Source of the DNA: a virus
Taxonomy: Duplodnaviria > Heunggongvirae > Uroviricota > Caudoviricetes
Virus record (IMG/VR): IMGVR_UViG_3300012933_000323
Span: 1-62,431 of that record
Reading direction: 5' to 3' (one strand)
Length of the DNA stretch: 62,431 nucleotides
Under the pieces are notes generated by a model. That model was not told the origin of the DNA and made no database searches. It saw only the letters and a list, made by a program, of their open reading frames with translations. Made by a program: the position numbers and the translations under genes. How positions within the stretch are numbered: the stretch's first letter is position 1; each line of letters starts with the position of its first letter. Below are positions 1 to 62,431 of the stretch, in pieces.

Positions 1-43
1 CTGGCTTTAATGCTTGTAGTGCTGCTGCTAGATCGTATTTCAT
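1..43 (-). CDS. 5' end of a gene running off the window (MKYDLAAALQALKP...), probable tail-fibre assembly/XkdW-like small protein
   Basis: ATG at 43 with a purine-rich upstream region; below the ORF-track cutoff. The N-terminus resembles small proteins that accompany phage fibre genes. Confidence 0.5.
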   Translation of the reverse strand, partial: MKYDLAAALQALKP

Positions 44-61
44 TTCTGTTTCCTTTTTTTT

Positions 62-412
62 TTAAATTGTTACTTCAACCCATGAAGTTGTTGCTTCGTC
101 CCACTTATAAACTTTGCCATCGTTTGGATGTGCAACTGGTGGATTCCATAAACATGTTTCTTCATCAAGAATCCATGATGGATATGGTTGTGGAGGAATG
201 AATACATCCTTCTCACGATCATATGTGAAACCAATACCTGCGTAATTCTTACGTAGTGGAGTACCACCTTGAGTATGTACTCCACCGTGTGTATTGTATG
301 ATGTTTGAATCCATTCACCTGGAGATGTATCCACGAATGTTTCAAAGAATTCTGGTTCTGCTACAATAACTTGTGTAACTAAACCATTAACTACTTTTGC
401 GAAATGTGCCAT
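62..412 (-). CDS. conserved phage hypothetical protein (MAHFAKV...), fibre-cluster associated
   Basis: 116-aa ORF with RBS; MAHFA start and Trp/Pro-rich C-terminus typical of aquatic-phage proteins next to Gly-rich fibre genes. Confidence 0.75.
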   Translation of the reverse strand: MAHFAKVVNGLVTQVIVAEPEFFETFVDTSPGEWIQTSYNTHGGVHTQGGTPLRKNYAGIGFTYDREKDVFIPPQPYPSWILDEETCLWNPPVAHPNDGKVYKWDEATTSWVEVTI

Positions 413-423
413 TTAATAATTCC

Positions 424-1386
424 TTAAGCTGTAAACGTGCCAGATGTTGTAAATGTATGATATGTATAACCACCAGATGATGTGATTGTTCCACCAGTTC
501 CACGTTGACTACCAGCATAACGAACTATTACAACACCTGAACCACCTGAACCCTGTGATGCACTGCCGTTATATACACCGTTTCCACCGTTTCCGCTATT
601 AGCAGCTTCAGATGTTGGCATACTATTAGAACCACCTTGCCCGCCGCGAGAATAAGTAACACCATTTAACCAAGTAGCACCGGCTCCGCCAACACCACCA
701 GATCCACCACCTGAACCCGTGTTTGTAGAACCAGCACCAGATGCACCACCTCCACCTCCACCAGAAGCAGATACGCCAGAAACACCGCCACCGTTGTACC
801 CTTGACCAGCTGTACCGGCGCCACCGTTGTTTGCATTATTGTAGCCGTTATAGCCACCTCCACCACCAGAGCCACCACTTCTACCTCCGGCACCACCAGA
901 GCCATATCCGCCCCCGCCGCCGCCTAAAGCCGTCGTTAAACTTCCCAATGATGAACTTCCACCATCATTGCCATAACTTAAACTATTAGTTCCGACTGCG
1001 GCACCACCAGCACCAACGGTGACACTGTATGAAGTAGACTTAGACATCAATACAGATGAACTAATATAACCACCGGCACCACCACCACCAGCACCACCTA
1101 AACCGTTTTGGCCACCACCAGATGAACCACCGCCACCAACTACAAGATATTCTGCGGTGTATGGTGCTTGTTGAGCTTGTAACCATACACTCCCATTATA
1201 TGATTCAATATAACCAAGCGTAGAATTAAAACGTGTTTGGCCGATAGCAGCTACGCTTGGTCTTTGAGCTGTTGTGCCAGCTGGTAACTGAAAATATCCA
1301 GTGCTTGTATTATTTTTATCGGACAGCATGGCTGGTGTAACAGCATTAGTACCCAACCCATCTGATGTAATTTTTGTGAATGACAT
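424..1386 (-). CDS. glycine-rich tail-fibre/adhesin-like virion protein
   Basis: LPAGTTAQRP...RFN module, then poly-Gly tracts and a GSGVVIVRY...YTYHTFTTSGTFTA end; late promoter at 1406-1413. Confidence 0.7.
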   Translation of the reverse strand: MSFTKITSDGLGTNAVTPAMLSDKNNTSTGYFQLPAGTTAQRPSVAAIGQTRFNSTLGYIESYNGSVWLQAQQAPYTAEYLVVGGGGSSGGGQNGLGGAGGGGAGGYISSSVLMSKSTSYSVTVGAGGAAVGTNSLSYGNDGGSSSLGSLTTALGGGGGGYGSGGAGGRSGGSGGGGGYNGYNNANNGGAGTAGQGYNGGGVSGVSASGGGGGGASGAGSTNTGSGGGSGGVGGAGATWLNGVTYSRGGQGGSNSMPTSEAANSGNGGNGVYNGSASQGSGGSGVVIVRYAGSQRGTGGTITSSGGYTYHTFTTSGTFTA

Positions 1387-1405
1387 GAATATCCTTTTTC
1401 GATAT

Positions 1406-1413
1406 TATTTATA
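1406..1413 (-). promoter_or_regulatory. T4-type late promoter TATAAATA
   Basis: Exact TATAAATA on the minus strand 20 nt upstream of the 1386 start. Confidence 0.75.
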
Positions 1414-1422
1414 TTGAGTTTA

Positions 1423-2568
1423 TTAACCGATTAAGTGACCCATAAAACGAGTATAAAGACCGCTGCCGTACAATGTAGTAGCAGCATTACCACTAGATGT
1501 CCATGAACATTCAACATAATCACCAACTGCTAATGTGCCTAGCCAACTAACAGAGTTTGAACTCCATTGTTCAGCGTACCCTTGTGAATCACGCCCATAC
1601 GGATTATTATATGCGACCGCTGTGCCGTTTTTAAAGATTTGGAATGTAATATCACCACCTTCATGATGATACATATGATCAAACGTAAATTTATATACAC
1701 CAGCAACCGGCGCAGTAAATCTAGAACCATTCCAACTATTAGAACGATCTAACACGGTATTACTGAATGATACTATACCTGCGCCAGTAGACGCATTAAC
1801 TGAACCCGCTTGCTTTACCGCAAAGAATGCAGGTTGTTTCGGCATTGTAATCATACCGGTGTCAGTCATATTCCAACATACTGGATATGCCGATAGTGCT
1901 TGCGGAGAACTGTTTGTACCAAACTTTAGCGTACGAATTTCAAGGCCACCATTGCCACCAGAAGGCATGCCCATGATAACACCACCCGCGGTACTATCAC
2001 CAGTCCATTGTGGAGTATAATTACCAGCATTATCTGGAATAGCGTTCCACGTGATCTGATCGTTGTTGGATGGTCCTTTACCAATAGACAAATATGAGTT
2101 ATGTCTATGCACACCGCTCATACTATCACCAGCTTTATTAACAGGTGTGTAACCGATATTACTTACCGCAGATCCAGATGCAAGTTTTGTTGATGTAATT
2201 GCATTATTTGCAATCTTGGATGTTGTTACAGAACTATCGGCAAGCTTGGCTGATGTCACGCTGTTGTCGGTAATAGTATTTGCGACACCGCCAACAGCAC
2301 CAAACATCGTAATGAAACATGTACTACCGATTGGTGGCACCGCGATAAATTGAATCTGTGATCCGCCATTTCCTAATGTGTAAGATACTAATGGTTCTTG
2401 CACAACACCGTTCACTGATACTAACAACTGATTAGCATCGCCAACTTGAACTGAACTTCCGTTAAACTTCAATGCGAATAGAGATGTAACACCATCAAAT
2501 AAACTAGCGATAGAATCTAACTTTTTAAACTCGCCTTGTGTAGGTGCATTTCCAATATAATTTGCCAT
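1423..2568 (-). CDS. virion protein with C-terminal C1q-like domain
   Basis: C-terminus PKQPAFFA...VSFSNTVLDRSNSWNGSRFTAPVAGVYKF matches the C1q/TNF signature (PAF...F...FTAPVxGxYxF). Confidence 0.7.
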   Translation of the reverse strand: MANYIGNAPTQGEFKKLDSIASLFDGVTSLFALKFNGSSVQVGDANQLLVSVNGVVQEPLVSYTLGNGGSQIQFIAVPPIGSTCFITMFGAVGGVANTITDNSVTSAKLADSSVTTSKIANNAITSTKLASGSAVSNIGYTPVNKAGDSMSGVHRHNSYLSIGKGPSNNDQITWNAIPDNAGNYTPQWTGDSTAGGVIMGMPSGGNGGLEIRTLKFGTNSSPQALSAYPVCWNMTDTGMITMPKQPAFFAVKQAGSVNASTGAGIVSFSNTVLDRSNSWNGSRFTAPVAGVYKFTFDHMYHHEGGDITFQIFKNGTAVAYNNPYGRDSQGYAEQWSSNSVSWLGTLAVGDYVECSWTSSGNAATTLYGSGLYTRFMGHLIG

Positions 2569-2592
2569 TGGTTATTCCTTTTTTATTATTTA

Positions 2593-3960
2593 TTAAGCGG
2601 TGAATGTGCCAGATGATGTAAACTTGTGATATGTGTAACCACCAGAACTATAGACAGTACCGCCTAATGCTTTTTGCGAACCAGTGTATCTTATGATAAC
2701 AAGACCTGAACCACCAGCCGCACCTCTATAATGCAAGTCTGTAGAATTATTATCACCAGTATCGGCTCCGCCGCCACCGCCACCCATGTTAGCATAACCA
2801 GCTTCAGGGTATCTACCACCTTGTACACCAGCATCACCACCGCCACCTAAACCGCCAAGTGCAATTGATGCACCACCGCTACGGGTACCAGCCCCGCCAC
2901 CACCAGCAATATAATTGCTTTCGCCGGCAGACGTTGCAGATAGCCATGTAGAATGTGTATTAGATCCAATACCGCCACTACCACCAAGTTGTGGTTCTCC
3001 GTTTGTAGTACCTGTACCACCAGCTCCGCCACCACCGCCACCATATTGGTTACTTCCAGTAGAAACACCAGCATAACCTTGACCGGAAGTTCCAGAACCG
3101 CCAGAACTACCAGGCCAAGCGGCACCACCACCCGAACCACCTGAGCGACCATTAGCTGCACCACCAGCAGTAAGGTTTCTAGAACCAGCACCACCGCCAC
3201 CAATAGCATTAATAAGCGAAGTAGCGCTAAGAATTACAGAAGATGCACCACCGTCAGAACCTTGCGTGTAGATATCATTTGAACCTGAACCGCCAGCACC
3301 AACATTAATTGTAAGCGAAGCACCACTGGAGATACCTATTGCGTTTGTTACAATAAGACCACCAGCACCACCGCCACCACCGTAATAACCTGCGCCACCA
3401 CCTCCACCGCCAGCAACTGCTAAAATATCAATTGTGTATGGGACACCTTGTGCGTATTTAATCCAACTACTACTTGTAGCATGATACCATTCAGGAGAGT
3501 TAATATCTGTGTTAAACCTAGTCATACCATTTGTAGGTGATGATGGGCGCTGCGCACTTGTGCCAACTGGTAATGTTGCAGCACCAGTGGCTGAAGTCAC
3601 CCCAACTTTTAACGCTAACGCAGTATTAACAGTAACAATCTTACCATCAATTTCAGATTTTGTGTAACCATCATATAAGATAGCTTCAGGGTCTGTGCTG
3701 ATGGTGATCTCATCATTAAGATCAGCGCCAAGTACTAATGTAATACTACCAGCACCAACTGTATAGTCATCAACTGGTAATAACAATACACCGTTAGCAA
3801 AAACAAATACATGATCACCTTCTAGGCAATCTAAAATTTGTCCAAGTTTATCTGCTCCAGTAAAAATTGTTTGATTAGCTGATGTTGCATTAAAAACAAA
3901 TGTTTTTCGTGTTTTGGAAACAACGACCGATGAATTTAAATCATTGCCTAAGTAACCCAT
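2593..3960 (-). CDS. glycine-rich tail-fibre/adhesin-like protein, paralogue of 424-1386
   Basis: Same LPxGTxAQRP...RFN module, poly-Gly domain and near-identical C-terminus (GGYTYHKFTSSGTFTA). Confidence 0.7.
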   Translation of the reverse strand: MGYLGNDLNSSVVVSKTRKTFVFNATSANQTIFTGADKLGQILDCLEGDHVFVFANGVLLLPVDDYTVGAGSITLVLGADLNDEITISTDPEAILYDGYTKSEIDGKIVTVNTALALKVGVTSATGAATLPVGTSAQRPSSPTNGMTRFNTDINSPEWYHATSSSWIKYAQGVPYTIDILAVAGGGGGGAGYYGGGGGAGGLIVTNAIGISSGASLTINVGAGGSGSNDIYTQGSDGGASSVILSATSLINAIGGGGAGSRNLTAGGAANGRSGGSGGGAAWPGSSGGSGTSGQGYAGVSTGSNQYGGGGGGAGGTGTTNGEPQLGGSGGIGSNTHSTWLSATSAGESNYIAGGGGAGTRSGGASIALGGLGGGGDAGVQGGRYPEAGYANMGGGGGGADTGDNNSTDLHYRGAAGGSGLVIIRYTGSQKALGGTVYSSGGYTYHKFTSSGTFTA

Positions 3961-4295
3961 TATACTGTCTCCATAATGCTCATAGTCGTATCTAATGAAT
4001 TCGCAACATCAGTTTGAACTTTTAATACATCACCTGCATTCAGAACGATCTTATTACCGGACATAACTTCAACGGCTGAACCAGTAGGAATCGGAATGTT
4101 CTTTAAAAAGTTAACATCGTCACCATCAAAGTTATCAATCTTAACCGTTACGTAAATTGTACTATTTCCGTTATTGGTTAATGTTAATCCTAGAACAACC
4201 GTAGTTGTATCATTTGGAACTGTGTAAACAGTCATCGGTGTGTTCGCAGCAGTTGTTGCTCCATTGAACGTCTTAAGTTTAAATGAATTTGCCAT
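3960..4295 (-). CDS. small beta-rich virion structural protein
   Basis: MANSFK...VYTVP...VVLGLTLTN...IVLNAGDVLKV pattern typical of aquatic myovirus fibre clusters. Confidence 0.65.
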   Translation of the reverse strand: MANSFKLKTFNGATTAANTPMTVYTVPNDTTTVVLGLTLTNNGNSTIYVTVKIDNFDGDDVNFLKNIPIPTGSAVEVMSGNKIVLNAGDVLKVQTDVANSLDTTMSIMETV

Positions 4296-4304
4296 AGTTA
4301 ATCC

Positions 4305-5624
4305 TTATCCAAGCGCAATCGCTAGTGCGACGGCTTCGTCAATTGCTTGTTGTTTTGCATCGCTAATATTATTTGTTACAGTTTGTACATAACTTCCATC
4401 GTTTCCGATTGCATCAGCAAGTTCCTTCAATGTATCAAGAACTCCAGGGGCGCCGTTGATTAATCCATTGATTGCAGTGTTAATCATTTCTTGTGTATGA
4501 GGAATGAAAGCATGTTCATCATAAGCGTTACATCTTACGAAGATCGTACCGTTAACTGGATGAGCATTTAGCACAAACGCAATAGGCATGCTAATCTGCG
4601 ATGTCGTTGGATCAATATTTGTTAAAGCACCGCTATCATTTGGTTTTAAATAAAGCACGGTGCCGTCAGACCATGTTTCACCCTGAGCTGAACCGCTTGT
4701 ATTGATCTGACGAACTTTACCAAATGTTGTAACAAATCCATCAAAACCTGGTTGAATATCTTCTGTGGCAACCCCAACGATATAACGAGCAAATGCCTGT
4801 TGACCATTATGTGGTGCAACAGTAATTCTACCAGAATTACCAATACTTCCGGTTGCCATTAAGACTGTACCGTTAGTAATTAAAGTGCTTGTGTTATTTC
4901 GTACACGAACTAGTTGTTCTTGGCCGACTTGAAGAGTTGCGCCATTCAATAGAATGTCTAATGTTTGTTCATCAGGATTCCAAGCAACACCACCAGTTGT
5001 TAGTGGTACGCTTGGTCCAGTTAAACTGAATTGAATCTGTGAAGTACTTACAATCGTATTCTGAATACCAGAAATATCAATACTAATAGTGCTTGCGTCA
5101 TTTAGTACAAGTGTTAATGTGTTTTGTGAAACAGAACCGCTCGTCACAAATTTGTCAGTGTTATCTAATAACGTACTGACATCTATATCAACTGTGCTTG
5201 AATCGTTTAATGTTAAAACTAACGAATTGCCTAAAACACCACCTGAAACTACAAATTTATCTGTGTTATCAAGTAATGATTGTACATCAATATTGATAGT
5301 CGTGCTATCATTTAATGTAAGCGTTAGAGTACCGCCTTGAACGTGACCTGATGTTACGAACTTATCGGTATTGTCTAGATATTTGCTGAGATCAATGTTT
5401 GTTGCACTGTTATTCTCATCTAGAAAGGTTAGAGTGTTACCGGTTAAAGCTAGTGATGTAACTACTTCCGGTACGGATGCAAGGGCTTTAACCTCGTCTA
5501 ATGCATCCTTTAAATTGGTTGCTGAAAGGCCACTGGTTGTATTGTCGTATGCGATGTTCTGAGTACCATCGACAATCTTATCAATGAGCTTAATGTCTTT
5601 TACATTTTCTTTATTGATACTCAT
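4305..5624 (-). CDS. fibre-like structural protein with ~35-aa tandem repeats
   Basis: LDNTDKFV(T/V)SG repeats; C-terminal APGVLDTLKELADAIGND fibre motif. Confidence 0.65.
   Translation of the reverse strand: MSINKENVKDIKLIDKIVDGTQNIAYDNTTSGLSATNLKDALDEVKALASVPEVVTSLALTGNTLTFLDENNSATNIDLSKYLDNTDKFVTSGHVQGGTLTLTLNDSTTINIDVQSLLDNTDKFVVSGGVLGNSLVLTLNDSSTVDIDVSTLLDNTDKFVTSGSVSQNTLTLVLNDASTISIDISGIQNTIVSTSQIQFSLTGPSVPLTTGGVAWNPDEQTLDILLNGATLQVGQEQLVRVRNNTSTLITNGTVLMATGSIGNSGRITVAPHNGQQAFARYIVGVATEDIQPGFDGFVTTFGKVRQINTSGSAQGETWSDGTVLYLKPNDSGALTNIDPTTSQISMPIAFVLNAHPVNGTIFVRCNAYDEHAFIPHTQEMINTAINGLINGAPGVLDTLKELADAIGNDGSYVQTVTNNISDAKQQAIDEAVALAIALG
5075..5430 (-). repeat. tandem ~105-bp coding repeats (LDNTDKFVxSG..TLTLxLNDxxTIxIDVxxL)
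   Basis: Three complete LDNTDKFV units plus a degenerate leading unit in the 439-aa protein; boundaries approximate. Confidence 0.7.
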
Positions 5625-5643
5625 TTAGATCCTCTTTTGGTAT

Positions 5644-5651
5644 TATTTATA
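5644..5651 (-). promoter_or_regulatory. T4-type late promoter TATAAATA
   Basis: Exact match upstream of the 5624 start. Confidence 0.75.
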
Positions 5652-5676
5652 CTTTCAAGAGGATCTATTATAAGAA

Positions 5677-5979
5677 CTAAGGCTTAGGATACTTATCTTT
5701 AATTGCTTGGATTTGTGCAGCCATTTCAGGTGGAAATACTCCAGCATGAAATAACGCATCTAATTGGTCGCCAATTGATGGGTATTCACCAGCGCGATTT
5801 ACACGTACTACGTTTGTTTGACTTGCTTTAATTGCATCAATTTTATTTTCTAAAAATTCTCTTGATGGCTTTTCAGTAGAATCATTCCAAACTAATGTGT
5901 CATAATCAAATGCATCAGTGATAGTGTAATCGCTTGATGCATATTTCCAATCTAAAATTTCTTTATAGTTATACATCAT
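5677..5979 (-). CDS. tail-fibre assembly/chaperone-like protein (XkdW-like)
   Basis: YDTLVWND..EKPS and R..EYPSIGDQLDALFH motifs; start moved to 5979 (ATGA overlap with the upstream fibre stop). Confidence 0.65.
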   Translation of the reverse strand: MMYNYKEILDWKYASSDYTITDAFDYDTLVWNDSTEKPSREFLENKIDAIKASQTNVVRVNRAGEYPSIGDQLDALFHAGVFPPEMAAQIQAIKDKYPKP

Positions 5980-7796
5980 TTGATCCACATCCATAAGTTA
6001 GTGTTGTTACCTTGTGTACCTACTTGGTTATTCATATTATTAGTACCACTAGTACCACCCCATGCACAAAGCGTGCCATCATCATAACCATACTTTGCAT
6101 TAGCATATGTGCAATCTTGCCCAGCACCAGTGGATGTATCTCCACCAAAAGTGATCGCAAGTGTACCGTCTTGGCGCATATTTGTCCCTAAGGTAATTCC
6201 TGGGGAAGTTAATCCACTATACCAATCACGCCATTCTTCAGTGCCGGTTGACCCGCTTGTGCCGCTATCAGACAAGTTTGCCCATACCTGATAGTTTGCA
6301 GTATAACCAAATTTTAAATTATAAGCAAAACTAAATTGGCGTAGACTATTACGTGGTAATGCTGCCCCGGCATTCACCGTACTTGAGTTGTAATGTGTAT
6401 TAACACCTGCACCAGCTGCCCACACTGTCTTCCACTGAATCGGTGATGACCAATAATAGTAGAAGTCTGCGTCAGAAGAAGCTGAGGCTAAATCAATTGA
6501 TGTAGCAACCTTAACACGCATGTGTTGCATGTTCATATTTCCAAAATTACTACTAAAACAGTTTAACGCCGTTGACCCAAATACTGCGCTAGATGATGTG
6601 CTATCTTTTGTCCATTCTGACGCATTTACCCATGAACCAACCAGCATCCAACCACCTTTACCGTCTTGACCTACTGTATCAAGATCACAATAAACTTGGA
6701 TCGGTGTACCATCTGCTCGTTGAATCCAGAATAAGCCTTTACCTCGAATACCCAAATCCCAAATAGCAGTTGCGCTCGTGGCAGCAGATGCAAAACTAGA
6801 ACCATCCTTTGCACCAATGAGTGACCATGTAGTTCCAGTGTAAACTTCTACAGCGTTGGCAGTGGTGTTAAATCGTGTATTACCTGAGGCCGGTGAAGCA
6901 GGGCGTTGGGCGAGTGTGCCAGCTGGTAAATCAAAATAACCAGTAGAAGTATTTACTTTGTCAGATACATTAGTTGGTGTTAAGTCTGTTAGGTTGGCTT
7001 TTAAATCCAATGCTGTATTTAACGTTGTAGTATTTACATAGTTATTTGCAGTTAAGTATGTTTGAACTTTACTATCTGCATATGCTGAGATAATAATATC
7101 ACCAGCACCTAAGATGCTAGTGCCATTAACAGTCTTAATTGTTGTCCATTGCGCTTCGTATGTATTTGGCGCAGCAATAATTTGACCAGTCTGACCGTAT
7201 ACACCACCTAATCTAATTCTATTAGTGATGATATCACCTAGTGCTTTAATATACCAACCAACAACCATACCAGGATTGTCGGTATCATTCTCGTCCATAC
7301 CAATGTTTACGTATGGATAACCTTGGTTTACTGCGCCAACTCTCATGTGGCCGTTGTAATAATTACCAGGATCTTTAACTTCAAACAAACCGTTAACTGT
7401 TACATTCCCGGTAAATGTGCCACCACTTAGGTTAGCTTTACCAGCAACCATATTGGTAATAGATGTCGCAAAATTGGGATCATCATTTAATGCTGCGGCA
7501 AGTTCATTCAATGTGTTCAGTGTACCTGGTGCAGAATCAACAAGACCCGCCACAGCTGCACTAACTTGTACTAATGTTTGATAACCTGAGTCATTTGTTA
7601 GTTGTGATACTAATGTTGGTTGTGTAATCGTTGCCCACGATGCATCAGCACCATTTGTGGTTAGATATTTACCTGTTTGATTAACTTGTGATGGAAGCGC
7701 ATCAAAATTAGTTACATCTGTCTGTAACTGCGTAACGCTTGCTTCAATCACATCGATCTTTTTAACGTCTGCTAATAAGTCTCTTACTTGTGCCAT
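5976..7796 (-). CDS. tail fibre with C-terminal fibrinogen-like (FReD) domain
   Basis: N-terminal DSAPGTLNTLNELAAAL fibre motif; IQVYCDLDTVGQDGKGGWMLV matches the fibrinogen-like VYCD..GGW signature. Confidence 0.7.
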   Translation of the reverse strand: MAQVRDLLADVKKIDVIEASVTQLQTDVTNFDALPSQVNQTGKYLTTNGADASWATITQPTLVSQLTNDSGYQTLVQVSAAVAGLVDSAPGTLNTLNELAAALNDDPNFATSITNMVAGKANLSGGTFTGNVTVNGLFEVKDPGNYYNGHMRVGAVNQGYPYVNIGMDENDTDNPGMVVGWYIKALGDIITNRIRLGGVYGQTGQIIAAPNTYEAQWTTIKTVNGTSILGAGDIIISAYADSKVQTYLTANNYVNTTTLNTALDLKANLTDLTPTNVSDKVNTSTGYFDLPAGTLAQRPASPASGNTRFNTTANAVEVYTGTTWSLIGAKDGSSFASAATSATAIWDLGIRGKGLFWIQRADGTPIQVYCDLDTVGQDGKGGWMLVGSWVNASEWTKDSTSSSAVFGSTALNCFSSNFGNMNMQHMRVKVATSIDLASASSDADFYYYWSSPIQWKTVWAAGAGVNTHYNSSTVNAGAALPRNSLRQFSFAYNLKFGYTANYQVWANLSDSGTSGSTGTEEWRDWYSGLTSPGITLGTNMRQDGTLAITFGGDTSTGAGQDCTYANAKYGYDDGTLCAWGGTSGTNNMNNQVGTQGNNTNLWMWIK

Positions 7797-7809
7797 TATT
7801 GACCTCTAA

Positions 7810-8091
7810 TTATTGCACTAACTGTGCGCCTGCATCCATCTCTGCCTGTAGACGTGCATTACGTTCAGCAGCAGTTTCAATGTCAGCAGCAAGGACAATA
7901 TCTTCTTTTGAACCAGTTATAGGTTCGCCGGCTTGTAGTTTACGCTGTACTTCTGCATTAACGATCTCGTCAATAGCAATTCTGCAGCGCTCGTGAATTG
8001 CATTATCAATCCAATCTTGCTGTGATAATGCTATAGCGCTAAGAGCTTTGTCTTCAGCATCTGTTAATGTAATTGTATAAGTTTTTGACAT
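7810..8091 (-). CDS. conserved phage hypothetical protein
   Basis: 93-aa ORF with RBS, directly after the late promoter at 8122. Confidence 0.75.
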   Translation of the reverse strand: MSKTYTITLTDAEDKALSAIALSQQDWIDNAIHERCRIAIDEIVNAEVQRKLQAGEPITGSKEDIVLAADIETAAERNARLQAEMDAGAQLVQ

Positions 8092-8121
8092 ATTAATCTT
8101 CCGTTCAACGTTAGTTTTAGA

Positions 8122-8129
8122 TATTTATA
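8122..8129 (-). promoter_or_regulatory. T4-type late promoter TATAAATA
   Basis: Exact match upstream of 8091. Confidence 0.75.
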
Positions 8130-8130
8130 A

Positions 8131-9006
8131 TTACAGGAAAGTTATAATCAATGCTACAATTATTAATGATCCACATAGCAAGCCGATTGCCTTATAGAAT
8201 TCTAAAATAGGTGTATCAAAATATGTTTTACCAACAGTAAAACACTTGTGTGTTGGCGAGAACATATAACCAGCGTAATCGACGGCTAAGAATAGCGGTA
8301 AAAATTTAATACCGAATATCTTAGTTAATAGTGCTACGAACCCTGCATATTTACCTGAAGAACCCATCGCAAAACTAAATAAGAAACTTAGTACAGTAGC
8401 AACGGCAATAGATCCGCTATTTACAACTAAATCAATCATCTCTTTATCAAAAACTTTAATGTAATTACCTAAAATAATCACACCGGTAACCCAAGCCAAG
8501 ACTTTCCAATTAATCCATTGTGTATGTTTACCGCAGCAATGTTCGTGTTCTTCAATATCGATTGCGATATCATCTTCTTTTAATATAAAGAAAATGTAGA
8601 ATAGACTTACCGCCAAACACGTTACAATCAACGGCCACACAACAGAAATAAATCCTAAGTAACCTAAACCAAGAACAGCCATTGGTAAAATGACTGTTTT
8701 TTCCAACGGCGACCAGAAGTAATAATGGTGTGTACTCAGGTAATCAATGATACCGTATAATCTTCGCCTCTTATCTCGTGGTGCAATAGTATCTAAGAAA
8801 CCAGCTGATACAGTCACTCGTCCCTCAATTGGTAAAATACCAGAGATGGCGCTGATAATAACTACTACCGCTCGTTTAGATTTTACGTTCTTCGCAATCC
8901 AACGATAAACCGGCATAAAGATCCCAGTTTCTTTTGCCCATCCGGACATAATCATAATGAATGCTAGGTACGGGATGTACCAAAGACCTGCTAATAAAAA
9001 TTCCAT
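8131..9006 (-). CDS. polytopic membrane protein, ion-transporter-superfamily-like (DUF401/SLC13-like)
   Basis: About nine hydrophobic segments; ISGILPIEGR and FWSPLEK / MFSPTHKC paired motifs. Start reassigned to MEFLLAG at 9006. Confidence 0.6.
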   Translation of the reverse strand: MEFLLAGLWYIPYLAFIMIMSGWAKETGIFMPVYRWIAKNVKSKRAVVVIISAISGILPIEGRVTVSAGFLDTIAPRDKRRRLYGIIDYLSTHHYYFWSPLEKTVILPMAVLGLGYLGFISVVWPLIVTCLAVSLFYIFFILKEDDIAIDIEEHEHCCGKHTQWINWKVLAWVTGVIILGNYIKVFDKEMIDLVVNSGSIAVATVLSFLFSFAMGSSGKYAGFVALLTKIFGIKFLPLFLAVDYAGYMFSPTHKCFTVGKTYFDTPILEFYKAIGLLCGSLIIVALIITFL

Positions 9007-9007
9007 G

Positions 9008-9733
9008 TTATTTCCAAAAATGAATAGGACACTTCGGCTTATAGTGTTCTTCGTAAGCCTCTTTTGTCTTTTTACGATTAAAGATAAATGAGAAAGCATT
9101 TAAATACTTTTTCTTCTTTACCCATAATCTATCGTGATCGTTAATGTTGCGAACAATCAACTCGTATTTATCACTTGTCATTGGGATGATATGAACCAAC
9201 GGTGTACCAGCTTTAATAACACCAAGATGGTTGACATACCCTTGAATATTAACTTCACTACTTACAGACGGATCTAATATACCAGTTGTTGATTCAAACA
9301 TAAAGTTATCGCTGTAAGAAATTGGTAACATTAATAATTTCATACCTTTTGGCGCAACTATATGCCAAGGTGTGTTAATCTTTAAAATATCTGAATGGGA
9401 CCATGGGCGTTGAGGTAGAAACTTTGCAATTTCATGGCCACCCTGGACTTGAACTGGCGGACAGCCTAGCATGTCTTCCAAGTCAGCGCTGGGCGCATAT
9501 CCGATAAGCCTATCATTTTGGCTTTGTACATCAATATCATGCCAAGCCTTAATAATAAATCCTGTTGTTAAAATATCAACAATCCCAGGACACTTATAAA
9601 CACTTGGCATTGATTTATTGGAGATATATTCTTGCTTTGCTAAACCGATCCATGATGGTAGACATTCTTTAGCATGTTGAACCGGGAAGGCGTCTACAAC
9701 GCCGTCAATACTTGAATAAAATTCTATCTTCAT
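9008..9733 (-). CDS. DUF6065-like (dUTPase-like beta-fold) hypothetical protein
   Basis: CPGIVDILTTGFII, KINTPWHI, GILD and IKAGTPLVHIIP motifs; start reassigned to MKIEFY at 9733. Confidence 0.55.
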   Translation of the reverse strand: MKIEFYSSIDGVVDAFPVQHAKECLPSWIGLAKQEYISNKSMPSVYKCPGIVDILTTGFIIKAWHDIDVQSQNDRLIGYAPSADLEDMLGCPPVQVQGGHEIAKFLPQRPWSHSDILKINTPWHIVAPKGMKLLMLPISYSDNFMFESTTGILDPSVSSEVNIQGYVNHLGVIKAGTPLVHIIPMTSDKYELIVRNINDHDRLWVKKKKYLNAFSFIFNRKKTKEAYEEHYKPKCPIHFWK

Positions 9734-11343
9734 TTTTCTACCACCATAATATAAAGCCCATTCCACCACATCGTCTTATCCTCGATATCATTGTTGATAA
9801 GTTTAGAATATAGAACATTTAATTTCGTATCGGATATTCCAAGTTCTACACCTTTTACAACATCAGACCAATTCGCATCATCAAAAACCAATATTGCAAC
9901 ATCAGCTAAACAATCCTTGTAATATGATATTGCTTTACGTGTACTTTCGGTATCATGCGGGCCATCATAAAAGAATAAATCTATTCCGTTGATATTTGTT
10001 TTGTCAATACTTAAGAAGTCACCTTCGTGTACATGTAAATTTTTAATGTACCTTGTATATTTGTCGAACTCTTTTCTTGTATTAAACGGTAATTCAAACT
10101 CATCTTCCTGAGATTGAATATTATTTTCCCAATTATCTACACAATGTATTTCAATGTCAGATATAGCGACAGCTGTTGCACCCATCGCAGAACCAACTTC
10201 GAGATATTTTGTAGCATGAGTTGACAACCCGTATAGTAAATTTTGAACTCGTTTGGATGTAAGTCCAGGAATATCTAAATAATTTGCGTATGAAACACTA
10301 TTAACCAATTCATTCGCAACGGCTTGAACTAACGGGTGTTTGCCTTCGCTGGACTTCTTTTCATAAACCTTATCGCAGAAATTGCAGTCCCAACAATCAA
10401 ACTTGCAATTCTTAATGATCTTTCGCCAAGCATTAATCGGCTTATCAACCAAGTTTGTTTCTTCTAAATATTCTTTAAAGTCATCAAATAGAATATCTTC
10501 ATTAGCTGCGTACTTTTTAATAATATCCATGCTATTAAAGAGTTGTTTAACGGATTCGCGTCCATGCATTTTAAACACGTCCACATATCCCAATAATTCA
10601 ACCCAGTCTTCTCGCCAAGGTGGAATGTTGGCAGTCTTTAATGCAATGCTAGGATCTAGTACATCCCACTTAGGACATGATACACGTGATATGGGATCGT
10701 GAAAATAAGCAGCACCGGTAGTTCTACTGTTGTTGTATTCAAAGTGTTCATCCATCATAGGGCAATTGCCCAAGCAACCCTCGTTGCCCAATAACGAAAG
10801 TTTTACATTATATTTTAATGCGGCTTTTCGTAATTTAATTAATTCATCACGATCTCGCATTAAATCCCTATCCAAATTTACATAATGAAAACCTGCATCT
10901 GCAAGTCCAGCAATTTCGTTTGCCCTGGAAACATTACGTAGAATGGTGTTCTTTATAAGGAGGTCTGGGAATGCGTTTTGAATTTGTTTAGTGGCAACCC
11001 AATGAGTATGTGGAATCGTCGCAGAACGCACACCAGCATCATACAGTTGTTTAAAATTCTGTATGAATAGATCTAAGTTCTTTTGGGTTGGTGCAACTTT
11101 TATGTTGTTGAATGTCGCAGAGACTTTAATACCTAAAGTCTTCTGGATGTGTAATGCAGTTTCTATAGCGAAGTATGCATCTTCTTGATGTATGATAATG
11201 TCCCCCATTGCATCTTGTGTGAACGGGGGCATTCTGCATGTAAAATACAGATCATAGATATAATCTTTATATTCTGAGCAAAAATTATAAAACTCTTCAA
11301 ACTGTTGTTCGCTTAACTTTTGGTTAATAGGTAATGAGAACAT
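9730..11343 (-). CDS. fusion of U32-peptidase-like Fe-S domain and class I SAM-dependent methyltransferase (Methyltransf_24-like)
   Basis: N-part: NTILRNV, VNLDRDLMRD, NEGCLGNCP..EH, FKMHGRE, CKFDCWDCNFC. C-part: YLEVGSAMGAT and IDLFFYDGPHD...VFDDANW. Confidence 0.7.
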   Translation of the reverse strand: MFSLPINQKLSEQQFEEFYNFCSEYKDYIYDLYFTCRMPPFTQDAMGDIIIHQEDAYFAIETALHIQKTLGIKVSATFNNIKVAPTQKNLDLFIQNFKQLYDAGVRSATIPHTHWVATKQIQNAFPDLLIKNTILRNVSRANEIAGLADAGFHYVNLDRDLMRDRDELIKLRKAALKYNVKLSLLGNEGCLGNCPMMDEHFEYNNSRTTGAAYFHDPISRVSCPKWDVLDPSIALKTANIPPWREDWVELLGYVDVFKMHGRESVKQLFNSMDIIKKYAANEDILFDDFKEYLEETNLVDKPINAWRKIIKNCKFDCWDCNFCDKVYEKKSSEGKHPLVQAVANELVNSVSYANYLDIPGLTSKRVQNLLYGLSTHATKYLEVGSAMGATAVAISDIEIHCVDNWENNIQSQEDEFELPFNTRKEFDKYTRYIKNLHVHEGDFLSIDKTNINGIDLFFYDGPHDTESTRKAISYYKDCLADVAILVFDDANWSDVVKGVELGISDTKLNVLYSKLINNDIEDKTMWWNGLYIMVVEK

Positions 11344-11368
11344 GTAATCCTTCTTTCTTTATATTAAT

Positions 11369-12091
11369 TTATATCTCAAACCTCGCTGAATAATCGATTT
11401 GCTCAGCAGTTCGTTGCTTCACTGGCATTTCAATCCCAAACTTATTATGGAGTAATCTATTACAATCATAGATGCTTGCGCAAGACTTAATCAATAATTC
11501 AATCTGTTGTTTTGATGCTAGCATTATTGCAATTGATGTGTTATAAGCTGTAACGGCGTCATTTACTTTAGCCGCCATCTCACCAACAGATATACCACGA
11601 ACCGCGGATAGTGCTGTTAACATTGGCAGATTAGTTTCACCGGCTAAATACGCTTGAGCTTCTGACTTTTGTTGCAACCAAGAATTTTGTTCCAGCGTAG
11701 AAACGCCAATATTTAACTGAACTAAACGCTTGTCAAAGATTTCATCCAAGATTAAGTACATGGCTTCTTGCATTAATTTTGTCGTGTTTGTAATATCAGC
11801 ATCGGTTAATTGATACTGGACCTTCTCACCCGTAGCTTCTTCAGAATTAATAACCTGAAGCCTTTCATTTTGTGGAGTACCTGCACGAACAGAGATTAAT
11901 GTTCTAGCTGCTCCGAAGAACATCCATGACCATGCAACGTCTTCATCAATAACGCGAGCATTTAAATGACGATATTCAACAATGTCGACATGCGTATCTG
12001 GTAAATATCCAACTCGGTAGTCCATCCAACTACCAATAACTTTGATGATGCCAAGTTGTTGTTGATTAACACTTTTGAATAAGAGGTACAT
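11369..12091 (-). CDS. protein with C-terminal tail-fibre-assembly-like domain
   Basis: EQNSWLQQKSEAQAYL...PMLTALSAVRGISVGEMAAKV resembles fibre assembly chaperones; start reassigned to MYLLFK at 12091. Confidence 0.55.
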   Translation of the reverse strand: MYLLFKSVNQQQLGIIKVIGSWMDYRVGYLPDTHVDIVEYRHLNARVIDEDVAWSWMFFGAARTLISVRAGTPQNERLQVINSEEATGEKVQYQLTDADITNTTKLMQEAMYLILDEIFDKRLVQLNIGVSTLEQNSWLQQKSEAQAYLAGETNLPMLTALSAVRGISVGEMAAKVNDAVTAYNTSIAIMLASKQQIELLIKSCASIYDCNRLLHNKFGIEMPVKQRTAEQIDYSARFEI

Positions 12092-12851
12092 TTTGTGTAT
12101 TTTCCTGTGTTTTGTTTTCCAATTGATGGACAAAATCTGTCTTCTCAATTTGAATTAATTTATTAATATCTGAAACCGTTTCGCCATTTTTTAGTAAATG
12201 CACAACGCTATCGGATATTTGATTCATTCTTGACTCATTAGTCAATAGAACCTCGTAAGCCATTGCAATACATTTATTTTGCGCATTAGCATCTAGTTGC
12301 ATAATAGCTTCCATATTGCCAATTCCGATACGGCCATAAGCAATCATATCTAATGCAGCCTGTTTAGCTAAACGATATTCCCAATATTGCGCTTCAATTT
12401 TTTCGCATTCAACTGGATCATTCATTACATCCATGTATAGTTTACCTTGGTCATTTTTACCTTCAGCACTATTATTGAATTCGTCAATTAATTTTAGGTA
12501 TTTTTTAACTTCGTTATCAGCATTTCTAAATTTTTCTTTAGCAATAGCGTGAGCACGTGTTTTAACCATGATTTCTAATTGAGCCAATTTCTTTTCAGCA
12601 TCATATTTCATGTCTAACTGCTGTTCTTCTAATAACGCAATCTCAAGTTCGATTCTTTTGATATCGTTTTCAAAGATTTCTAAATTCTCATAACGAGAAC
12701 CTAACTCCATTAAATATTGTTTAATTTTATGTAATGGATGAATGTGAGAGCCAGCGACAAAGTGTTTAACTTTGAATTCTGGCACTGACCAATCATGTCT
12801 AATTGATTTATCAATTATTTGTTGATGTTCGTTATTGATTGCTGGTAGCAT
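12066..12851 (-). CDS. coiled-coil hypothetical protein
   Basis: EFKVKHFV...PLHKIKQYLMEL followed by a heptad-rich helical region. Confidence 0.65.
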   Translation of the reverse strand: MLPAINNEHQQIIDKSIRHDWSVPEFKVKHFVAGSHIHPLHKIKQYLMELGSRYENLEIFENDIKRIELEIALLEEQQLDMKYDAEKKLAQLEIMVKTRAHAIAKEKFRNADNEVKKYLKLIDEFNNSAEGKNDQGKLYMDVMNDPVECEKIEAQYWEYRLAKQAALDMIAYGRIGIGNMEAIMQLDANAQNKCIAMAYEVLLTNESRMNQISDSVVHLLKNGETVSDINKLIQIEKTDFVHQLENKTQENTQNVPLIQKC

Positions 12852-12854
12852 TTA

Positions 12855-13916
12855 TTATCCTTTCCATCCAGTTGCACCTGATGACCCGCCTGGGACACCT
12901 GTTCGTACAGAGCCAGCACCCAAGGTGTAACCAGCATCTGTGGCATAAAAGAATTTATGACCGTTGTTTGTTTGAGCGCCATTATAATTACCTAACATAT
13001 ATTGTTGGTCTTGGCCCATATCAAAGTTTTCTTCGCCCGTATTACCTTCTACTTTAGCGACAGTACCTTGTGTAGTATTCGTAGTCATATCAGTACGACG
13101 GAAGTTATATCCACCGTTGTATGTACCTTCATTGCCAGCATAACCCTTATACAACTTTGAGTTAATTGCCTTTTGTTGGTTATTAGCGCCAGCAACAGCT
13201 GTAGTAGTTTGTGTTCGGTCAGCCGATGTAGTATCTGTTGCAAATTGAATAGCAATAGATGTTCCATCGCCATATAGTAGTGCTTCTTTATCTGACGTGA
13301 TGGCTTGAACACCCCCGCCTAAACCGTTGGCAATGGTACTTAAACCAGATAATGCTGAAACTTCGGTCGTGAAATTAAATTTATCCGTGTTACTTTGTGA
13401 ACAAATATGAACATACTCATTTTCTTTAAATGCAACACCCGCGTCTTGACGAGCCGTTGACATATTATTTGAACTGCTATATGCAATTGCACTTTCTGTA
13501 GCCATGTTCATCGCTACGGAGTTTACCGATGCTACTGAGTGAGCATTCGCAGCACAGAATACCCATGCTTTAGTTTTACTAGGTGCCCCTTGGATATATG
13601 AAGCGCTATATGCTAACTGATCACCAAGGTTTGTACATACGTCGGTTGCGTGAACCATTCGGTTTACGTTCTTCCAAGGTGATGTGTCTTTGTATCCGCC
13701 AAGAACATACCCAGTCGTAATGATTGTTCGGTATTTAAAACCTGTATCACCAATTGCAACTTGTTGCCATGATGTACCATTCCATTGACGAAGGTGACCC
13801 TTTGTAGTGTTATAGTAAACTTGCCCAATAACTGGGGAAGCTGGATCTGATGCCAAGTTTGGCGTTGCAATGCCGTTGCCATCTAGGACGGTACTGCCGT
13901 TAATTTTGAATGCCAT
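12855..13916 (-). CDS. virion protein with short fibre N-terminus and Kelch-like beta-propeller
   Basis: About six ~45-aa repeats with G-Y/aromatic starts and F/HxT(D/E) ends (GYVLGGY...HATD; KFNFTTE; QFATDT; FFYATD). Confidence 0.55.
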   Translation of the reverse strand: MAFKINGSTVLDGNGIATPNLASDPASPVIGQVYYNTTKGHLRQWNGTSWQQVAIGDTGFKYRTIITTGYVLGGYKDTSPWKNVNRMVHATDVCTNLGDQLAYSASYIQGAPSKTKAWVFCAANAHSVASVNSVAMNMATESAIAYSSSNNMSTARQDAGVAFKENEYVHICSQSNTDKFNFTTEVSALSGLSTIANGLGGGVQAITSDKEALLYGDGTSIAIQFATDTTSADRTQTTTAVAGANNQQKAINSKLYKGYAGNEGTYNGGYNFRRTDMTTNTTQGTVAKVEGNTGEENFDMGQDQQYMLGNYNGAQTNNGHKFFYATDAGYTLGAGSVRTGVPGGSSGATGWKG

Positions 13917-15568
13917 TATAGAATTTCCTCTAATGCAAATTTATATTTCTTACCACTTTTATTATTGATAATGTATAAGTTTTCTGAACCTTCTTGAATT
14001 GTCCAATTACCACGAGTGCCATCAACAGAGTTGCCTTCGTCATGACCTTCGTTAGATAAATGCAAGTCGTTCGTGTAAACGTTTCTCCAACCGATTGTGG
14101 ACGACCCAAGATCATAAGTAGCGCCAGCTGTTGGAATAATATGAGCGGTCATATTAAGTTGGCCAGTCATAGTGTCACCAGCTTTATTTAGTTTTAACCC
14201 TAAAGATGTGTCTACCTCAGTCTTGGTATAAGTTGTTGATTGGTCTGCCTTTAATGCAAGTGCAGTATTAACTTCAGTCTTGGTATAAGTTGTACTTTGA
14301 TCTGCTTTTAAAGATAATGCAGTATCAACTTGTGAAATAGAATATGTGTAACTTGTATAATTACCAGCGTGTAGTACTTGATTACCAGCCTGTGTGATTG
14401 AACCCAATACATTAAATGTACCGTTGGTGTTCAACTTCATTTTCTCAACGCCGTCGATACCAAATGAAATTGCTTTACCGCCAATAGAATCAAAATATGT
14501 TACACCAATGGTGGCACCTGTTCTATCCGTGTTTTGCATAACACCTAGTGAAAGCCCGCCGGAATATTCATTACCTGTTAATGTAATAGCTGGGAATGTT
14601 CCACCAACTGCACCAGGGTAATTAAAGTTAACTGTTCCTGTTAAGCTACCGCCTGTTAACGGTAATGCATATTGGCCAACGTTATCAGTATGTAGTACTG
14701 CTTTACCAAGTTGTGTAATTGGTCCTTTAACTTCTAATGAACCTGTTGCATTACCAGGAAGGCTGACAGATGAGATATCAAATACCCATGGACCTGAGTA
14801 GGTAATCGTCGTATTGAGTACTGAGATTACTGTTACTTGTGTTGTACCAAGTGTTATTACATCACCTTCACTTAAACCAGAAATTGCATTTGTTAGGGCC
14901 ACTGATGCGTCAATGAAACTGACATATCCAGGATTTGAAGATACAGGCGGATAATCGATACCTTCATAAAATGTACTAATAGTTTGAGTACCGACAATAA
15001 GACCATTATCTATTACACCGCCAGTTAATGGTAAATATTGATTATGATGATCGCCCCAAGAATAGGCATTATCCCATTGCGCAATCTTTGTATTATCTTG
15101 TGTCCACTTTGTTCCAACTTGACCAGAAATAGTTGTTGCAAAGTTTGCGTCATTACCTAAAGCAGTGGCAAGCTCATTTAATGTATCTAATGTACTTGGC
15201 GCAGTATCGATCAACGCAGCAATACTTGATGCTACCTGAGCACCCGTTTGATATCCTGAATCGTTTGTTAATTGAGATAGTAATGTAGGAACAGTTACAG
15301 TTTTATAAGTACCATCACCAGATAAGAAATTACCACCACCTTGATCTGTTGGTGGCGAGTACTGAGTAATCGTACTCCATGATGCATCTGTACCGTTTGT
15401 AGTTAAGTACTTACCAAATTGGTTAGTTTGATCTGGTAAAGTGTCTAACGGTTGGTTGTCAATATTGATACCAGCACCAGCTGGTAAATTGATGTTGCCT
15501 AATGGGTCAATCAGTTCATGATCACCCAAATTCAGGCCGTGTTTGATTTTAAAGTTTTGAATAGCCAA
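13916..15568 (-). CDS. tail fibre protein
   Basis: DTAPSTLDTLNELATAL motif, KADQSTTYTKTEV repeats, and a C-terminal WRNVYTNDLHLSNEG...GNWTIQEG..LYIINNKSGKKYKF cap seen in T4-like cyanophage-type fibres. Confidence 0.75.
   Translation of the reverse strand: MAIQNFKIKHGLNLGDHELIDPLGNINLPAGAGINIDNQPLDTLPDQTNQFGKYLTTNGTDASWSTITQYSPPTDQGGGNFLSGDGTYKTVTVPTLLSQLTNDSGYQTGAQVASSIAALIDTAPSTLDTLNELATALGNDANFATTISGQVGTKWTQDNTKIAQWDNAYSWGDHHNQYLPLTGGVIDNGLIVGTQTISTFYEGIDYPPVSSNPGYVSFIDASVALTNAISGLSEGDVITLGTTQVTVISVLNTTITYSGPWVFDISSVSLPGNATGSLEVKGPITQLGKAVLHTDNVGQYALPLTGGSLTGTVNFNYPGAVGGTFPAITLTGNEYSGGLSLGVMQNTDRTGATIGVTYFDSIGGKAISFGIDGVEKMKLNTNGTFNVLGSITQAGNQVLHAGNYTSYTYSISQVDTALSLKADQSTTYTKTEVNTALALKADQSTTYTKTEVDTSLGLKLNKAGDTMTGQLNMTAHIIPTAGATYDLGSSTIGWRNVYTNDLHLSNEGHDEGNSVDGTRGNWTIQEGSENLYIINNKSGKKYKFALEEIL
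14190..14345 (-). repeat. 54-bp tandem coding repeat (TALxLKADQSTTYTKTEV)
   Basis: Two full and one partial 18-aa units; boundaries approximate. Confidence 0.7.
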
Positions 15569-15602
15569 GGTTCACTCTCCCCTTAGTTTTGGTTATTTCA
15601 AT

Positions 15603-15610
15603 TATTTATA
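15603..15610 (-). promoter_or_regulatory. T4-type late promoter TATAAATA
   Basis: Exact match overlapping the upstream stop codon, ahead of the 15568 fibre gene. Confidence 0.7.
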
Positions 15611-16373
15611 ACCTGCTGATGTCGTCTTCCGTGCATTCACTACCGTATTGAATCTCAATAACGTGCAAATCTGTTTTACCGATATTCTGAACTCGATGCC
15701 ATTCGCCTGGATGAACAGTATATGTATCGTGCTTATCCATTCTAAATTTAAACACTTCTAAACCAAGTTCATTAATTGAGTACAATTCGCCAACACCTGA
15801 TTCAATAAACCAAAATTCTGATCGCTTGTCATGGTATTGCATTGATATTGATTTGTTTGGTTCAATAACTAATCTCTTAACTTTTGCATTAGCACTTTGA
15901 TGGTATGTCATTGAATCTCCCCATACTCTTCTTTCGGTAGGAGATTTCCAATCTTTTAAAATCCATGATGAACTATTCTTTTTATCAGTACCACCTACGC
16001 CAAATATGAACTCAACTGTAGGATCATCTTTAAATCGTTGCATCTCAGGAATGTTCATTTCTGTTCTATCACCGCCATTTGCAAAGATGATCTTGTTATT
16101 AGGAAATAGCGCTTTTACTTTATTAATAGCTGCACATGCTGTATTATCAGAATCATCAAATTCAATAACACCCATTACATCTTTTAGGTTCTCTACGATA
16201 GACTTTCGTTCAGCGAAATTCATGAAAGCAGAACCTTTTTTACGCTGCAACCAGTCATCACTATTTAGACCTACCATAACACGGCCATAAGTTCGTGCTG
16301 CTTTAATATATTCAATATGTCCAGAATGAATCGGGTCAAATCCACCTGTCACAATTACAATGCTATCATTCAT
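15606..16373 (-). CDS. bifunctional cytidylyltransferase-like (TagD/RfaE family) + cupin (type II phosphomannose-isomerase C-terminal-like)
   Basis: TGGFDPIHSGH (HxGH), GLNSD and ANGGDR motifs; then WG...VKRLVIEP..SISMQYHDKRSEFW cupin motif. Confidence 0.85.
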   Translation of the reverse strand: MNDSIVIVTGGFDPIHSGHIEYIKAARTYGRVMVGLNSDDWLQRKKGSAFMNFAERKSIVENLKDVMGVIEFDDSDNTACAAINKVKALFPNNKIIFANGGDRTEMNIPEMQRFKDDPTVEFIFGVGGTDKKNSSSWILKDWKSPTERRVWGDSMTYHQSANAKVKRLVIEPNKSISMQYHDKRSEFWFIESGVGELYSINELGLEVFKFRMDKHDTYTVHPGEWHRVQNIGKTDLHVIEIQYGSECTEDDISRL

Positions 16374-16375
16374 GT

Positions 16376-17053
16376 TTATTCCTTAAATATTTTTCTATCA
16401 AACCACATTTGTTCATAACTATTTGTACCCTTGGTATTAAATGACGAAAGGATAGTTCCTTCAGGTTTATACAACCAGTGTAGTTCATCTTTTAAAAATG
16501 CACCCTTTTGTTTTGCAGTTATGTACTTAGATTTTCCAAACGTAATATCGTATTTCTTTAATTTACCTAGCATCATAGGTCCCGTGATATCTAACGGGTG
16601 AGCGCCATAAGCTTTACGCTTGATATTAGATAAACTTACGCCAATGGCATCACTTAAAAACGCATGATTGATTCTATTGAAATACATCACGCCATTATCT
16701 ATTAATGTTTCGCCAATATCATCAGAATCTGGTGCCTCATACAATATTGGAGAATCTTTAAATTCTAGTTTAAACTCTGGGCATATGACAACATCAAAAT
16801 AATATCCGCCGTATTTGTACAAAATGCAATACCTAGCTAAATCTGCCCTAAATGAATATGAATTCAAAGAATCATATAGTTTAACACTAGCATTTCCAAA
16901 TACTGATGCAACTTCAGTTCTACACATATCATTATCATATAACGTATACTTGTAGTCAGAATACAATTCTTTTAATTTGTTCACCTGACTTAGAATATAC
17001 TCGCTATCAATTGAGCCGTTATCTGAGATGTATATTTGATGGATATGTTTCAT
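16376..17053 (-). CDS. glycosyltransferase, GT32/DXD sugar-binding family
   Basis: IHQIY...RADLARYCILYKYGGYYFD...ITGP signature. Confidence 0.8.
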   Translation of the reverse strand: MKHIHQIYISDNGSIDSEYILSQVNKLKELYSDYKYTLYDNDMCRTEVASVFGNASVKLYDSLNSYSFRADLARYCILYKYGGYYFDVVICPEFKLEFKDSPILYEAPDSDDIGETLIDNGVMYFNRINHAFLSDAIGVSLSNIKRKAYGAHPLDITGPMMLGKLKKYDITFGKSKYITAKQKGAFLKDELHWLYKPEGTILSSFNTKGTNSYEQMWFDRKIFKE

Positions 17054-17676
17054 GGTATCTTCACCATAACAATATCTTCATTTAGCCCAAGCTTTACAAA
17101 TGAAAAAGTAAACCCAAATTCATCAGCTATAATCTTTGTTAGTACATCAAGTTCTTTCTTGTTTGATAATTCGTTATACTCAAACGTTAATGAACGATTC
17201 ACCATGAACTTATTTGCACTCAATAGTTCAATAAGTTGTTCAAGGATAATATTTTCACATCCTTCAACATCGATCTTTAAATGATCAACTGAATCAATGT
17301 TATATTTCTTCAATAGTGTCTCAAGTCGCATTGATTGGACGTTTCTCTTATCGTCCAAGATATCTCTTTCAAGAACAGCTGATTCTGCTCCAAAAATCTT
17401 ATGATTCTTTAGCATCCTTTTAAGATGTCTTGGGTTGCTTATTGCGGTTATGGGAATGTAAATGATTCCTGTCATATCTCTTGACTGCACATTCATCTCA
17501 ATAGTCCCGTCTTTATCCGTTATAGCTGAGCACTCAACTAAGACTGTTTTTGATGATGGTAGTACATCACAGAATTCTTTTATAGGTTCTACTAATAACC
17601 CATGGACATTTAAACCATAAGTATCGACGGAGACATTAGTATGACCGCAACCGATATCAATAAATGTATAATTCAT
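17050..17676 (-). CDS. FkbM-family methyltransferase
   Basis: FIDIGC...LVEP...AIT...LKIDVEGCE signature. Confidence 0.8.
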   Translation of the reverse strand: MNYTFIDIGCGHTNVSVDTYGLNVHGLLVEPIKEFCDVLPSSKTVLVECSAITDKDGTIEMNVQSRDMTGIIYIPITAISNPRHLKRMLKNHKIFGAESAVLERDILDDKRNVQSMRLETLLKKYNIDSVDHLKIDVEGCENIILEQLIELLSANKFMVNRSLTFEYNELSNKKELDVLTKIIADEFGFTFSFVKLGLNEDIVMVKIP

Positions 17677-19139
17677 CTTATAATCAACTTCTTCTTTGCT
17701 TTTAAATTTCTAATCTTTTGCTGTATTGGGCTTAATACTCCAACAGCAGCAAGATTTCTGAAAATTTCATCAGTGTGTTTAATGTCGTCCCAATCTTTAT
17801 ATTGACTCTTGCCAGTCAAACCAATGTTATGCGTAAAACGTTTCGATAGTTCTGGGTGAAGGAATGTTAAAGTTGGACATGACTGAATACCACCAGCGCC
17901 GTATGTTTCATTTAGATCAACGAACTTAATACCAGACGTGATTAATGATTTAAATACAACAAAACCATCGTATGGTTCACCCATTGTTAACAATTCATCG
18001 ACAATGTAATTCTTTTCGAAATGATCACGCCATTTTTGAACATCTGGATTTGACATATCAAAAATAAGAATTCCCGACTCAACATGATTATTTCCAGCAT
18101 GTTCGACTTGGCATGCCATAGCGCGATCACTTAGAACATCCTTCGGGAAGCTTTCATATTCGGTCTCATGGAACACCACATCGCCATCAACCCAGAACGC
18201 GTAACCTTCTTTAATTTTCTTCAACGCATCCTGAATAACCATTGCTTTATGACTAAATCGGATTGTCATCTTGTGCACATACTCGGCATATGTACTTTTT
18301 TCTTGAAATTCTTCTTTCCATTTATTATGATTAGGAATCATTTCATCATAATCTAATATTTCAATTTGCGGGTGGTTATCTTCTAATTCAAATCCGTGCT
18401 TATATATCCGTGCTTTTGCATTAGGATATTTGGATGCCACATTTTCTTTGAATGTTCTAATCCATGACTTGCCGTATAGTTCATACCCAGATTGATTAAA
18501 TGTTGTAAAGAATATCATTTCTTTCAAGTCTCTCTTATTAATATAGTTTTGTTCAGATTCACGCCAAGAGCCTGCACACAAATGTGAAATAAATTCTGTA
18601 TGTGTATTTATAGGAAGTAACTTATAATCTGTCTTATTAAATATTTGTTGAAGTGGGTCCATTCCAAAGTTTTGAACTAACATATCTGAGTTGACATCAA
18701 ATGCAATCTTATATCTATCGCACATTACATCAATTACTTCTTTTAGGAATGGGTGCTTTGGTTCAGCCGCAAAAAAGAAATTAGATACATTTGAATGTGT
18801 GTTAATTTCCTGTAAAAGAACTATTGATTCATTCTTTAATAAATCATCAATGTTCTTTCTACAGAATACATCAACATCAGAATAAATTCCACCATTAATA
18901 TAGACAACCGCTACTCGCCAAAAGTCTGCTCTCATTACACCTAATGGTAATGAGCAATACATGTTATAGATTTCTTTCGAAAAGTTTTGCCAAATGAATA
19001 CATCACATGCATTGTCATCCATAAACATAATGTCTAATTCAGGATTGTGTAGTACCCAACTTTTTAAATTTTGAGCATTTTGAGAATCGTTAAGGTAGTC
19101 TACTGACTTGGCAGTCTGCCATAAAATTTTTGGTATCAT
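17673..19139 (-). CDS. two-domain glycosyltransferase (GT32-like N-domain + second GT-A-like domain)
   Basis: MIPKILWQT...RADFWRVAVVYINGGIYSDVD; second domain RFSHKA...FWVDGDV...ESGILIF...DGFVV. Confidence 0.8.
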   Translation of the reverse strand: MIPKILWQTAKSVDYLNDSQNAQNLKSWVLHNPELDIMFMDDNACDVFIWQNFSKEIYNMYCSLPLGVMRADFWRVAVVYINGGIYSDVDVFCRKNIDDLLKNESIVLLQEINTHSNVSNFFFAAEPKHPFLKEVIDVMCDRYKIAFDVNSDMLVQNFGMDPLQQIFNKTDYKLLPINTHTEFISHLCAGSWRESEQNYINKRDLKEMIFFTTFNQSGYELYGKSWIRTFKENVASKYPNAKARIYKHGFELEDNHPQIEILDYDEMIPNHNKWKEEFQEKSTYAEYVHKMTIRFSHKAMVIQDALKKIKEGYAFWVDGDVVFHETEYESFPKDVLSDRAMACQVEHAGNNHVESGILIFDMSNPDVQKWRDHFEKNYIVDELLTMGEPYDGFVVFKSLITSGIKFVDLNETYGAGGIQSCPTLTFLHPELSKRFTHNIGLTGKSQYKDWDDIKHTDEIFRNLAAVGVLSPIQQKIRNLKAKKKLIIR

Positions 19140-19145
19140 AAAAAA

Positions 19146-19153
19146 TATTTATA
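19146..19153 (-). promoter_or_regulatory. T4-type late promoter TATAAATA
   Basis: Exact match overlapping the halogenase stop, just upstream of the glycosyltransferase run. Confidence 0.6.
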
Positions 19154-20339
19154 GACCTAGCCTTCTCTTCATATAATCATTTAGTCTAAGACCATCAAAG
19201 TTCAATTTAAATGAAGACACCGGCCAGACACCGTACCACTTACCTTTATATGTATCAGCATTATGTATAGAATTATCATATGATGCTTTAATGATATCAA
19301 CTAAAACCGGATCTTGCATAAGCATACCATCAATGAATAGATTTGATTTCTCTTCAGCAATTTTCCAAAATGGTGTATCATAAATACTCCCATTCATATA
19401 ATGGAAGTTGATAATTGCTTTTTGGCTATTTAATAAGTGATGGTACCACATATTGATTTGATCCAAGTCTGCTCTTTTACCAAAGACACGGGTATCAGCA
19501 AAATTATTAATATTCATAATGGTACTAATAGAAGTAGCTTCCATCGGTTCCAAGAAGAATGATGCATTACCATTATAAGTTACGCGATCTTTAAAGTTCT
19601 GTTTTCTCACATAATTACTAAAATGGAAACTGTTTGTGTCTTGGCTTGGTACTAAATCCCAATCTTTAAAGATTTGTTTGACATCTTCTTTAACTTCATC
19701 TAATGTATTCAAGTCGTGATTGTACATATATCCAATACTACAACGATTAGTTAAAGGAATAGCGAATACCCAACCATAAGGTCTAGCAATTGCTAATGTG
19801 TCTGTAAACTTTGCATTAGGCCAATAACATTGTGTTACGTGAACAGCATTTACATATACAAAGTCTGCTTCAATAACTTCACCAGTTTCCCAGGATGGTT
19901 TGCCTGTGCAGTCAACAATGTAGTCCGCATCTAGTTCGGAATGTTTTACGTTTGCTTGGATGATTTTTGTGTCAGGATAAAGTTCTTTGACTTTATTTTC
20001 AATAAACTGTTGCAGCTTATTTGCATTAAAATGCATTGACGAGAGAGGTGGCGGGAAGACATGATTAAAGTCAGAACCTTCTTTGGTCCAACCAATCTTT
20101 CTAACACCTGTTTTAAAGTTTCCATTGATTGCTTCTAAGTCCGACCATCTGAATTGCATATAACGATTAAGCATGTCTGGTACATCTGCTGTAGTACCTT
20201 CACCAACAGCTTGCGGTTTAATGTTTGGATCGTATACCCATTGTACTTCGTAACCCTGTTGCTTCGCGAAGTGTGAATAATGGACTGCTGATAAACTACC
20301 AGCAGTCCCATGTCCAATTACCGTAATCTTTTTCATCAT
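19149..20339 (-). CDS. flavin-dependent halogenase-like (tryptophan halogenase family) protein
   Basis: IGHGTAG FAD motif, AVGEGT, NFKTG (catalytic Lys position), GWVFAIPL, FLEPMEATSI. Confidence 0.8.
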   Translation of the reverse strand: MMKKITVIGHGTAGSLSAVHYSHFAKQQGYEVQWVYDPNIKPQAVGEGTTADVPDMLNRYMQFRWSDLEAINGNFKTGVRKIGWTKEGSDFNHVFPPPLSSMHFNANKLQQFIENKVKELYPDTKIIQANVKHSELDADYIVDCTGKPSWETGEVIEADFVYVNAVHVTQCYWPNAKFTDTLAIARPYGWVFAIPLTNRCSIGYMYNHDLNTLDEVKEDVKQIFKDWDLVPSQDTNSFHFSNYVRKQNFKDRVTYNGNASFFLEPMEATSISTIMNINNFADTRVFGKRADLDQINMWYHHLLNSQKAIINFHYMNGSIYDTPFWKIAEEKSNLFIDGMLMQDPVLVDIIKASYDNSIHNADTYKGKWYGVWPVSSFKLNFDGLRLNDYMKRRLGL

Positions 20340-20396
20340 TCTCTCCTATTAACTAAATTTTAATTTATTTATTGTTAATAAAAGAGAGGATAATTA

Positions 20397-20690
20397 TTAG
20401 ACGTCGATAGCGCCTTCAAATAATGGCAAAGTCTTTACATAATTGTAAATTTTTGCTAATTGAGTATCACCGTCTTGTGTATCAATTAATTCACGTTCAG
20501 CACGTAAATTAATAACAGCAACCGGTGTTTTAGTTTCCTGTCTTGCGGTAGCATTAGCAAAAATTGCTAGTGAAAAAGTTACGAATAACTTATCACCATT
20601 AAAATTTACGAATGACACATAAGCCTCTGGAAAATCTAAGCCTACACGATTTTCCGGGTTATTTGCGGCTAGGTTAAATTGTAAAGCCAT
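20397..20690 (-). CDS. hypothetical protein (fibre-associated)
   Basis: 97-aa ORF with AGGAG RBS; ends Y..VKTLPLFEGAIDV, like small proteins following fibre genes. Confidence 0.7.
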   Translation of the reverse strand: MALQFNLAANNPENRVGLDFPEAYVSFVNFNGDKLFVTFSLAIFANATARQETKTPVAVINLRAERELIDTQDGDTQLAKIYNYVKTLPLFEGAIDV

Positions 20691-20714
20691 TTTTTTATTC
20701 TCCTTGAATTAATA

Positions 20715-23492
20715 TTAGTATGTGCCGCTAATACTTACATGCCCACCAACGTGAACAGTTAGGTAGTTGCCAGTAGCACTTGCAGTGGTTGTCATTGATA
20801 GTTGTAAGTAATCACCGCTTAAGAACATTGCTGGGTTACCCCAATATGTACTTGCATTTGATTGCGCAATAACTGTTGTTGTTTGTGAAACAATACTACT
20901 TACGCCTGCATTACTTCTACGTGCAACAAACGCGATCTCATAAATACCGTAATCATCAGAATTTCTACGTGATACGGTAACAGTGATCTTACCTTGGAAT
21001 AACGCATTATTACTACATGATGTTAACACAAGTGTAGTATCACCGCTAGTTCTTGCTGAATTAGGTAAGCTATACGGCACGCCTGAACTAGATGAATAAC
21101 CAAGTTGTGGATACACAGTACCAGCACCGTTTGCATACAAGTATTGATATACGCTTAGTTCAAGTTCGGCATGACGATCTTGAGGGGCAAACCAAGTTGA
21201 ACCACCAATTAAGTTACCGTTAGCTGTTGAAGTTGTACCACTACCACCGTTAATAACTGTAGAATAATCACCAGCCTTGTTAATGTATGTGTAGCCCATA
21301 CCTAGTGTCATTACGTGTTGACCATCGCCCCACATCCAGCCACTTGAACCATCACCAATCATACCAAGAACAGTTGAATGATACATGCCACCAATACCAT
21401 CACCGCCACGACCTACGTATGTAGAATAGTCGCCTCGTGCATCACCACCGCCAACACAAATTGTTGAGTTGCCGCTACTTCTTGCGTTATAACCAACAGA
21501 AACAGTATGATAGCTATTTGCTGCGGCGCTTGAACCAATTGCCACACCACCTTCACCACCACCGGTTGAAGCATTACCAAGTGAGATACTATACATCCCT
21601 GGTGTAGCATTATTTGTAGAAATCAATGAATTAGATGAATATAGTGCATATCTATCCGCATTAATACTTAATGCTGATACTAAACCATCATATGTAATTT
21701 TACCAGTTGTTTCATCATATGTAATTGCTTTTGTGCCAGTTGTATCATCACCAAATACAATGCTTGTTGTTTTTGTAGTGTATGATAACGCATCGCCAAC
21801 CGTAAACTTACTGGTGATATCTGTGTTGGATTTGAAACCGTTAATACCTGTCACAGATGTTGATGCACTTGATAAATATGAAAGAATATCTACATTTACT
21901 GTAAATGCGCATGATGCATCATTGGAATTATAGCTTGCTCGTACATTGTACGGTGTTGGGTATGATGGGTTTGATGTACTTAGCACATCATACGCATAAA
22001 TATTTCCATACGCATTAGACCAAGTTAGCCCAATTGGAGCTAGTGTCCAAGTAATACCAGTGCCAATGTCAGTAAATACCATTTCGCTTGCGGTATCAAT
22101 GAAATTGTAATACTCTGATCCGCCACCCATTGTTGATATTACAAAACCATTAATGGCACCATCATTATAGAATGTGAAATTGTTAAAATACATTCCGTTC
22201 GCTGGAGAAACATATACCGCGAACTGTGATAAATTAGAGAATGACTTATTGTCAACGATTGTGCTAGAGTTATTCAAAAACAGTTTATTGATATTACCAA
22301 GTGCAGGTACTTGATGATCAAAGTACACGCTATATGATGCTGGTACAACCGTGTTATACACGATAGAAGTCATTTGGGCCGTAGAAGATGTTGCCCATGG
22401 GTACCACCAATCTGTCCATGAAGAAACATCCCAAGGTGCTTGCCCAGATACTAAACTAGCACCAAAGTCAACAGCCGTTGACCCCTGAGAATAATAGTTT
22501 GCAGTAACTTGTAATACACCTTGCACTGGTGAACCGTTGTACGTAGCAGAGAAATTAAGTTGTGTGCCAGGAGGAATTGTTGCAGCAAAAGCAGCTGCTT
22601 GAGACACTGTGTTAAATGATGCAGTCTGTGTATTACCGTTTGATGTAAGCCAAAAGCGTAATAACCCAATGCTTGACGCATATGAGTTATCAATAGTAAG
22701 TGTATTAAGTTGTGCTTGTGTTGTTACTAAACTAGACACGGCACCAACAGCAACTGGACTCTGCTTTAGTGAAATTTTATTTCTAACGCTTAAGTCATCT
22801 AATACACTTAAATTACCATCAACAGTTAAAGTACCTTTTGTGTCAACATATTCATTGGCAATACCTTCAGGAGTAATTGTAGATCCAACATGTAAGTTAG
22901 TACCAATTAACGCTTCGTCAACAACCAAGTCTGTACCAACTAGGTTATTTGCAACGATTTCAGCATTAACCGTAAGAACTCCATCAACCTCTTTTAATGT
23001 CGCATTACCGATTGAAACGCTATTTGCAACGTTAACATCGTACCATCTTTCTGTTGGCGAACCTAAGTCATAAACCGCGTCAAATTGCGGAACCATGTCT
23101 TCGCTAACTTCACCAGGTAGGAAACCAGTTACAGAAGAAGGAAGTTGGATATTAACGGTTGAACCGTTATTATTATGCAATGTAATAATCGAACCGTTTA
23201 CGGTTGCAGATGTTACGTATGTGTTTGTGTCTGTATCTTGTGCAAGTGTAGCTACGTTAACGTTAACTGTTGTTGCGTCGCTATTTGTAAGTGTTAATGT
23301 ATTTCCAGACACAACGCCTGAAACAACTGCGGCACCACCGCCGGTTCCACCAACTTGAATACCACCTGCCGTTACTCCATCGTGTAGATAAACTAATTTA
23401 TTATCTACATCAATGAAGAGTTCACCTTGGGCACCAGTAAGTGCTGCAGCCTCAGCAGCAGTACCTCTTCTTAATTGTAAAGTAGTTGCCAT
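20715..23492 (-). CDS. long tail fibre / receptor-binding protein
   Basis: N-terminal LQLRRGTAAE...GELFIDVD..LHDGVTAGG (Mtd-N-like); S/T/G/N-rich beta-structured body. Confidence 0.75.
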   Translation of the reverse strand: MATTLQLRRGTAAEAAALTGAQGELFIDVDNKLVYLHDGVTAGGIQVGGTGGGAAVVSGVVSGNTLTLTNSDATTVNVNVATLAQDTDTNTYVTSATVNGSIITLHNNNGSTVNIQLPSSVTGFLPGEVSEDMVPQFDAVYDLGSPTERWYDVNVANSVSIGNATLKEVDGVLTVNAEIVANNLVGTDLVVDEALIGTNLHVGSTITPEGIANEYVDTKGTLTVDGNLSVLDDLSVRNKISLKQSPVAVGAVSSLVTTQAQLNTLTIDNSYASSIGLLRFWLTSNGNTQTASFNTVSQAAAFAATIPPGTQLNFSATYNGSPVQGVLQVTANYYSQGSTAVDFGASLVSGQAPWDVSSWTDWWYPWATSSTAQMTSIVYNTVVPASYSVYFDHQVPALGNINKLFLNNSSTIVDNKSFSNLSQFAVYVSPANGMYFNNFTFYNDGAINGFVISTMGGGSEYYNFIDTASEMVFTDIGTGITWTLAPIGLTWSNAYGNIYAYDVLSTSNPSYPTPYNVRASYNSNDASCAFTVNVDILSYLSSASTSVTGINGFKSNTDITSKFTVGDALSYTTKTTSIVFGDDTTGTKAITYDETTGKITYDGLVSALSINADRYALYSSNSLISTNNATPGMYSISLGNASTGGGEGGVAIGSSAAANSYHTVSVGYNARSSGNSTICVGGGDARGDYSTYVGRGGDGIGGMYHSTVLGMIGDGSSGWMWGDGQHVMTLGMGYTYINKAGDYSTVINGGSGTTSTANGNLIGGSTWFAPQDRHAELELSVYQYLYANGAGTVYPQLGYSSSSGVPYSLPNSARTSGDTTLVLTSCSNNALFQGKITVTVSRRNSDDYGIYEIAFVARRSNAGVSSIVSQTTTVIAQSNASTYWGNPAMFLSGDYLQLSMTTTASATGNYLTVHVGGHVSISGTY

Positions 23493-23518
23493 TTAAATCT
23501 CCATTTAATGTTTTCTAT

Positions 23519-23526
23519 TATTTATA
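23519..23526 (-). promoter_or_regulatory. T4-type late promoter TATAAATA
   Basis: Exact match upstream of 23492. Confidence 0.75.
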
Positions 23527-26500
23527 TTATTGGTTTAAGTCTGACGTTCCAGTACCTGAATTCAAATCAAGAGTACCTGAACCAGAATTTAAGTCACCTT
23601 GCACAGATGTACCATTCAAATCAATTGTGCCTGAACCAGAATTCAAATCAAGAGTACCTGAACCAGAATTTAAGTCAGTAGGTAATGATGGTGTAGGATT
23701 TGCAGATAGATTTTCAATCAATGTTCTTGAAAATTGAACAACAGATGATGAATCAACCGGCGTAAACAGAACTTGAACGATATCACCAACGACCAGTGTG
23801 TCGAATGTGCCTAGATCAGCGCCAAGCTGGCCGTATTGAGAGTTCAACGCAGTTGATCCATTGAAGAGAACCAGCATCTTTAATGACATAAAACCAGAAT
23901 TTCCGGTTACCATCAACAAATACTCACCACCCCTATAATCAATCGTGCTGAATGAATCAACGACTTGTGATGTTACACCAGATGTAGTTGAAGAACCTGT
24001 ACCAGCTCCTGCGATCATTTGATCAACTTCAGTCTTGGTGTAGTAATTCGTTAAATCGATGTTAGAAATTAATACATCAACTTCAGTCTTACTATAAAAT
24101 AATCCAGATGTTAGCGGCGTTAATGCAATAATTTCTAAGTGGTCACCTGCCTGGGCTGGTTGCACTAAGTTAATAGTTACCCCATCAAGTGCGTTATATT
24201 CTGTGTCCGCTAATTTTAAACCGTTTAAGAATACTTCAACAAGACCAACTGTATAACCAGCATTAAATGCAGATGTTGGCGCTGTGACTTCAAATACACG
24301 TTTGTTGTATGCGGTATCAACATTACCAATTAGTACCCATTGAGTACCGTTCCAAATTTTAATGATTGGTTCAGGTGTACGTGTATCTTGCCAAACTGTA
24401 CCTAATGATGGGGTACTTGGTTCAAATGAGCCAGAGATAAATGTTTCACCTGTTAAATCTTGTGAACCATAATCAATAACTTCAATGTTATCTCCAGCCT
24501 GTGCAGCCTCTAATAATGTAATTACACCATTAGCGATTGTGTAGTCTTCGCCGTCTAATTTGAAGCCGTTATAAAATACTTCAACATCAAATAAGCCAAG
24601 TGAAGTGCTAAAGATTGTTTGCCCTGCGGTTGCAGTAAAATCCTGAGTCTCTCTACGGCTGAATACGTTAATATTGCTAACGCCACTGCCACTCAATGAG
24701 CTTAGGTCAACAGTTAGGTCTGGTAATGAACCGGTTCTAGATAATGTTAGTACGCCACTTGATAATGAAACACCATCAACATAATCATTAGTATCAGCGA
24801 TTGTTACTGAACCGGTTTGTCCATTTACTGATGTAACTAAATTTGTGTCATCATATAATGCAGATACGTCAACTTGGAATGTAGTGTTATCTTGACGAGT
24901 GAATGTAATTACATTGTCATTCAATACACCAGTTGAAACAGTATTTGTTGTATCATCTAATAACGCGCCAACATTAATATTGATAGTTGATGCATCACTA
25001 TTTGTTAATGTTAATGTGCTACCAGAAACAGTACCAGAAACAACATACTTATCCACCCCAGCTTGTGTAATGTTAATATTACCTGTGCCAATTAGGGTTT
25101 GGCCATTAATAGTTTTAAGACTTGACCATGACGAAGTGCCGTCAACACTTGTAACAATTACTTGATCAGTTGTACCACTAACAGTATTAAATGAAATTTT
25201 ATTATTTACATTAAGTAACGGGAAGTCACCAAACGATGCACCTACTTCTGCAAAGTGTACAGCATCTGTTGTGTTTAAAGATTGGTCAAATGTTTGACCA
25301 GCTAATGATGAAAGGTCAGCAGTGTAAGACCCGCCATCAGATATATTAGCCGTTAAAACATTTGTTGTTGAATTGAAAGAAACACTAGATAAAAGTGGTA
25401 CACTAACACTACCAGTCTGTCCGTTTACTGAAGTAACTAAATTAGTATCGTCGTAAAGATTTGATACATCAACAGTAAAATTACTGCCATCTTGGCGAGT
25501 AAATAGAATTGAACTTCCACTTAACACGCCAGATGTGATTGTATTTGTTGTATCGTCTAATAATGAACTTACATCAATATTAACACTAGTACCATTATTT
25601 TGGTTAAGAGATAGTGTGGTTCCTTGTACATTACCATTAATAACATAAGTGTTTGTGTCTACAGTTACTGGAATATTTGCAATAGCTGTATCAACATATG
25701 ATTTTGGTACAGCATGGAAATCCTCAGTTGGAGTATTTACATATAAGTTATTTGCAACGTTTGCATCGTATGACGCATCAATATGGTAAAGGTGTGTAGT
25801 ACTTGCATCTGCATCAAACAGCTGAGGGATGGTAATTGACGCATTACTTTTACCGTATCTATCGCCGGAAGAAACTCTTACTGAGTCATACAAGCCGAAA
25901 GGTTGAACAAATCCAGGCGCAGCCGAGAAATAAGAACCTAAAGAAACGTATGTTCTTGCTACAGTTTGTCTATAATCACCAGTTACGTCAACACTGAAGT
26001 TACCATAGTTACGGCGAACACCGTTAATCCAAACACACCATTCGGTTTGGTCAACATACATTGCATAGTGAACCCAGTTGGCGTATGGTGTGAACGAGCC
26101 ACCTGTATTACCACCCTTTGTGCCTGTTGTATCTGTAAATCCGATAGAACCGTCAGCATTTAATTCAACCCACTGAGCTTTATCGCCAGGGATAGTTCCA
26201 CCAACTTCAAAAATTCTAGTACTTGATGCACTATCGTCTAGATAATAAAACCAGCATTCTAAAGTTAATGGTGTAGTTAAGTTTGATTCATTAAAAACAA
26301 TATTTTGGTTTTGTAAAAATAATGAATAATCATAATTTTTTGCGTATAGAGAGCTTGCAGAACCAATGTATGATGATAAGTCATTTGCTATAGTATTAGT
26401 CTTTTGATCTAATAATCTGATGACTGGCGTATCTGAGATACTTTTTAATTTATTTGCTTGGACGTTGTCGTCAACGTATTTCTTTGTAGTTGGATTATAT

Positions 26501-26607
26501 AGACCGCTAGGCGTGTATGCACCAGCGTTGTCCAATTGAAGGACATTACTTTTATCGGCTTTTGTCTTCTTAAGTTTGCCAATTAAGGCTAGATCAATTA
26601 TGCTCAT
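23527..26607 (-). CDS. large virion/fibre protein with LamG/concanavalin-like domain and internal repeats
   Basis: TLECWFYY...WVHYAMY..WCVWING...YDSVRVS LamG-like; duplicated LLDDTTNT...LYDDTNLVTSVNGQTGSV; VFxNGxKL modules. Start reassigned to MSIIDL at 26607. Confidence 0.7.
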   Translation of the reverse strand: MSIIDLALIGKLKKTKADKSNVLQLDNAGAYTPSGLYNPTTKKYVDDNVQANKLKSISDTPVIRLLDQKTNTIANDLSSYIGSASSLYAKNYDYSLFLQNQNIVFNESNLTTPLTLECWFYYLDDSASSTRIFEVGGTIPGDKAQWVELNADGSIGFTDTTGTKGGNTGGSFTPYANWVHYAMYVDQTEWCVWINGVRRNYGNFSVDVTGDYRQTVARTYVSLGSYFSAAPGFVQPFGLYDSVRVSSGDRYGKSNASITIPQLFDADASTTHLYHIDASYDANVANNLYVNTPTEDFHAVPKSYVDTAIANIPVTVDTNTYVINGNVQGTTLSLNQNNGTSVNIDVSSLLDDTTNTITSGVLSGSSILFTRQDGSNFTVDVSNLYDDTNLVTSVNGQTGSVSVPLLSSVSFNSTTNVLTANISDGGSYTADLSSLAGQTFDQSLNTTDAVHFAEVGASFGDFPLLNVNNKISFNTVSGTTDQVIVTSVDGTSSWSSLKTINGQTLIGTGNINITQAGVDKYVVSGTVSGSTLTLTNSDASTININVGALLDDTTNTVSTGVLNDNVITFTRQDNTTFQVDVSALYDDTNLVTSVNGQTGSVTIADTNDYVDGVSLSSGVLTLSRTGSLPDLTVDLSSLSGSGVSNINVFSRRETQDFTATAGQTIFSTSLGLFDVEVFYNGFKLDGEDYTIANGVITLLEAAQAGDNIEVIDYGSQDLTGETFISGSFEPSTPSLGTVWQDTRTPEPIIKIWNGTQWVLIGNVDTAYNKRVFEVTAPTSAFNAGYTVGLVEVFLNGLKLADTEYNALDGVTINLVQPAQAGDHLEIIALTPLTSGLFYSKTEVDVLISNIDLTNYYTKTEVDQMIAGAGTGSSTTSGVTSQVVDSFSTIDYRGGEYLLMVTGNSGFMSLKMLVLFNGSTALNSQYGQLGADLGTFDTLVVGDIVQVLFTPVDSSSVVQFSRTLIENLSANPTPSLPTDLNSGSGTLDLNSGSGTIDLNGTSVQGDLNSGSGTLDLNSGTGTSDLNQ
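23530..23680 (-). repeat. C-terminal DLNSGSGT(L/I) repeats
   Basis: DLNSGSGTL, DLNSGSGTI, DLNGTSVQG, DLNSGSGTL, DLNSGTGTS, DLNQ at the protein end; identical DNA blocks such as attcaaatcaagagtacctgaaccagaatttaagtc occur twice. Confidence 0.8.
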
Positions 26608-26984
26608 GCTGCACTCCAAGTTGTGCTAGTAAGATTCTTACTGCCATCGTATATCAGTGTTTGTGTAAATAACTTTGTTACACCATCAACACCGTAATAA
26701 TCTACGTGATCTAGGTCGCCTTGACCGTCATATATTAGGATAGTCTTATTCCCAGTAACATAAGTTACTGTTTCTAAATCACCTGTAGTTTGGGAGTACG
26801 TCATGCTTGACACATCTGTTGCATTCAAACGTTCGTCCAAACGTTTCATCTCAACGATGTCATTAGCAGTATTTTTGTAGTAGATATTACCGTCACGGTA
26901 ATTAAGAGCAATTTCGCCGTGATCTAAGTCAAGCGGTTTTTTATTCTCTACATTGCTCTTCTTAAGAAGAATTTTATTAGCCAT
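26604..26984 (-). CDS. hypothetical structural protein
   Basis: MANKILLKKS...LDHGEIALNYRDG fibre-type N-terminus. Confidence 0.65.
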   Translation of the reverse strand: MANKILLKKSNVENKKPLDLDHGEIALNYRDGNIYYKNTANDIVEMKRLDERLNATDVSSMTYSQTTGDLETVTYVTGNKTILIYDGQGDLDHVDYYGVDGVTKLFTQTLIYDGSKNLTSTTWSAA

Positions 26985-27045
26985 TTATAGAAATGTCCCT
27001 TCATCCTATTGAGGATATTTGTTGTATTGAATGTATTTATCACAA

Positions 27046-27079
27046 AGGCACGACCGAATTATAGAACTCAGCCGTGCCT
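27046..27079 (-). terminator. stem-loop, probable intrinsic terminator
   Basis: AGGCACGGCTGA...TCGGTCGTGCCT stem (with G-U pairs) followed by TTGT on the minus strand after the 27090 stop. Confidence 0.55.
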
Positions 27080-27089
27080 AGTATATTTT

Positions 27090-28448
27090 TTAGTATGTAC
27101 CGCAGTCGATAGTAATACCAGATTCCGCAGTAATAGTTTTAGTAGGAGCGAATGAAACACCGTTGTGTTGCAATAGATCGTATTGTGTACCAGTAGCAAA
27201 CGATGTAGTAGCCACCGCAGCCGCAGTCCAACCGTCTGAAACATTTACGCCATTTTGGAAGATGTTCCCAACTTCAAAATCACCAGAAGTTCCAGTGAAC
27301 ACTTCAGATGTGTTTAGTGCATCTGGAATATATGTGAAGCGTCCAGTTGATTCATCTAAACCAAAGAAACCGGTCTTAGGATTAGATGTTGAGCCGTACT
27401 TAAATTCAATACCACGATCTTTAGCATCTGATACTGCAAGAGTTTGACCTAATGTAAAGATAGGATCAGAAATTGTTACAACTGTTGATTCAACGGTTGT
27501 TGTAGTACCATGTACGACTAAGTCACCGTTAACTGTTACGTTATTTGCAGTTACATCGCCTGATGTAGCAATATCGCCAGTTACTGCACTGATTGTAACT
27601 TTACCGTTTACATCAACGCCACCATCTAATGATGATAAACCGCCAACGGTTACATCACTATTTAAGAATGTAGCATCGTTAACCGTTAATGTGCCAGTTG
27701 AAACTAATACGTCATCATTGAATGTACTTGCTGCATTAACAATTAAACCTGTTAATGTCGTTGTGCCTGATACACCAAGTGTTGTACTTAATGTAACTGC
27801 ACCGTCAACATCTAACGTACCGTTTAAGTTTGTTGCACCATCAACATCTAGCGTACCAACAGTATAAAGATTACCGTTTGCGCTATTAATGGTTAACTTA
27901 GATGTACCTGACGTACCAACTCTTACGTTACCGTCAATACCAATAGCTTGGTCAACTTCTAAAGAACCTAGAACAGATGTAGTTCTATTTAAATCACCAA
28001 TAGTAACAATACCACGGATAGTATTTACATCATCAGCAGAATCGCCTAATGTTGTTCCACCATCTACGGTTAAAGTACCAGCAGTATGGATATTACCGCC
28101 TGTTGATACCGTAAAGTTTCCAGTATTTACGTTAATGCCACCATTTAACGATGCTAAACCAGTAGCAGTTAATGTGTTATTAATTAATGTTGCACCATCA
28201 ACAGTTAAAGTACTATTAAAATCTACGGCACCACCAATCTCCATCGCTGAAGTCGCGGCGTAAATCTTACCAGTTGTTTTGTTGATTGAAAGATAACCAC
28301 CAAATGCGTCAGTAACCTTAATAGGGTTAGAACCTTCGACACCAACGTATAGTGAGTTATTCGTGTAGTCCCAGCCTAGTTCGTAACCAGCCAGTTGACC
28401 GGAAGCCGGTACACCACTACCTCTTTTAATTTTGATTATGTTAGCCAT
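27090..28448 (-). CDS. tail fibre protein with beta-helix-like repeats
   Basis: MANIIKIKRG..VP...LAGYELG N-terminus; TLxVDG repeats; GDLVVHGTTTTVESTVVTISDPIFTL and DRGIEF motifs. Confidence 0.75.
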   Translation of the reverse strand: MANIIKIKRGSGVPASGQLAGYELGWDYTNNSLYVGVEGSNPIKVTDAFGGYLSINKTTGKIYAATSAMEIGGAVDFNSTLTVDGATLINNTLTATGLASLNGGINVNTGNFTVSTGGNIHTAGTLTVDGGTTLGDSADDVNTIRGIVTIGDLNRTTSVLGSLEVDQAIGIDGNVRVGTSGTSKLTINSANGNLYTVGTLDVDGATNLNGTLDVDGAVTLSTTLGVSGTTTLTGLIVNAASTFNDDVLVSTGTLTVNDATFLNSDVTVGGLSSLDGGVDVNGKVTISAVTGDIATSGDVTANNVTVNGDLVVHGTTTTVESTVVTISDPIFTLGQTLAVSDAKDRGIEFKYGSTSNPKTGFFGLDESTGRFTYIPDALNTSEVFTGTSGDFEVGNIFQNGVNVSDGWTAAAVATTSFATGTQYDLLQHNGVSFAPTKTITAESGITIDCGTY

Positions 28449-28472
28449 TTAGAATCCTCTACACTTTTGAAT

Positions 28473-28480
28473 TATTTATA
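28473..28480 (-). promoter_or_regulatory. T4-type late promoter TATAAATA
   Basis: Exact match upstream of 28448. Confidence 0.75.
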
Positions 28481-28488
28481 CTTTCGGA

Positions 28489-28773
28489 TTACCAGTTTCC
28501 ACCATTAATGGTGTCAGCATTGTGGTAAATCAATGGTTCCCAAATGAACACATTGCTACCAACAGGATATTCTCTATACACATTAAAAGTTTCATGTGCC
28601 ATATCATACCAAATATCACCTTCATTTGCGCCTTGAGCGGTAGTTGGTGCTGTGGTTTGTTTAAAGATCGTCTGTTCTAACTCAGTAATTCTGTTGGAAA
28701 GTGTTGTTTCAATCTGACCAAGTGTATTCTCCAGATTGAAGATATTGTCCATGCTTCTTTGAATAATTGCCAC
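28489..28773 (-). CDS. hypothetical virion protein
   Basis: AP..A.EGDIWYD motif typical of fibre-related proteins; AGGAG RBS. Confidence 0.65.
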   Translation of the reverse strand: MAIIQRSMDNIFNLENTLGQIETTLSNRITELEQTIFKQTTAPTTAQGANEGDIWYDMAHETFNVYREYPVGSNVFIWEPLIYHNADTINGGNW

Positions 28774-28794
28774 GGCACACTCCTATTTTTGTTA

Positions 28795-28802
28795 TATTTA
28801 TA
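28795..28802 (-). promoter_or_regulatory. T4-type late promoter TATAAATA
   Basis: Exact match upstream of 28773. Confidence 0.7.
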
Positions 28803-29679
28803 CGGCTGCGAAGTATGTAACTGTACATTGAAAACCATTCAACGCATCAGCAGATTCAAACAATACTTTGGTGCCATCATTATTAATTGTGCAAGTGTAT
28901 TCTGTAATTACATTTGGCGCTCCAGATGTTTTATAAACAAATGCAATGCCGGTAAAAATATTACTAATTGCTTTGCTTGGTAATGTAATTTGGTTGTTAG
29001 TAATAACTAACTTTGGCGTAGTAATAACTGTTCTATTACTTAATTCATCAATTGCGGTTTGGACATCTGTTGCGACAAGTGTTGAACCAGCATTGTCATA
29101 GTTAATATTCTTTGCAATTACATTTGAACTGGTATTAGTTACAAGAATTCTACCAGCCGCGTTCGCATCAAGTACATAACCAATTACTTGTGATTTAACT
29201 TGTGAATTCGGAGCATTTGTTAAAACACCAGATTGGTAATATAACATATCACCTTCGGTGAATGCCGAAAGATCAATACCCTTTAAGATACCAAGAACCA
29301 TGATCTCGCCAAGCTGGCCATCAATTAAACCATCTTCACAGATACCCATAATGGTATCATCATTAAGTGTTGCTAACGTTACGAAGACTGCATCAACGAC
29401 GTTACTTTGAACAAGTTTAACTGGTGCTCCTTTTGGAATATCACCAACTGCAGTTGCAACAAAGTGAATAGCATTAGCATGGACAAAGTTCGAAACATCA
29501 TCAATAATCTTATTAGTTAGTGTTGCATATGAACCGGCTGATAGTTCAATAAGGCGGTCATTTAATGTGTCAATTGATACTCTATATGACGTATCTGGAT
29601 CTGTAATAAGTAAATACTCAGTACCAATTAGATTACCAATATTTTTTTCTTCTAAGTCATTAATAGTCGTATATGACAT
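28798..29679 (-). CDS. hypothetical virion protein
   Basis: IPKGAPV...IMGI...GEIMVLGIL..IDLSAFTEGDMLY module similar to the one in 4305-5624. Confidence 0.65.
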   Translation of the reverse strand: MSYTTINDLEEKNIGNLIGTEYLLITDPDTSYRVSIDTLNDRLIELSAGSYATLTNKIIDDVSNFVHANAIHFVATAVGDIPKGAPVKLVQSNVVDAVFVTLATLNDDTIMGICEDGLIDGQLGEIMVLGILKGIDLSAFTEGDMLYYQSGVLTNAPNSQVKSQVIGYVLDANAAGRILVTNTSSNVIAKNINYDNAGSTLVATDVQTAIDELSNRTVITTPKLVITNNQITLPSKAISNIFTGIAFVYKTSGAPNVITEYTCTINNDGTKVLFESADALNGFQCTVTYFAAV

Positions 29680-29692
29680 GTGTTGCTCCTAA

Positions 29693-31285
29693 TTAGCTTA
29701 CGATGGTTGTCATCGTATTTGTTCCGGCGTTGATCATTCTGATTGTAATGTATTCGGCGACGTATGTAGGCTGCACAGCAATCTCTACAATAATCTCATT
29801 ATTTTCACCAGCTTTTACATAAACTCTAGCATCAGTGATACCATTATTGATCTTAACATTCTCAAGATATTGTTTTACGTGCGATGCTACAATTTTTCTA
29901 ACGTTTAGTGTATTTTCTTCAAATACGAACTTATTTAGAATCTTCTTCGTATTCTTTTCTAGGTGGTTAAATAAGCTTCTAACATTAACACGATTAAAAG
30001 CACTTGGTCTATCAAAGAAAGTCTTTTGAGACATCAAAGTATTATTCTTCATGATGTTCAACCCCTTCTTATAATATTCATCGTTTTCTTTATCAGACAT
30101 AACCATGTACATTTTTTGAAGGTTCTTAATAGAACCTTTTTCTAAACCAGCAGACGCTATCCACGGTGCAGATAGAGATGTTTGCGCTTTCAAACCAGCA
30201 ATATCTGCAGCGACGTTAACGACCTTATATGTGTTTGTAAACATATCTAACTGCACTTTCGCATTCATCGTGAAGTGAGTAAATTGACTCTTAGGCAATG
30301 AATTAATGTATCTATTAATTTTTTTCTTGGCTACTTCAGTTAACTTACTAGGGATCTTATAAACATCTAATCCAATGATGCTGCCGTTATGTAAATACGC
30401 AACTTCCTGAGGCTTGCCTGAACCCATTAGAAGTTTTAAGTATGTGATTAACACGGTTGGCAAACCAATGAATGCAATGCAATCTTTTCTTGCTTCAGCA
30501 AATTCTATTGCCAATTCATTAGCCTTTTCATTACCAATAACGATGTCAATATCATACACATCTGGATTTAAAAGCAAGTCATATGATACTTTGAAATCCT
30601 CGTCAGTTGGAAATGTGTTATATCCACCGCTAAGTTTGATGTTGTTCTGTCCGTATAGGGATAATTGTGAAAGCACAGTGTTACTATTTAACTTAACGTA
30701 CACATATAAACTATCATCATTAATATTAGAAATCTCATCTAAAGTTAAATAGAATTTTTCAACTAACGTATTGTTTCTAAATACTGCTATGCCAACGTAG
30801 TTATCTTCAAAGAACTCAAGGACGTCCTTGGCTCTTGTTGTATCATTTAACTGTACATTGTTCAACCAATCATCTTTGGTAAATGTACACACATTAATTA
30901 AGTTACCCCAAACACCAGCAGTTCTCGCAATGAACCTAATTGGGCCTGTTACTGCCAATGTTGAATTATTTGCTGTCCAATCCGCAAAGGTGTTGAAGTA
31001 AATATCTCCACCATTATTTGCGTTATAGAGTTTTACACCAGATGTTCTTACAACCCAAATACCACCAGAGTATTGAAGAAAGTTATAAACTTGGTACCAG
31101 TCATGGTGACAATCGTCGATACCACGGCCAAATAAGAATTTAAATTGGTCAATTGAAGTAACCCAAATAGGCAAATTGATTGGACCTCTTTCGAAGTGAC
31201 CGACAAAACACGCCACCTCATTAGTAATATGAGGAACGTAGTAAGATTTATCTATTGTTGTACTCGTAACTGACGGTGAATTCAT
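29693..31285 (-). CDS. gp18: tail sheath protein paralogue (gp18-like, divergent)
   Basis: SPSV..TTID...FVGHFERGP...WYQVYNFLQY; SQKT...SAFNRVNVRSLF...PTYVAEYITIR sheath motifs. Confidence 0.85.
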   Translation of the reverse strand: MNSPSVTSTTIDKSYYVPHITNEVACFVGHFERGPINLPIWVTSIDQFKFLFGRGIDDCHHDWYQVYNFLQYSGGIWVVRTSGVKLYNANNGGDIYFNTFADWTANNSTLAVTGPIRFIARTAGVWGNLINVCTFTKDDWLNNVQLNDTTRAKDVLEFFEDNYVGIAVFRNNTLVEKFYLTLDEISNINDDSLYVYVKLNSNTVLSQLSLYGQNNIKLSGGYNTFPTDEDFKVSYDLLLNPDVYDIDIVIGNEKANELAIEFAEARKDCIAFIGLPTVLITYLKLLMGSGKPQEVAYLHNGSIIGLDVYKIPSKLTEVAKKKINRYINSLPKSQFTHFTMNAKVQLDMFTNTYKVVNVAADIAGLKAQTSLSAPWIASAGLEKGSIKNLQKMYMVMSDKENDEYYKKGLNIMKNNTLMSQKTFFDRPSAFNRVNVRSLFNHLEKNTKKILNKFVFEENTLNVRKIVASHVKQYLENVKINNGITDARVYVKAGENNEIIVEIAVQPTYVAEYITIRMINAGTNTMTTIVS

Positions 31286-31303
31286 AACATTCCTGTTTTT
31301 GTT

Positions 31304-31311
31304 TATTTATA
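31304..31311 (-). promoter_or_regulatory. T4-type late promoter TATAAATA
   Basis: Exact match between the terminator and the second sheath gene. Confidence 0.75.
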
Positions 31312-31331
31312 CGGAAGGTAATTCAAGAGTC

Positions 31332-31358
31332 AAAAAAACCGGACAGAAGTCCGGTTTT
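31332..31358 (-). terminator. intrinsic terminator after the major sheath gene
   Basis: AAAACCGGAC-TTCT-GTCCGG followed by T7 on the minus strand. Confidence 0.85.
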
Positions 31359-31373
31359 ATGAGCAGTTAAAGA

Positions 31374-33386
31374 TTAACCACCGATAACTTCAGCGAAGCT
31401 GTTGGTACCTGCGTTAGTGAATCGTAACTGGATGAATTCTGCAACGTAAGTTGGCTTGATGTAAATATCTACAACAAGTTGGTTACGAGAGATTACATCT
31501 GGAGTGTTGTTAGACTCATCACAGATAACTAAGAAGTCCTGGATACCACGACCGGCTTGTACTGAACCTAAGTATGGCTTAACCATAGATACGATACGGT
31601 TACGTGTGAAGTTGTCGTTGAACTCCATAATCTGGTATTTAGCCATCTTAGATAGAGCACGTTCCATTGTGTTGAACAAACCACGAACGTTTACACGATC
31701 AAAGCTTGATGGCTTAGCCAATAGAGTTTTCTGACCCCACATAACGGTACCTTGACCTGGGAAAGAAACGATTGGGTTGATACCATTCTTGTACAACATA
31801 TCACGTTGACCTTGGGTTGGGTTGAAAGCCAACTTAGTAACGTTCTTAATCTGACCGCGTTCAAGACCAGCACTTGCCCACCATGAAGCACGGTTCATAG
31901 ATGTTTGAGCACGTAGACCAGCGATATCACCAGCTAAGTTAACCCAACGGTACTTGTCATTATAACGGTCGTATTGGTACTTGTAGTTACCGGAAGCTAC
32001 AACAAACATGTTGTTGTAGTTAACAGCACCAGAATTTCTCCAAGTGATTAGGGCAGATACAGCATCAGCAGATTTCTTGCCAACGGTATCACCGTAATTA
32101 GCACCTAGGAATGCGATACAATCTTGACGAGCATCAACTAAATTCTTAGCGCTTACGCCACCGTCGAATTCATTACCGATAACAATATCGATATCCAATT
32201 CTTCTTTATTAGAGAATACATCGTATGCATTAGCAATATCGTCAACGCCAACTGCCGAATCAGCACCGTAAGATAACTTCAATGTGTTACCAACGTATGC
32301 TTGAGCAACTTCGTCATATACTAATGTGTGATCAGCAACGCTGTCAGTATTAGCTGTGTTGTCTTTTGCGAACACGTAGTTAGATTGAGTATTGATAACA
32401 GTTTCAACATAAGTTGATTTGCCGTTATGGTCTTTAGCAGCTTGGTTAAAGTCTACTGTGAATACTTCAACAACTGTACCGTTTAGTGCAATTAATACAC
32501 CTACTTCAGTACCTGTTGGTGCATATTCAAATAACTCATCTAAGCCTACACCTTCAAATGCGAAGTGTGGCACGTGTGTTGCTGGTGTAGAACTATTCGC
32601 TAGGAATGATTCAGGACGGGCAATAGCAATTTCTAAACCTGCTGCCCATGCACCTGGATTACGTGAAATGAACTTTAGCTTTGAACCAAGTGGGTTAGCG
32701 AAGATTAAGCTAGATTCTTTTGATTCGAAATCAGAAGCGTTATTGATTGTTACTAATGTACCAACATAGTCGGTATCTGATGTAACAGCGCTTGATGCAA
32801 CGTTTAGTACGAATTGGTTAGACGCACCAGCATTTACTGTAACTGGTGATGTAGTGTTTACATCGGCAGCTTCAACAACGCCGTTTGTTGTTTGAACCCA
32901 AGAATTAACTTCGTCACCAACTGTTGGTGTAACATCGATATCTCTGTCAACTGTAACAGTTTTAGCTTGAGTGTTGATAGAAACGATTTCATAAACTGTG
33001 TTTACAGCATCAAGAGTGATAAGATCACCGATTGATAATGAAGCAACATTTGATACTTCAAATACGTTTGGTGTTGCACCAGCAGCAACGTATGTGCAAC
33101 CAGAAACTGGAGTTGCAGTTCCACCAACGTTAGCAGCACGTGAAACTAAAAGTTTGTTGCCGTATTGTAGGAAGTTATACGCTTGATAGAAGTCGTTATA
33201 ATTTGAGTTTGTTGGCTTACCATAAAAAGATAGTAAGTCAGATACACTAGTGATTAGTGTATATGTGTCAACTGGACCTTGAACAAAATCGCCACTAAAA
33301 ACAGCAACTGAGTTAGAAACTGTAGGAACGATTGTTGAGGCGTCGATCTCAGTTACGAATACGCCTGGGCTTAACATTTCAGCCAT
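31374..33386 (-). CDS. gp18: tail sheath protein
   Basis: MAEMLSPGVFVTEID...GDFVQGP; WWASAGLERG; WGQKT...SSFDRVNVRGLF; IYIKPTYVAEFIQLRF. Confidence 0.95.
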   Translation of the reverse strand: MAEMLSPGVFVTEIDASTIVPTVSNSVAVFSGDFVQGPVDTYTLITSVSDLLSFYGKPTNSNYNDFYQAYNFLQYGNKLLVSRAANVGGTATPVSGCTYVAAGATPNVFEVSNVASLSIGDLITLDAVNTVYEIVSINTQAKTVTVDRDIDVTPTVGDEVNSWVQTTNGVVEAADVNTTSPVTVNAGASNQFVLNVASSAVTSDTDYVGTLVTINNASDFESKESSLIFANPLGSKLKFISRNPGAWAAGLEIAIARPESFLANSSTPATHVPHFAFEGVGLDELFEYAPTGTEVGVLIALNGTVVEVFTVDFNQAAKDHNGKSTYVETVINTQSNYVFAKDNTANTDSVADHTLVYDEVAQAYVGNTLKLSYGADSAVGVDDIANAYDVFSNKEELDIDIVIGNEFDGGVSAKNLVDARQDCIAFLGANYGDTVGKKSADAVSALITWRNSGAVNYNNMFVVASGNYKYQYDRYNDKYRWVNLAGDIAGLRAQTSMNRASWWASAGLERGQIKNVTKLAFNPTQGQRDMLYKNGINPIVSFPGQGTVMWGQKTLLAKPSSFDRVNVRGLFNTMERALSKMAKYQIMEFNDNFTRNRIVSMVKPYLGSVQAGRGIQDFLVICDESNNTPDVISRNQLVVDIYIKPTYVAEFIQLRFTNAGTNSFAEVIGG

Positions 33387-33558
33387 AAATTTTCTCCTTA
33401 TGAATTGTTATTTTTACTTCCTGTGTGTCAAAGAACCGAAGCCCCAAGATTCAGAAAAACCGTTGTAATTTATTGGACTTCATATATCCAAATCTGGATG
33501 GACGAACCTATCCAGCAGTACGTGGGAATAGTTTATTGAGGTTACGCTCTTGTTATAT

Positions 33559-33720
33559 TTATTCTTCTGTCGTTTTTTCTAAGATTTTAACGATTCTTTT
33601 TAAATCGCCAATCTCAGCAGAACCGGTCAAACCATTAATTTTGTTTACCAATTCAAGTTTAAGTTGTGCAGATTCTGTCATTGACTTTTCTGCATCATCT
33701 AAATAATCTCTAAACTCCAT
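33559..33720 (-). CDS. small hypothetical protein
   Basis: MEFRDYL... with AGGGG RBS (start reassigned to 33720), directly after the portal gene. Confidence 0.6.
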   Translation of the reverse strand: MEFRDYLDDAEKSMTESAQLKLELVNKINGLTGSAEIGDLKRIVKILEKTTEE

Positions 33721-33740
33721 GATGTTCCCCTTATTTGTAA

Positions 33741-35255
33741 TTACCATTTTGGATTGCCATCTTCGTCGTCATTGGCATAAAACTTACTATACAGAGGATT
33801 CTTTTCCTCTTCTTGAATCTTCTTGAACTCTTCATCGATCTCTTCATCGGTGAATCTGAAGATATCTTTCAGAACAGTATTAACTGAGAATAGTTTACCC
33901 TGATGCTCTGAAGCTGTTGTGTAAATTTCCATCTTATTCATGAAGTTATCAAGTTTCATTTTTTCAATAAACTTGTTTTCATTTACGAAAGAGATATTAA
34001 TATAGTCTTCTTTGTCGTCCCATTCTTGCTCTGACATAACACCAGTCGAAACGATTTCACGCTTTAGGATTTCTTTGAATAATGAAGAGTATACTTGGCG
34101 AATTCGTGAGATGAACATGAAGAATTTCATATCTTCTTTTGTTGTTCTTGTCTCATCAAAGCTGAAGTCTTTATCGCCTTCTGGGTTTACATCGATTCTA
34201 TTTGAAGGAATCTTCATAGCACGATATAACTTTCTAGCGAAGTATAAGATATCATCCAACTCACCTAGGTTACCAGATTCATCTAATACGTCAACGGTTG
34301 TACCTTTACCACCAGAACGATTAGCGAACCAATAGTCTTCAACCATTGATGTAATATGTTGCTGGTTTGAAACTTCACCAGTCTCGTTATTGTAGAACTT
34401 CTTGTACTTAAACTTGCCTTGATAATCACGCATTACTTCAGCGCCACGCTTGGCAGGTAAATCACCAATATCGACGTTGAAAACACGACGAGAGATGCTG
34501 CGGCTAAAACGCAAAGGAATCAATAGATCCTCAAGTGTCTTTAGAATGTTCGCAGGCTTAATTGCGTACTCTAAATAGCTTAGATTGATTTTACCGTCGT
34601 ATAGACCAAAATCCTCTCTTACAAGCTCTTCAATACTGTATGATGTATTGTCAGTATGTTGGAAAATAACAGTCTTATCTTCAGACATGTACTTATACGT
34701 ATTTGTCTTTGTGTCAAAGTAAAGCATACAAGGTTCAATCATCTTGATACCTTTAATACCGTTCTTCGTATTTTTTTGATCGTATGACAAGTGCATAATG
34801 ACCTGTCCATCAATATAACTATTCTTTACAATCTGGAATAGATGACGCTTTACATTCGTAAGTTTAACAATCTTTTCAAACTTTTCTGTAACAGCATTAA
34901 CTAATTTTTCGTTTTCTTCATCAATGTCGATTTGCAAAGGAATCTTATCATCATAAGAGAAAATAATTTCATTAACAATTTCATCTAAAGCATCAGTAAC
35001 ATCTGGCGTCATTGCCAATTGTCTGTACTTCATAATCTTTTCTTTTTGCTTAAAGATGATGTCGGAAATTTCAGACTTACCAAATAATCCGCCTTGGAAT
35101 TGGTCGTTATCAAAGAATGCACCCGTGTTTGGGTACATATCACTATTTGTTAAGTCAACTACTACGTTCTTTTGCGGTACAACAGAGCTGTCCTTATCCG
35201 AAGCGCTTCTATCAGGTTGCTTCAGGAAGTTCTTCACCATTTCATTTAACTGCAT
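33741..35255 (-). CDS. gp20: portal protein
   Basis: YRQLA..PDV..ALDEIVNE; LEDLLIPLRFSRSISRRVFNVDIGDLP; EDYWFANRSGGKGTTVDVL. Confidence 0.95.
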   Translation of the reverse strand: MQLNEMVKNFLKQPDRSASDKDSSVVPQKNVVVDLTNSDMYPNTGAFFDNDQFQGGLFGKSEISDIIFKQKEKIMKYRQLAMTPDVTDALDEIVNEIIFSYDDKIPLQIDIDEENEKLVNAVTEKFEKIVKLTNVKRHLFQIVKNSYIDGQVIMHLSYDQKNTKNGIKGIKMIEPCMLYFDTKTNTYKYMSEDKTVIFQHTDNTSYSIEELVREDFGLYDGKINLSYLEYAIKPANILKTLEDLLIPLRFSRSISRRVFNVDIGDLPAKRGAEVMRDYQGKFKYKKFYNNETGEVSNQQHITSMVEDYWFANRSGGKGTTVDVLDESGNLGELDDILYFARKLYRAMKIPSNRIDVNPEGDKDFSFDETRTTKEDMKFFMFISRIRQVYSSLFKEILKREIVSTGVMSEQEWDDKEDYINISFVNENKFIEKMKLDNFMNKMEIYTTASEHQGKLFSVNTVLKDIFRFTDEEIDEEFKKIQEEEKNPLYSKFYANDDEDGNPKW

Positions 35256-35284
35256 TTATCGTTCCCTTCGGTGGATGTTTTATT

Positions 35285-35296
35285 TATTTATAAATA
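35285..35296. promoter_or_regulatory. palindromic bidirectional late promoter TATTTATAAATA
   Basis: Contains TATAAATA on both strands, between divergent gp20 and gp14-like genes. Confidence 0.75.
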
Positions 35297-35313
35297 ATTG
35301 TAAAGAGGTTTTT

Positions 35314-36012
35314 ATGAATTTCAACATATCGAAACAACCAGAATATCAACTAAACACAAGCCTAATTGAAGAGGTTATCCGTCTTTACGGTATTATTGTT
35401 AAATTCGTTGTGACTGAAAAAATTAATGAAGACGCTACTGTCTTTGGCGATTACAGTCATATGAAATCTGATAACAATAAAATATACGATATTTATATGC
35501 TTCCAGAAACATCAGAGGACTGGGAAAGTGGCGGTTTCGGTATGAGTCAGTTTGGTATAATGTCTTTAGAAAATATTGTACTATTTGCTGCAAAAAGTTC
35601 TTTTGATCCAGTCCCAGATATCATTGACGACCAACATGGAATTATTGGTAATTTAGTTGTTCTACCTAACAATCGAGTTATGGAGATTACTTACGTTGAA
35701 GTAGCTGTTCCTGGTGTTAATAACTTATTCACATACAATGACGCAAAATCAGTTTACAAATTAACATGTAAGCCACATGACTTCAAACTAATTAACGAAC
35801 TAGATACCGTTGATATTTCTATTGATCCAACAGTACCGTATGAAACATTAGATGTTTATTTCCAAGAACTTATTGGTGATAAAGTTCAACAAGATGTATC
35901 TACGAATGTTACACCAGAAGTAACAACTATTGACAAGACAACAACATACGACACAAAAGTTCAGAAACCAATTATTGATAGATCTGAAGACGACGTATTT
36001 GGTGGGTTTTAA
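35314..36012 (+). CDS. gp14: neck protein (gp14-like)
   Basis: EEVIRLYGIIVKFV..EKI..D.TVFGD resembles T4 gp14; start reassigned to MNFNIS at 35314 with AGAGG RBS. Confidence 0.7.
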   Translation: MNFNISKQPEYQLNTSLIEEVIRLYGIIVKFVVTEKINEDATVFGDYSHMKSDNNKIYDIYMLPETSEDWESGGFGMSQFGIMSLENIVLFAAKSSFDPVPDIIDDQHGIIGNLVVLPNNRVMEITYVEVAVPGVNNLFTYNDAKSVYKLTCKPHDFKLINELDTVDISIDPTVPYETLDVYFQELIGDKVQQDVSTNVTPEVTTIDKTTTYDTKVQKPIIDRSEDDVFGGF

Positions 36013-36473
36013 CCAAGTTCATCCTCTGTCAAAATAATAAAGCGCATACCTTGGTCTTCCGCAAACTTGTTTGCCGCCTTCCACTTTGCTTCATTAACCG
36101 CGTATGTCTGTAAAGCCCTTTGGTAGTTTACCAGGGCTTTTTGAGTCTTATTTTTTGGTGGTTTAGGTGGAACTGTTTCACCTTTACTTTTAACCTCTAC
36201 AATGAACTTGTCGCCCGTCTGGAACTCTAAAAATAAGTCTATAAAATAACGATGGACTTTGCCGTCGGTAGGTTTTACATATTTAACGTGAAACGGTTCT
36301 AATGACCATTTAGAAACAAATTTATTGAAGTCAGCGTACTTAATAGCCTTTAACTCAAGTCTTGATTTATAATTGACTTGGCCATCCTTATAGGACTTCA
36401 TGTGTTCGTCCATTGGCTTAATAAATTTTTCTGGGGTCAATAACTGGTACCAACCCTGATAGTTGTTGTACAT
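36009..36473 (-). CDS. gp4: head completion protein (TnsA-like nuclease fold)
   Basis: YKSRLE...KWSLEP..VKY...DGKVHRYFIDL...VEVK...YAVNEAKWKAA..F...F.ILTEDEL. Confidence 0.9.
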   Translation of the reverse strand: MYNNYQGWYQLLTPEKFIKPMDEHMKSYKDGQVNYKSRLELKAIKYADFNKFVSKWSLEPFHVKYVKPTDGKVHRYFIDLFLEFQTGDKFIVEVKSKGETVPPKPPKNKTQKALVNYQRALQTYAVNEAKWKAANKFAEDQGMRFIILTEDELG

Positions 36474-36489
36474 GTGGACTCCTTTTTGG

Positions 36490-36501
36490 TATTTATAAAT
36501 A
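36490..36501. promoter_or_regulatory. palindromic bidirectional late promoter TATTTATAAATA
   Basis: Second copy, between divergent gp4 and gp13-like genes. Confidence 0.75.
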
Positions 36502-36527
36502 ATAGTAAATACCTAATAGGAAGAACT

Positions 36528-37256
36528 ATGGCAAGAATTAATACAAAGGCTGCCTTAAGAGATTACGTAAAATCTCAACTTGGCGCGCCATTAATCAATA
36601 TTGAAGTAGCGGATCCACAAATCAATCAGATTATCGATGATACCGTTCAAAAATTTACAGAATATGCATACGGCACCTTAGAAGGTACCGTGATTGTGCA
36701 GTTCAACGGTATGGGCGAATATGCTATGCCAGATACAATGACAAACCTTATTAAATTATCTAAAGGTAGTACATCAAACATTACTAACTTTAGTGCTAAT
36801 TTTGGTTCGGGTTACGTTCCTAACTTATGGTCAGAACAATTCTTTACGGGTTCATTAACCGGCGATATTATTCCTGGAATCTTGGCAATCTCAACAACCA
36901 AAGCTATCCTAGATAAGTATTTTGCTGATGACATCGTGTTTAACTTTAATCCTCATAAGAAAGTTCTACAAGTTCTTGAGAACTATAAAGGTCCAGCTGT
37001 ACTTCACTACCAATACGAATATCTTGCCGATGAAACTGGTGACTTAGTCTATAATCATGAGTGGGTAAAAGCTTACACTAAAGCCAAGGTTAAAGAATTA
37101 TGGGGAGGAATCACTGGTAAATTTGATCAGACCTTAGTTGGTGGTGCAAGAATTAACTACGCCGATTTAAAAGCTGAAGCACAGACAGATATTGAGAAAC
37201 TTAATGAAGAACTACTAACGAAGTGGTCAGATCCTTGTCCAATTGATGTAGCTTAA
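36528..37256 (+). CDS. gp13: neck protein (gp13-like)
   Basis: LRDYVKSQLGAPLINIEV..PQI; WVKAYTKAKVKELWG....KF...LVGGARINY; start reassigned to MARINT at 36528. Confidence 0.85.
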   Translation: MARINTKAALRDYVKSQLGAPLINIEVADPQINQIIDDTVQKFTEYAYGTLEGTVIVQFNGMGEYAMPDTMTNLIKLSKGSTSNITNFSANFGSGYVPNLWSEQFFTGSLTGDIIPGILAISTTKAILDKYFADDIVFNFNPHKKVLQVLENYKGPAVLHYQYEYLADETGDLVYNHEWVKAYTKAKVKELWGGITGKFDQTLVGGARINYADLKAEAQTDIEKLNEELLTKWSDPCPIDVA

Positions 37257-37278
37257 TTGCTTATCAGATGCAAGTGTC

Positions 37279-37303
37279 AAAAAGGAGCCTTTCGGCTCCT
37301 TTT
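37279..37303. terminator. bidirectional intrinsic terminator
   Basis: AAAAAGGAGCC-TTTC-GGCTCCTTTT between convergent genes. Confidence 0.85.
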
Positions 37304-37322
37304 ATTTTCTCTTGATTAGGAG

Positions 37323-37634
37323 TTACTGAGCTTCGTCAGTTTTCTCAACTTGAACATCTGATGATTGTTCTGTTAAGATCTGCTCAGCGCCTTCGCCTTC
37401 TACAACTGGAGGGGTTTCAGCAGGTGCACCTTCCTCTTTCTTTTCTTCAACCTTTTCAGCTTTACCACCCTTGGCTTTCTTGCTTTCTTTAGTCTCTTTA
37501 GTTACTTCTTCAGCATCTTCAGATACCTGTACGACCAAACCTAATTCAATCATACGTGTTGTTGGTTTTTCAACAACTGTACCTGCTAGGACTGTACCGT
37601 CGGCTAGTGTAAAATCTCGTGTAGCTTTAAACAT
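37323..37634 (-). CDS. hypothetical protein with charged low-complexity C-terminus
   Basis: 103-aa ORF with AAGGAG RBS; E/K-rich tail. Confidence 0.7.
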   Translation of the reverse strand: MFKATRDFTLADGTVLAGTVVEKPTTRMIELGLVVQVSEDAEEVTKETKESKKAKGGKAEKVEEKKEEGAPAETPPVVEGEGAEQILTEQSSDVQVEKTDEAQ

Positions 37635-37644
37635 AATGTTCTCC

Positions 37645-38187
37645 TTATTTGTTTGCTGTTAATCGTTTGATCAAATCAACTGTACTAATTGTTTCAGTTG
37701 AATTAATATTTAACGTATTATTTATTGTCTGCGGGTTCTCGGCTTTCTCAGCCTTTTTAATCTTATCTAAATTTAATAACACGTTTGAAATTTCTTTATA
37801 CGCAAGCATATACAATTTCATGTTATTTGCGATTGCAGTATTTAATTCCGCGAACGACATAACAAGACCTGCTCTCTTGTCGTCATCGCTGTCTAATAGA
37901 TCCAACGTAATTGAATTTAGAACCCTTCTACCGTTATCAGTGTTCTCTTTAAGAGTTTCCCTAACGTACTTAAAATCTTCAACCATGTTATTTAGGTTAA
38001 TGATTTCTGCTGCCATGATTTCTGCACCAGCATATAATTTAATGTCTTGCGTTTTTTCCTCAACATAATCAATTATATCATCGCCGGTCAACACCATCTC
38101 ATTGGCCGTGTCCATATTCTCGGTGAACTTCTCAGTTAACCGATTCATCTTCTCTGCTAATGATTGTGATTTATCTTTAAAATCCAT
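37645..38187 (-). CDS. gp16: probable terminase small subunit (gp16-like)
   Basis: EDFKYVRETL central helix and a TINNTLNI..ST.DLIKRL tail parallel T4-like gp16 proteins. Confidence 0.6.
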   Translation of the reverse strand: MDFKDKSQSLAEKMNRLTEKFTENMDTANEMVLTGDDIIDYVEEKTQDIKLYAGAEIMAAEIINLNNMVEDFKYVRETLKENTDNGRRVLNSITLDLLDSDDDKRAGLVMSFAELNTAIANNMKLYMLAYKEISNVLLNLDKIKKAEKAENPQTINNTLNINSTETISTVDLIKRLTANK

Positions 38188-38283
38188 AGACGATTACCTG
38201 TGTAATTCCAACAATCAAAAAGACTGCTGGAACTACCCATGATTCATTAAGACAGAACGCATACTTTTTGATCGTATTCATAT

Positions 38284-38604
38284 TTACTTCTTAGAACCAA
38301 TAATAGATTTGTAACGTAGCAGTGTAAAAACACCGTCGATGAACTCTAGATCAATGCCGTCAGTACTAGGCCATAGAAGAAAATCACCTTCTTTAATGTC
38401 CTCGATATCTGAACCGACTGCTACGACTGGACCGCTGGTTGGTCGAGTTAGCAATGTTGACTTTGGTTGGATTGCAAGGATTAAACCTGACTCCAATGTC
38501 TTCTCAGTTTGTTGTTTAATTTCTTCAGGTTTTACCAAAACGTATTCGTTCTTTGGTTGAAACTCTGAACTTAACAGGTTTACCTGTTGTGCGGCTTGTG
38601 ACAT
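38284..38604 (-). CDS. groES: co-chaperonin GroES/Cpn10 (gp31 analogue)
   Basis: PKNEYVLVKP...SGLIL...GPVVAVG...IKEGD...IIG. Confidence 0.9.
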   Translation of the reverse strand: MSQAAQQVNLLSSEFQPKNEYVLVKPEEIKQQTEKTLESGLILAIQPKSTLLTRPTSGPVVAVGSDIEDIKEGDFLLWPSTDGIDLEFIDGVFTLLRYKSIIGSKK

Positions 38605-38616
38605 ACTCTTTCCTTT

Positions 38617-38835
38617 TCAAATAAAGTGCTCAGGATATTTATCCTTTAATTTTTGAAGATTTAGTTCTTCTCTATCTAAGTTCTCTCTAATCGCAATTAA
38701 TGATTCCTCATTAAAATGTGGATAGTTCAAATTACGATTATATTTATCTATTGACTTACGGATGATATCAATTTTTGTTTGAACATCTTTCTGTTCTCTT
38801 TCAGCCGAACCGATTATGGTATTCTTCATGCTCAT
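38617..38835 (-). CDS. hypothetical protein ending LKDKYPEHFI
   Basis: 72-aa helical ORF; member of the shared C-terminal-motif set. Confidence 0.7.
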   Translation of the reverse strand: MSMKNTIIGSAEREQKDVQTKIDIIRKSIDKYNRNLNYPHFNEESLIAIRENLDREELNLQKLKDKYPEHFI

Positions 38836-38861
38836 CCCGCTTAATTAAAGAATGTGGCTTC

Positions 38862-39044
38862 TTATGTAAAGTCAATAATAGCTTGTTCTTCAGGTTTTGA
38901 CGCTGCTTCTTCCATTTCTTTAATGTATTTATAAAGCCGAACTTGGTGAGCAAACTGACGAGGATGATGTTCAAAATTAGCCAATGAATCACCATAGTGT
39001 TTCTGAAGCTCCTTATATTTCTTTTTAACTTCTGCATCCGTCAT
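38862..39044 (-). CDS. conserved T4-like hypothetical protein
   Basis: KKYKEL..HYG..LANFEHHPRQFAHQVRLYKY; start reassigned to MTDAE at 39044 (GGAG RBS). Confidence 0.65.
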   Translation of the reverse strand: MTDAEVKKKYKELQKHYGDSLANFEHHPRQFAHQVRLYKYIKEMEEAASKPEEQAIIDFT

Positions 39045-39045
39045 T

Positions 39046-39249
39046 TTATCTCCGTTCACTAATTACTGGGATAGGTACGTCTTCCCATTTGCTGTATTCG
39101 TAAGTACACTCATACACACTCCAATTCCAAAATTGCCACATTGGATATTTGTGTTTCGTATGCACTGTTACGGTTCTACTTTGTTGAACAATATCGCCAT
39201 AGCGTCTTGCTATCCGGTATTGTTTGTATTTTGTATATGCTTTGCTCAT
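39046..39249 (-). CDS. hypothetical protein
   Basis: 67-aa ORF, ATGA-coupled to the upstream gene. Confidence 0.6.
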   Translation of the reverse strand: MSKAYTKYKQYRIARRYGDIVQQSRTVTVHTKHKYPMWQFWNWSVYECTYEYSKWEDVPIPVISERR

Positions 39250-39533
39250 TCTGAATAGACCTTATTGAACTGTTCTTCATCCATAATTGAATTGTGTAAA
39301 GCCATAAAGCCGCAATCCATGCCACGTACATACATATCAGGACTAAAACCAAAGATGTCATAAAGTACATATCTATATGTTCCTTTTTGCTTAATTTCTC
39401 CATCTACAATTCGTGAAACTACCGCATGAAAGGCATTGCACTTATCATCGTACGATAAGGATTCCCAAAAATCATTGGCTTGTTTTTCTTGAAAAAGTCT
39501 GTTTTCCTCGAAAGCTTTTGCTAAGTCACTCAT
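39246..39533 (-). CDS. hypothetical protein
   Basis: 95-aa ORF coupled to both neighbours; GTYRYVLYDIFGF...GFMALHN. Confidence 0.65.
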   Translation of the reverse strand: MSDLAKAFEENRLFQEKQANDFWESLSYDDKCNAFHAVVSRIVDGEIKQKGTYRYVLYDIFGFSPDMYVRGMDCGFMALHNSIMDEEQFNKVYSE

Positions 39534-39775
39534 TGTTTTACCTTTTTAGCATTTGCTTCTAAAAGTTTAATAGCCTCAAAGAACTTTGGTACTTCATTAA
39601 AGTCAAATCTTAATGTACCACCAGGACCAAATTCATTCGGATCTTGAGTAATCTTAAAGAAGATTCCACCACCATCGTCGTCAAGTTCTATTGACGTAAC
39701 AGAATCGCCAAAAAGGGGACTGTCGTCCCCTCTATAAAGATTTACTTTTGTTGTTATGAATGAATATTTTGTCAT
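39530..39775 (-). CDS. hypothetical protein
   Basis: 81-aa ORF in a tightly packed run. Confidence 0.65.
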   Translation of the reverse strand: MTKYSFITTKVNLYRGDDSPLFGDSVTSIELDDDGGGIFFKITQDPNEFGPGGTLRFDFNEVPKFFEAIKLLEANAKKVKQ

Positions 39776-40162
39776 TTAAAAGCTGTAATCATAATGGTGA
39801 TCTCGGTGTCCGATCATCAAACCACCGTTTGTTTTCTTATAGCGACCAGTTTCAGAATCAACATACACCTTAATGAATCCTTTATCGGTAATACGAAAGG
39901 TTTGTTTTGAACCGTTTTCATCACGAGTATATTCATAAGACTGTGCGTCGCTCATACCGAGATTATCAGTACGAGTTGCGATGTCCTCTTGAACAGTTAC
40001 ATATTCAAATTTACCTTTTGTAAAAATATCTACTACAGTTGCAGCATGACGATCAGACCAGGAAAGCAAAGTTGCACCAGTTTCACCAATTTGGATATCC
40101 TTGATGGATGTATTCGACATGAAGTGGTTAACCAAAGAACCTGTTTGAGTACCGAGTTTCAT
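39776..40162 (-). CDS. conserved phage hypothetical protein
   Basis: GATLLSWSDRHAATV...GHRDHHYDYSF; directly after the promoter at 40191. Confidence 0.7.
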   Translation of the reverse strand: MKLGTQTGSLVNHFMSNTSIKDIQIGETGATLLSWSDRHAATVVDIFTKGKFEYVTVQEDIATRTDNLGMSDAQSYEYTRDENGSKQTFRITDKGFIKVYVDSETGRYKKTNGGLMIGHRDHHYDYSF

Positions 40163-40190
40163 AACTTACCTTTCGTTTGTTGATAGATAA

Positions 40191-40210
40191 ATTATAACAT
40201 AGAAATTTAA
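40191..40210 (-). promoter_or_regulatory. sigma70-type early/middle promoter TTAA-N10-TATAAT with extended -10 TG
   Basis: TTAAATTTCTATGTTATAAT; shares a 17-nt or longer block with the 41911 promoter. Confidence 0.65.
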
Positions 40211-40217
40211 TAAATTC

Positions 40218-40538
40218 TTAACTTCTACGCATTGTTGAGTAATTAACTGGGTTATCTCCACGACCTACAGGAACTAAATTGGATTTATGCATAGTAGCAA
40301 TACCAATCATATAGTCACCACTGTAAACTTTAGTTTCACGTTTGTGGCAATTACCACCGCCTGACATTAAACTTGGAAGTCTAGCAGTTGTACGATGTGT
40401 ACTTTTTTCTGGCTTGTACGCTTCAAAAGCTTTCTTCGCCTTTTTAGCAGGAGCGAACAATTTTGATAGTTCATTCTCCCGCTTTTGCTTTGCATGCTCA
40501 AGTTGACGTTGGGCCTTTTTCCAAGCTGGTGTACTCAT
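40218..40538 (-). CDS. conserved T4-like basic hypothetical protein
   Basis: YSGDYMIGIATMHKSNLVPV motif. Confidence 0.7.
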   Translation of the reverse strand: MSTPAWKKAQRQLEHAKQKRENELSKLFAPAKKAKKAFEAYKPEKSTHRTTARLPSLMSGGGNCHKRETKVYSGDYMIGIATMHKSNLVPVGRGDNPVNYSTMRRS

Positions 40539-40540
40539 GT

Positions 40541-41881
40541 TTATTCACCTAGTTCCATTGCCATTTCACGAAGCTTGAATACTTTTTCCAAAGTATCGGT
40601 TTCATCTTTATCATTACGAATCTCGATATAACGAGGGTGGCTCAATGCGTAGTAATCGTTGCCTTCAGCTTTTGTCAAATCATTGAACTGGACTGTCATA
40701 ATCTTGCGAAGCAATGATTCCTTATTGGCTGTGAAGTAATCCAATAGATCATCACTGAAACCAGATGTACGACCTTTGATTGTACCTTCGTCATTGGCGA
40801 ATTCAATGGCACCAATTTTACCTTCACGTTTAGTACCTTTAGTACCCTCGGTGAAACCAGTGATACGAACCTCAGCATCAATTTTTAGTTTTAGTTTCAA
40901 CTGTTGCTTTGATGTACCATCCTTGAATACAGCATTCAGGTCTTTAAGAATTGAGCCTTCATAACCTTGGTTCATCCATGTAGATGTTGCTTCCAACGCT
41001 TCTTTCAATGTATTAACATAAATAGCAGGAATGAGTTCAATGTTTTCATTACTATTATCGTTAAGAATTACGCCTAAAGTATTCCAACGTTTTGTGTACT
41101 TTGTATGACATTGGTTCTTCTTGTCCTTCAGACCAGCCTTGGTGTACTCTTCAAGAGTAATGTAATCCCATAATTGGATGATGATATCATCATGTGGTGG
41201 TTCATCAGAATTAATCATACCGTTGCCTTTAGCACGGTCAGCAACACCACGAACGGTTAGTTCACCAACATACACGCCATCAGGGTAATCTTTAAATGCT
41301 TCAAACAGGACAGGGTATTCATAATCCTCACCGCTACGTGATCGTGCTGAGACTTTACCGGAATCAACGGTAATTTCACGATAAGTACCGTCGGCTTTGA
41401 GTTGGACGATTGCAGGAAATGCGATATTCTTTGCAGTTTTTGAACTATACACATCGCAACGCATATAGACTGGTTTTGTAATCAAACCAGGAAATACTTT
41501 ATTGATCAATGTTTTGCCTGCGTTAATACGCAGATCACGATTAATGATTTTCTTAAGTACCGTATAGTCATCATCGCTTAGGTCAGCGAGAAGATCAGCA
41601 ACATACTGAAGTCCAGCATGACCAGTAATTTCACGTGTACAGATTTTTTCTTGCACTTTATCCAAAGCATACACAAGATTGCTTGAACCGGATTTATTAC
41701 CAGGGAACTTATCAATTTGTTCAATTGACATACCATAAGTAAACGCTACTTGATCGTAAGTCATCTTAAGGACACGCTGTAAAAACTTGTCATCTTGATA
41801 CTTTTTCAGTACAGCAATCTTATGGTTTGTTGAATTGCTTTCGTTCAATTCGTTCAAAATCTGATGAATCGTTACCGTCAT
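40541..41881 (-). CDS. gp30: ATP-dependent DNA ligase
   Basis: Motif I QLKADG, SRSG, GEL, EG.ILK, KLK; OB-fold C-terminus with HPRY. Confidence 0.92.
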   Translation of the reverse strand: MTVTIHQILNELNESNSTNHKIAVLKKYQDDKFLQRVLKMTYDQVAFTYGMSIEQIDKFPGNKSGSSNLVYALDKVQEKICTREITGHAGLQYVADLLADLSDDDYTVLKKIINRDLRINAGKTLINKVFPGLITKPVYMRCDVYSSKTAKNIAFPAIVQLKADGTYREITVDSGKVSARSRSGEDYEYPVLFEAFKDYPDGVYVGELTVRGVADRAKGNGMINSDEPPHDDIIIQLWDYITLEEYTKAGLKDKKNQCHTKYTKRWNTLGVILNDNSNENIELIPAIYVNTLKEALEATSTWMNQGYEGSILKDLNAVFKDGTSKQQLKLKLKIDAEVRITGFTEGTKGTKREGKIGAIEFANDEGTIKGRTSGFSDDLLDYFTANKESLLRKIMTVQFNDLTKAEGNDYYALSHPRYIEIRNDKDETDTLEKVFKLREMAMELGE

Positions 41882-41910
41882 TTTCTTTCCTTCAATTTGT
41901 CGATAGATAA

Positions 41911-41932
41911 ATTATAACACAGTTTTTGTTAA
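41911..41932 (-). promoter_or_regulatory. promoter TTAA-N12-TATAAT
   Basis: TTAACAAAAACTGTGTTATAAT upstream of the ligase gene. Confidence 0.7.
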
Positions 41933-42489
41933 ATTTTGACCACCACGTCGTGATCAACTAAAAAAGCCGCAGATGGAAAGTCAATCGTCTTAAAAGATTT
42001 AAGGTTTTCCATGTTGTCGTCATACATTTCAATACATTTCACATCAGGTCGTTTGGCAAGAATTTTTTGAACGACATGCTTTTTACGAGTATGTGAACGA
42101 CCATAGGCTTTGTACTTATCTCTGCCACATCTAGCAATGTGGATTTTATGGTCTAAATAGTGGCCAACCGGAATGCCAAGTTCGTTAAAGTAATGTGCAA
42201 TTGTTTCTTTGCAATCAAAGTTTCCTCTTGCGGTAAGCAAAAGAACCTCTGTACCGTTGCGGTACATATCTTTGAGCATGTTGATCATCGGGTAGTTTGG
42301 TACCGATGTTGAAGCAAACAATTCAGAATCTTCAAACTCGGTAAAGTCGTATGACTCACCAAGTTGAAGTTCGTAATCATTGTATTCCGAGTTGGTAAGT
42401 TTCTTGATCGCCTTACCATTTTTTACGATGTTGACCTTTGCTGTTGTGAACAACAAAGTATCATCGATGTCCATAAAAACCATCTTCAT
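41929..42489 (-). CDS. HAD-superfamily phosphatase
   Basis: DIDDTL motif I, LLTARG motif II, K, and MYDDNMENL motif IV. Confidence 0.8.
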   Translation of the reverse strand: MKMVFMDIDDTLLFTTAKVNIVKNGKAIKKLTNSEYNDYELQLGESYDFTEFEDSELFASTSVPNYPMINMLKDMYRNGTEVLLLTARGNFDCKETIAHYFNELGIPVGHYLDHKIHIARCGRDKYKAYGRSHTRKKHVVQKILAKRPDVKCIEMYDDNMENLKSFKTIDFPSAAFLVDHDVVVKI

Positions 42490-42517
42490 AATTGATCCTT
42501 TGATCTGTAGATAGTTG

Positions 42518-42538
42518 ATTATAACAAATTTTTATTAA
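42518..42538 (-). promoter_or_regulatory. promoter TTAA-N11-TATAAT
   Basis: TTAATAAAAATTTGTTATAAT upstream of the HAD gene. Confidence 0.6.
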
Positions 42539-42544
42539 AATTTA

Positions 42545-44077
42545 TTAGAACAACGCAAAGTCACGTTCATGAACAGGAAACTCTTCTGGATTATATGATG
42601 TATTTTTCCTGTGTTCGTACTGCTTGTAAAAAATACCACCAGGTTTACGAAATCCCATATCATCAACAAGATCAAAGACTGAAAAGATCGACTTAGACTC
42701 GTGTAGTCGCATTCCTCGCCCAATAGATTGAGTAACTGTCGTATATGCTTTAAGTGGCGAACTCAAAATCATGTTATGCAACTTCTTAATGTTAACGCCT
42801 GTACTTAGCAAAGCGTAGTTTGCGATAAGTGTAGCATCTGAATGTTCTTCAAGAATTTTTCGAGTTCGTTCACGAGTCTTGGCATCGTCTTCGCCGTTTA
42901 GAAAGTAAACACCGTACTGTTCTTGAAACTCAAAAGACTTCTTGCCTGTGATATCTTTGTTATCAACTTGCACATCGGGATGCAACTGTTTCATAACATC
43001 TAAGAAAAGTGCTTTACCGTGTTCTGTATGCTGAAACAACACGAGTGTGTTACCGCTTCCTCTCAACTTACATGTTAGATTAACGATGAACTCGTTTCGC
43101 TTCTCATGATCTTTAATAAACTTCAACTGTTTAGTATAGGCGCCATTTTGCGCTTTGCCTGTTGTTTTAGAAGCTTCCTTGAAAATGGCTTTATCATTAT
43201 CGTTATATTTGAATATGATTGAGTTAATCTTAATTGGTGTTGCCAACCCACGTTCAATCAATTGTCTACTGGTAATGTATGTTTTAGGTAAACCAAACAA
43301 TCCAAATAGTTCCATCTTCATGGTTGGGTCTTCAGGTAATGTGCCAGTGAATCCCCATTTGAACTTACAATTGATCGTACCTTTAACAATAGCAGCCGTT
43401 TCTTCAGAAGCAAAACGGTGCGCTTCATCGGTAATAACGTAATCTAGTTTGTTAAGATCATCATGCCAATTCTGCATTGATTGCCAAGTGCTGATTGTTA
43501 GTGAATTATTGAAATGCTTTTCAGATGAGCCACCGCCAATGATATGTGTATCATTGTACAACTCTGTTAAACTATAATCATTAATGTCATTCTTAAATTG
43601 TGTCAATAAGTTAATGTTAGGCACTAACAACAACCCACGCTTGCCTTGACGTCTAAAGAATTCAGCAATCAATGCGATGGTCATTGATTTACCGCTAGAT
43701 GTACACATCTTGTTGATCTGTTTTACATTTAAGATTGATTCTTTAAAAGCCCGCTCCTGATAATCGTAAGGTTCAAATGTTAACTGTTTCTTTACTTGAA
43801 CCAAGAATTCATTAACCTGTTCTTCAGAAAAGTCAGATGTAACAATTTCCTTTGGAACTCCGAAATTGGCCAACAATTGCAGGTGCCCATTCATTACTAA
43901 TAATTTTTGGTTCTGAACAGATGCAAAATAATCATAAGGTGATTTGAAGCCAGACTTTACCATTGGGTCAAACCATGCGCCAGGGCGTTCTACTTTTAGA
44001 AAGTCGTGTAGTGTTTGTAATGTTTTTAAGTCAGCATCAATAACTGAGTAGGATTCATTTAGTTTGTGTACGATCAT
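42545..44077 (-). CDS. uvsW: SF2 DNA helicase UvsW
   Basis: PYDYQ, TSSGKS, DEAH, GFTGT, STGVNIKKLHN, QSIGRGMR. Confidence 0.92.
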   Translation of the reverse strand: MIVHKLNESYSVIDADLKTLQTLHDFLKVERPGAWFDPMVKSGFKSPYDYFASVQNQKLLVMNGHLQLLANFGVPKEIVTSDFSEEQVNEFLVQVKKQLTFEPYDYQERAFKESILNVKQINKMCTSSGKSMTIALIAEFFRRQGKRGLLLVPNINLLTQFKNDINDYSLTELYNDTHIIGGGSSEKHFNNSLTISTWQSMQNWHDDLNKLDYVITDEAHRFASEETAAIVKGTINCKFKWGFTGTLPEDPTMKMELFGLFGLPKTYITSRQLIERGLATPIKINSIIFKYNDNDKAIFKEASKTTGKAQNGAYTKQLKFIKDHEKRNEFIVNLTCKLRGSGNTLVLFQHTEHGKALFLDVMKQLHPDVQVDNKDITGKKSFEFQEQYGVYFLNGEDDAKTRERTRKILEEHSDATLIANYALLSTGVNIKKLHNMILSSPLKAYTTVTQSIGRGMRLHESKSIFSVFDLVDDMGFRKPGGIFYKQYEHRKNTSYNPEEFPVHERDFALF

Positions 44078-44292
44078 ATAAATTTTTCTGGGAATGCTTC
44101 TTTTAATTCATTAATGGTGATGCCGAATTCTGATTCTAATAGATCTTCGCAAACACTCCTATTTACTCCGGTCATTGTCATGCCATTAACACGTTGATCG
44201 TTTGTTGGTCTGAACTCATAAACTACGTCGTATGAATGAACGCCACCGTACTCCTCACGCATATTATAGTTTACAGATTTAAGTAACATCAT
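44074..44292 (-). CDS. hypothetical protein ending LKEAFPEKFI
   Basis: 72-aa ORF, ATGA-coupled; member of the C-terminal-motif set. Confidence 0.7.
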   Translation of the reverse strand: MMLLKSVNYNMREEYGGVHSYDVVYEFRPTNDQRVNGMTMTGVNRSVCEDLLESEFGITINELKEAFPEKFI

Positions 44293-44558
44293 ATGAATTC
44301 TTCTGGGTAATGTTGTTTAAGAACATCAATAAGTACATCTTTTGTCATTGTAAGTTTACCATCACCACAATAAATTGTCATAACTTTAACAGTATATTCC
44401 GAACGCATTAGATGGTTATAGACAAACATTAGACAGCCAACCCAATCGGATGTATGCATGGAATATCCTTTGGGTGGAAATTGCTCATACATAGTAATTC
44501 CCAATACATCCCATTGGCATCCATCCATATCCCACTGCAAATGCCACTTATCTGACAT
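44289..44558 (-). CDS. hypothetical protein ending LKQHYPEEFI
   Basis: 89-aa ORF; member of the C-terminal-motif set. Confidence 0.7.
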   Translation of the reverse strand: MSDKWHLQWDMDGCQWDVLGITMYEQFPPKGYSMHTSDWVGCLMFVYNHLMRSEYTVKVMTIYCGDGKLTMTKDVLIDVLKQHYPEEFI

Positions 44559-47214
44559 AACCGTAATATTCTTTCACTTTTGGATCTACAACATAACCGC
44601 GATGTCCAACAACGCCAGGTTCGTTTTGCTTTGTTACTCTGAAACCACACTTATCTAGGATATACTTTAGATGCTTATCTTTATTAATATTCTTTGGTAG
44701 GTACTCATCAAAAATTTCTTTCTGACCATAAGCCAACAACACATTATAGAAATGAAGGTCATCGTTCTTACCTTTGATAACTGATTGAGACACGAGGTGC
44801 TTTACATCTGTATCATCCCAGATCTTCTTGGTGTAATTAAATGCCACCTTGTAATATCTTGATTTCTGAATGAAGGTACGATCCTGTAATGCGCACTCAA
44901 GAATTTTTGATTTCACTTGAGCATTTGCAGTATCTTTAATCTCATCATCAATTTCAGCAAGAATTCGCATCGTCTTATCAGCATCAGCATCCATTAATAG
45001 TGCTGTCTTTTCAATGTCATTCATTGTTAAGAATTGATCAACATTACTAATTAGAACATTTTGCTTGTCATCACGAATTTGTGTTTGGTATTTGTGTAAT
45101 ACATTACCAGTGAATGAACTATCAATGACACGAGGTTCTTTGATAAAGTGATACTTTAACAACCACATCATTGCTTCTTTATGATTGAATTCTAAGATGT
45201 TTTTGAATGTATCAATCTTGATAGCTTTCTTACCAATTTCTGATAGCTTAGCTTCGCCGTAGTCGTCAATTTCAAATAGATAGTTCTGTTCAATATTTCT
45301 ACCGATGTTACCCATGTATTCATCGCGAATATCATTATAACTTGTCTTTAGATAATTAATCTTATCTTTGATGAACATATGAATTTCTTTAGTCTTACGT
45401 GTACGCTTGACCATTTGAATAGAAGAGATAACATCTGTTGACATTGATGAATCATAGTGGAAATGATAGTTCACAATGTTCAGATTAGAAACACCAACCG
45501 TCAACGTAGGAGAATAAATTAGTACATCCCATTTATCATGATCGTCTTTTTCAAACAATTCATAAACTAATTTCTTTGTACTTTCTGGTGTTTCAGCTGT
45601 TAATGTAACAACCTTTAGCCCACGTTTAGACAATAGCATTTGCATTGAGTTAATAAAATTCAATGATGTAGCTGAAATCGTTACCTTGTGTTTTTCTGTA
45701 TGCACCAAGATGGATTGAACAAAGTAATTGAAGTCGTTATAACTATAGAGAGTTGTCGGATCTCGATAGATGTTATCAATCATGTGGATATTTTTTTCTT
45801 TATTTGACAGTAAGAAATTTTCATATCCTGTTAGGAATGCATCTGCAATAACAAGTTTCTTACTGAAACAACCGAAAAACTTTGCGATGTTAATAGAACT
45901 GTTGTTTAAGTTAGAACGGCTATGCATCATCAATGAAATGAATTCATCCATGATAACAATATCGAAGAACTTAATGTTGTATTTCCACAAAGAGTCGTAT
46001 TGGCAGATTAGAGAATCACCAATTTCGTACTTGTCTTGATTGTAAACTTTAATGCCGTACTTTTTACCAAAGTCTTGAGCAACAGATATGCGGTTGGTTA
46101 CAATAAGAACCTTCATATCCTGTTCATGGCATTCTTCAACAACATGGTTGATGATGGTACTTTTACCGGTTCCCATTGGTGACCGAATGCTTAGTAAACC
46201 GTTATTATGATTCAGGAAATCTTGGATCTTTTCATGAATCTCATCAGTTACTTCTAAGTACTTTTCGTTGAGTGTAATGACAGATGTATCTGTGTTGAAC
46301 TCTAAGAATTCTGAATCATAGTTGATCTCTTTCTTCATCAACTCTTTTGCAGCTGGTAACTTACGAACACTATCAAAGATGTTCAATGACTTGGTACTAT
46401 TACCATGGTGCATTGTGTAAGGTGCTGTGCTAAACCAGAAGAACCCACCTGGCGTCTTCTTTTCAGATGGATGCTTAAAAGAAATGCTACCGTTGGGATT
46501 ATTTTTGATGGCAACGAATCCCATTGATTGATATACTTTTAGACACAGTTTTTCCATTGTGTCCGCCTCAATATCTTGAAGCTCGGAGATGTTAATTTCT
46601 ACACCTTCACCGATGTACTCTTTCTTAATTTCATTGATGTGTTCAATGGCTGCCTTCTTTACGAATTTGAATCTGATGCCATCTTCGTTATTAAGGAATA
46701 CGTTATTCTTTAGGATTGGTGCGTTAAGACTGGCTTTACGAATTACTGATTCATCGATAACACACAACTCTTTTAGGTCATGATGAATAACAGAGATAGC
46801 CATCTTGGCGTCATCAAATGGGATACACTCTGAGAAGAGTAATCCTTTCATATTGAAATTTGAGATGCCGTCATAAGACTTAGACTCGCCAAGGATAACC
46901 TTGTAGTCTTTAAAATAGTCGAGGATTTTTTGTTTATCAAATTCAGACTTTACTTGGTCAATATCCAGGACGAAGTAATTAATACACTCATGGTAGTAAG
47001 GCTCTAAGTTAGCCTTGCGTCTGAACGTGCGTGTAGGCTTTTCCAACTTATCTAGTGGAATGTTCAAAATAAAATGTGAAACCATTACAGAATACATCTG
47101 TAGGTTGTTTTGTGCTTCGTAAGTCTCAAACACAAACGTGTTGTCATCATAAGGCGACAACGGCGTCTTAGATTGAGTCTTCTTAGCATGAAAAATAGTA
47201 ATCTTTTCCTGCAT
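44548..47214 (-). CDS. origin-binding-protein-like (herpes UL9-type) SF2 helicase with possible N-terminal primase-like domain
   Basis: IRSPMGTGKST, IVTNRIS, CQYDSL, VIMDEF, LIYSPTLTVGVS, IQMVKRTR; N-terminal FVLDID. Start reassigned to MQEKIT at 47214. Confidence 0.75.
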   Translation of the reverse strand: MQEKITIFHAKKTQSKTPLSPYDDNTFVFETYEAQNNLQMYSVMVSHFILNIPLDKLEKPTRTFRRKANLEPYYHECINYFVLDIDQVKSEFDKQKILDYFKDYKVILGESKSYDGISNFNMKGLLFSECIPFDDAKMAISVIHHDLKELCVIDESVIRKASLNAPILKNNVFLNNEDGIRFKFVKKAAIEHINEIKKEYIGEGVEINISELQDIEADTMEKLCLKVYQSMGFVAIKNNPNGSISFKHPSEKKTPGGFFWFSTAPYTMHHGNSTKSLNIFDSVRKLPAAKELMKKEINYDSEFLEFNTDTSVITLNEKYLEVTDEIHEKIQDFLNHNNGLLSIRSPMGTGKSTIINHVVEECHEQDMKVLIVTNRISVAQDFGKKYGIKVYNQDKYEIGDSLICQYDSLWKYNIKFFDIVIMDEFISLMMHSRSNLNNSSINIAKFFGCFSKKLVIADAFLTGYENFLLSNKEKNIHMIDNIYRDPTTLYSYNDFNYFVQSILVHTEKHKVTISATSLNFINSMQMLLSKRGLKVVTLTAETPESTKKLVYELFEKDDHDKWDVLIYSPTLTVGVSNLNIVNYHFHYDSSMSTDVISSIQMVKRTRKTKEIHMFIKDKINYLKTSYNDIRDEYMGNIGRNIEQNYLFEIDDYGEAKLSEIGKKAIKIDTFKNILEFNHKEAMMWLLKYHFIKEPRVIDSSFTGNVLHKYQTQIRDDKQNVLISNVDQFLTMNDIEKTALLMDADADKTMRILAEIDDEIKDTANAQVKSKILECALQDRTFIQKSRYYKVAFNYTKKIWDDTDVKHLVSQSVIKGKNDDLHFYNVLLAYGQKEIFDEYLPKNINKDKHLKYILDKCGFRVTKQNEPGVVGHRGYVVDPKVKEYYGYVR

Positions 47215-47242
47215 ATCCATCCTTACCATCAAATATCTATTT

Positions 47243-47264
47243 ATTATACCACACGAGGTGTTAA
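47243..47264 (-). promoter_or_regulatory. promoter TTAA-N12-TATAAT
   Basis: TTAACACCTCGTGTGGTATAAT, abutting the upstream terminator. Confidence 0.65.
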
Positions 47265-47288
47265 AAAAGGAGGCCGAAGCCTCCTTTT
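47263..47288 (-). terminator. intrinsic terminator with UUCG loop
   Basis: AAAAGGAGGC-TTCG-GCCTCC-TTTTTT on the minus strand. Confidence 0.9.
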
Positions 47289-47553
47289 ATTTTACGATGA
47301 AAACAGATTTATCTTTAATCTTTATCTGATAACCTGCTAAAGTTTTTTCAAGTTCAGCAGGATTGTATAGTTTTGCAAAATCAATCTGTGTACCAAACGA
47401 AGTTGGTGTCACAAGTCTAATTTTAAAACCTGCGCCACGTAGAACATCTGCGGCATCTTTAGCTTCAGTAATTACTGGTTGTGATTTAGTAATTTGCTTT
47501 GGCTCTTCTTTACTTTGAACATTGACGTTCTTTAATAGTTCAAGAAATGCCAT
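47287..47553 (-). CDS. hypothetical protein (possibly head-related)
   Basis: 88-aa ORF in the late-promoter operon with the capsid paralogue. Confidence 0.7.
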   Translation of the reverse strand: MAFLELLKNVNVQSKEEPKQITKSQPVITEAKDAADVLRGAGFKIRLVTPTSFGTQIDFAKLYNPAELEKTLAGYQIKIKDKSVFIVK

Positions 47554-47774
47554 TACTTCACCTCATTCACAATCTCAATCATAGCTAATGCTTGCTCAAC
47601 ATCTTTAACAGCCTTAACATCAATAGTTACAGATGAACGGGTACTAGTTTTAACTGTCTTATTTCCAACCAACAATAGAAAATCTACCATAGTTGAGTTA
47701 AGACCAGTGATCTTTAGTTCCTTCTTCTTCTTGAAGTAAACTGCTTTAATCTTTTTATCGCTGAACCCGAACAT
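47553..47774 (-). CDS. hypothetical protein
   Basis: 73-aa ORF coupled to the downstream gene. Confidence 0.7.
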   Translation of the reverse strand: MFGFSDKKIKAVYFKKKKELKITGLNSTMVDFLLLVGNKTVKTSTRSSVTIDVKAVKDVEQALAMIEIVNEVK

Positions 47775-47784
47775 ATGTTAATCC

Positions 47785-48663
47785 TTATTGAACAACGCTG
47801 AATTTGAACAACATTTCGTTGCCAGTTTCATGTAATGGGGAAGCCGCAATACCAAAACGATTGAAGATGAAGTAAGACATTTCGCCAGAATCTGGGTCTT
47901 GAGCTTCAACAACAGTTTCAACGTATGGTGAAAAAATTGCAGATGACTTGCTTGGGTTTCTAACATCTAGTAAACCAACGTATGCCATAGTGCTTGTTGC
48001 ATCAGGATTTAAAAAGAATTTGGTGTTGCCAATTTCTGAGATAAACAAACCTGACTCATCTTTATTCATACCACCAACATATGTGTTCAAAGCTGCGAAT
48101 GAAGCTGCATATGAATAAGGTAATACACAGAATGAATCATATGTACGTGTATTCTTTGTGTTAGCTCTTAGAATCAATTCATGAACGCGTTGACCAATCT
48201 CGAATGTGTTCAATTCGGCGTTCTGAGCGTTAGTTAAGTTCAACACCGGTTCAAGCTTAGACTCAGCTTCCAAGAATTCCAATGTACGTTCGTTTTCTTG
48301 TTCGTTGGCAAGACCACGTAGTAATGTGCCAATGACTTGGTTAGCATTAATACCGTATTGGTTTCTGATGTCCTGAATAACTTCTAATGTAAGGCCAGTC
48401 TTAATTGACTCGCTTGGGTACACTTCAAGATTATTTCTAACCAATTCGAAGTTATTTGTACCAGCTTTCTTTTTGATGTTAAAAACACCTGATGTTGGGC
48501 CAGAAGTTGGGATTACAGAAAAGATCAATCTACCAAGTGATGGTAATGATGTCTGCTGAAACATTTGTCCAGCGGAAAGATTCGAATCGGTAGATGCAAT
48601 CTCTGGGGCTTCTGAACCAGTTGTGTCTTCTACCATTGGATTCGTATAAACTAGTTTTTCCAT
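47785..48663 (-). CDS. capsid-fold protein (gp23/gp24-like paralogue)
   Basis: IFSVIPTSGPTSGVFNI resembles gp23 VQPM.GPTG.IF; SAIFSPY and RFGIA.SP resemble gp23 C-terminal motifs. Only 292 aa. Confidence 0.65.
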   Translation of the reverse strand: MEKLVYTNPMVEDTTGSEAPEIASTDSNLSAGQMFQQTSLPSLGRLIFSVIPTSGPTSGVFNIKKKAGTNNFELVRNNLEVYPSESIKTGLTLEVIQDIRNQYGINANQVIGTLLRGLANEQENERTLEFLEAESKLEPVLNLTNAQNAELNTFEIGQRVHELILRANTKNTRTYDSFCVLPYSYAASFAALNTYVGGMNKDESGLFISEIGNTKFFLNPDATSTMAYVGLLDVRNPSKSSAIFSPYVETVVEAQDPDSGEMSYFIFNRFGIAASPLHETGNEMLFKFSVVQ

Positions 48664-48694
48664 GGTTATTATCTTCCTTAAGTAATAGTTTTAT

Positions 48695-49381
48695 TTATTT
48701 ATATTCTACGTCACTATCACAATGCGTCTTGAAATCGCAATAATCACACAACTTACCTTTGTTTTTACACCAAACATCATCCGTTTCAACATTCGCGATG
48801 AGTTCAGTCAGTTGACTAATATAAGTATCTAAATATTTTCTTTCGAGAACTAACGCATTCTCCATATCAGTATGTTCAACATAAACATATGATATTTTGA
48901 TGGTATCAATAGCAGGATATCTTTGGAAGAAATAGATTCCATAGAACATTAGTTGGTCATATTCTTGCCACTTTGGTTCTTTGTATTTTCCTGACTTCCA
49001 GTCACATAAATGTAAAATGTTGTCAATCGTACAGATGAAGTCAACACTGCCTCTGAACAAGGCATTCTTATCACCGTATGATGTTGGCTCCAGTTCTGCA
49101 GTTAGACCAAAGTTAAACTCTCGTACGCTGTCAACAGTTAGATATTTTTCACCTAATGTGGTACGAATGAATTTATCAACAACGTGTTGATACTTTGGTG
49201 CTAGCTTATGCGTTGTTTCATTAGGATAATGCTCAATGATAGAATGAATGGCCCCGCCTTTCAGCAGAGCCGTCATATCAGTTTTATCCTTTGGAGCCTT
49301 ATCTATATAGCTATACTTAAACTTGCGAGGGCACTGTTTATGAGTACTTAAACGGCTAAATGAATAAGGCCTGAACTGCAT
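48695..49381 (-). CDS. Cas4/RecB-like PD-(D/E)XK nuclease with 4-Cys Fe-S motif
   Basis: YSFSRL...QCP; GGAIHSIIE; GSVD...DWKSGK; QLMFY; C-terminal CDYCDFKTHC. Confidence 0.85.
   Translation of the reverse strand: MQFRPYSFSRLSTHKQCPRKFKYSYIDKAPKDKTDMTALLKGGAIHSIIEHYPNETTHKLAPKYQHVVDKFIRTTLGEKYLTVDSVREFNFGLTAELEPTSYGDKNALFRGSVDFICTIDNILHLCDWKSGKYKEPKWQEYDQLMFYGIYFFQRYPAIDTIKISYVYVEHTDMENALVLERKYLDTYISQLTELIANVETDDVWCKNKGKLCDYCDFKTHCDSDVEYK
48696..48703 (-). promoter_or_regulatory. T4-type late promoter TATAAATA
   Basis: Exact match upstream of the capsid paralogue. Confidence 0.75.
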
Positions 49382-49382
49382 A

Positions 49383-49670
49383 TTATTTAGCGATCAGTGC
49401 GCCGATTTCGTTATCGATGTCAGCATTAGATTCCAACCATTCTTTGATTGTATCTTCTTCGAAGCGTTCAGAATCAGACTTCTTCTTCTCTGCTTTAATC
49501 TTATTAATGACTGAAGCAACGATGCCGACCGGAACGCCTTCTTCTTTGAATTCTTCTTTGAGCGCCTTGATGTCTTGATCAAGTGCTTTCTTTTGCATCT
49601 GCAAATTAATAAAGCGTTTAGTAAACTCTTCGATATTTGTGCGAGCTTCTTCAGATGTTCTAATTTCCAT
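49383..49670 (-). CDS. dsbA: dsDNA-binding protein, T4 DsbA / GapR (DUF2312)-like
   Basis: Helical 95-aa protein: I..L...KKAL.QDIK.LKEE.KEEG. Confidence 0.6.
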   Translation of the reverse strand: MEIRTSEEARTNIEEFTKRFINLQMQKKALDQDIKALKEEFKEEGVPVGIVASVINKIKAEKKKSDSERFEEDTIKEWLESNADIDNEIGALIAK

Positions 49671-50155
49671 TACTTCTCTCCTAGTTCGTTTAATTCAGTT
49701 TTTACATAATCCACATATGAATTATATTGATTGTAGTCATTACAATTTACATAAACAAATTCAGAGGTAATCTTTTCTTTACCATCAAAATCTGTAAAAG
49801 TAATTGGGTGACTTAAGTTAAAGATTACTCTGTATTTTTTGTCAGCAAACTTTACAGAACTAATCTCATTCTTGTTAATAAATCCATTACCAGCCGTCTG
49901 CTTAATAAAAGCACCGGTGAAATACTTCATATCCTGAAGTACTTTAAGATTCTTCATCATTTCATCATAACTATTGGAATCCCAATAGACATAATCACTA
50001 ATGAATTTGTTCTTTTCTTTTCTATTTACTTTATCAAAATACGTGATCTCGATATTGTAATTCATGTTAAAAATAATACGGCTACTGTCTTTAAGAATAT
50101 TGATATTTGAAACATTCTGTAAGTTAATAATCCGGTCGTTTGTTTGTAAAAACAA
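49670..50155 (-). CDS. hypothetical protein with internal tandem duplication
   Basis: Two halves (IN..NVS.I...RIIFN..Y.I / IN..EISSV...RVIFN..HPI); TTG start at 50155 after AAGGAGAAGG. Confidence 0.65.
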   Translation of the reverse strand: MFLQTNDRIINLQNVSNINILKDSSRIIFNMNYNIEITYFDKVNRKEKNKFISDYVYWDSNSYDEMMKNLKVLQDMKYFTGAFIKQTAGNGFINKNEISSVKFADKKYRVIFNLSHPITFTDFDGKEKITSEFVYVNCNDYNQYNSYVDYVKTELNELGEK

Positions 50156-50174
50156 GTCCTTCTCCTTGATGATA

Positions 50175-50196
50175 ATTATAACCAATATTTATTTAA
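50175..50196 (-). promoter_or_regulatory. promoter TTAA-N12-TATAAT
   Basis: TTAAATAAATATTGGTTATAAT. Confidence 0.6.
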
Positions 50197-51195
50197 TTAA
50201 AGTTTGGCTTTTAACCGTACCTCGGCAGCAATACCAGTGAAAAGATTGTTCTGTATCATTAATGTTACATCTAAGTCAGAATGATTCATTAATAGATCAT
50301 TCATATCTTTTTCTTTGTACTTATCAGGTTGAATAAAAACCTGATAGCCTCGGCGGGCATATTCAATACTATTTATTATGCCGGTCTTATCATTATCCAA
50401 CACGAAAACTGGATACTTGAGTTCCTTCAAACGATCTTCTGGCATCTTTGCACCCATCAAAGCAATAGAGTTTGGCAAACCACCAGAGATAGCATCAAAG
50501 ATACCTTCATAGATGAAAGTAGGTTGATCCTTCTTTATGTTAAACCAATTCCATAACTTATAGCCGATGTTTGCATCATGCATATACGTGAAGAATGTTT
50601 TATCATGAATGTTACGTGAATAAAATCCGTACATCTGCCCATTGTAATATAACGGGATGACTAACGCATTGGTAATCTTATAAAGAGTTTCACCGATCTT
50701 TAGATCTTGATACCCAAAATACCACTTACCAAATCTTGATTCTTTGTACACATAACCACGACCTTGAAGATATTCTAAAGCTTGGTCCACTTCAGAAATA
50801 TCTTTAAGGTATGGCGTTAGATCATGAACGAGTACTTCGCTTTCCTTCTTTACTTCTTCTTTCTTGAATCGGCCAAACACATCCTCAATCTCTCCTCGGG
50901 CCAGTTTCTCAACTGTTGTACCGAATTGTTCCTTCTTGTATTGACCAATTAACGCAGGGAAAAAATCCCTCAAAAAACTGTACATCGTCTTGTTATGAAC
51001 AGGACAATCACCGTTAAAGCAGTTGACATTAGTTACGCTATTCTTTACGTATAAATGGAGCCTCTTTTTGCTCTTGTGAGAGCGCGAATCTCCGCATACT
51101 GGACAACGTGCCGTAATGTCAACTTCATTTTCTCTACCGATGCTATCAAATCCAACAGCAAGCTTGAAGTATTTAACATCAAGTCTGTCTAACAT
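50197..51195 (-). CDS. gp61: DNA primase
   Basis: CPVCGDS...CFNGDC zinc finger; YLQGRG; TOPRIM YEGIFDA and LDND..G, KDMND. Confidence 0.9.
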   Translation of the reverse strand: MLDRLDVKYFKLAVGFDSIGRENEVDITARCPVCGDSRSHKSKKRLHLYVKNSVTNVNCFNGDCPVHNKTMYSFLRDFFPALIGQYKKEQFGTTVEKLARGEIEDVFGRFKKEEVKKESEVLVHDLTPYLKDISEVDQALEYLQGRGYVYKESRFGKWYFGYQDLKIGETLYKITNALVIPLYYNGQMYGFYSRNIHDKTFFTYMHDANIGYKLWNWFNIKKDQPTFIYEGIFDAISGGLPNSIALMGAKMPEDRLKELKYPVFVLDNDKTGIINSIEYARRGYQVFIQPDKYKEKDMNDLLMNHSDLDVTLMIQNNLFTGIAAEVRLKAKL

Positions 51196-51215
51196 CTTCT
51201 ATCCTTCTCTTAAAC

Positions 51216-52319
51216 TTACCAACCGAAATCGTCAGCAGTAAGCTCTCTTTGAATCTTAAAATGATTGGGCAATTCCATCAAAATAGATTTTAACTCGTTA
51301 TCAATTAAATACTGTTCAAACGATTTATCATTGTATGAACATGGTGCTTCTTTGTAACGAACAATGATTTCATTCCAAATGTTAGGAGGAATACCTTCTT
51401 CCATAACAAGTTTGAAATTTCGTTCATAGTGTGGTCTATATAATGGGTGACTATCCAACCACTTATCTAAAGAACCGAACTTTTCAATTTCCTTCTCTAA
51501 TGTACTTGGGCCAAAGCGAATATCTTTATAGATATCTTTAACACCCGTGCTTTCCTTCTTACGGTTTAGCTTGTACACATCAAAGTCAACGAGTAGTTTG
51601 GTCTTTTCTTCCTTACTAATGTTAGCTTCTTTAAATTCAATTGGGTCCTTGATGTTGTAACCAGCATTGGTTAGGTAATCCAAAAAGGATTTACTAAACT
51701 CAGTATGGTCAACAACCTTAGGTACCTCATCACCTGGATCACCCAAGACAACGTGTTCCATAATCCAATGGTTCATGTGAGCATGTTTGTTTTCTGGCAC
51801 AATCCACTTTTTAGTAAGTGCGCTGTATTGGAAAACACTATCATTATCACGTTGAGCCTGAATCATATCTTTGTCTGGGCTATGGATAAGAATCTTTTCA
51901 TACTTGTTATATTCTCTTGCAAGAACTAACATAATATCGTCGGCCTCAGCCTTAGGTACTTCAATAACTTTCCAAGGAAGGTTATTTTTAATTTGATTGA
52001 TGAGACCATCAATCTCTTGAAATACTTCGCCAAAATCGATTTCGGATTCTTCACGACCTTTTTTACGACTAGCTTTGTAGCCAGGGTAAACGTCTTTTCT
52101 CCAATATCCATCCGATGATTTGTCTAAACAAATTACCATATCTCCGAAGTTAGGACCATGTTCCTGTTTAATAGAGAACAGGTCCTGGAGAATGTAATAT
52201 TTGGTTAAACCAATGAAATCTGAAGTGATGTACTTGCCATCTTTCTTTTTAGGTTTGCTGTTTTCAACAGAAGTATGAATCTTCCGATGAATGATAGAAC
52301 TAAAATCAATCAGAATCAT
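51216..52319 (-). CDS. rnh: RNase H / 5'-3' exonuclease (FEN-like)
   Basis: ILIDFS; WRKDVYPGYKASR; EADD; SPDKDMIQ; GDPGDEVP. Confidence 0.92.
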   Translation of the reverse strand: MILIDFSSIIHRKIHTSVENSKPKKKDGKYITSDFIGLTKYYILQDLFSIKQEHGPNFGDMVICLDKSSDGYWRKDVYPGYKASRKKGREESEIDFGEVFQEIDGLINQIKNNLPWKVIEVPKAEADDIMLVLAREYNKYEKILIHSPDKDMIQAQRDNDSVFQYSALTKKWIVPENKHAHMNHWIMEHVVLGDPGDEVPKVVDHTEFSKSFLDYLTNAGYNIKDPIEFKEANISKEEKTKLLVDFDVYKLNRKKESTGVKDIYKDIRFGPSTLEKEIEKFGSLDKWLDSHPLYRPHYERNFKLVMEEGIPPNIWNEIIVRYKEAPCSYNDKSFEQYLIDNELKSILMELPNHFKIQRELTADDFGW

Positions 52320-52332
52320 TACTTAACCTCCT

Positions 52333-52354
52333 GTATAAGGGTTTCCCCTTATAC
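52333..52354 (-). other. 9-bp hairpin with GAAA loop at the gp32 stop, directly before the rnh RBS
   Basis: GTATAAGGG-GAAA-CCCTTATAC then AGGAGG; no U-tract, so more likely a stability/processing element than a terminator. Confidence 0.55.
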
Positions 52355-53281
52355 TAATCCGTTAAGCAAATCATCCAAGCTGTTAGAAGCAGGTTTGGCT
52401 TGTGCAACGGCAACCGGTTGTGTTTGAACTGGAGCTGTAGCAATTGATGCAACGGCTGGTTGTACTTCAACAACTGGTGCAGTAGCAACAGCGGCTTCTG
52501 CTGTCAAACCACCGGTAGGTGTTACTGTCTCAACGTCTGCGAAGGTTACCCAACGTAGTTTGTCTTGAAGTTTGTTGTAAGGCATGAATGACTCAGGCTT
52601 GATTAAATCTGAAAGCTTGTGAGTGTTGTTCTTGATATCGTTCAACGCGTCATCAACAGAATTGTAGATTGAAGTAACTTCAGTTACAACTTCAGATGAG
52701 TCATAGTTGATTTGACCATTGGCACCCTTCTTAGCAACTAATCGGAATGAGTTACCTGCAAGTGGGTTGAACAATTGCTTAGGTTGTGCACCTAGTGAAC
52801 GGTCTTGTTCTGATGGGTCAACTGCGTTTTGGACTTTATCCTTCATTGCACCAGACATTTCATAAAGGAAAATTTTACCTTCATTAGCTGGGTTAGCCGG
52901 ATCTTTTAGAACTTTGATGTTGGCGATGTATTTAATACCGCGACCGAATAGCTTTGCGCCATCCTTATCGCCGGCATTCCATAGCTTTTGCCATTCTTCT
53001 TGGAATGGGCATGGTTGGCCAATAGATGATGGTGAGAACTCAGAAACGAAACGCTTCTTGCCGTTCTTAGTGATGGTTGTATTTACTTTGAAAAGTTTTT
53101 GGATCATACCCTTTTCAGAGTCTGGGAGGAAACGAATTAGAGCGGCACCATTACCGTTCTTGTCCTTGCCCAATTTGTAGAAGCGGTTATCCTCAGCATA
53201 CTTGTTAGTTTCCTGAGCAAATGGGTCAATACCCACGGCTTCTTTCATTGCGTCAAAATTGAATGCACTTGCGTCGATCAT
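52349..53281 (-). CDS. gp32: single-stranded DNA-binding protein
   Basis: D.RFYKL..DK.GNG.A.IRFLP; ANIKVLKDPANPANEGKIFLY; SLDDLL tail. Confidence 0.92.
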   Translation of the reverse strand: MIDASAFNFDAMKEAVGIDPFAQETNKYAEDNRFYKLGKDKNGNGAALIRFLPDSEKGMIQKLFKVNTTITKNGKKRFVSEFSPSSIGQPCPFQEEWQKLWNAGDKDGAKLFGRGIKYIANIKVLKDPANPANEGKIFLYEMSGAMKDKVQNAVDPSEQDRSLGAQPKQLFNPLAGNSFRLVAKKGANGQINYDSSEVVTEVTSIYNSVDDALNDIKNNTHKLSDLIKPESFMPYNKLQDKLRWVTFADVETVTPTGGLTAEAAVATAPVVEVQPAVASIATAPVQTQPVAVAQAKPASNSLDDLLNGLV

Positions 53282-53343
53282 ATTATTCTCCTTAATTTAC
53301 GTCGATTGTCAATAGTTTATCGTCATTCGCGGACCATTCGAAA

Positions 53344-53381
53344 TTATAATCGGTATGTTATTAAAAATCAACCGATTATAA
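53344..53381 (-). promoter_or_regulatory. 11-bp inverted repeat in the gp32 leader
   Basis: TTATAATCGGT-N16-ACCGATTATAA, immediately downstream of the late promoter. Confidence 0.6.
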
Positions 53382-53384
53382 ACT

Positions 53385-53392
53385 TATTTATA
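53385..53392 (-). promoter_or_regulatory. T4-type late promoter TATAAATA
   Basis: Exact match upstream of the gp32 leader. Confidence 0.65.
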
Positions 53393-53681
53393 TTAGATGT
53401 TCGGCAAATTTATCGTAAAATACATCTTTGCCAAAATAAATTTCAACTTTTTTCAATGTTGATGGCGATCCTTCAGATAATTCACCAGTGAAATAGAATC
53501 CTAATCTGCTGTTGGATCTTACAAACGATGAATTATTAATGAACTTTGCCCAAGCTTTATTTCTCTTTGTCATAACCGGCTTATACTGTTGGCCAGTTTG
53601 CAGGTCAATGACAGTCGGTTGGATGCGCCCATTATAACCACCGGACCAATAAATTTCGCCGGTGTACTCAAAGTATCTCAT
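53388..53681 (-). CDS. hypothetical protein ending FYDKFAEHLI
   Basis: 97-aa ORF; degenerate member of the C-terminal-motif set. Confidence 0.65.
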   Translation of the reverse strand: MRYFEYTGEIYWSGGYNGRIQPTVIDLQTGQQYKPVMTKRNKAWAKFINNSSFVRSNSRLGFYFTGELSEGSPSTLKKVEIYFGKDVFYDKFAEHLI

Positions 53682-53688
53682 TACGAGA

Positions 53689-54393
53689 TTAAACCTTAAC
53701 AGACATCAAGATTTTGAAGCCTTCCAATGATTTATTCGTCATCAAAATACGATACGAATCTCGTGAAGAATTATACTTTACATCAACTGTGTATGATGAT
53801 GCTGGCAACATTTTAAAGTTATCAACAGGAATTTTAATTTCAAATTCTTTGGATGTATTTGCTTGTTTAGTTACACTGAATGTGTTAGACTTAGCATTGA
53901 ACTTATTTGTCGCGCCAAGACTGATTTTCATATCACCATCTTGTGACTTAAAAATAACTTCTGACAAATCTTTGAACACACCAGTCGCTGACTTTAGACT
54001 TTTAATATCTTCTAAGGAGATTTCAAAAGTAGCTACGGATGGTACACCTTCAGTCTTGGTAAATTGTTCAGGTTCTTTGTTGTATGCGTCCATCAAAGCG
54101 ATGTTATCCATGATGTATGAAGAGCTTGTACTACCTGATGCAATATCAATAGTGTTGCCTTCAATCTGAACAGAACGATCTTCTGGGAATAGCTTAAACA
54201 AAGCTAAGAAATCAGAAAGAGAATCCTTAAGACCAATTTCTGGGAATGGTGTATTATCTAACTTAGAGATATCAACCAAAAGCATCAGATCTTGAGATTC
54301 TGATACCGCAACCGTTTGCGGGAATTTTAAAATAACAGAGTTGGTTACACCGTTAACTTGTTGTAGTACTTCAATTACATTCTTATTAAACAT
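53689..54393 (-). CDS. gp45: sliding clamp
   Basis: MFNKNVIEVLQQV..VTNSVIL...L.DFL.LF aligns with the gp45 N-terminus; IPVDNFKMLP..Y.V C-terminus. Start reassigned to 54393. Confidence 0.8.
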   Translation of the reverse strand: MFNKNVIEVLQQVNGVTNSVILKFPQTVAVSESQDLMLLVDISKLDNTPFPEIGLKDSLSDFLALFKLFPEDRSVQIEGNTIDIASGSTSSSYIMDNIALMDAYNKEPEQFTKTEGVPSVATFEISLEDIKSLKSATGVFKDLSEVIFKSQDGDMKISLGATNKFNAKSNTFSVTKQANTSKEFEIKIPVDNFKMLPASSYTVDVKYNSSRDSYRILMTNKSLEGFKILMSVKV

Positions 54394-54415
54394 ATCTATC
54401 CTTTCATTTATAATC

Positions 54416-54437
54416 ATTATATCACTAGAGCAATTAA
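54416..54437 (-). promoter_or_regulatory. promoter TTAA-N12-TATAAT
   Basis: TTAATTGCTCTAGTGATATAAT upstream of gp45. Confidence 0.65.
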
Positions 54438-54697
54438 ATAATGTACTCAGGGTGATCTTTCTTCAACCGCTCAATGTATTGTTTAAAATATTTTGAACTC
54501 TTATAATTGTCCAATGGCTTACCTGCTTGCAAATCTAGTACTAGCTTATCATACATAGCGTCTAGTTTATTTGAATAAAGTTTGTACTGTGATGAATCAA
54601 AAATGTCACCCGCTGTTATAAGCTGACCGTCAGCCAACTCATAAACAGGAATGACATTTTTGCCAAGCAGAATATACTTTTCTCTTGACTTGCGCAT
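54434..54697 (-). CDS. hypothetical protein ending LKKDHPEYII
   Basis: 87-aa ORF right after the ParM-like gene; member of the C-terminal-motif set. Confidence 0.7.
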   Translation of the reverse strand: MRKSREKYILLGKNVIPVYELADGQLITAGDIFDSSQYKLYSNKLDAMYDKLVLDLQAGKPLDNYKSSKYFKQYIERLKKDHPEYII

Positions 54698-54703
54698 TAC
54701 GAC

Positions 54704-55660
54704 TTAAGCTTTAGTATTACCAAACAAGAAGAAGCCGATTGAGTTATAGTACTCATGCTTAGTCTTTGGGATACGAATGAAACCATCATCAGTGCTCTTG
54801 AAGATAGTTGAACCACCACCACTTAGACTAATGAAGTCGCACTTATCAAGAATCTTACCGTACTTTGTTTCAATCAAAGTTAGCAAATCTTTCAAATATG
54901 ATTTCTTAACTTCGTCAATGTAAGGTTTGAACTCGTGTTTAGTACCACGAAGTTTGTAAATGCCAGTGTCAATGATTTCTTTTGCTTCGTGCAATGTAAT
55001 CTGACGGCCATGAAGTTCTTTAACTTTCTTGGCCACCAATGTTGCAATCTTCATAACGCCTTCACGCTCAATACCTTCAAACAAGTTCGGTGATGTCTTA
55101 CCATCTGTAACCAAGAACATATCCAATGTATTGAAACCGATATCACAACCCACAAATGAAGTGCTACCAGTGAATTCTTGTTGTAAGTTAGGGAAGTTAT
55201 TACCGTATTTGTCAATACATAGCTTTGAGCCAGCACCCTGTGGAAGGATGTAAACTTCTTCGAAGTTGAACTGTTCACCGCTAACGGTAAAGTTCATTAA
55301 ACCTTCTTTAAAGTGTCCTGAGTTTTCAATTTGAGCTTTGGACAAACCTGAAACAATAATGTCTGGTTTGAAACCAATTAGTTTAATTACATGATACAAG
55401 AATAGCGGAGCGTAATATTCCAAGTTCTTGTAGTCAGTAATATCAATCAAGTTTTCTGATGGTAAATGCAAGGCATTCTCACCAACATAATAACTGTGTT
55501 CACGGAAATCATAAATGCGTGAATCTTGTACATATTCATTACGCTTTGTGATACCGATTGTTGAAGTAAATTTAAATTGTTTGTCGACTTGACCTTCAGA
55601 TGTACCAACAGTAACCTTCACATCGCCGAAACCAATATCAATACCTAAAATAGTTTTCAT
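54704..55660 (-). CDS. ParM/StbA-family actin-like ATPase
   Basis: Phosphate-1 GIDIGFGDVK, connect LPQGAG, phosphate-2 CDIGFNTLD, adenosine LSGGGS, NSIGF. Confidence 0.88.
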   Translation of the reverse strand: MKTILGIDIGFGDVKVTVGTSEGQVDKQFKFTSTIGITKRNEYVQDSRIYDFREHSYYVGENALHLPSENLIDITDYKNLEYYAPLFLYHVIKLIGFKPDIIVSGLSKAQIENSGHFKEGLMNFTVSGEQFNFEEVYILPQGAGSKLCIDKYGNNFPNLQQEFTGSTSFVGCDIGFNTLDMFLVTDGKTSPNLFEGIEREGVMKIATLVAKKVKELHGRQITLHEAKEIIDTGIYKLRGTKHEFKPYIDEVKKSYLKDLLTLIETKYGKILDKCDFISLSGGGSTIFKSTDDGFIRIPKTKHEYYNSIGFFLFGNTKA

Positions 55661-55684
55661 AATCTTTCCTTTTCGAATTTTTCT

Positions 55685-55706
55685 ATAATAACACTAACTT
55701 ATTTAA
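55685..55706 (-). promoter_or_regulatory. promoter TTAA-N12-TATTAT (variant -10)
   Basis: TTAAATAAGTTAGTGTTATTAT upstream of the ParM-like gene. Confidence 0.55.
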
Positions 55707-55713
55707 TTTTTTA

Positions 55714-56013
55714 TCAGATGTCCAGATTTTGTAGCTCTGATGCTACTTTTACTGGCCTTGAGGCTGTATTTATCTCCGGAAGTTGAATTACTTCCTGTGA
55801 TACATTTCCAAAGTCAGTATCCAAGTCTAAAAATTCTTCTTTTCTTACTGCTTGTTTCTGTTCTTGCGGCTTTGTCTCTCGAGGTTCTCTAGGAACTCTT
55901 GGCGGGCTAACCACATTAGGACTGCTGTTGCTAGTAACAACGCTAGACCCGTCAGCAAAGGTAATATGTAATTCATTGATGTCCTTGGTGCATTCAATAT
56001 TTAGCTTGAACAT
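55714..56013 (-). CDS. hypothetical protein; short beta-rich N-terminus + disordered tail
   Basis: LHITFADGSSVVTSNSSP; related to the neighbouring ORF. Confidence 0.7.
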   Translation of the reverse strand: MFKLNIECTKDINELHITFADGSSVVTSNSSPNVVSPPRVPREPRETKPQEQKQAVRKEEFLDLDTDFGNVSQEVIQLPEINTASRPVKVASELQNLDI

Positions 56014-56312
56014 TAGAACTCCTGATTAGTCATTTCAGGTGGAATGTCCTTGTGTTCACGCGGTGTAACTATTGGCACATTTGCACTTGCATCACATGTT
56101 ACCGTCCAAGGTGGCGCCGTAATATCAACAGGTGTTGTTGGCGTTGGCATAAACGGTTGAGGAACAATCGGACCGTACACTGGTGATGGTTGGATTGGAC
56201 TATACGATGGTGAACTCTTAATAATTGGAGATCCATCTTCCTCGAATGTAATGTCGAATGTAATATGCTTTAACTTCCTATCGCTAGGAATGTCTTTAAT
56301 TTCTATAATCAT
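56013..56312 (-). CDS. hypothetical Pro-rich protein, apparent paralogue of 55714-56013
   Basis: HITFDITFEEDGSPIIKSSPS then a Pro-rich tail. Confidence 0.7.
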   Translation of the reverse strand: MIIEIKDIPSDRKLKHITFDITFEEDGSPIIKSSPSYSPIQPSPVYGPIVPQPFMPTPTTPVDITAPPWTVTCDASANVPIVTPREHKDIPPEMTNQEF

Positions 56313-56328
56313 AATCTATCCTTCAAAT

Positions 56329-56353
56329 TACAAGGGAGATGAACTCCCCTGTA
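56329..56353 (-). other. stem-loop after phoH
   Basis: TACAGGGGAG-TTCAT-CTCCCTTGTA (one G-U pair); weak U-tract. Confidence 0.45.
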
Positions 56354-56356
56354 TTT

Positions 56357-57793
56357 TTATTTATTTTCAAAAATTCGTTCTGTCCACTCAGTAATCTTAC
56401 CGCGAACAACTTTGTTCAATTCAGTGCCGAAGATATTGATTTCCTCATTCTCTTCCTTAGCTGCTTTGATCAACGTGCTTAAACCGTTCGTGTACTTATT
56501 GATATATGGGTGATCAATCTGACGGTTAGAACCAATACAAACAACCTTTGATTCTTTATCCATACGAGTAAGAACAGTCTGCAAAGATGTCTTAGCAAAG
56601 TTCTGTACTTCGTCAACAATCACGAATGAGCGAGAGATTGTACGACCACGAATAGAACCGTTCCACATTGTTTCAATATTGTAACGTTGTGTTAACTCTT
56701 GAATCTTATCTTCAATTGAGTTGCTTTTATTGTTGTCTGCTTTTTCAGATTTGTCGTGCTTATCGTGTTTATCTGCTTTTTCAGATTTCTCAGGTCTATC
56801 AGATTTCTTTAGTTCTTTTTGAGCAATAAACTCTAATGTATCATACAACGGATAGTTATAGATCTTGAACTTTTCTTCTAAACCTGGTAAGAAACCAACT
56901 TCTTCTGCTTTGTCAACGGATTCAACAGAGTTACGAATATAGATGATCTTGTCGTACTTACCCATACGAACCATTTTCATACCAGCTGCAATAGCAAGCA
57001 ATGTTTTACCAGAACCAGCTAAGGCTTCAATAACACAAACATCAACTCGTTCATCACACATACCAGCCATCGCAAAACGTTGACCCAAGTTCAAAGGCTT
57101 AACTGCTAAACCATGAAAGTCTTCATCATCAATAAAATTAATACATCCATCAATAATATAACCAATTCGTTCATGGCCATCAGATGCAATGAAATGATAG
57201 CAATAATTTTCAGGCTTGTGTTCGCTATCATACCTTAGAATAGGTGCGCCGTCCATGCGAAGACTATCAATGTCATCTAAGTGTAGAACTTTTACGAATT
57301 CGTTTTTGAGCGAATCTTTGTTTCTAGTAAGACCTTCAGCTTGTACATTTAAACTAACTGCGCGTGTACGGCACATAATGTCATTAGACAATAAAACCGT
57401 TTCACTCGGCATCTTATAAAATGTTGTTGCAAATTCAGCTGCTTTAATAATCTTACGATCATTAATGACAGATGGATCTACACCCTGCAACCCATAATCT
57501 TTAAATGAGATGATGTCAATAAAGATGTCTTTAACTCGCAGTGACATGATTGTCACATCTTTCTTTGCACCGGACTTTCGAGTTTTGATAACTTCCGCTT
57601 CAGATAGAATCCTTCCGAATTCTCTAGCTTGGAAATTGATTTCACTAAAACCAGACTTCTTAGCATCCAATTCGTCAATTACCGTTTCTGGTAAAATGAT
57701 CAAATTCTTGCCACTTTGTCCGATTGTGATTAGTTGGTTTGCGTCTTCTAAGATAATGTTAGTATCTAGGACATAGATTTTTTCAAAGTTCAA
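56357..57793 (-). CDS. phoH: PIN domain + PhoH-family ATPase
   Basis: YVLDTNII...VIDELD..K...NDRKII...SNDIMCR (PIN); ALAGSGKT, IRGRTI, VDEVQN, GSNRQID (PhoH). TTG start at 57793 after AAGGA. Confidence 0.9.
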   Translation of the reverse strand: MNFEKIYVLDTNIILEDANQLITIGQSGKNLIILPETVIDELDAKKSGFSEINFQAREFGRILSEAEVIKTRKSGAKKDVTIMSLRVKDIFIDIISFKDYGLQGVDPSVINDRKIIKAAEFATTFYKMPSETVLLSNDIMCRTRAVSLNVQAEGLTRNKDSLKNEFVKVLHLDDIDSLRMDGAPILRYDSEHKPENYCYHFIASDGHERIGYIIDGCINFIDDEDFHGLAVKPLNLGQRFAMAGMCDERVDVCVIEALAGSGKTLLAIAAGMKMVRMGKYDKIIYIRNSVESVDKAEEVGFLPGLEEKFKIYNYPLYDTLEFIAQKELKKSDRPEKSEKADKHDKHDKSEKADNNKSNSIEDKIQELTQRYNIETMWNGSIRGRTISRSFVIVDEVQNFAKTSLQTVLTRMDKESKVVCIGSNRQIDHPYINKYTNGLSTLIKAAKEENEEINIFGTELNKVVRGKITEWTERIFENK

Positions 57794-57803
57794 TTGGTAT
57801 TCC

Positions 57804-58463
57804 TTATAGTGTGAATTTTGAAGAGAGCTCACCTTGTATCTTAGGACGATTAAATTTACCGTTCTCAAAATAAGGTGTCTCAGTAAACTTAACTAGGTAA
57901 TCATTCTGACGAAAGACTCTCCAATTAAGTTCAGATTCGAACCTACCAGGTTCGGTCATATCTTGCGTCTTTTCCAAAAGAATTTGACTAGGTTCTAAAA
58001 AGCCTTTCACGACTGGGTGAACGGCTAAACATACTCTATATTTGTTATTGTAATATTTGCCCATGAACCAAACTTTGCCAGGATAATCTTTAGTAAGTTG
58101 TTCACCTTCTTGTCGGTTTTTAATCGTAAAGAATAATGCGTAGTTTGATAAACGAGCTTCTTTTAAAGGTTCATTTTCAACGAACCTTAGAATGGCTTTA
58201 GCGCCAATATCATTATCTCGTCTTATTAACAAATATTCTTCGTTTGGGCGTAGTGGTAGGACAGCGTTAACCATCCAACGTGACTCGGAATCTGTTGCTA
58301 CATCATAATTGACCATTAACGGCTTCTGATCAAGTTGGAAGTACCAACTGTACGGTGCTTTGATGTTAATGAATTCTTTATACGGCACCTGATTATTTTT
58401 GAGAGCTTCTTTGCACTCATTATAAAACTGGGTGCTGTAATATGGGTCAATGGTAATGAACAT
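57804..58463 (-). CDS. hypothetical protein
   Basis: 219-aa ORF with AAGGA RBS; no family recognised. Confidence 0.7.
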   Translation of the reverse strand: MFITIDPYYSTQFYNECKEALKNNQVPYKEFINIKAPYSWYFQLDQKPLMVNYDVATDSESRWMVNAVLPLRPNEEYLLIRRDNDIGAKAILRFVENEPLKEARLSNYALFFTIKNRQEGEQLTKDYPGKVWFMGKYYNNKYRVCLAVHPVVKGFLEPSQILLEKTQDMTEPGRFESELNWRVFRQNDYLVKFTETPYFENGKFNRPKIQGELSSKFTL

Positions 58464-58481
58464 GAATTCCTTCCTTTGATA

Positions 58482-58856
58482 TTATTTATCTTTGAGATGA
58501 ACCACGTCGTACCTTACTAATGTAACCAGCGCTAACTGGTCAGATTTAATTGTTGCGGTAATAATTCCTTCACCGTCAGGAACAACAAGCAAATTAAATA
58601 GGTACCACGCATTCAAAACCGCAGCATACATTGGTACAAAATTCATCAGAAATGCACTGTAAATCTTAAACCCGGAATTGTACTTCCTGATATAAATTTG
58701 GCGCATTTTGCTAAAAGATATTACTTTTTGTAGTTCTCTCTCAGATAAATTGCCAGCTTTAACTAATGTAAAAATGAATGTACATACGATGGCAACAACA
58801 TTTGAGATTAACCCAAACACAATAAAATCCCATACGACTGGATCAAAGAAGTCCAT
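58482..58856 (-). CDS. small membrane protein
   Basis: Two hydrophobic segments; TAATG overlap with the gp52 stop (start MDFFDP at 58856). Confidence 0.65.
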   Translation of the reverse strand: MDFFDPVVWDFIVFGLISNVVAIVCTFIFTLVKAGNLSERELQKVISFSKMRQIYIRKYNSGFKIYSAFLMNFVPMYAAVLNAWYLFNLLVVPDGEGIITATIKSDQLALVTLVRYDVVHLKDK

Positions 58857-60163
58857 TAGATTTCCTCTGACCAAAGTTGTTGAATAGATTTCTTAATCAA
58901 TTGGTCCAACTCTGATTTCTTTAGTTTAATGTCTGATTCAAGTTTTGTCATACGTTCTTCAGTCAATGACATAATGTTCATATTTAACAGATAATCGTAT
59001 GAATCATCTTTAGCAAGAATGTCTTTTACTTTATCAAGATCCTTAACAATGTCTGCTTTTTTGCGCTTGGACACAATTAAGGTGTTATCGACGATCATTT
59101 TAATGAATAAGTATTTACTATAGTCATAGCGGATTTCCTCCTCTAGACGTCCTTTCATGTGCTCCTTGCGAGCTGTTAGCGATGCTAACTTAACACGAAT
59201 ATAATGATCGATGATTTCCTCGGCGGACTCATAAACTGCAATTTTGTTATTTTCATCAATGACGGTATAGTTCTCAGATACCTTTTTGATAAGTTTAAGG
59301 CGGTTCATCAGTTCATCCAACGGCCATGCCTTTAGATCTTTTGAAGGAACGGTTACTTCAAAGTGGAACTTATCATCTTCTGACTTGTCACGGTAACTTT
59401 GAATTACCTTCTTGTCTTCTAGATCGTCTAGAACATCAATATAGGATTTCAAATCATAACCAATAGGTACTTCTGTAATCTCTACTTTGTTGATACCAGT
59501 GATCTTTAAAACACCTTTGATTAACCACTGTGAACTGTTTTCACCAGCTTCAATTGTACCTTTGAAACCGTTATAGTGAGGAACAAGTTTAACCTTTGGA
59601 GTTTTACCACTTAACTTTGCGGTAATGTACTTCTTAACATCATCTGGGTTACGAGGTAGAATTTTCTGAGCAAAACCAGACGAAACACCTTCACTACCAT
59701 TTACCAAAAGAATTGGTAATGTTGGCACATAAAACATTGGTTCAATCTGCTGCCCTTCAAAGAACTGATGCTTAAGGATAGCGGTGTCATCTTTGCGAAA
59801 TAATTCAAAGAACTGAGATGTGCCGTAAGTGTAAATGTAACGTGATGCAGATGCTTCTTGTGAGAAGCGAGTACCAAAGTTACCTTTCTTCTGCAACAAC
59901 GGGATGTTGTTTGTGCCAGGGAAATCTTGCCCAAGGTTAACAATAACACCATCCATAGAGCCGTGTAAGTACTCAGCAAACTCGGCTACCTTAGAGCCAA
60001 GTTGCGAAACCTTGATCTTCTCTTTAATATTCTTTTCAAGAACAGTGTACAGAATTTTACGAGAAGCATTTTTCTGTCCGTCTACCAATGAAGCGATCTT
60101 TCTGAGGTTATCATAAGATGCTTGGTCAACGTAATCTTTATTAAAGAACTCCGAAATTTTCAT
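58856..60163 (-). CDS. gp52: type II topoisomerase medium subunit (GyrA/ParC-like)
   Basis: DGQK..RKIL; YLHG..S; GNFGTR...ASASRYI (catalytic Tyr); LVNGSEGVSSGFA. Confidence 0.95.
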   Translation of the reverse strand: MKISEFFNKDYVDQASYDNLRKIASLVDGQKNASRKILYTVLEKNIKEKIKVSQLGSKVAEFAEYLHGSMDGVIVNLGQDFPGTNNIPLLQKKGNFGTRFSQEASASRYIYTYGTSQFFELFRKDDTAILKHQFFEGQQIEPMFYVPTLPILLVNGSEGVSSGFAQKILPRNPDDVKKYITAKLSGKTPKVKLVPHYNGFKGTIEAGENSSQWLIKGVLKITGINKVEITEVPIGYDLKSYIDVLDDLEDKKVIQSYRDKSEDDKFHFEVTVPSKDLKAWPLDELMNRLKLIKKVSENYTVIDENNKIAVYESAEEIIDHYIRVKLASLTARKEHMKGRLEEEIRYDYSKYLFIKMIVDNTLIVSKRKKADIVKDLDKVKDILAKDDSYDYLLNMNIMSLTEERMTKLESDIKLKKSELDQLIKKSIQQLWSEEI

Positions 60164-60185
60164 AATTTTTCCTTTCAGTATTGTT

Positions 60186-60207
60186 ATTATAACACAACTT
60201 GATTTAA
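60186..60207 (-). promoter_or_regulatory. promoter TTAA-N12-TATAAT
   Basis: TTAAATCAAGTTGTGTTATAAT between the two topoisomerase genes. Confidence 0.7.
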
Positions 60208-60210
60208 CTC

Positions 60211-62007
60211 TTATAGTTTAGCAATACTGAAGTCATTTGCCAAGATGTACTTTTTGCGAGGTTCTGAGTCATCACCTAACCACTCTTCAATGATTTGATC
60301 ATTGTCGAACTCCAAGATGTTAATCATTTTTGACAATCCATCTTGTTGTACAACATATTTCAAATCTTCAATGTCCCATGAACCCAAACCTTTATAATAG
60401 TTTGATGTTTCACCAGCTTTCAATTTAACGTTGTCGCTAAGGTTGTAGTACCATGCGGTCAATTGATCTTTCTTTGTTACACCGATCACCGGTGTTTGCA
60501 GCATACCGATCTTACCTTTAAGTTCAGGTAGATAGCGTACGAAGAACCCAGTTAACAAACCACGAATGTGGTAACCGTCCAAGTCTTGGTCAGTTGCATA
60601 GATGACGTACTGGTAATCTTCGTTCTGAATGATTTTATACAACTCAGACAGCTCTTTGTTTTCGGTGAACTTCTTTTGTTGTGCTGAGTACGCGTTCAAC
60701 GGTTTACCTTTAAGGGTGTAATAACCGCATTCTTTGCGACCAAGAACTGGTGATAAACCACCAAGAGCAGATTCACCTTCAACCAATAGTAAGTATTTCT
60801 TAACACCGATGGATGGTAAATACTTATCAGATTTGATTTTCTTAACAGTTTTGGTCAACGCTTTTAGATCTTGGCGTTTCTTAAACTCTTCTTTAATGCG
60901 ATAGATTTCAGTGATAGGATCAATGATAGCAGCATTACGGAATAATTTGTTAACGATATTGTCGTATGGAATTTCACCAAAGTATTCATTGATCTCGGCT
61001 GCACCGTTTGTAATCTTTTCTTTAGATTGTGAATTGAACTTTGTGTTCTTTACATTCTTTAGAAATGCAATGATCATTAGTTTATTCTTGATATCGCCAG
61101 GTTTGATTTCTTTGTACTTACGAGCTAGCTTTTCACGAAGGCGAGATACGATCTGATGAGATAGAATGTCGATATGAGTGCCACCATCAGGAATCTTCAA
61201 ACCATTTACATAAGAGAATTGGCGGAAGTCATCTTCGGCATTTGGGAGTACAGCGAAACGATAGTCTTCGGTTTCATGAATTTCAAAATTTTCATTGAAG
61301 AGTGCAACATATTTCTTAAAAGAATTAACATTGATCTTCTTACCGTTGAACTTGAATGTAATGTCAGGGAACGACATGCTTAGGTTAATGAGTCGCTGTT
61401 TGATAACGTTCATGTGAACATCATCAATAGACTTCAAACCAAACTTTTCAAGGTCAGGCCAAAATTTTACATTAACGCCAGTTTCTTTTGAAGGACCTTC
61501 CTTGTCTGTAAAGGAGGCGGCATTGTCCTTGAATGTAATTGTGTATGACTTTTTACCGTCGTCGGTAAAGCCAACAAACTTTTTAGAGAAGCAGTTCGTG
61601 GCGAATGAACCTACACCGTTCATACCAATTTGCGTACGATTGGCATCGTCATCAAAGTTTGAACCAGCACGAGCATGACCCCAAGCAAGTTCAGCTAAGT
61701 AATGTCCGTCAGATCCTTTCATCACTGGAATGCCAGTGCCGTTGTCCTGTACTTCTACGGTGTCATCGGTAATCTTAACAGAGATTTCATTACTTGATTT
61801 GAATTTTGTTTTAATTGCAACGTCAACAGAGTTGTCAATAATTTCATTGATGATCTTGATCAAACCAGGAACATACGCAATTTCCTTGTACACGATCTTG
61901 TCATCTTCAAATACATATTCACTAACCTTTGTAAGGTCAACAGCACCAATGTACATAGACGGGCGCTGAATAATATGTTCACGTTCAGAAAGTTTCTTAA
62001 TAGTCAT
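60211..62007 (-). CDS. gp39: type II topoisomerase large subunit (gp39+gp60 fused, GyrB/ParE-like)
   Basis: EIIDNSVD, DNGTGIP, GMNGVGS (GHKL); VEGESA, LKGK.LN, DQDLDG.HI (TOPRIM); YYKGLGS. Confidence 0.95.
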   Translation of the reverse strand: MTIKKLSEREHIIQRPSMYIGAVDLTKVSEYVFEDDKIVYKEIAYVPGLIKIINEIIDNSVDVAIKTKFKSSNEISVKITDDTVEVQDNGTGIPVMKGSDGHYLAELAWGHARAGSNFDDDANRTQIGMNGVGSFATNCFSKKFVGFTDDGKKSYTITFKDNAASFTDKEGPSKETGVNVKFWPDLEKFGLKSIDDVHMNVIKQRLINLSMSFPDITFKFNGKKINVNSFKKYVALFNENFEIHETEDYRFAVLPNAEDDFRQFSYVNGLKIPDGGTHIDILSHQIVSRLREKLARKYKEIKPGDIKNKLMIIAFLKNVKNTKFNSQSKEKITNGAAEINEYFGEIPYDNIVNKLFRNAAIIDPITEIYRIKEEFKKRQDLKALTKTVKKIKSDKYLPSIGVKKYLLLVEGESALGGLSPVLGRKECGYYTLKGKPLNAYSAQQKKFTENKELSELYKIIQNEDYQYVIYATDQDLDGYHIRGLLTGFFVRYLPELKGKIGMLQTPVIGVTKKDQLTAWYYNLSDNVKLKAGETSNYYKGLGSWDIEDLKYVVQQDGLSKMINILEFDNDQIIEEWLGDDSEPRKKYILANDFSIAKL

Positions 62008-62045
62008 TTCAATCCTTTTTCTTCGAAAGTCATTTTGTTAGTCGT

Positions 62046-62066
62046 ATTATAAACACAACATGTTAA
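62046..62066 (-). promoter_or_regulatory. promoter TTAA-N11-TATAAT
   Basis: TTAACATGTTGTGTTTATAAT upstream of gp39. Confidence 0.6.
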
Positions 62067-62067
62067 T

Positions 62068-62283
62068 TTATATCGCGAACTCCGGGTAACTGTTCTGGAC
62101 TTCTTTAAAAAGTTCCAAGTACTCAGCATTTGTCCTGTCTAAAATCTCAACAGTTTCAGTTAGATCTTTGACTTCATCTTGGAGTTTATCAACGTAATCT
62201 TTGTTGTCTTTAATGATTTCGCAAACTGGACAGTGCCGGCAGTCGTAGCAAACTTCTTCATGTCCATCATCACACAAGTTCAT
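62068..62283 (-). CDS. Cys-rich + coiled-coil small protein ending VQNSYPEFAI
   Basis: C..GH..VCYDCRHCPVC then a heptad region; member of the C-terminal-motif set. Confidence 0.7.
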   Translation of the reverse strand: MNLCDDGHEEVCYDCRHCPVCEIIKDNKDYVDKLQDEVKDLTETVEILDRTNAEYLELFKEVQNSYPEFAI

Positions 62284-62311
62284 TTTTCGTCCTCAATACT
62301 TCGATAAAAAC

Positions 62312-62333
62312 ATTATAACACAGTTTTCATTAA
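62312..62333 (-). promoter_or_regulatory. promoter TTAA-N12-TATAAT
   Basis: TTAATGAAAACTGTGTTATAAT. Confidence 0.7.
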
Positions 62334-62353
62334 ATTTCATGTCATCTGGTCTG

Positions 62354-62361
62354 TATAAATA
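62354..62361 (+). promoter_or_regulatory. T4-type late promoter TATAAATA
   Basis: Exact match on the plus strand upstream of the ATG at 62390. Confidence 0.7.
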
Positions 62362-62389
62362 ATCATAAAACAGACTTTAGGACGAAATT

Positions 62390-62431
62390 ATGTTTCATCA
62401 TGGTACTATAAGAAAATATACAGCCGCTATC
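62390..62431 (+). CDS. gp15: 5' end of probable tail terminator / sheath stabiliser (gp15-like), truncated by the window
   Basis: MFHHGTIRKYTAAI resembles the gp15 N-terminus (F.H..IRKY...FG); only 14 codons visible. Confidence 0.55.
   Translation, partial: MFHHGTIRKYTAAI

Follow-up and report, generated by a model that had tools for sequence, protein, structure and literature searches.

The fusion gene and its fibre cassette

The window analysed here, a stretch of caudoviral DNA 62,431 nucleotides in length, encodes on its minus strand a 537-residue protein (9730..11343, ATG start, phrog_1458) in which a U32-like domain is fused to an O-methyltransferase. It is the orthologue of cyanophage T4-GC 354, exemplified by PSSM4_035 and PHM2_101. 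The N-terminal U32-like (beta/alpha)8 barrel (residues ~1-335, 10339..11343), delineated with AF2, VIA-align, Foldseek and hhalign, carries the family signature EGCLGNCPMMDEH (residues 188-200, 10744..10782), which reads E188-x-C190-x3-C194-x4-E199-H200, as well as VSCPKW (residues 221-226, 10666..10683), which holds the conserved C223, and FKMHGRE (residues 257-263, 10555-10575). At the end of this domain lies the box CKFDCWDCNFC, or C313-x3-C317-x2-C320-x2-C323 (residues 313-323, 10375..10407). The C-terminal class I SAM methyltransferase domain (Methyltransf_24, 9733..10263) is marked by the motif I LEVGSAMG, D403, FYDGPH and FDDAN, located within the longer stretches YLEVGSAMG (residues 380-388, 10180-10206), DLFFYDGPH (residues 455-463, 9955-9981) and FDDANW (residues 487-492, 9868-9885), all likewise on the minus strand. 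The reading frame and the motifs quoted from it in a preliminary description of this DNA were all found, the motifs at the residues given above, and are conserved in homologues, so they are not due to chance.

On the same strand, the gene is preceded by those of a fibre-tip-like protein ending in GGSSGATGWKG, the first gene of the cassette (12855..13916; phrog_1417; T4-GC 351, 'sericin-like'), a coiled-coil helper protein (12066..12851; phrog_1409; T4-GC 353) and a further helper protein (11369..12148; phrog_1604; T4-GC 352). Two optional members, also on the minus strand, lie downstream: a phrog_7084 protein that is DUF6065-like by language-model features only (9008..9769), and a DUF401/TIGR00529-like polytopic membrane protein (8131..9099; phrog_14035). 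Upstream of the fusion gene, a GC351-like gene was identified in 75 of 87 loci, phrog_1409 in 80 and phrog_1604 in 59, and the membrane protein gene lies downstream in 50 of the 87. By BLAST, the order of GC352 and GC353 in the window is swapped relative to P-SSM4. The location among fibre genes that had been remarked upon previously is thus a conserved cassette and not an accident, as judged from about 80 loci. Among the 80 close loci, part of the synteny is due to inheritance of the gene order.

Several relatives exhibit variations on this arrangement. The Ralstonia jumbo phage RP12 retains phrog_1409, the U32-like gene and the membrane protein, whose gene overlaps the standalone U32-like gene by 8 nt, and in the phage locus L120 phrog_1409 adjoins the U32-like gene too. 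ORF138 of RP12 was considered as a split-off methyltransferase and rejected, as it is the membrane protein. Standalone relatives are flanked by Gly_rich_2 fibre proteins and by orthologues of the flavin halogenase VirX1 in 52 of 80 loci, and the window itself contains a halogenase-like gene, shorter than VirX1 (396 aa), 8 kb from the fusion.

As a single reading frame, with at least 80% of its length covered, the fusion is carried by 121 cultured-phage records, the carriers being T4-like cyanophages that include P-SSM4, P-HM2, S-RIM2, Syn19 and Syn33, and metagenomes hold more than 2000 homologues of the protein (E <= 0.001). This survey of viral and metagenome sequences disposes of the concern that the fusion might be an assembly artefact. 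In the phage locus L120 the U32-like and methyltransferase parts are encoded by two adjacent, overlapping genes, while RP12 and the standalone U32-like branch lack the methyltransferase. No member of the standalone branch was found among cultured phage records, two distant homologues used as single queries (P0140 and P0149) returned no viral loci, and no Pfam domains were found in the additional segments of longer proteins or of other fusions (P0132, P0222, P0241 and others). Our literature search found no paper on this cyanophage gene.

The U32-like barrel and its cysteines

The preliminary description had proposed that the N-terminal domain is U32-like and binds an Fe-S cluster. Structure prediction (AF2, pLDDT 93) yielded a U32-type TIM barrel whose closest solved structure by VIA-align is the U32 peptidase MK0906 (PDB 5d88; Z 17.1, rmsd 3.3, 225 of 247 residues aligned), which leads by 4 Z units over the next TIM barrels at only Z 12.8. 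Foldseek returned the U32 protein MJ1657 as the best match in AFDB (E 6e-14, TM 0.70/0.73), followed by TrhP, TrhP1/2, PrtC and RlhA. When compared with canonical U32 by hhalign, the domain matched with 82% probability (E 1e-5), pairing D31, P126, K131-T133 and D158/R159 with conserved positions; this match is limited to residues 30-178, which comprise five barrel strands, and ends before the cysteine region.

Pfam PF01136 (Peptidase_U32) gave no match to the protein at E <= 1, nor across the whole phage genome at E <= 10; it detects one of 65 relatives, and likewise misses the three Dehalogenimonas copies. Sequence searches of PDB chains with the whole protein, the N-domain profile or the methyltransferase profile yielded nothing significant, and the protein had no match in NCBIfam.

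Conservation was assessed in 65 diverse homologues with identity down to about 25%. No substitution occurs at C313, C317, C320 and C323, and conservation reaches at least 90% at E188, C190, C194, E199, H200, C223, K258, G261 and R262. In the AF2 model combined with the alignment, the conserved Cys, Glu and His residues fall after barrel strand ends, and the E188...H200 signature is directly preceded by strand 181-185, the seventh in listed order. Canonical U32 proteins bind a [4Fe-4S] cluster through a Cx6Cx15Cx3-4C motif, which we identified in 5 of 7 canonical U32 reading frames used as a control but in none of the 65 family members; in its place the phage branch has ExCx3Cx4EH, C223 and Cx3Cx2Cx2C.

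Set against the known U32 factors (TrhP/YegQ, TrhP1/TrhP2, also named YrrN/YrrO, RlhA, UbiU/UbiV, MK0906 and MJ1657), the phage enzyme thus has the same barrel fold and places cysteines after strand 181-185, the site of the first two canonical cysteines, but differs in their spacing (Cx3C...C) and in the additional invariant Cx3Cx2Cx2C box. It also lacks the U32 C-terminal domain, is fused to a methyltransferase, and is phage-borne and found within fibre cassettes. The fold, the profile-profile comparison and the strong cysteine conservation therefore uphold the U32-like part of the earlier proposal, although PF01136 does not match and the canonical four-cysteine motif is absent. On the strength of the predicted model, we place the domain in the U32 superfamily at fold level, as an uncharacterised, mostly phage-borne branch with seven conserved cysteines, which, judging by their conservation, most likely hold one or more iron-sulfur clusters.

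It is highly improbable that the protein performs no redox chemistry at all, with the cysteine boxes binding structural zinc, the barrel acting as a protease or chaperone in fibre maturation, and the methyltransferase working independently. Zinc could in principle be bound by the Cx3Cx2Cx2C box, the U32 family was first named for the collagenase PrtC, itself one of our fold matches, and the adjoining fibre genes carry collagen-like and intramolecular-chaperone domains. However, U32 proteins are treated in the current literature as Fe-S hydroxylation factors (PMC10990095), the Glu, His, Lys and Arg residues conserved after the strand ends point to a catalytic pocket, and the cellular relatives of the domain are harboured by strict anaerobes rich in Fe-S enzymes.

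The methyltransferase domain and candidate substrates

Assignment of the C-terminal domain as a class I methyltransferase was borne out by a Methyltransf_24 match (PF13578) of 39.5 bits against a cut-off of 26.3 and by a catechol-OMT-like fold. Within it, E382, G384, G388, D403, D460, H463, D488, D489 and N491 are invariant or near-invariant. D460, D488, D489, N491 and H463, which lie in the motifs where they would be expected, are candidate counterparts of the COMT-type Asp/Asp/Asn metal ligands and catalytic base. Fold matches comprised O-methyltransferases of the catechol/CCoA type, B. subtilis TrmR and other class I methyltransferases. With the catechol/CCoA-type enzymes (Rv0187, TomG, SafC, 3tfw) the domain shares fold, motif I and the acidic ribose-binding residue, and it has an Asp/Asp/Asn set at the putative metal-ligand positions, but identity is about 12-16%, TM is about 0.55, and the phage domain is fused to a barrel. 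The full-length model has a pTM of 0.61, without confident inter-domain geometry.

The two enzyme types united here in one polypeptide, U32 and a putatively cation-dependent O-methyltransferase, recall the B. subtilis yrrMNO products, of which TrhP1/P2 and TrmR convert U34 to ho5U and then mo5U. A single-chain analogue could place a 5-methoxy pyrimidine on phage or host tRNA or rRNA, perhaps widening wobble decoding of the AT-rich phage genome. Both halves match yrrMNO products structurally (TrhP1 O32034, TrhP2 O32035, TrmR O32036), TrhP and RlhA are the only U32 proteins tied to macromolecular substrates, both through RNA hydroxylation (PMC10990095), and the phage has 30 tRNAs, including all classic xo5U34 types (Leu-UAG, Val-UAC, Thr-UGU, Pro-UGG and Ala-UGC). 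We nevertheless consider an RNA target unlikely. The phage methyltransferase belongs to Methyltransf_24, not Methyltransf_3, and its match to TrmR (TM 0.50, E 6e-7) is no better than those to unrelated class I methyltransferases, as METTL5, CbiT and Rv0187 score alike. The gene has no RNA context: it sits in a fibre cassette, with the tRNA cluster about 117 kb away. No tRNA genes are present in P-SSM4 and P-HM2, both of which encode the fusion, and the protein lacks the U32 C-terminal domain or any other RNA-binding domain.

A second possibility, which we regard as distinctly unlikely, is that a quinone or other aromatic metabolite is hydroxylated and O-methylated in the manner of UbiU/V plus UbiG, with the DUF401-like membrane protein handling a lipid or anionic substrate. 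In the ubiquinone pathway, ring hydroxyls are subsequently O-methylated, and the phage methyltransferase is similar to catechol O-methyltransferases. The gene of the membrane protein overlaps the U32-like gene in RP12 and lies downstream in the majority of loci, which links the two, and small aromatics are in vitro substrates of VirX1-type halogenases. UbiU/V are known to be needed for hydroxylating a membrane-bound aromatic ring under anaerobic conditions (PMC10990095). Against this reading, not every cassette includes the membrane protein, conservation extends to no other biosynthetic genes, and the most constant neighbours are fibre-type proteins.

Sugars of a glycosylated fibre or of the host envelope are very unlikely substrates. 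Two glycosyltransferases, an FkbM methyltransferase and a cytidylyltransferase-cupin protein are encoded at 15606-19139 on the same strand, and relatives within Methyltransf_24 include sugar O-methyltransferases (TylF, CmcI/rhamnosyl O-methyltransferase), but these glycan genes lie outside the conserved cassette of related loci, and the genetically characterised U32 reactions hit aromatic or heteroaromatic rings, not sugars (PMC10990095).

A candidate tailoring enzyme for host recognition

What the analysis shows is how the protein is built from its domains, how its fold relates to others, which residues are conserved, where the two parts are fused or split, and the synteny described above; from here we infer a hydroxylate-then-methylate chemistry. 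Our tentative reading, to which we give somewhat less than an even chance, is that the protein is a bifunctional tailoring enzyme that first hydroxylates and then methylates a target in the host-recognition apparatus. By analogy with UbiU/V, TrhP and RlhA, for which prephenate-dependent, O2-independent hydroxylation is supported by genetic evidence only (PMC10990095), the barrel would add a hydroxyl group to an electron-rich carbon of an aromatic or heteroaromatic ring independently of O2, presumably with prephenate as oxygen donor. Methylation of this hydroxyl by the fused catechol-OMT-like domain, putatively cation-dependent, would yield a methoxy group, assuming that the reactions proceed in this order.

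The constant association of the gene with those of two helpers and a fibre-tip-like protein in one cassette means that the substrate most likely resides in the host-recognition apparatus, for example in the tip protein, the likeliest target, as one of its aromatic side chains. Hydroxylation in vitro has been demonstrated for no U32 enzyme, and none is known to act on protein (PMC10990095). The more specific proposal that this is the first U32-type hydroxylase to act on a protein, converting a Trp, Tyr or His of the receptor-binding tip to its methoxy derivative, is a doubtful one. The tip protein ends in SSGxCxW[KR]G in 122 of 139 close homologues; this motif was considered as a universal target and rejected, as the orthologues of P-SSM4 and P-HM2 lack it, even though both phages have the fusion. 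Also counting against our reading are the partly inherited gene order, the lack of a methyltransferase in RP12 and the standalone branch, and the membrane protein encoded downstream, for which a part in tailoring proteins is not obvious.

The preliminary description had further suggested that an O2-independent route would suit a microaerophilic host. This argument fails because close homologues occur in phages that infect oxygenic cyanobacteria and related cassettes encode O2-dependent enzymes, namely a flavin halogenase and a 2OG-oxygenase-like protein. The halogenase VirX1 (PDB 6qgm), a flavin-dependent cyanophage enzyme, offers a parallel as an enzyme of marine T4-like phages that tailors aromatic rings and for which no natural substrate is known, and its orthologues directly adjoin standalone members of the U32-like family; its fold is unrelated and its chemistry O2-dependent.

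Should the protein-acting reading prove true, the enzyme would join VirX1-type halogenases, radical SAM enzymes and 2OG-oxygenase-like proteins in a broader and so far unrecognised set of tools with which phages modify their fibre tips post-translationally, and the viral halogenases would gain the natural substrate they have been missing. If the fibre tip is the target, abundant marine phages would diversify host recognition through enzymatic side-chain chemistry and not through sequence alone, and the VirX1-type halogenase neighbourhood would hint at the natural role of these biotechnologically used enzymes. U32 is a large family whose prephenate-donor chemistry and Fe-S role have never been reconstituted in vitro. 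As the fusion is carried by cultured cyanophages, it offers a tractable handle on this chemistry, and a compact phage enzyme that comes with the methyltransferase for the next step would mark its target stably with a methoxy group. In three loci, cellular relatives of the U32-like domain have as neighbour a B12-radical-SAM protein that carries a PqqD domain for peptide recognition, which speaks for the tailoring reading.

The fused gene and its two domains

The ORF at 9730-11343 (minus strand) is a single long reading frame of 537 amino acids, in which every sequence motif quoted in the preliminary description was found where it had been placed. That description had raised the concern that the joining of a U32-like N-terminal domain to a methyltransferase might be an assembly artefact. 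A tblastn survey of viral records dispels this, with 126 phage records matching; in 121, a single unbroken alignment spans at least 80% of the query. The carriers are the T4-like cyanophages S-CAM4, S-RIM2, S-RIM12, Syn19, Syn33, P-HM2, P-SSM3, P-SSM4 and S-ShM2 (~44% identity), whose orthologs are annotated as 'hypothetical protein' within gene cluster T4-GC 354. Three Ralstonia jumbo phage records also match the query, with the N-terminal domain alone present in RP12 and RP31, and more than 2000 metagenome proteins match, the best at 87% identity. In PHROGs, the whole-length protein corresponds to phrog_1458 and the standalone N-terminal domain to phrog_36869, both of unannotated function, and our literature search found no publication on the fusion gene.

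On one contig (L120, IMGVR_UViG_2786546475_000024) the two halves are separate, as a 383-aa U32-like gene (41% identical) and a 244-aa methyltransferase gene (27% identity to the C-terminal domain, E 7e-10) that overlap by 4 nt. The occurrence of the U32-like and methyltransferase activities both fused and as adjacent genes is classic evidence of functional coupling. The same contig holds a second family member, a 451-aa standalone type located 5 kb before the 383-aa gene.

The sole Pfam domain recognised in the fusion is Methyltransf_24, at residues 381-489, which scores 39.5 bits (cut-off 26.3). In the full-length model (pLDDT 84, pTM 0.61), the Rossmann-type methyltransferase fold is confident and the domain packing unreliable. 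Little or no variation is seen in motif I (E382, G384, G388), at D403, or in the FYDGPH (D460, H463) and DDAN (D488, D489, N491) boxes; these residues presumably correspond to those that bind SAM, bind the metal and act as catalytic base in COMT. The assignment of this domain as a class I methyltransferase was upheld by the Pfam match, the fold and the conservation of motif I. Structurally, the domain comes closest to cation-dependent O-methyltransferases (3tfw, Rv0187, TomG, SafC, bacterial COMTs and the B. subtilis tRNA methyltransferase TrmR), with moderate scores (TM about 0.5-0.58) and no specificity for TrmR. Its neighbours by language-model features are viral clusters of Methyltransf_24, and some of these clusters also carry TylF, Methyltransf_3 or CmcI signatures. 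Conservation is higher in the N-terminal domain than in the methyltransferase; two representatives (P0126 and P0127) diverge in their C-terminal part.

An exhaustive phmmer search with residues 1-345 gave 339 cluster representatives, mostly standalone proteins of 320-460 aa. Among 65 diverse members, C313, C317, C320 and C323 are invariant, and conservation reaches at least 90% at E188, C190, C194, E199, H200, C223, D255, K258, G261 and R262. The AF2 model of the N-terminal domain is a confident (beta/alpha)8-type barrel (pLDDT 93, pTM 0.91), bearing out the expected TIM-type barrel. Its top solved-structure match by Foldseek is the U32 peptidase MK0906 (5d88), and an exhaustive VIA-align comparison scored this pair at Z 17.1 (rmsd 3.3, 225 residues aligned) against 12.8 for the next TIM barrels. 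Among Swiss-Prot models, the U32 protein MJ1657 ranks first (E 6e-14, TM 0.70/0.73, 21% identity over residues 1-330), followed by TrhP, TrhP1/2, PrtC and RlhA. Action as a non-redox protease or chaperone is the least likely role that we considered, and a highly improbable one.

Alignment by hhalign to canonical U32 (82% probability, E 1e-5) covers residues 30-178 and stops short of the Cys region, pairing D31, P126, K131-T133 and D158/R159 with conserved U32 positions. If this alignment is extrapolated, C190 and C194 would fall at the positions of the first two canonical U32 cysteines, just after the strand at 181-185. While fold and profile resemble canonical U32 proteins, PF01136 matched neither the fusion protein, the whole 205.5-kb phage genome nor three Dehalogenimonas chromosome paralogs, and only 1 of 65 relatives. 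Similarly, the canonical motif Cx6Cx15Cx3-4C is absent from all 65 members, but was present in 5 of 7 canonical U32 reading frames from metagenome-assembled genomes (MAGs) used as a control. The earlier label "U32-like" therefore stands for the barrel and the profile, and fails for the Pfam family and its Cys motif. We assign the domain to a divergent branch of the U32 superfamily that has a putative metal-binding signature of its own and likely binds an Fe-S cluster. We class as new the Cys signature of this branch, its fusion partner and its biological setting.

The fibre-tip cassette

All genes described in this region of the window lie on the minus strand and are given in the direction of transcription. 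A short (396 aa) flavin-halogenase-like gene (19149-20339), 8 kb upstream of the fusion, is followed by a glycan-type set (15606-19139) comprising two DXD-type glycosyltransferases, an FkbM methyltransferase and a protein in which a cytidylyltransferase is joined to a mannose-6-P-isomerase-type cupin. Tailoring of a glycan by the fusion would suit the nearby glycosyltransferases, and we regard it as improbable. Then come a fibre gene (13916-15568), the fibre-tip-like protein (12855-13916; phrog_1417, GC351), phrog_1409 (GC353), phrog_1604 (GC352), the fusion, phrog_7084, a DUF401-like membrane protein and a second fibre gene (5976-7796). The phrog_7084 protein resembles DUF6065 in language-model features only. 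Further on is a 439-aa protein (4305-5624, minus strand) that combines a Phage_cement_2-like segment with a C-terminal motif of fibre type.

Across 87 loci (80 IMG/VR loci with close homologs, plus reference phages), the genes directly upstream of the fusion are GC351-like in 75, phrog_1409 in 80 and phrog_1604 in 59; on the downstream side, phrog_7084 occurs in 55 and the membrane protein in 50. This conservation is in part inherited gene order. However, the very distant RP12 has a fibre-like ORF143, ORF142 (a weak match to GC351, E 0.005), phrog_1409 (ORF140), a standalone U32-like protein (ORF139) and, overlapping it by 8 nt, a membrane protein (ORF138; 35% identical, E 3e-60), with no methyltransferase. 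On the split-gene contig, phrog_1409-like and phrog_1604-like genes precede the U32-like/methyltransferase pair. Quinone or small-molecule tailoring would account for the membrane protein; we consider this role doubtful.

Close homologs of the tip protein, often present as two or three paralogs per locus (L010-L089), end in GGSSG-x-C-x-W-[KR]-G in 122 of 139 cases, with the Cys in 97; the window protein ends in GGSSGATGWKG.

The standalone branch

In another 80 loci, from uncultured phages, the standalone branch lies in a cassette that is different from that of the fusion but analogous. It comprises S74-chaperone-domain fibres, three Gly_rich_2 paralogs, a 139-aa protein, the U32-like gene and often a 2OG-oxygenase-like protein, and in 52 of the 80 loci ends with a 538-aa flavin halogenase orthologous to VirX1 (E 5e-149 to PDB 6qgm). 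VirX1, a cyanophage halogenase, has an active site that is large and open, and neither a natural substrate nor a gene cluster is known for it; the position of its ortholog right after the U32-like gene is a possible clue to that substrate. Gly_rich_2 is also found in a 455-aa protein of the window (2593-3960, minus strand). The preliminary description had proposed that an O2-independent route would suit a microaerophilic host. This argument is not supported: close homologs occur in phages of oxygenic cyanobacteria and related cassettes carry O2-dependent enzymes. The phage's own genome has no psbA.

On two 58-kb ENA contigs (L004/L005), a standalone member, preceded by a 62-aa DUF6171-like ORF, has a tail-spike-like protein on one side and, on the other, the cyanophage auxiliary genes for heme oxygenase and a ferredoxin-dependent bilin reductase.

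Cellular MAGs with the standalone branch belong to Dehalococcoidales, Pirellulaceae, Brocadiia and Phycisphaerae. The chromosome of one organohalide-respiring Dehalogenimonas (CP139473.1; L097, L098, L099) has three copies among reductive dehalogenase genes, one adjoining a DAHP-synthase-family gene that may bear on prephenate supply. In three loci, the neighbour is a B12-radical-SAM protein that carries PqqD, a peptide-recognition domain.

Proposed function and the wider genome

The best-supported reading, which we hold tentatively, is a two-step tailoring enzyme with a target in the fibre-tip cassette. The U32-type domain, using a putative Fe-S cluster, would hydroxylate an electron-rich ring, and the new hydroxyl would be O-methylated in a metal-dependent step; the target would be a cassette member, with an aromatic side chain of the tip protein as the most plausible candidate. 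In favour of this reading, fibre-tip proteins are constant companions in three independent cassette types, the neighbouring enzymes all tailor aromatic rings or proteins, and there is the PqqD link in bacteria. Against this reading, U32 enzymes have neither been reconstituted nor shown to act on protein (PMC10990095), the methyltransferase is missing from RP12 and the standalone branch, and the SSGxCxW[KR]G motif is absent from the tip orthologs of P-SSM4 and P-HM2, which have other C-terminal ends.

A tRNA modification of the TrhP/TrmR type appears unlikely: the 30 tRNAs of the phage do cover all classic xo5U34 species, but the fusion gene is far from this single cluster (G000:C1:128720-137912 of its own genome), and P-SSM4 and P-HM2 have the fusion and no tRNA genes. 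One of the tRNAs is of the amber-suppressor type (anticodon CTA, assigned to Pyl by ARAGORN), and the cluster includes a tmRNA-like gene whose tag reads ANDESYRIAA.

The end of the genome record (G000:C1:185556-205555, minus strand) has a run of nine consecutive radical SAM genes, of which one encodes a SPASM domain. With them are the second Trp-halogenase-like gene of this genome and a gene for a fibre-type protein that has a Peptidase_G2 chaperone domain. Should the genome be circularly permuted, this group would directly precede the fibre region of the window. Another radical SAM gene, the tenth, lies at 118.7 kb; such a density is unusual for a phage.

Follow-up and report, generated by a model that had tools for sequence, protein, structure and literature searches.

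The window analyzed here, a 62,431-nt stretch of the 205,555-bp genome (G000) of a T4-like phage, contains six small ORFs that the sequence-only reading had singled out for a common C-terminal motif. All six were found where they had been placed, with the correction that every one lies on the minus strand, and in the translations the motif stands directly before the stop codon of proteins of 72, 72, 89, 97, 87, and 71 aa:

38617..38835, minus strand: 72-aa tagged ORF ending LKDKYPEHFI-stop
44074..44292, minus strand: 72-aa tagged ORF ending LKEAFPEKFI-stop
44289..44558, minus strand: 89-aa tagged ORF ending LKQHYPEEFI-stop
53388..53681, minus strand: 97-aa tagged ORF ending FYDKFAEHLI-stop, an Ala variant at position -5
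54434..54697, minus strand: 87-aa tagged ORF ending LKKDHPEYII-stop
62068..62283, minus strand: 71-aa tagged ORF ending VQNSYPEFAI-stop

The first of these lies directly upstream of a Cpn10/gp31-like gene (38284-38604) and matched no Pfam or PHROG family; the K, Y, P, E, F, and I of its tail are invariant in 15 orthologues. The second and third are joined to their downstream neighbors, the terminal ATA-TGA of 44074..44292 overlapping the ATG of a UvsW-like helicase gene (42545-44077) and the stop of 44289..44558 overlapping the start of 44074..44292. Conserved tail positions of 44074..44292 are only synonymously changed in the orthologues of L053, L036, and L046, and the L053 orthologue of 44289..44558 has an identical tail encoded with synonymous changes. 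The 97-aa ORF is placed between a putative sliding-clamp gene and gp32, and its tail has a leave-one-out matrix score of 15.0; the next gene starts 106 nt downstream, so translational coupling does not explain this tail. The 54434..54697 ORF lies downstream of an actin-like ATPase gene (54704-55660), and its tail is kept in the orthologues of L020, L033, and Vibrio phage Va1. The 62068..62283 ORF, which has a Cys-rich N terminus and lies upstream of a topoisomerase II gene (60211-62007), is the weakest of the group: it scores 9.3 in the leave-one-out test, and the best nonmember 4.4.

The tail consensus was [LIVF]-K-x-x-[YFH]-[PA]-E-x-[FLIA]-I-stop. Among the 503 ORFs of at least 30 aa in the six frames of the window, [YFH][PA]E..I-stop matched exactly these six and no spurious ORF, where 0.003 matches were expected by chance from the amino acid composition of the 72 called genes. 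Shuffling the last 12 residues of each gene gave a mean of 0.007 matches and a maximum of 1 in 2000 trials. The motif is longer than the 10 residues first described and spans positions -14 to -1; Lys occupies -9 in 14 of the 17 tails of the whole genome, and residues -10, -13, and -14 are hydrophobic. It also proved commoner than the six cases suggested: the leave-one-out matrix identified 17 tagged genes in the 205,555-bp genome, all scoring at least 9.3, and the next best gene scored 4.4. Internal windows of G000 scoring at least 8 numbered 7 of 59,654, and internal copies of the motif were likewise rare (9 of 60,645 windows in G000 and 6 of 56,462 in Va1).

Register was tested in five genomes by anchoring solely on an aromatic-Pro pair at -6/-5, so that neither Glu nor Ile was presupposed. 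Glu was found at -4 in 137 of the 141 anchored proteins and I, L, or V at -1 in 137 of 141. [YFHW]PE occurred at offset -6 in 58 genes of Va1, 49 of G003, and 8 of G000, compared with 0 to 1 genes at all other offsets from 3 to 12. The last residue varied by genome, being Ile in 15/15 tails of G000 and 50/52 of G003, whereas the counts are 1 I, 4 L, 2 V for G006 and 2 I, 5 V for L041; recent paralogy may lie behind part of this heterogeneity.

Hundreds more tagged genes were found in related and unrelated phages with GC contents of 25 to 47%. Va1, the nearest cultured relative, has about 70 tails (20% of its genes), and the unrelated G003, a complete 103.5-kb phage having only 11 proteins in common with G000 or Va1, has 41 to 52, which is roughly a quarter of its 169 genes or more. 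Tails were absent from T4, KVP40, CP220, AR9, and Alteromonas phage AD45-P1. No published description of the tail was found, and it looks like an undescribed address tag.

The proposed absence of the tail from structural genes was borne out, as the structural block at 1 to 36 kb contains no tagged gene. The TATAAATA late promoter was found within 60 nt upstream of 0 of the 18 tagged genes, and 33 other genes have one; the tail is restricted to nonstructural, nonlate genes. The capsid, one of the partners suggested earlier, is disfavored, since the motif is strictly C-terminal and the tagged genes lack TATAAATA and lie outside the structural blocks. The tail is also distinct from clamp-binding tails, as had been noted for T4: the C-terminal piece of the phage polymerase ends ELDDW, the RNase H-like protein ADDFGW, and gp32 DDLLNGLV, all acidic-aromatic endings without the tag, and the clamp is likewise disfavored as the partner because these core clients lack it.

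The description of the tail as a portable tag on mutually unrelated bodies also held. With the last 14 aa removed, the tagged proteins of G000 showed no BLAST similarity to one another (best E value of 0.025 in a 17-protein database), and the possibility that the six bodies form one homologous family found no support at the BLAST, Pfam, or PHROG level. A single paralogous family was also rejected for the wider set, there being no significant body pair in G000 by all-against-all BLAST and different Pfam families among the bodies; the 245 unique tagged proteins fell into 182 BLAST clusters, 152 of them singletons. The cargo includes DUF285/LRR, Gad2-like or nucleotidyltransferase-like, AAA_14, ProQ-C-like, and DUF7448 domains, and the tagged proteins range from 59 to 425 aa.

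Comparative genomics suggested a candidate reader for the tail that the earlier list of partners had not included. Two genes of G000 are concerned, with coordinates on the whole genome:

95066-96169: MoxR AAA+ ATPase gene (AAA_5, E value of 3e-10, and a bpMoxR match)
143325-144584: zincin metallopeptidase-vWA fusion gene (DUF2201_N and DUF2201 vWA domains)

MoxR homologues are present in Va1, G003, G004, L092, and L097, and of the 11 proteins that G003 has in common with G000/Va1, similarity is highest for the zincin-vWA protein (47% identity) and MoxR (44%). The zincin-vWA gene was found in all tail-rich genomes or large fragments checked, bar G011, a 28%-complete fragment. Its motif residues are preserved in 17 sequences: the MIDAS of the vWA domain is intact (DxSGS..T..D, with D291, S293, G294, S295, T349, and D373 invariant), and in the zincin HExxHxxxxH motif H80, H84, and H89 are invariant and E81 is present in at least 90%. 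In 6/6 tail-rich genomes for which the MoxR region was available, MoxR is immediately followed by a tagged gene. A tagged Gad2-like orthologue lies at or near this position in G000, Va1, L092, L097, and G004, the post-MoxR gene of G003 is a 72-aa tagged ORF, and in G006 the zincin-vWA gene and MoxR are separated by a single gene, which is tagged. Altogether a tagged gene adjoins MoxR or the zincin-vWA gene in seven phages (G000, Va1, G003, G004, G006, L092, and L097), while most tagged genes lie elsewhere. In a three-genome comparison no other phage gene followed the tails.

The pair is not sufficient for tails, since AD45-P1, G007, G010, and AR9 have a homologous zincin-vWA protein and no tails. 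Tail-rich and tail-free phages are interleaved in the zincin-vWA tree, four changes being needed, and MoxR subtypes do not follow tail presence. Furthermore, tails and pair occur together on only about two independent phage backbones, so their co-occurrence could reflect a shared habitat and gene exchange. Published work provides parallels: vWA MIDAS sites capture peptides, and certain vWA-MoxR systems are accompanied by a zincin peptidase and by small proteins that diverge fast and bear a conserved peptide at the C terminus (PMC7159879). A MoxR and metallopeptidase-vWA pair has been described, without a known client, in T4-like jumbo phages (PMC7824862). We speculate that the phage MoxR ATPase and zincin-vWA protein are the best reader candidates.

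We infer that the tail serves as a portable handle for recognition in trans, with this pair as the leading candidate reader, a reading to which we assign a probability of roughly 0.35. The tail, of about 14 residues, would form an amphipathic helix ending L-K, a Tyr/Phe-Pro kink, and then E-x-F-I-COOH, and it has been placed on many unrelated accessory, nonstructural, nonlate phage proteins. The helix-kink part would be a generic scaffold, and recognition would probably depend on the invariant Glu at -4, the aliphatic residue at the end, and the constant spacing between the two. More speculatively, the MIDAS metal site of the vWA domain would capture the tail Glu or the terminal carboxylate, whereupon the client may be clipped by the zincin domain and be remodeled or released by the ATPase; many small effectors would thus be handled as one group. 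In its fullest and more doubtful form, the proposal is of a private tag-and-reader system, in which tagging with K-x-x-Y-P-E-x-F-I-COOH would extend to as much as a quarter of the proteome or more, chiefly orphan accessory proteins that probably act against the host; MoxR and zincin-vWA would capture the tag at the MIDAS via the Glu or carboxylate and clip, activate, remove, or assemble the clients as a group; and the system would have moved horizontally between unrelated backbones.

It is also possible, if on balance improbable, that the tail is read in trans by something else, such as a chaperone, another phage protein, or a host AAA+ protease for which it would be a degron clearing accessory proteins on schedule. 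Selection, exact register, and portability fit such a reader equally well, and the two nonpolar last residues of the tail are typical of C-terminal degrons, as known from work on ssrA and Tsp. A ClpP-like protease is encoded by G000, Va1, and most genomes of the panel, the MoxR/zincin-vWA pair is also found without tails, and the GC range of the tail-bearing phages probably implies different hosts, as might be expected if the reader were a highly conserved host protein. However, the motif is unlike ssrA (LAA) and MuA-type ClpX tags, and ClpP is absent from the tail-rich G009 and present in the tail-free AD45-P1. Most phages of the same hosts, such as KVP40, which infects Vibrio, lack the tail, which would be odd for a universal host machine, and the three-genome comparison argues against another phage gene.

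Less likely is a cis-acting structural cap that has no dedicated reader, the helix, Pro kink, and two hydrophobic residues folding back to stabilize small helical proteins or to hide the C terminus from host exoproteolysis. The AF2 model of the 38617..38835 protein (pLDDT of 89) is a helical hairpin in which the tail continues helix 2 with high confidence, followed by a kink at Y67-P68 and a short helix (68-71), and the conserved residues could all contact one another within the motif. Moreover, Y-P-E-E-F inside known folds forms a helix-Pro-helix junction, for example in fructose-2,6-bisphosphatase, and the cellular GntR-FCD family keeps a C-terminal L-K-x-x-Y-P-x-Y-F. This cellular look-alike, however, has neither the Glu, the Ile, nor the fixed end, and on the LRR protein the tail was modeled as a loose, low-confidence appended helix that is not packed. 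Nothing would oblige a cap to lie precisely three residues from the stop, whereas the register is absolute, and a generic stabilizer is not expected to be all-or-none by lineage, on 20 to 30% of genes in some phages and none in T4, KVP40, and CP220.

It is very unlikely that the tagged genes descend from one small ancestral gene, duplicated and rapidly diverged, with the tail as its slowest-evolving remnant and without a function of its own. Tandem arrays are frequent (12 consecutive genes in L010, 10 in L028) and some adjacent tagged genes are clear recent paralogues, but Pfam matches already point to three or more unrelated folds, LRR, nucleotidyltransferase-like, and AAA among them, and most body clusters are the singletons described above. 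Even then, 97% Glu and exact register over hundreds of genes would still need purifying selection on the tail.

Hardly credible is a nucleic acid signal at gene ends (a Shine-Dalgarno sequence with an overlapping start, or an RNA processing or recombination site) with the peptide as a by-product. ATA (Ile) followed by TGA is over-used, giving ATATGA with an embedded ATG, and GAG and CCG are enriched if the next gene starts within 15 nt (for GAG in Va1, 21/39 versus 9/30 otherwise). The codons of the tails nonetheless differ, as the sequence-only reading had held in arguing for constraint on the protein: every synonymous codon for the conserved K, P, E, F, and I is in use, tails of orthologues differ only synonymously, and the commonest Pro-Glu pair, CCA-GAA, is not Shine-Dalgarno-like. 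In addition, no gene begins within 15 nt of 30 of the 69 Va1 tails, the next gene lies 60 and 106 nt away for two of the six window tails, and the need for a Shine-Dalgarno sequence would leave Lys at -9, the aromatic at -6, and Phe at -2 unexplained. Such a signal is already largely refuted as the primary cause; selection targets the peptide, with codon choice secondarily tuned for translational coupling.

Several known systems resemble parts of this picture. The capsid targeting sequence of T-even internal proteins and Alt is likewise a short common peptide addressing different phage proteins to one destination, but it is N-terminal, cleaved by the prohead protease, and carried by late genes, whereas the present motif is strictly C-terminal on nonlate genes outside the structural blocks, and this class was rejected. 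The tails of T4/RB69 gp43, gp33, and gp55 and of T7 gp2.5 and gp4 are likewise common to several different phage proteins, which they dock on one partner, but their bearers are a few core proteins of replication and transcription, as opposed to dozens of orphan proteins here; a clamp-binding tail of the T4/RB69 type was rejected, as the polymerase and other clamp clients end otherwise. The GntR-FCD regulators of Bacillales have a similar C-terminal helix, Lys, aromatic-Pro kink, and aromatic pair but form one homologous family with a variable -4 position, a polar last residue (mostly Lys), and a variable end, so that the Glu, Ile, and register are the phage-specific part. The ssrA tag (ClpXP, ClpAP) and the nonpolar tails read by Tsp and FtsH are short, nonpolar-ended, transferable C-terminal peptides read with a free carboxylate; the phage tail, however, has no LAA-type nonpolar tripeptide, and an ssrA-type degron was rejected on this ground. 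It ends x-[FL]-[ILV] after an invariant Pro-Glu and is genetically encoded on 5 to 30% of phage genes, whereas ssrA is added by tmRNA.

The same gene pair was described in the same kind of phage, the T4-like group 2.2 jumbo phages, by Iyer et al. (2021, PMC7824862), who proposed a role in virion assembly and structural-protein processing and did not mention tagged clients; here, gene context ties the pair to nonstructural tagged proteins. The other close parallel is with the vWA-MoxR ternary conflict systems of the FxSxx-COOH, RxD, and acidic types (Kaur, Burroughs, Iyer, and Aravind, 2020, PMC7159879), whose peptide-processing model, in which the peptidase would free the C-terminal peptide from a precursor, is itself computational. 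They have in common with the phage genes a MoxR, a MIDAS vWA, and a zincin-like metallopeptidase, as well as, if the tagged phage proteins belong with the pair, small fast-diverging proteins in which a C-terminal peptide in register with the stop is the sole conserved part. The phages showed neither a radical-SAM maturase nor a third VMAP component, and their zincin is fused to the vWA domain. The phage motif (K-x-x-Y-P-E-x-F-I) also differs, and its putative clients number tens per genome and are scattered, in contrast to one per operon in bacteria.

The window is the opening 62 kb of a viral record of 205,555 bp (37.5% GC). The sequence-only reading had proposed that six small ORFs in it end in one shared motif, and all six were confirmed, each with the motif directly before its stop codon. 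As a correction to that reading, all of them lie on the minus strand, at the following window positions.

38617-38835, minus strand: tagged ORF of 72 aa ending LKDKYPEHFI
44074-44292, minus strand: tagged ORF of 72 aa ending LKEAFPEKFI
44289-44558, minus strand: tagged ORF of 89 aa ending LKQHYPEEFI
53388-53681, minus strand: tagged ORF of 97 aa ending FYDKFAEHLI
54434-54697, minus strand: tagged ORF of 87 aa ending LKKDHPEYII
62068-62283, minus strand: tagged ORF of 71 aa ending VQNSYPEFAI

When all six frames of the window were searched for [YFH][PA]E..I-stop, 6 of the 503 ORFs of at least 30 aa matched, and these were exactly the six listed. The composition of the 72 called genes in the window predicts 0.003 matches, and in 2000 trials with the final 12 residues of every gene shuffled the mean was 0.007 and the maximum 1, against six observed. 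With a leave-one-out position matrix, 17 genes in the 205,555-bp genome scored 9.3 or more and the next best scored 4.4, while only 7 of its 59,654 internal windows reached 8 with the same matrix. The conserved element was longer than first seen: counted back from the stop, positions -14, -13 and -10 are hydrophobic, with -9 occupied by Lys, -6 by an aromatic residue, -5 by Pro or Ala, -4 by Glu, -2 by Phe or Leu and -1 by Ile. The finding itself is solid, and its extent far exceeds what was first reported. The neighbors of the tagged genes are T4-type replication genes, namely two helicases, ligase, gp32, topoisomerase II, a Cpn10/gp31-like gene, PhoH and an actin-like ATPase. The Cpn10/gp31-like gene lies directly downstream of the tagged gene ending LKDKYPEHFI (window 38284-38835, both genes), and similar genes were found within a few kilobases of tagged ORFs in 11 fetched metagenomic loci.

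The nearest cultured relatives were the Vibrio phages Va1, phiKT1024, pv27 and phiTY18 (UvsW helicase 71% identical). Va1, the closest, carries 69 tagged ORFs, equal to 20% of all its genes and 32% of those of 150 aa or less, all on the main transcription strand. Its GenBank record (MK387337.2; L079-L082) holds only 135 annotated features on 195 kb; some 200 small ORFs lack annotation, most of the approximately 70 tagged ones among them. A back-translated pattern recovered 73 loci with 183 tagged ORFs from IMG/VR, in arrays of up to 12 consecutive ORFs on contigs of 25-47% GC. In G003, a complete 103.5-kb phage genome with direct terminal repeats, 41 (matrix score) or 52 (regular expression) of the 169 genes were tagged. 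Since only 11 G003 proteins match anything in our genome or Va1, the tag is carried by two or more unrelated phage backbones. Using [YF]-P-E-x-x-aliphatic-stop, we counted 7 tails in our genome, 35 in Va1 and 42 in G003, and among further genomes and fragments 23 in G001, 14 in G004, 5 in G006, 6 in G008, 30 in G009, 16 in G011 and 14 in G012, with control counts of 0-1; T4, KVP40, CP220, AR9 and Alteromonas phage AD45-P1 were at background. A megablast search of the region and tblastn searches with two tagged proteins returned nothing from cultured phages, because the small tagged proteins are too divergent.

The family of the 72-aa protein ending LKDKYPEHFI was found in four fetched loci (L016, L041, L053 and L073) and in Va1. 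Short contigs binned into prokaryote metagenome-assembled genomes (MAGs) also bear arrays of 5-12 tagged small ORFs (L163; L168, Ignavibacteria MAG; L196, Thermoplasmata MAG; L214); they are probably mis-binned phage contigs. Among the only 11 proteins that the unrelated 103-kb phage has in common with the T4-like phages is a tiny DUF7230 protein (genome 91851-92060; Va1 33027-33203; G003 6768-6905), whose gene lies just upstream of ClpP in our genome (ClpP at 91285-91857) and in Va1.

The bodies preceding the tails had been described as unrelated, and this held on a larger scale. No similarity was detected among the bodies of the six, Pfam and PHROG scans of which returned nothing significant, and 245 unique tagged proteins fell into 182 body clusters, 152 of them singletons. 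The cargo spans several Pfam domains and includes DUF285/leucine-rich repeat (LRR) proteins of 59-425 aa, a Gad2-like or nucleotidyltransferase-like family of 277-379 aa, and AAA_14, ProQ-C-like, DUF7448 and nucleotidyltransferase domains; a scan of 81 tagged proteins yielded no more than 5 matches in Pfam and 12 in PHROG, the majority without known function. To guard against circularity, proteins from five genomes were anchored on the aromatic-Pro pair at -6/-5 only. Glu occupied -4 in 137 of the 141 anchored proteins, and Ile, Leu or Val occupied -1 in 137 of 141. The string [YFHW]PE began at offset -6 in 58 genes of Va1, 49 of G003 and 8 of our genome, with 0-1 genes at each other offset from 3 to 12, and terminal copies of the motif outnumbered internal ones, relative to the positions searched, by some three orders of magnitude. 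The last residue was always Ile in our genome and nearly always so in G003, whereas Leu or Val predominated in G006 and other genomes were mixed; recent paralogy may explain part of these differences.

From these sequence patterns, the tail is plausibly a portable tag. We place the probability that it is read in trans by a partner at roughly 0.6, with about half of that assigned to a phage-encoded pair: a MoxR AAA+ ATPase (genome 95066-96169) and a protein fusing a zincin metallopeptidase to a vWA domain (genome 143325-144584). The most similar proteins common to G003, our genome and Va1 were this DUF2201_N zincin plus DUF2201 vWA protein (47% identity) and the MoxR ATPase (44%). MoxR with a metallopeptidase-vWA protein is a known phage gene pair without a known client (PMC7824862), and published analyses describe both peptide capture by vWA MIDAS sites and some bacterial vWA-MoxR systems that are accompanied by a zincin peptidase and by small proteins which diverge fast and retain nothing but a C-terminal peptide (PMC7159879). 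The zincin HExxHxxxxH and a complete MIDAS motif were invariant in 17 sequences, and homologs of the zincin-vWA protein were present in every checkable tail-rich genome or large fragment except G011, a 28%-complete fragment. The gene directly downstream of MoxR was tagged in all six tail-rich genomes with this region available, and in G006 just one gene separates the zincin-vWA gene from MoxR, and this gene is tagged. In five of the six genomes, a tagged Gad2-like ortholog was at or near the post-MoxR position, as follows.

Genome 94186-95115: tagged Gad2-like gene
Va1 29648-30787: tagged Gad2-like gene
L092, 4908-5777: tagged Gad2-like gene
L097, 7155-7988: tagged Gad2-like gene
G004 72627-73493: tagged Gad2-like gene

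The tagged Gad2-like (Gabija anti-defense 2) or nucleotidyltransferase-like protein is encoded directly after MoxR or one gene further, on two phage backbones. The conservation of this gene beside MoxR is a hint of anti-defense roles for at least part of the tagged cargo.

Several results count against the pair as the reader: it also occurs in the tail-free phages AD45-P1, G007, G010 and AR9, tail-rich and tail-free lineages interleave in the zincin-vWA tree, and the tails do not follow the MoxR subtypes. Given its presence in tail-free phages, the pair is at most necessary for tails and not sufficient. For the last two reasons, neither the zincin-vWA clade nor the MoxR subtype was retained as a predictor of tails. 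No alternative shared tail was seen in the tail-free pair carriers L098, L099, L101, L102, L104, L106 and AD45-P1; the exception was G006, with a few L- or V-ending tails. When the 72-aa tagged protein (5-row alignment) was folded together with the zincin-vWA protein, Mg and Zn (17-row alignment), the complex scored 0.00 in two runs without controls, an outcome that speaks neither for nor against the pair.

Other readers were considered. A host reader, such as a host protease, may take the place of the pair. As to host mimicry, the matches listed among 185,579 prokaryote genomes were mostly out-of-frame chance matches, MAG-binned phage contigs and sporadic cellular proteins. A sliding clamp is an improbable reader, given that other, acidic-aromatic tails are found on the polymerase, RNase H-like protein and gp32, in line with the earlier claim that the tag differs from a clamp-binding tail. 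These proteins end in ELDDW (polymerase C-terminal piece, genome 74467-75591), ADDFGW (RNase H-like, window 51216-52319) and DDLLNGLV (gp32, window 52349-53281), endings that recur in the distant phages L101 and L104 and might constitute a replisome docking code distinct from the tag. Capsid targeting is likewise improbable: the tag sits at the C-terminus, and of 18 tagged genes not one has a late promoter or falls within the structural block, where the sequence-only reading had also seen none. ClpP was rejected, being absent from tail-rich G009 and present in tail-free AD45-P1 (it also occurs in G006 and G008), as was GroEL, which the genome does not encode.

That the tail is purely a structural cap we consider improbable, at about a third of the weight given to reading in trans. 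In the AF2 model of the 72-aa protein ending LKDKYPEHFI (pLDDT 89), a helical hairpin, helix 2 continues into the tail, followed by a Tyr-Pro kink and a one-turn end helix; in the model of an LRR protein, the tail is a low-confidence appendage detached from the confident body. A profile of 50 tails against all PDB sequences found no chain ending in the motif (every E value at least 0.07). The prokaryote matches listed included GntR-FCD regulators ending K-x-x-Y-P-E-x-F-I, a cellular structural cousin. Across 120 homologs of one such regulator, L-K-x-x-Y-P-x-Y-F was conserved, whereas position -4 was variable (D, K or N), the last residue was polar (mostly K) and extra end residues could follow. 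In this family of Bacillales and relatives, the ending lies 14-18 aa past the Pfam FCD domain (L202, 5947-6639; L126, L135, L164, L242). Since the regulators keep the helix, kink and aromatic residue but lack the Glu, Ile and fixed end, the former appear to be a generic structural scaffold, and the Glu, aliphatic last residue and fixed end are the phage-specific and probably recognized part of the tail.

Pure common descent or a nucleic-acid signal has small odds as the source of the tail. The conserved Lys, Pro, Glu, Phe and Ile positions draw on all of their synonymous codons, and in four orthologous families the tails differ only synonymously, bearing out the proposal that the constraint acts on the protein. 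All 15 members of the 72-aa family share K, Y, P, E, F and I, even as body identity falls to 38%. Where the next gene starts within 15 nt, GAG and the combination of ATA and TGA (ATATGA, which contains an ATG) are used in excess. However, 30 of 69 Va1 tails have no start so close, and the commonest Pro-Glu codon pair, CCA-GAA, is unlike a Shine-Dalgarno sequence; translational coupling thus tunes the codons and does not create the motif. In ATATGA, the ATG of the next gene overlaps the tail (window 44074-44077 and 44289-44292; many Va1 tails), and the rare codon ATA makes up 53-64% of terminal Ile codons, against 9-19% genome-wide.

If the tail is an address tag, it would give one common point of access to dozens of orphan genes in each genome of a widespread marine and aquatic phage group, supply the long-missing client of the phage MoxR and metallopeptidase-vWA pair, and represent a rare viral case of proteome-wide, genetically encoded C-terminal addressing; being compact and transferable, it could also be a module for protein engineering in bacteria. 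Pulling down partners once with a 14-residue peptide could then reveal the common denominator of a fifth of a phage's genes, and because the cultured Vibrio phages have about 70 tagged genes, the question is bench-testable now. Even a structural cap would be a striking reuse of one mini-motif on hundreds of unrelated small proteins. Literature searches on the peptide sequences, on C-terminal motifs common to phage proteins and on Va1-group genome papers found no published description of the tail, which the Va1-group genome paper does not mention. The principle of shared C-terminal tags is already known.
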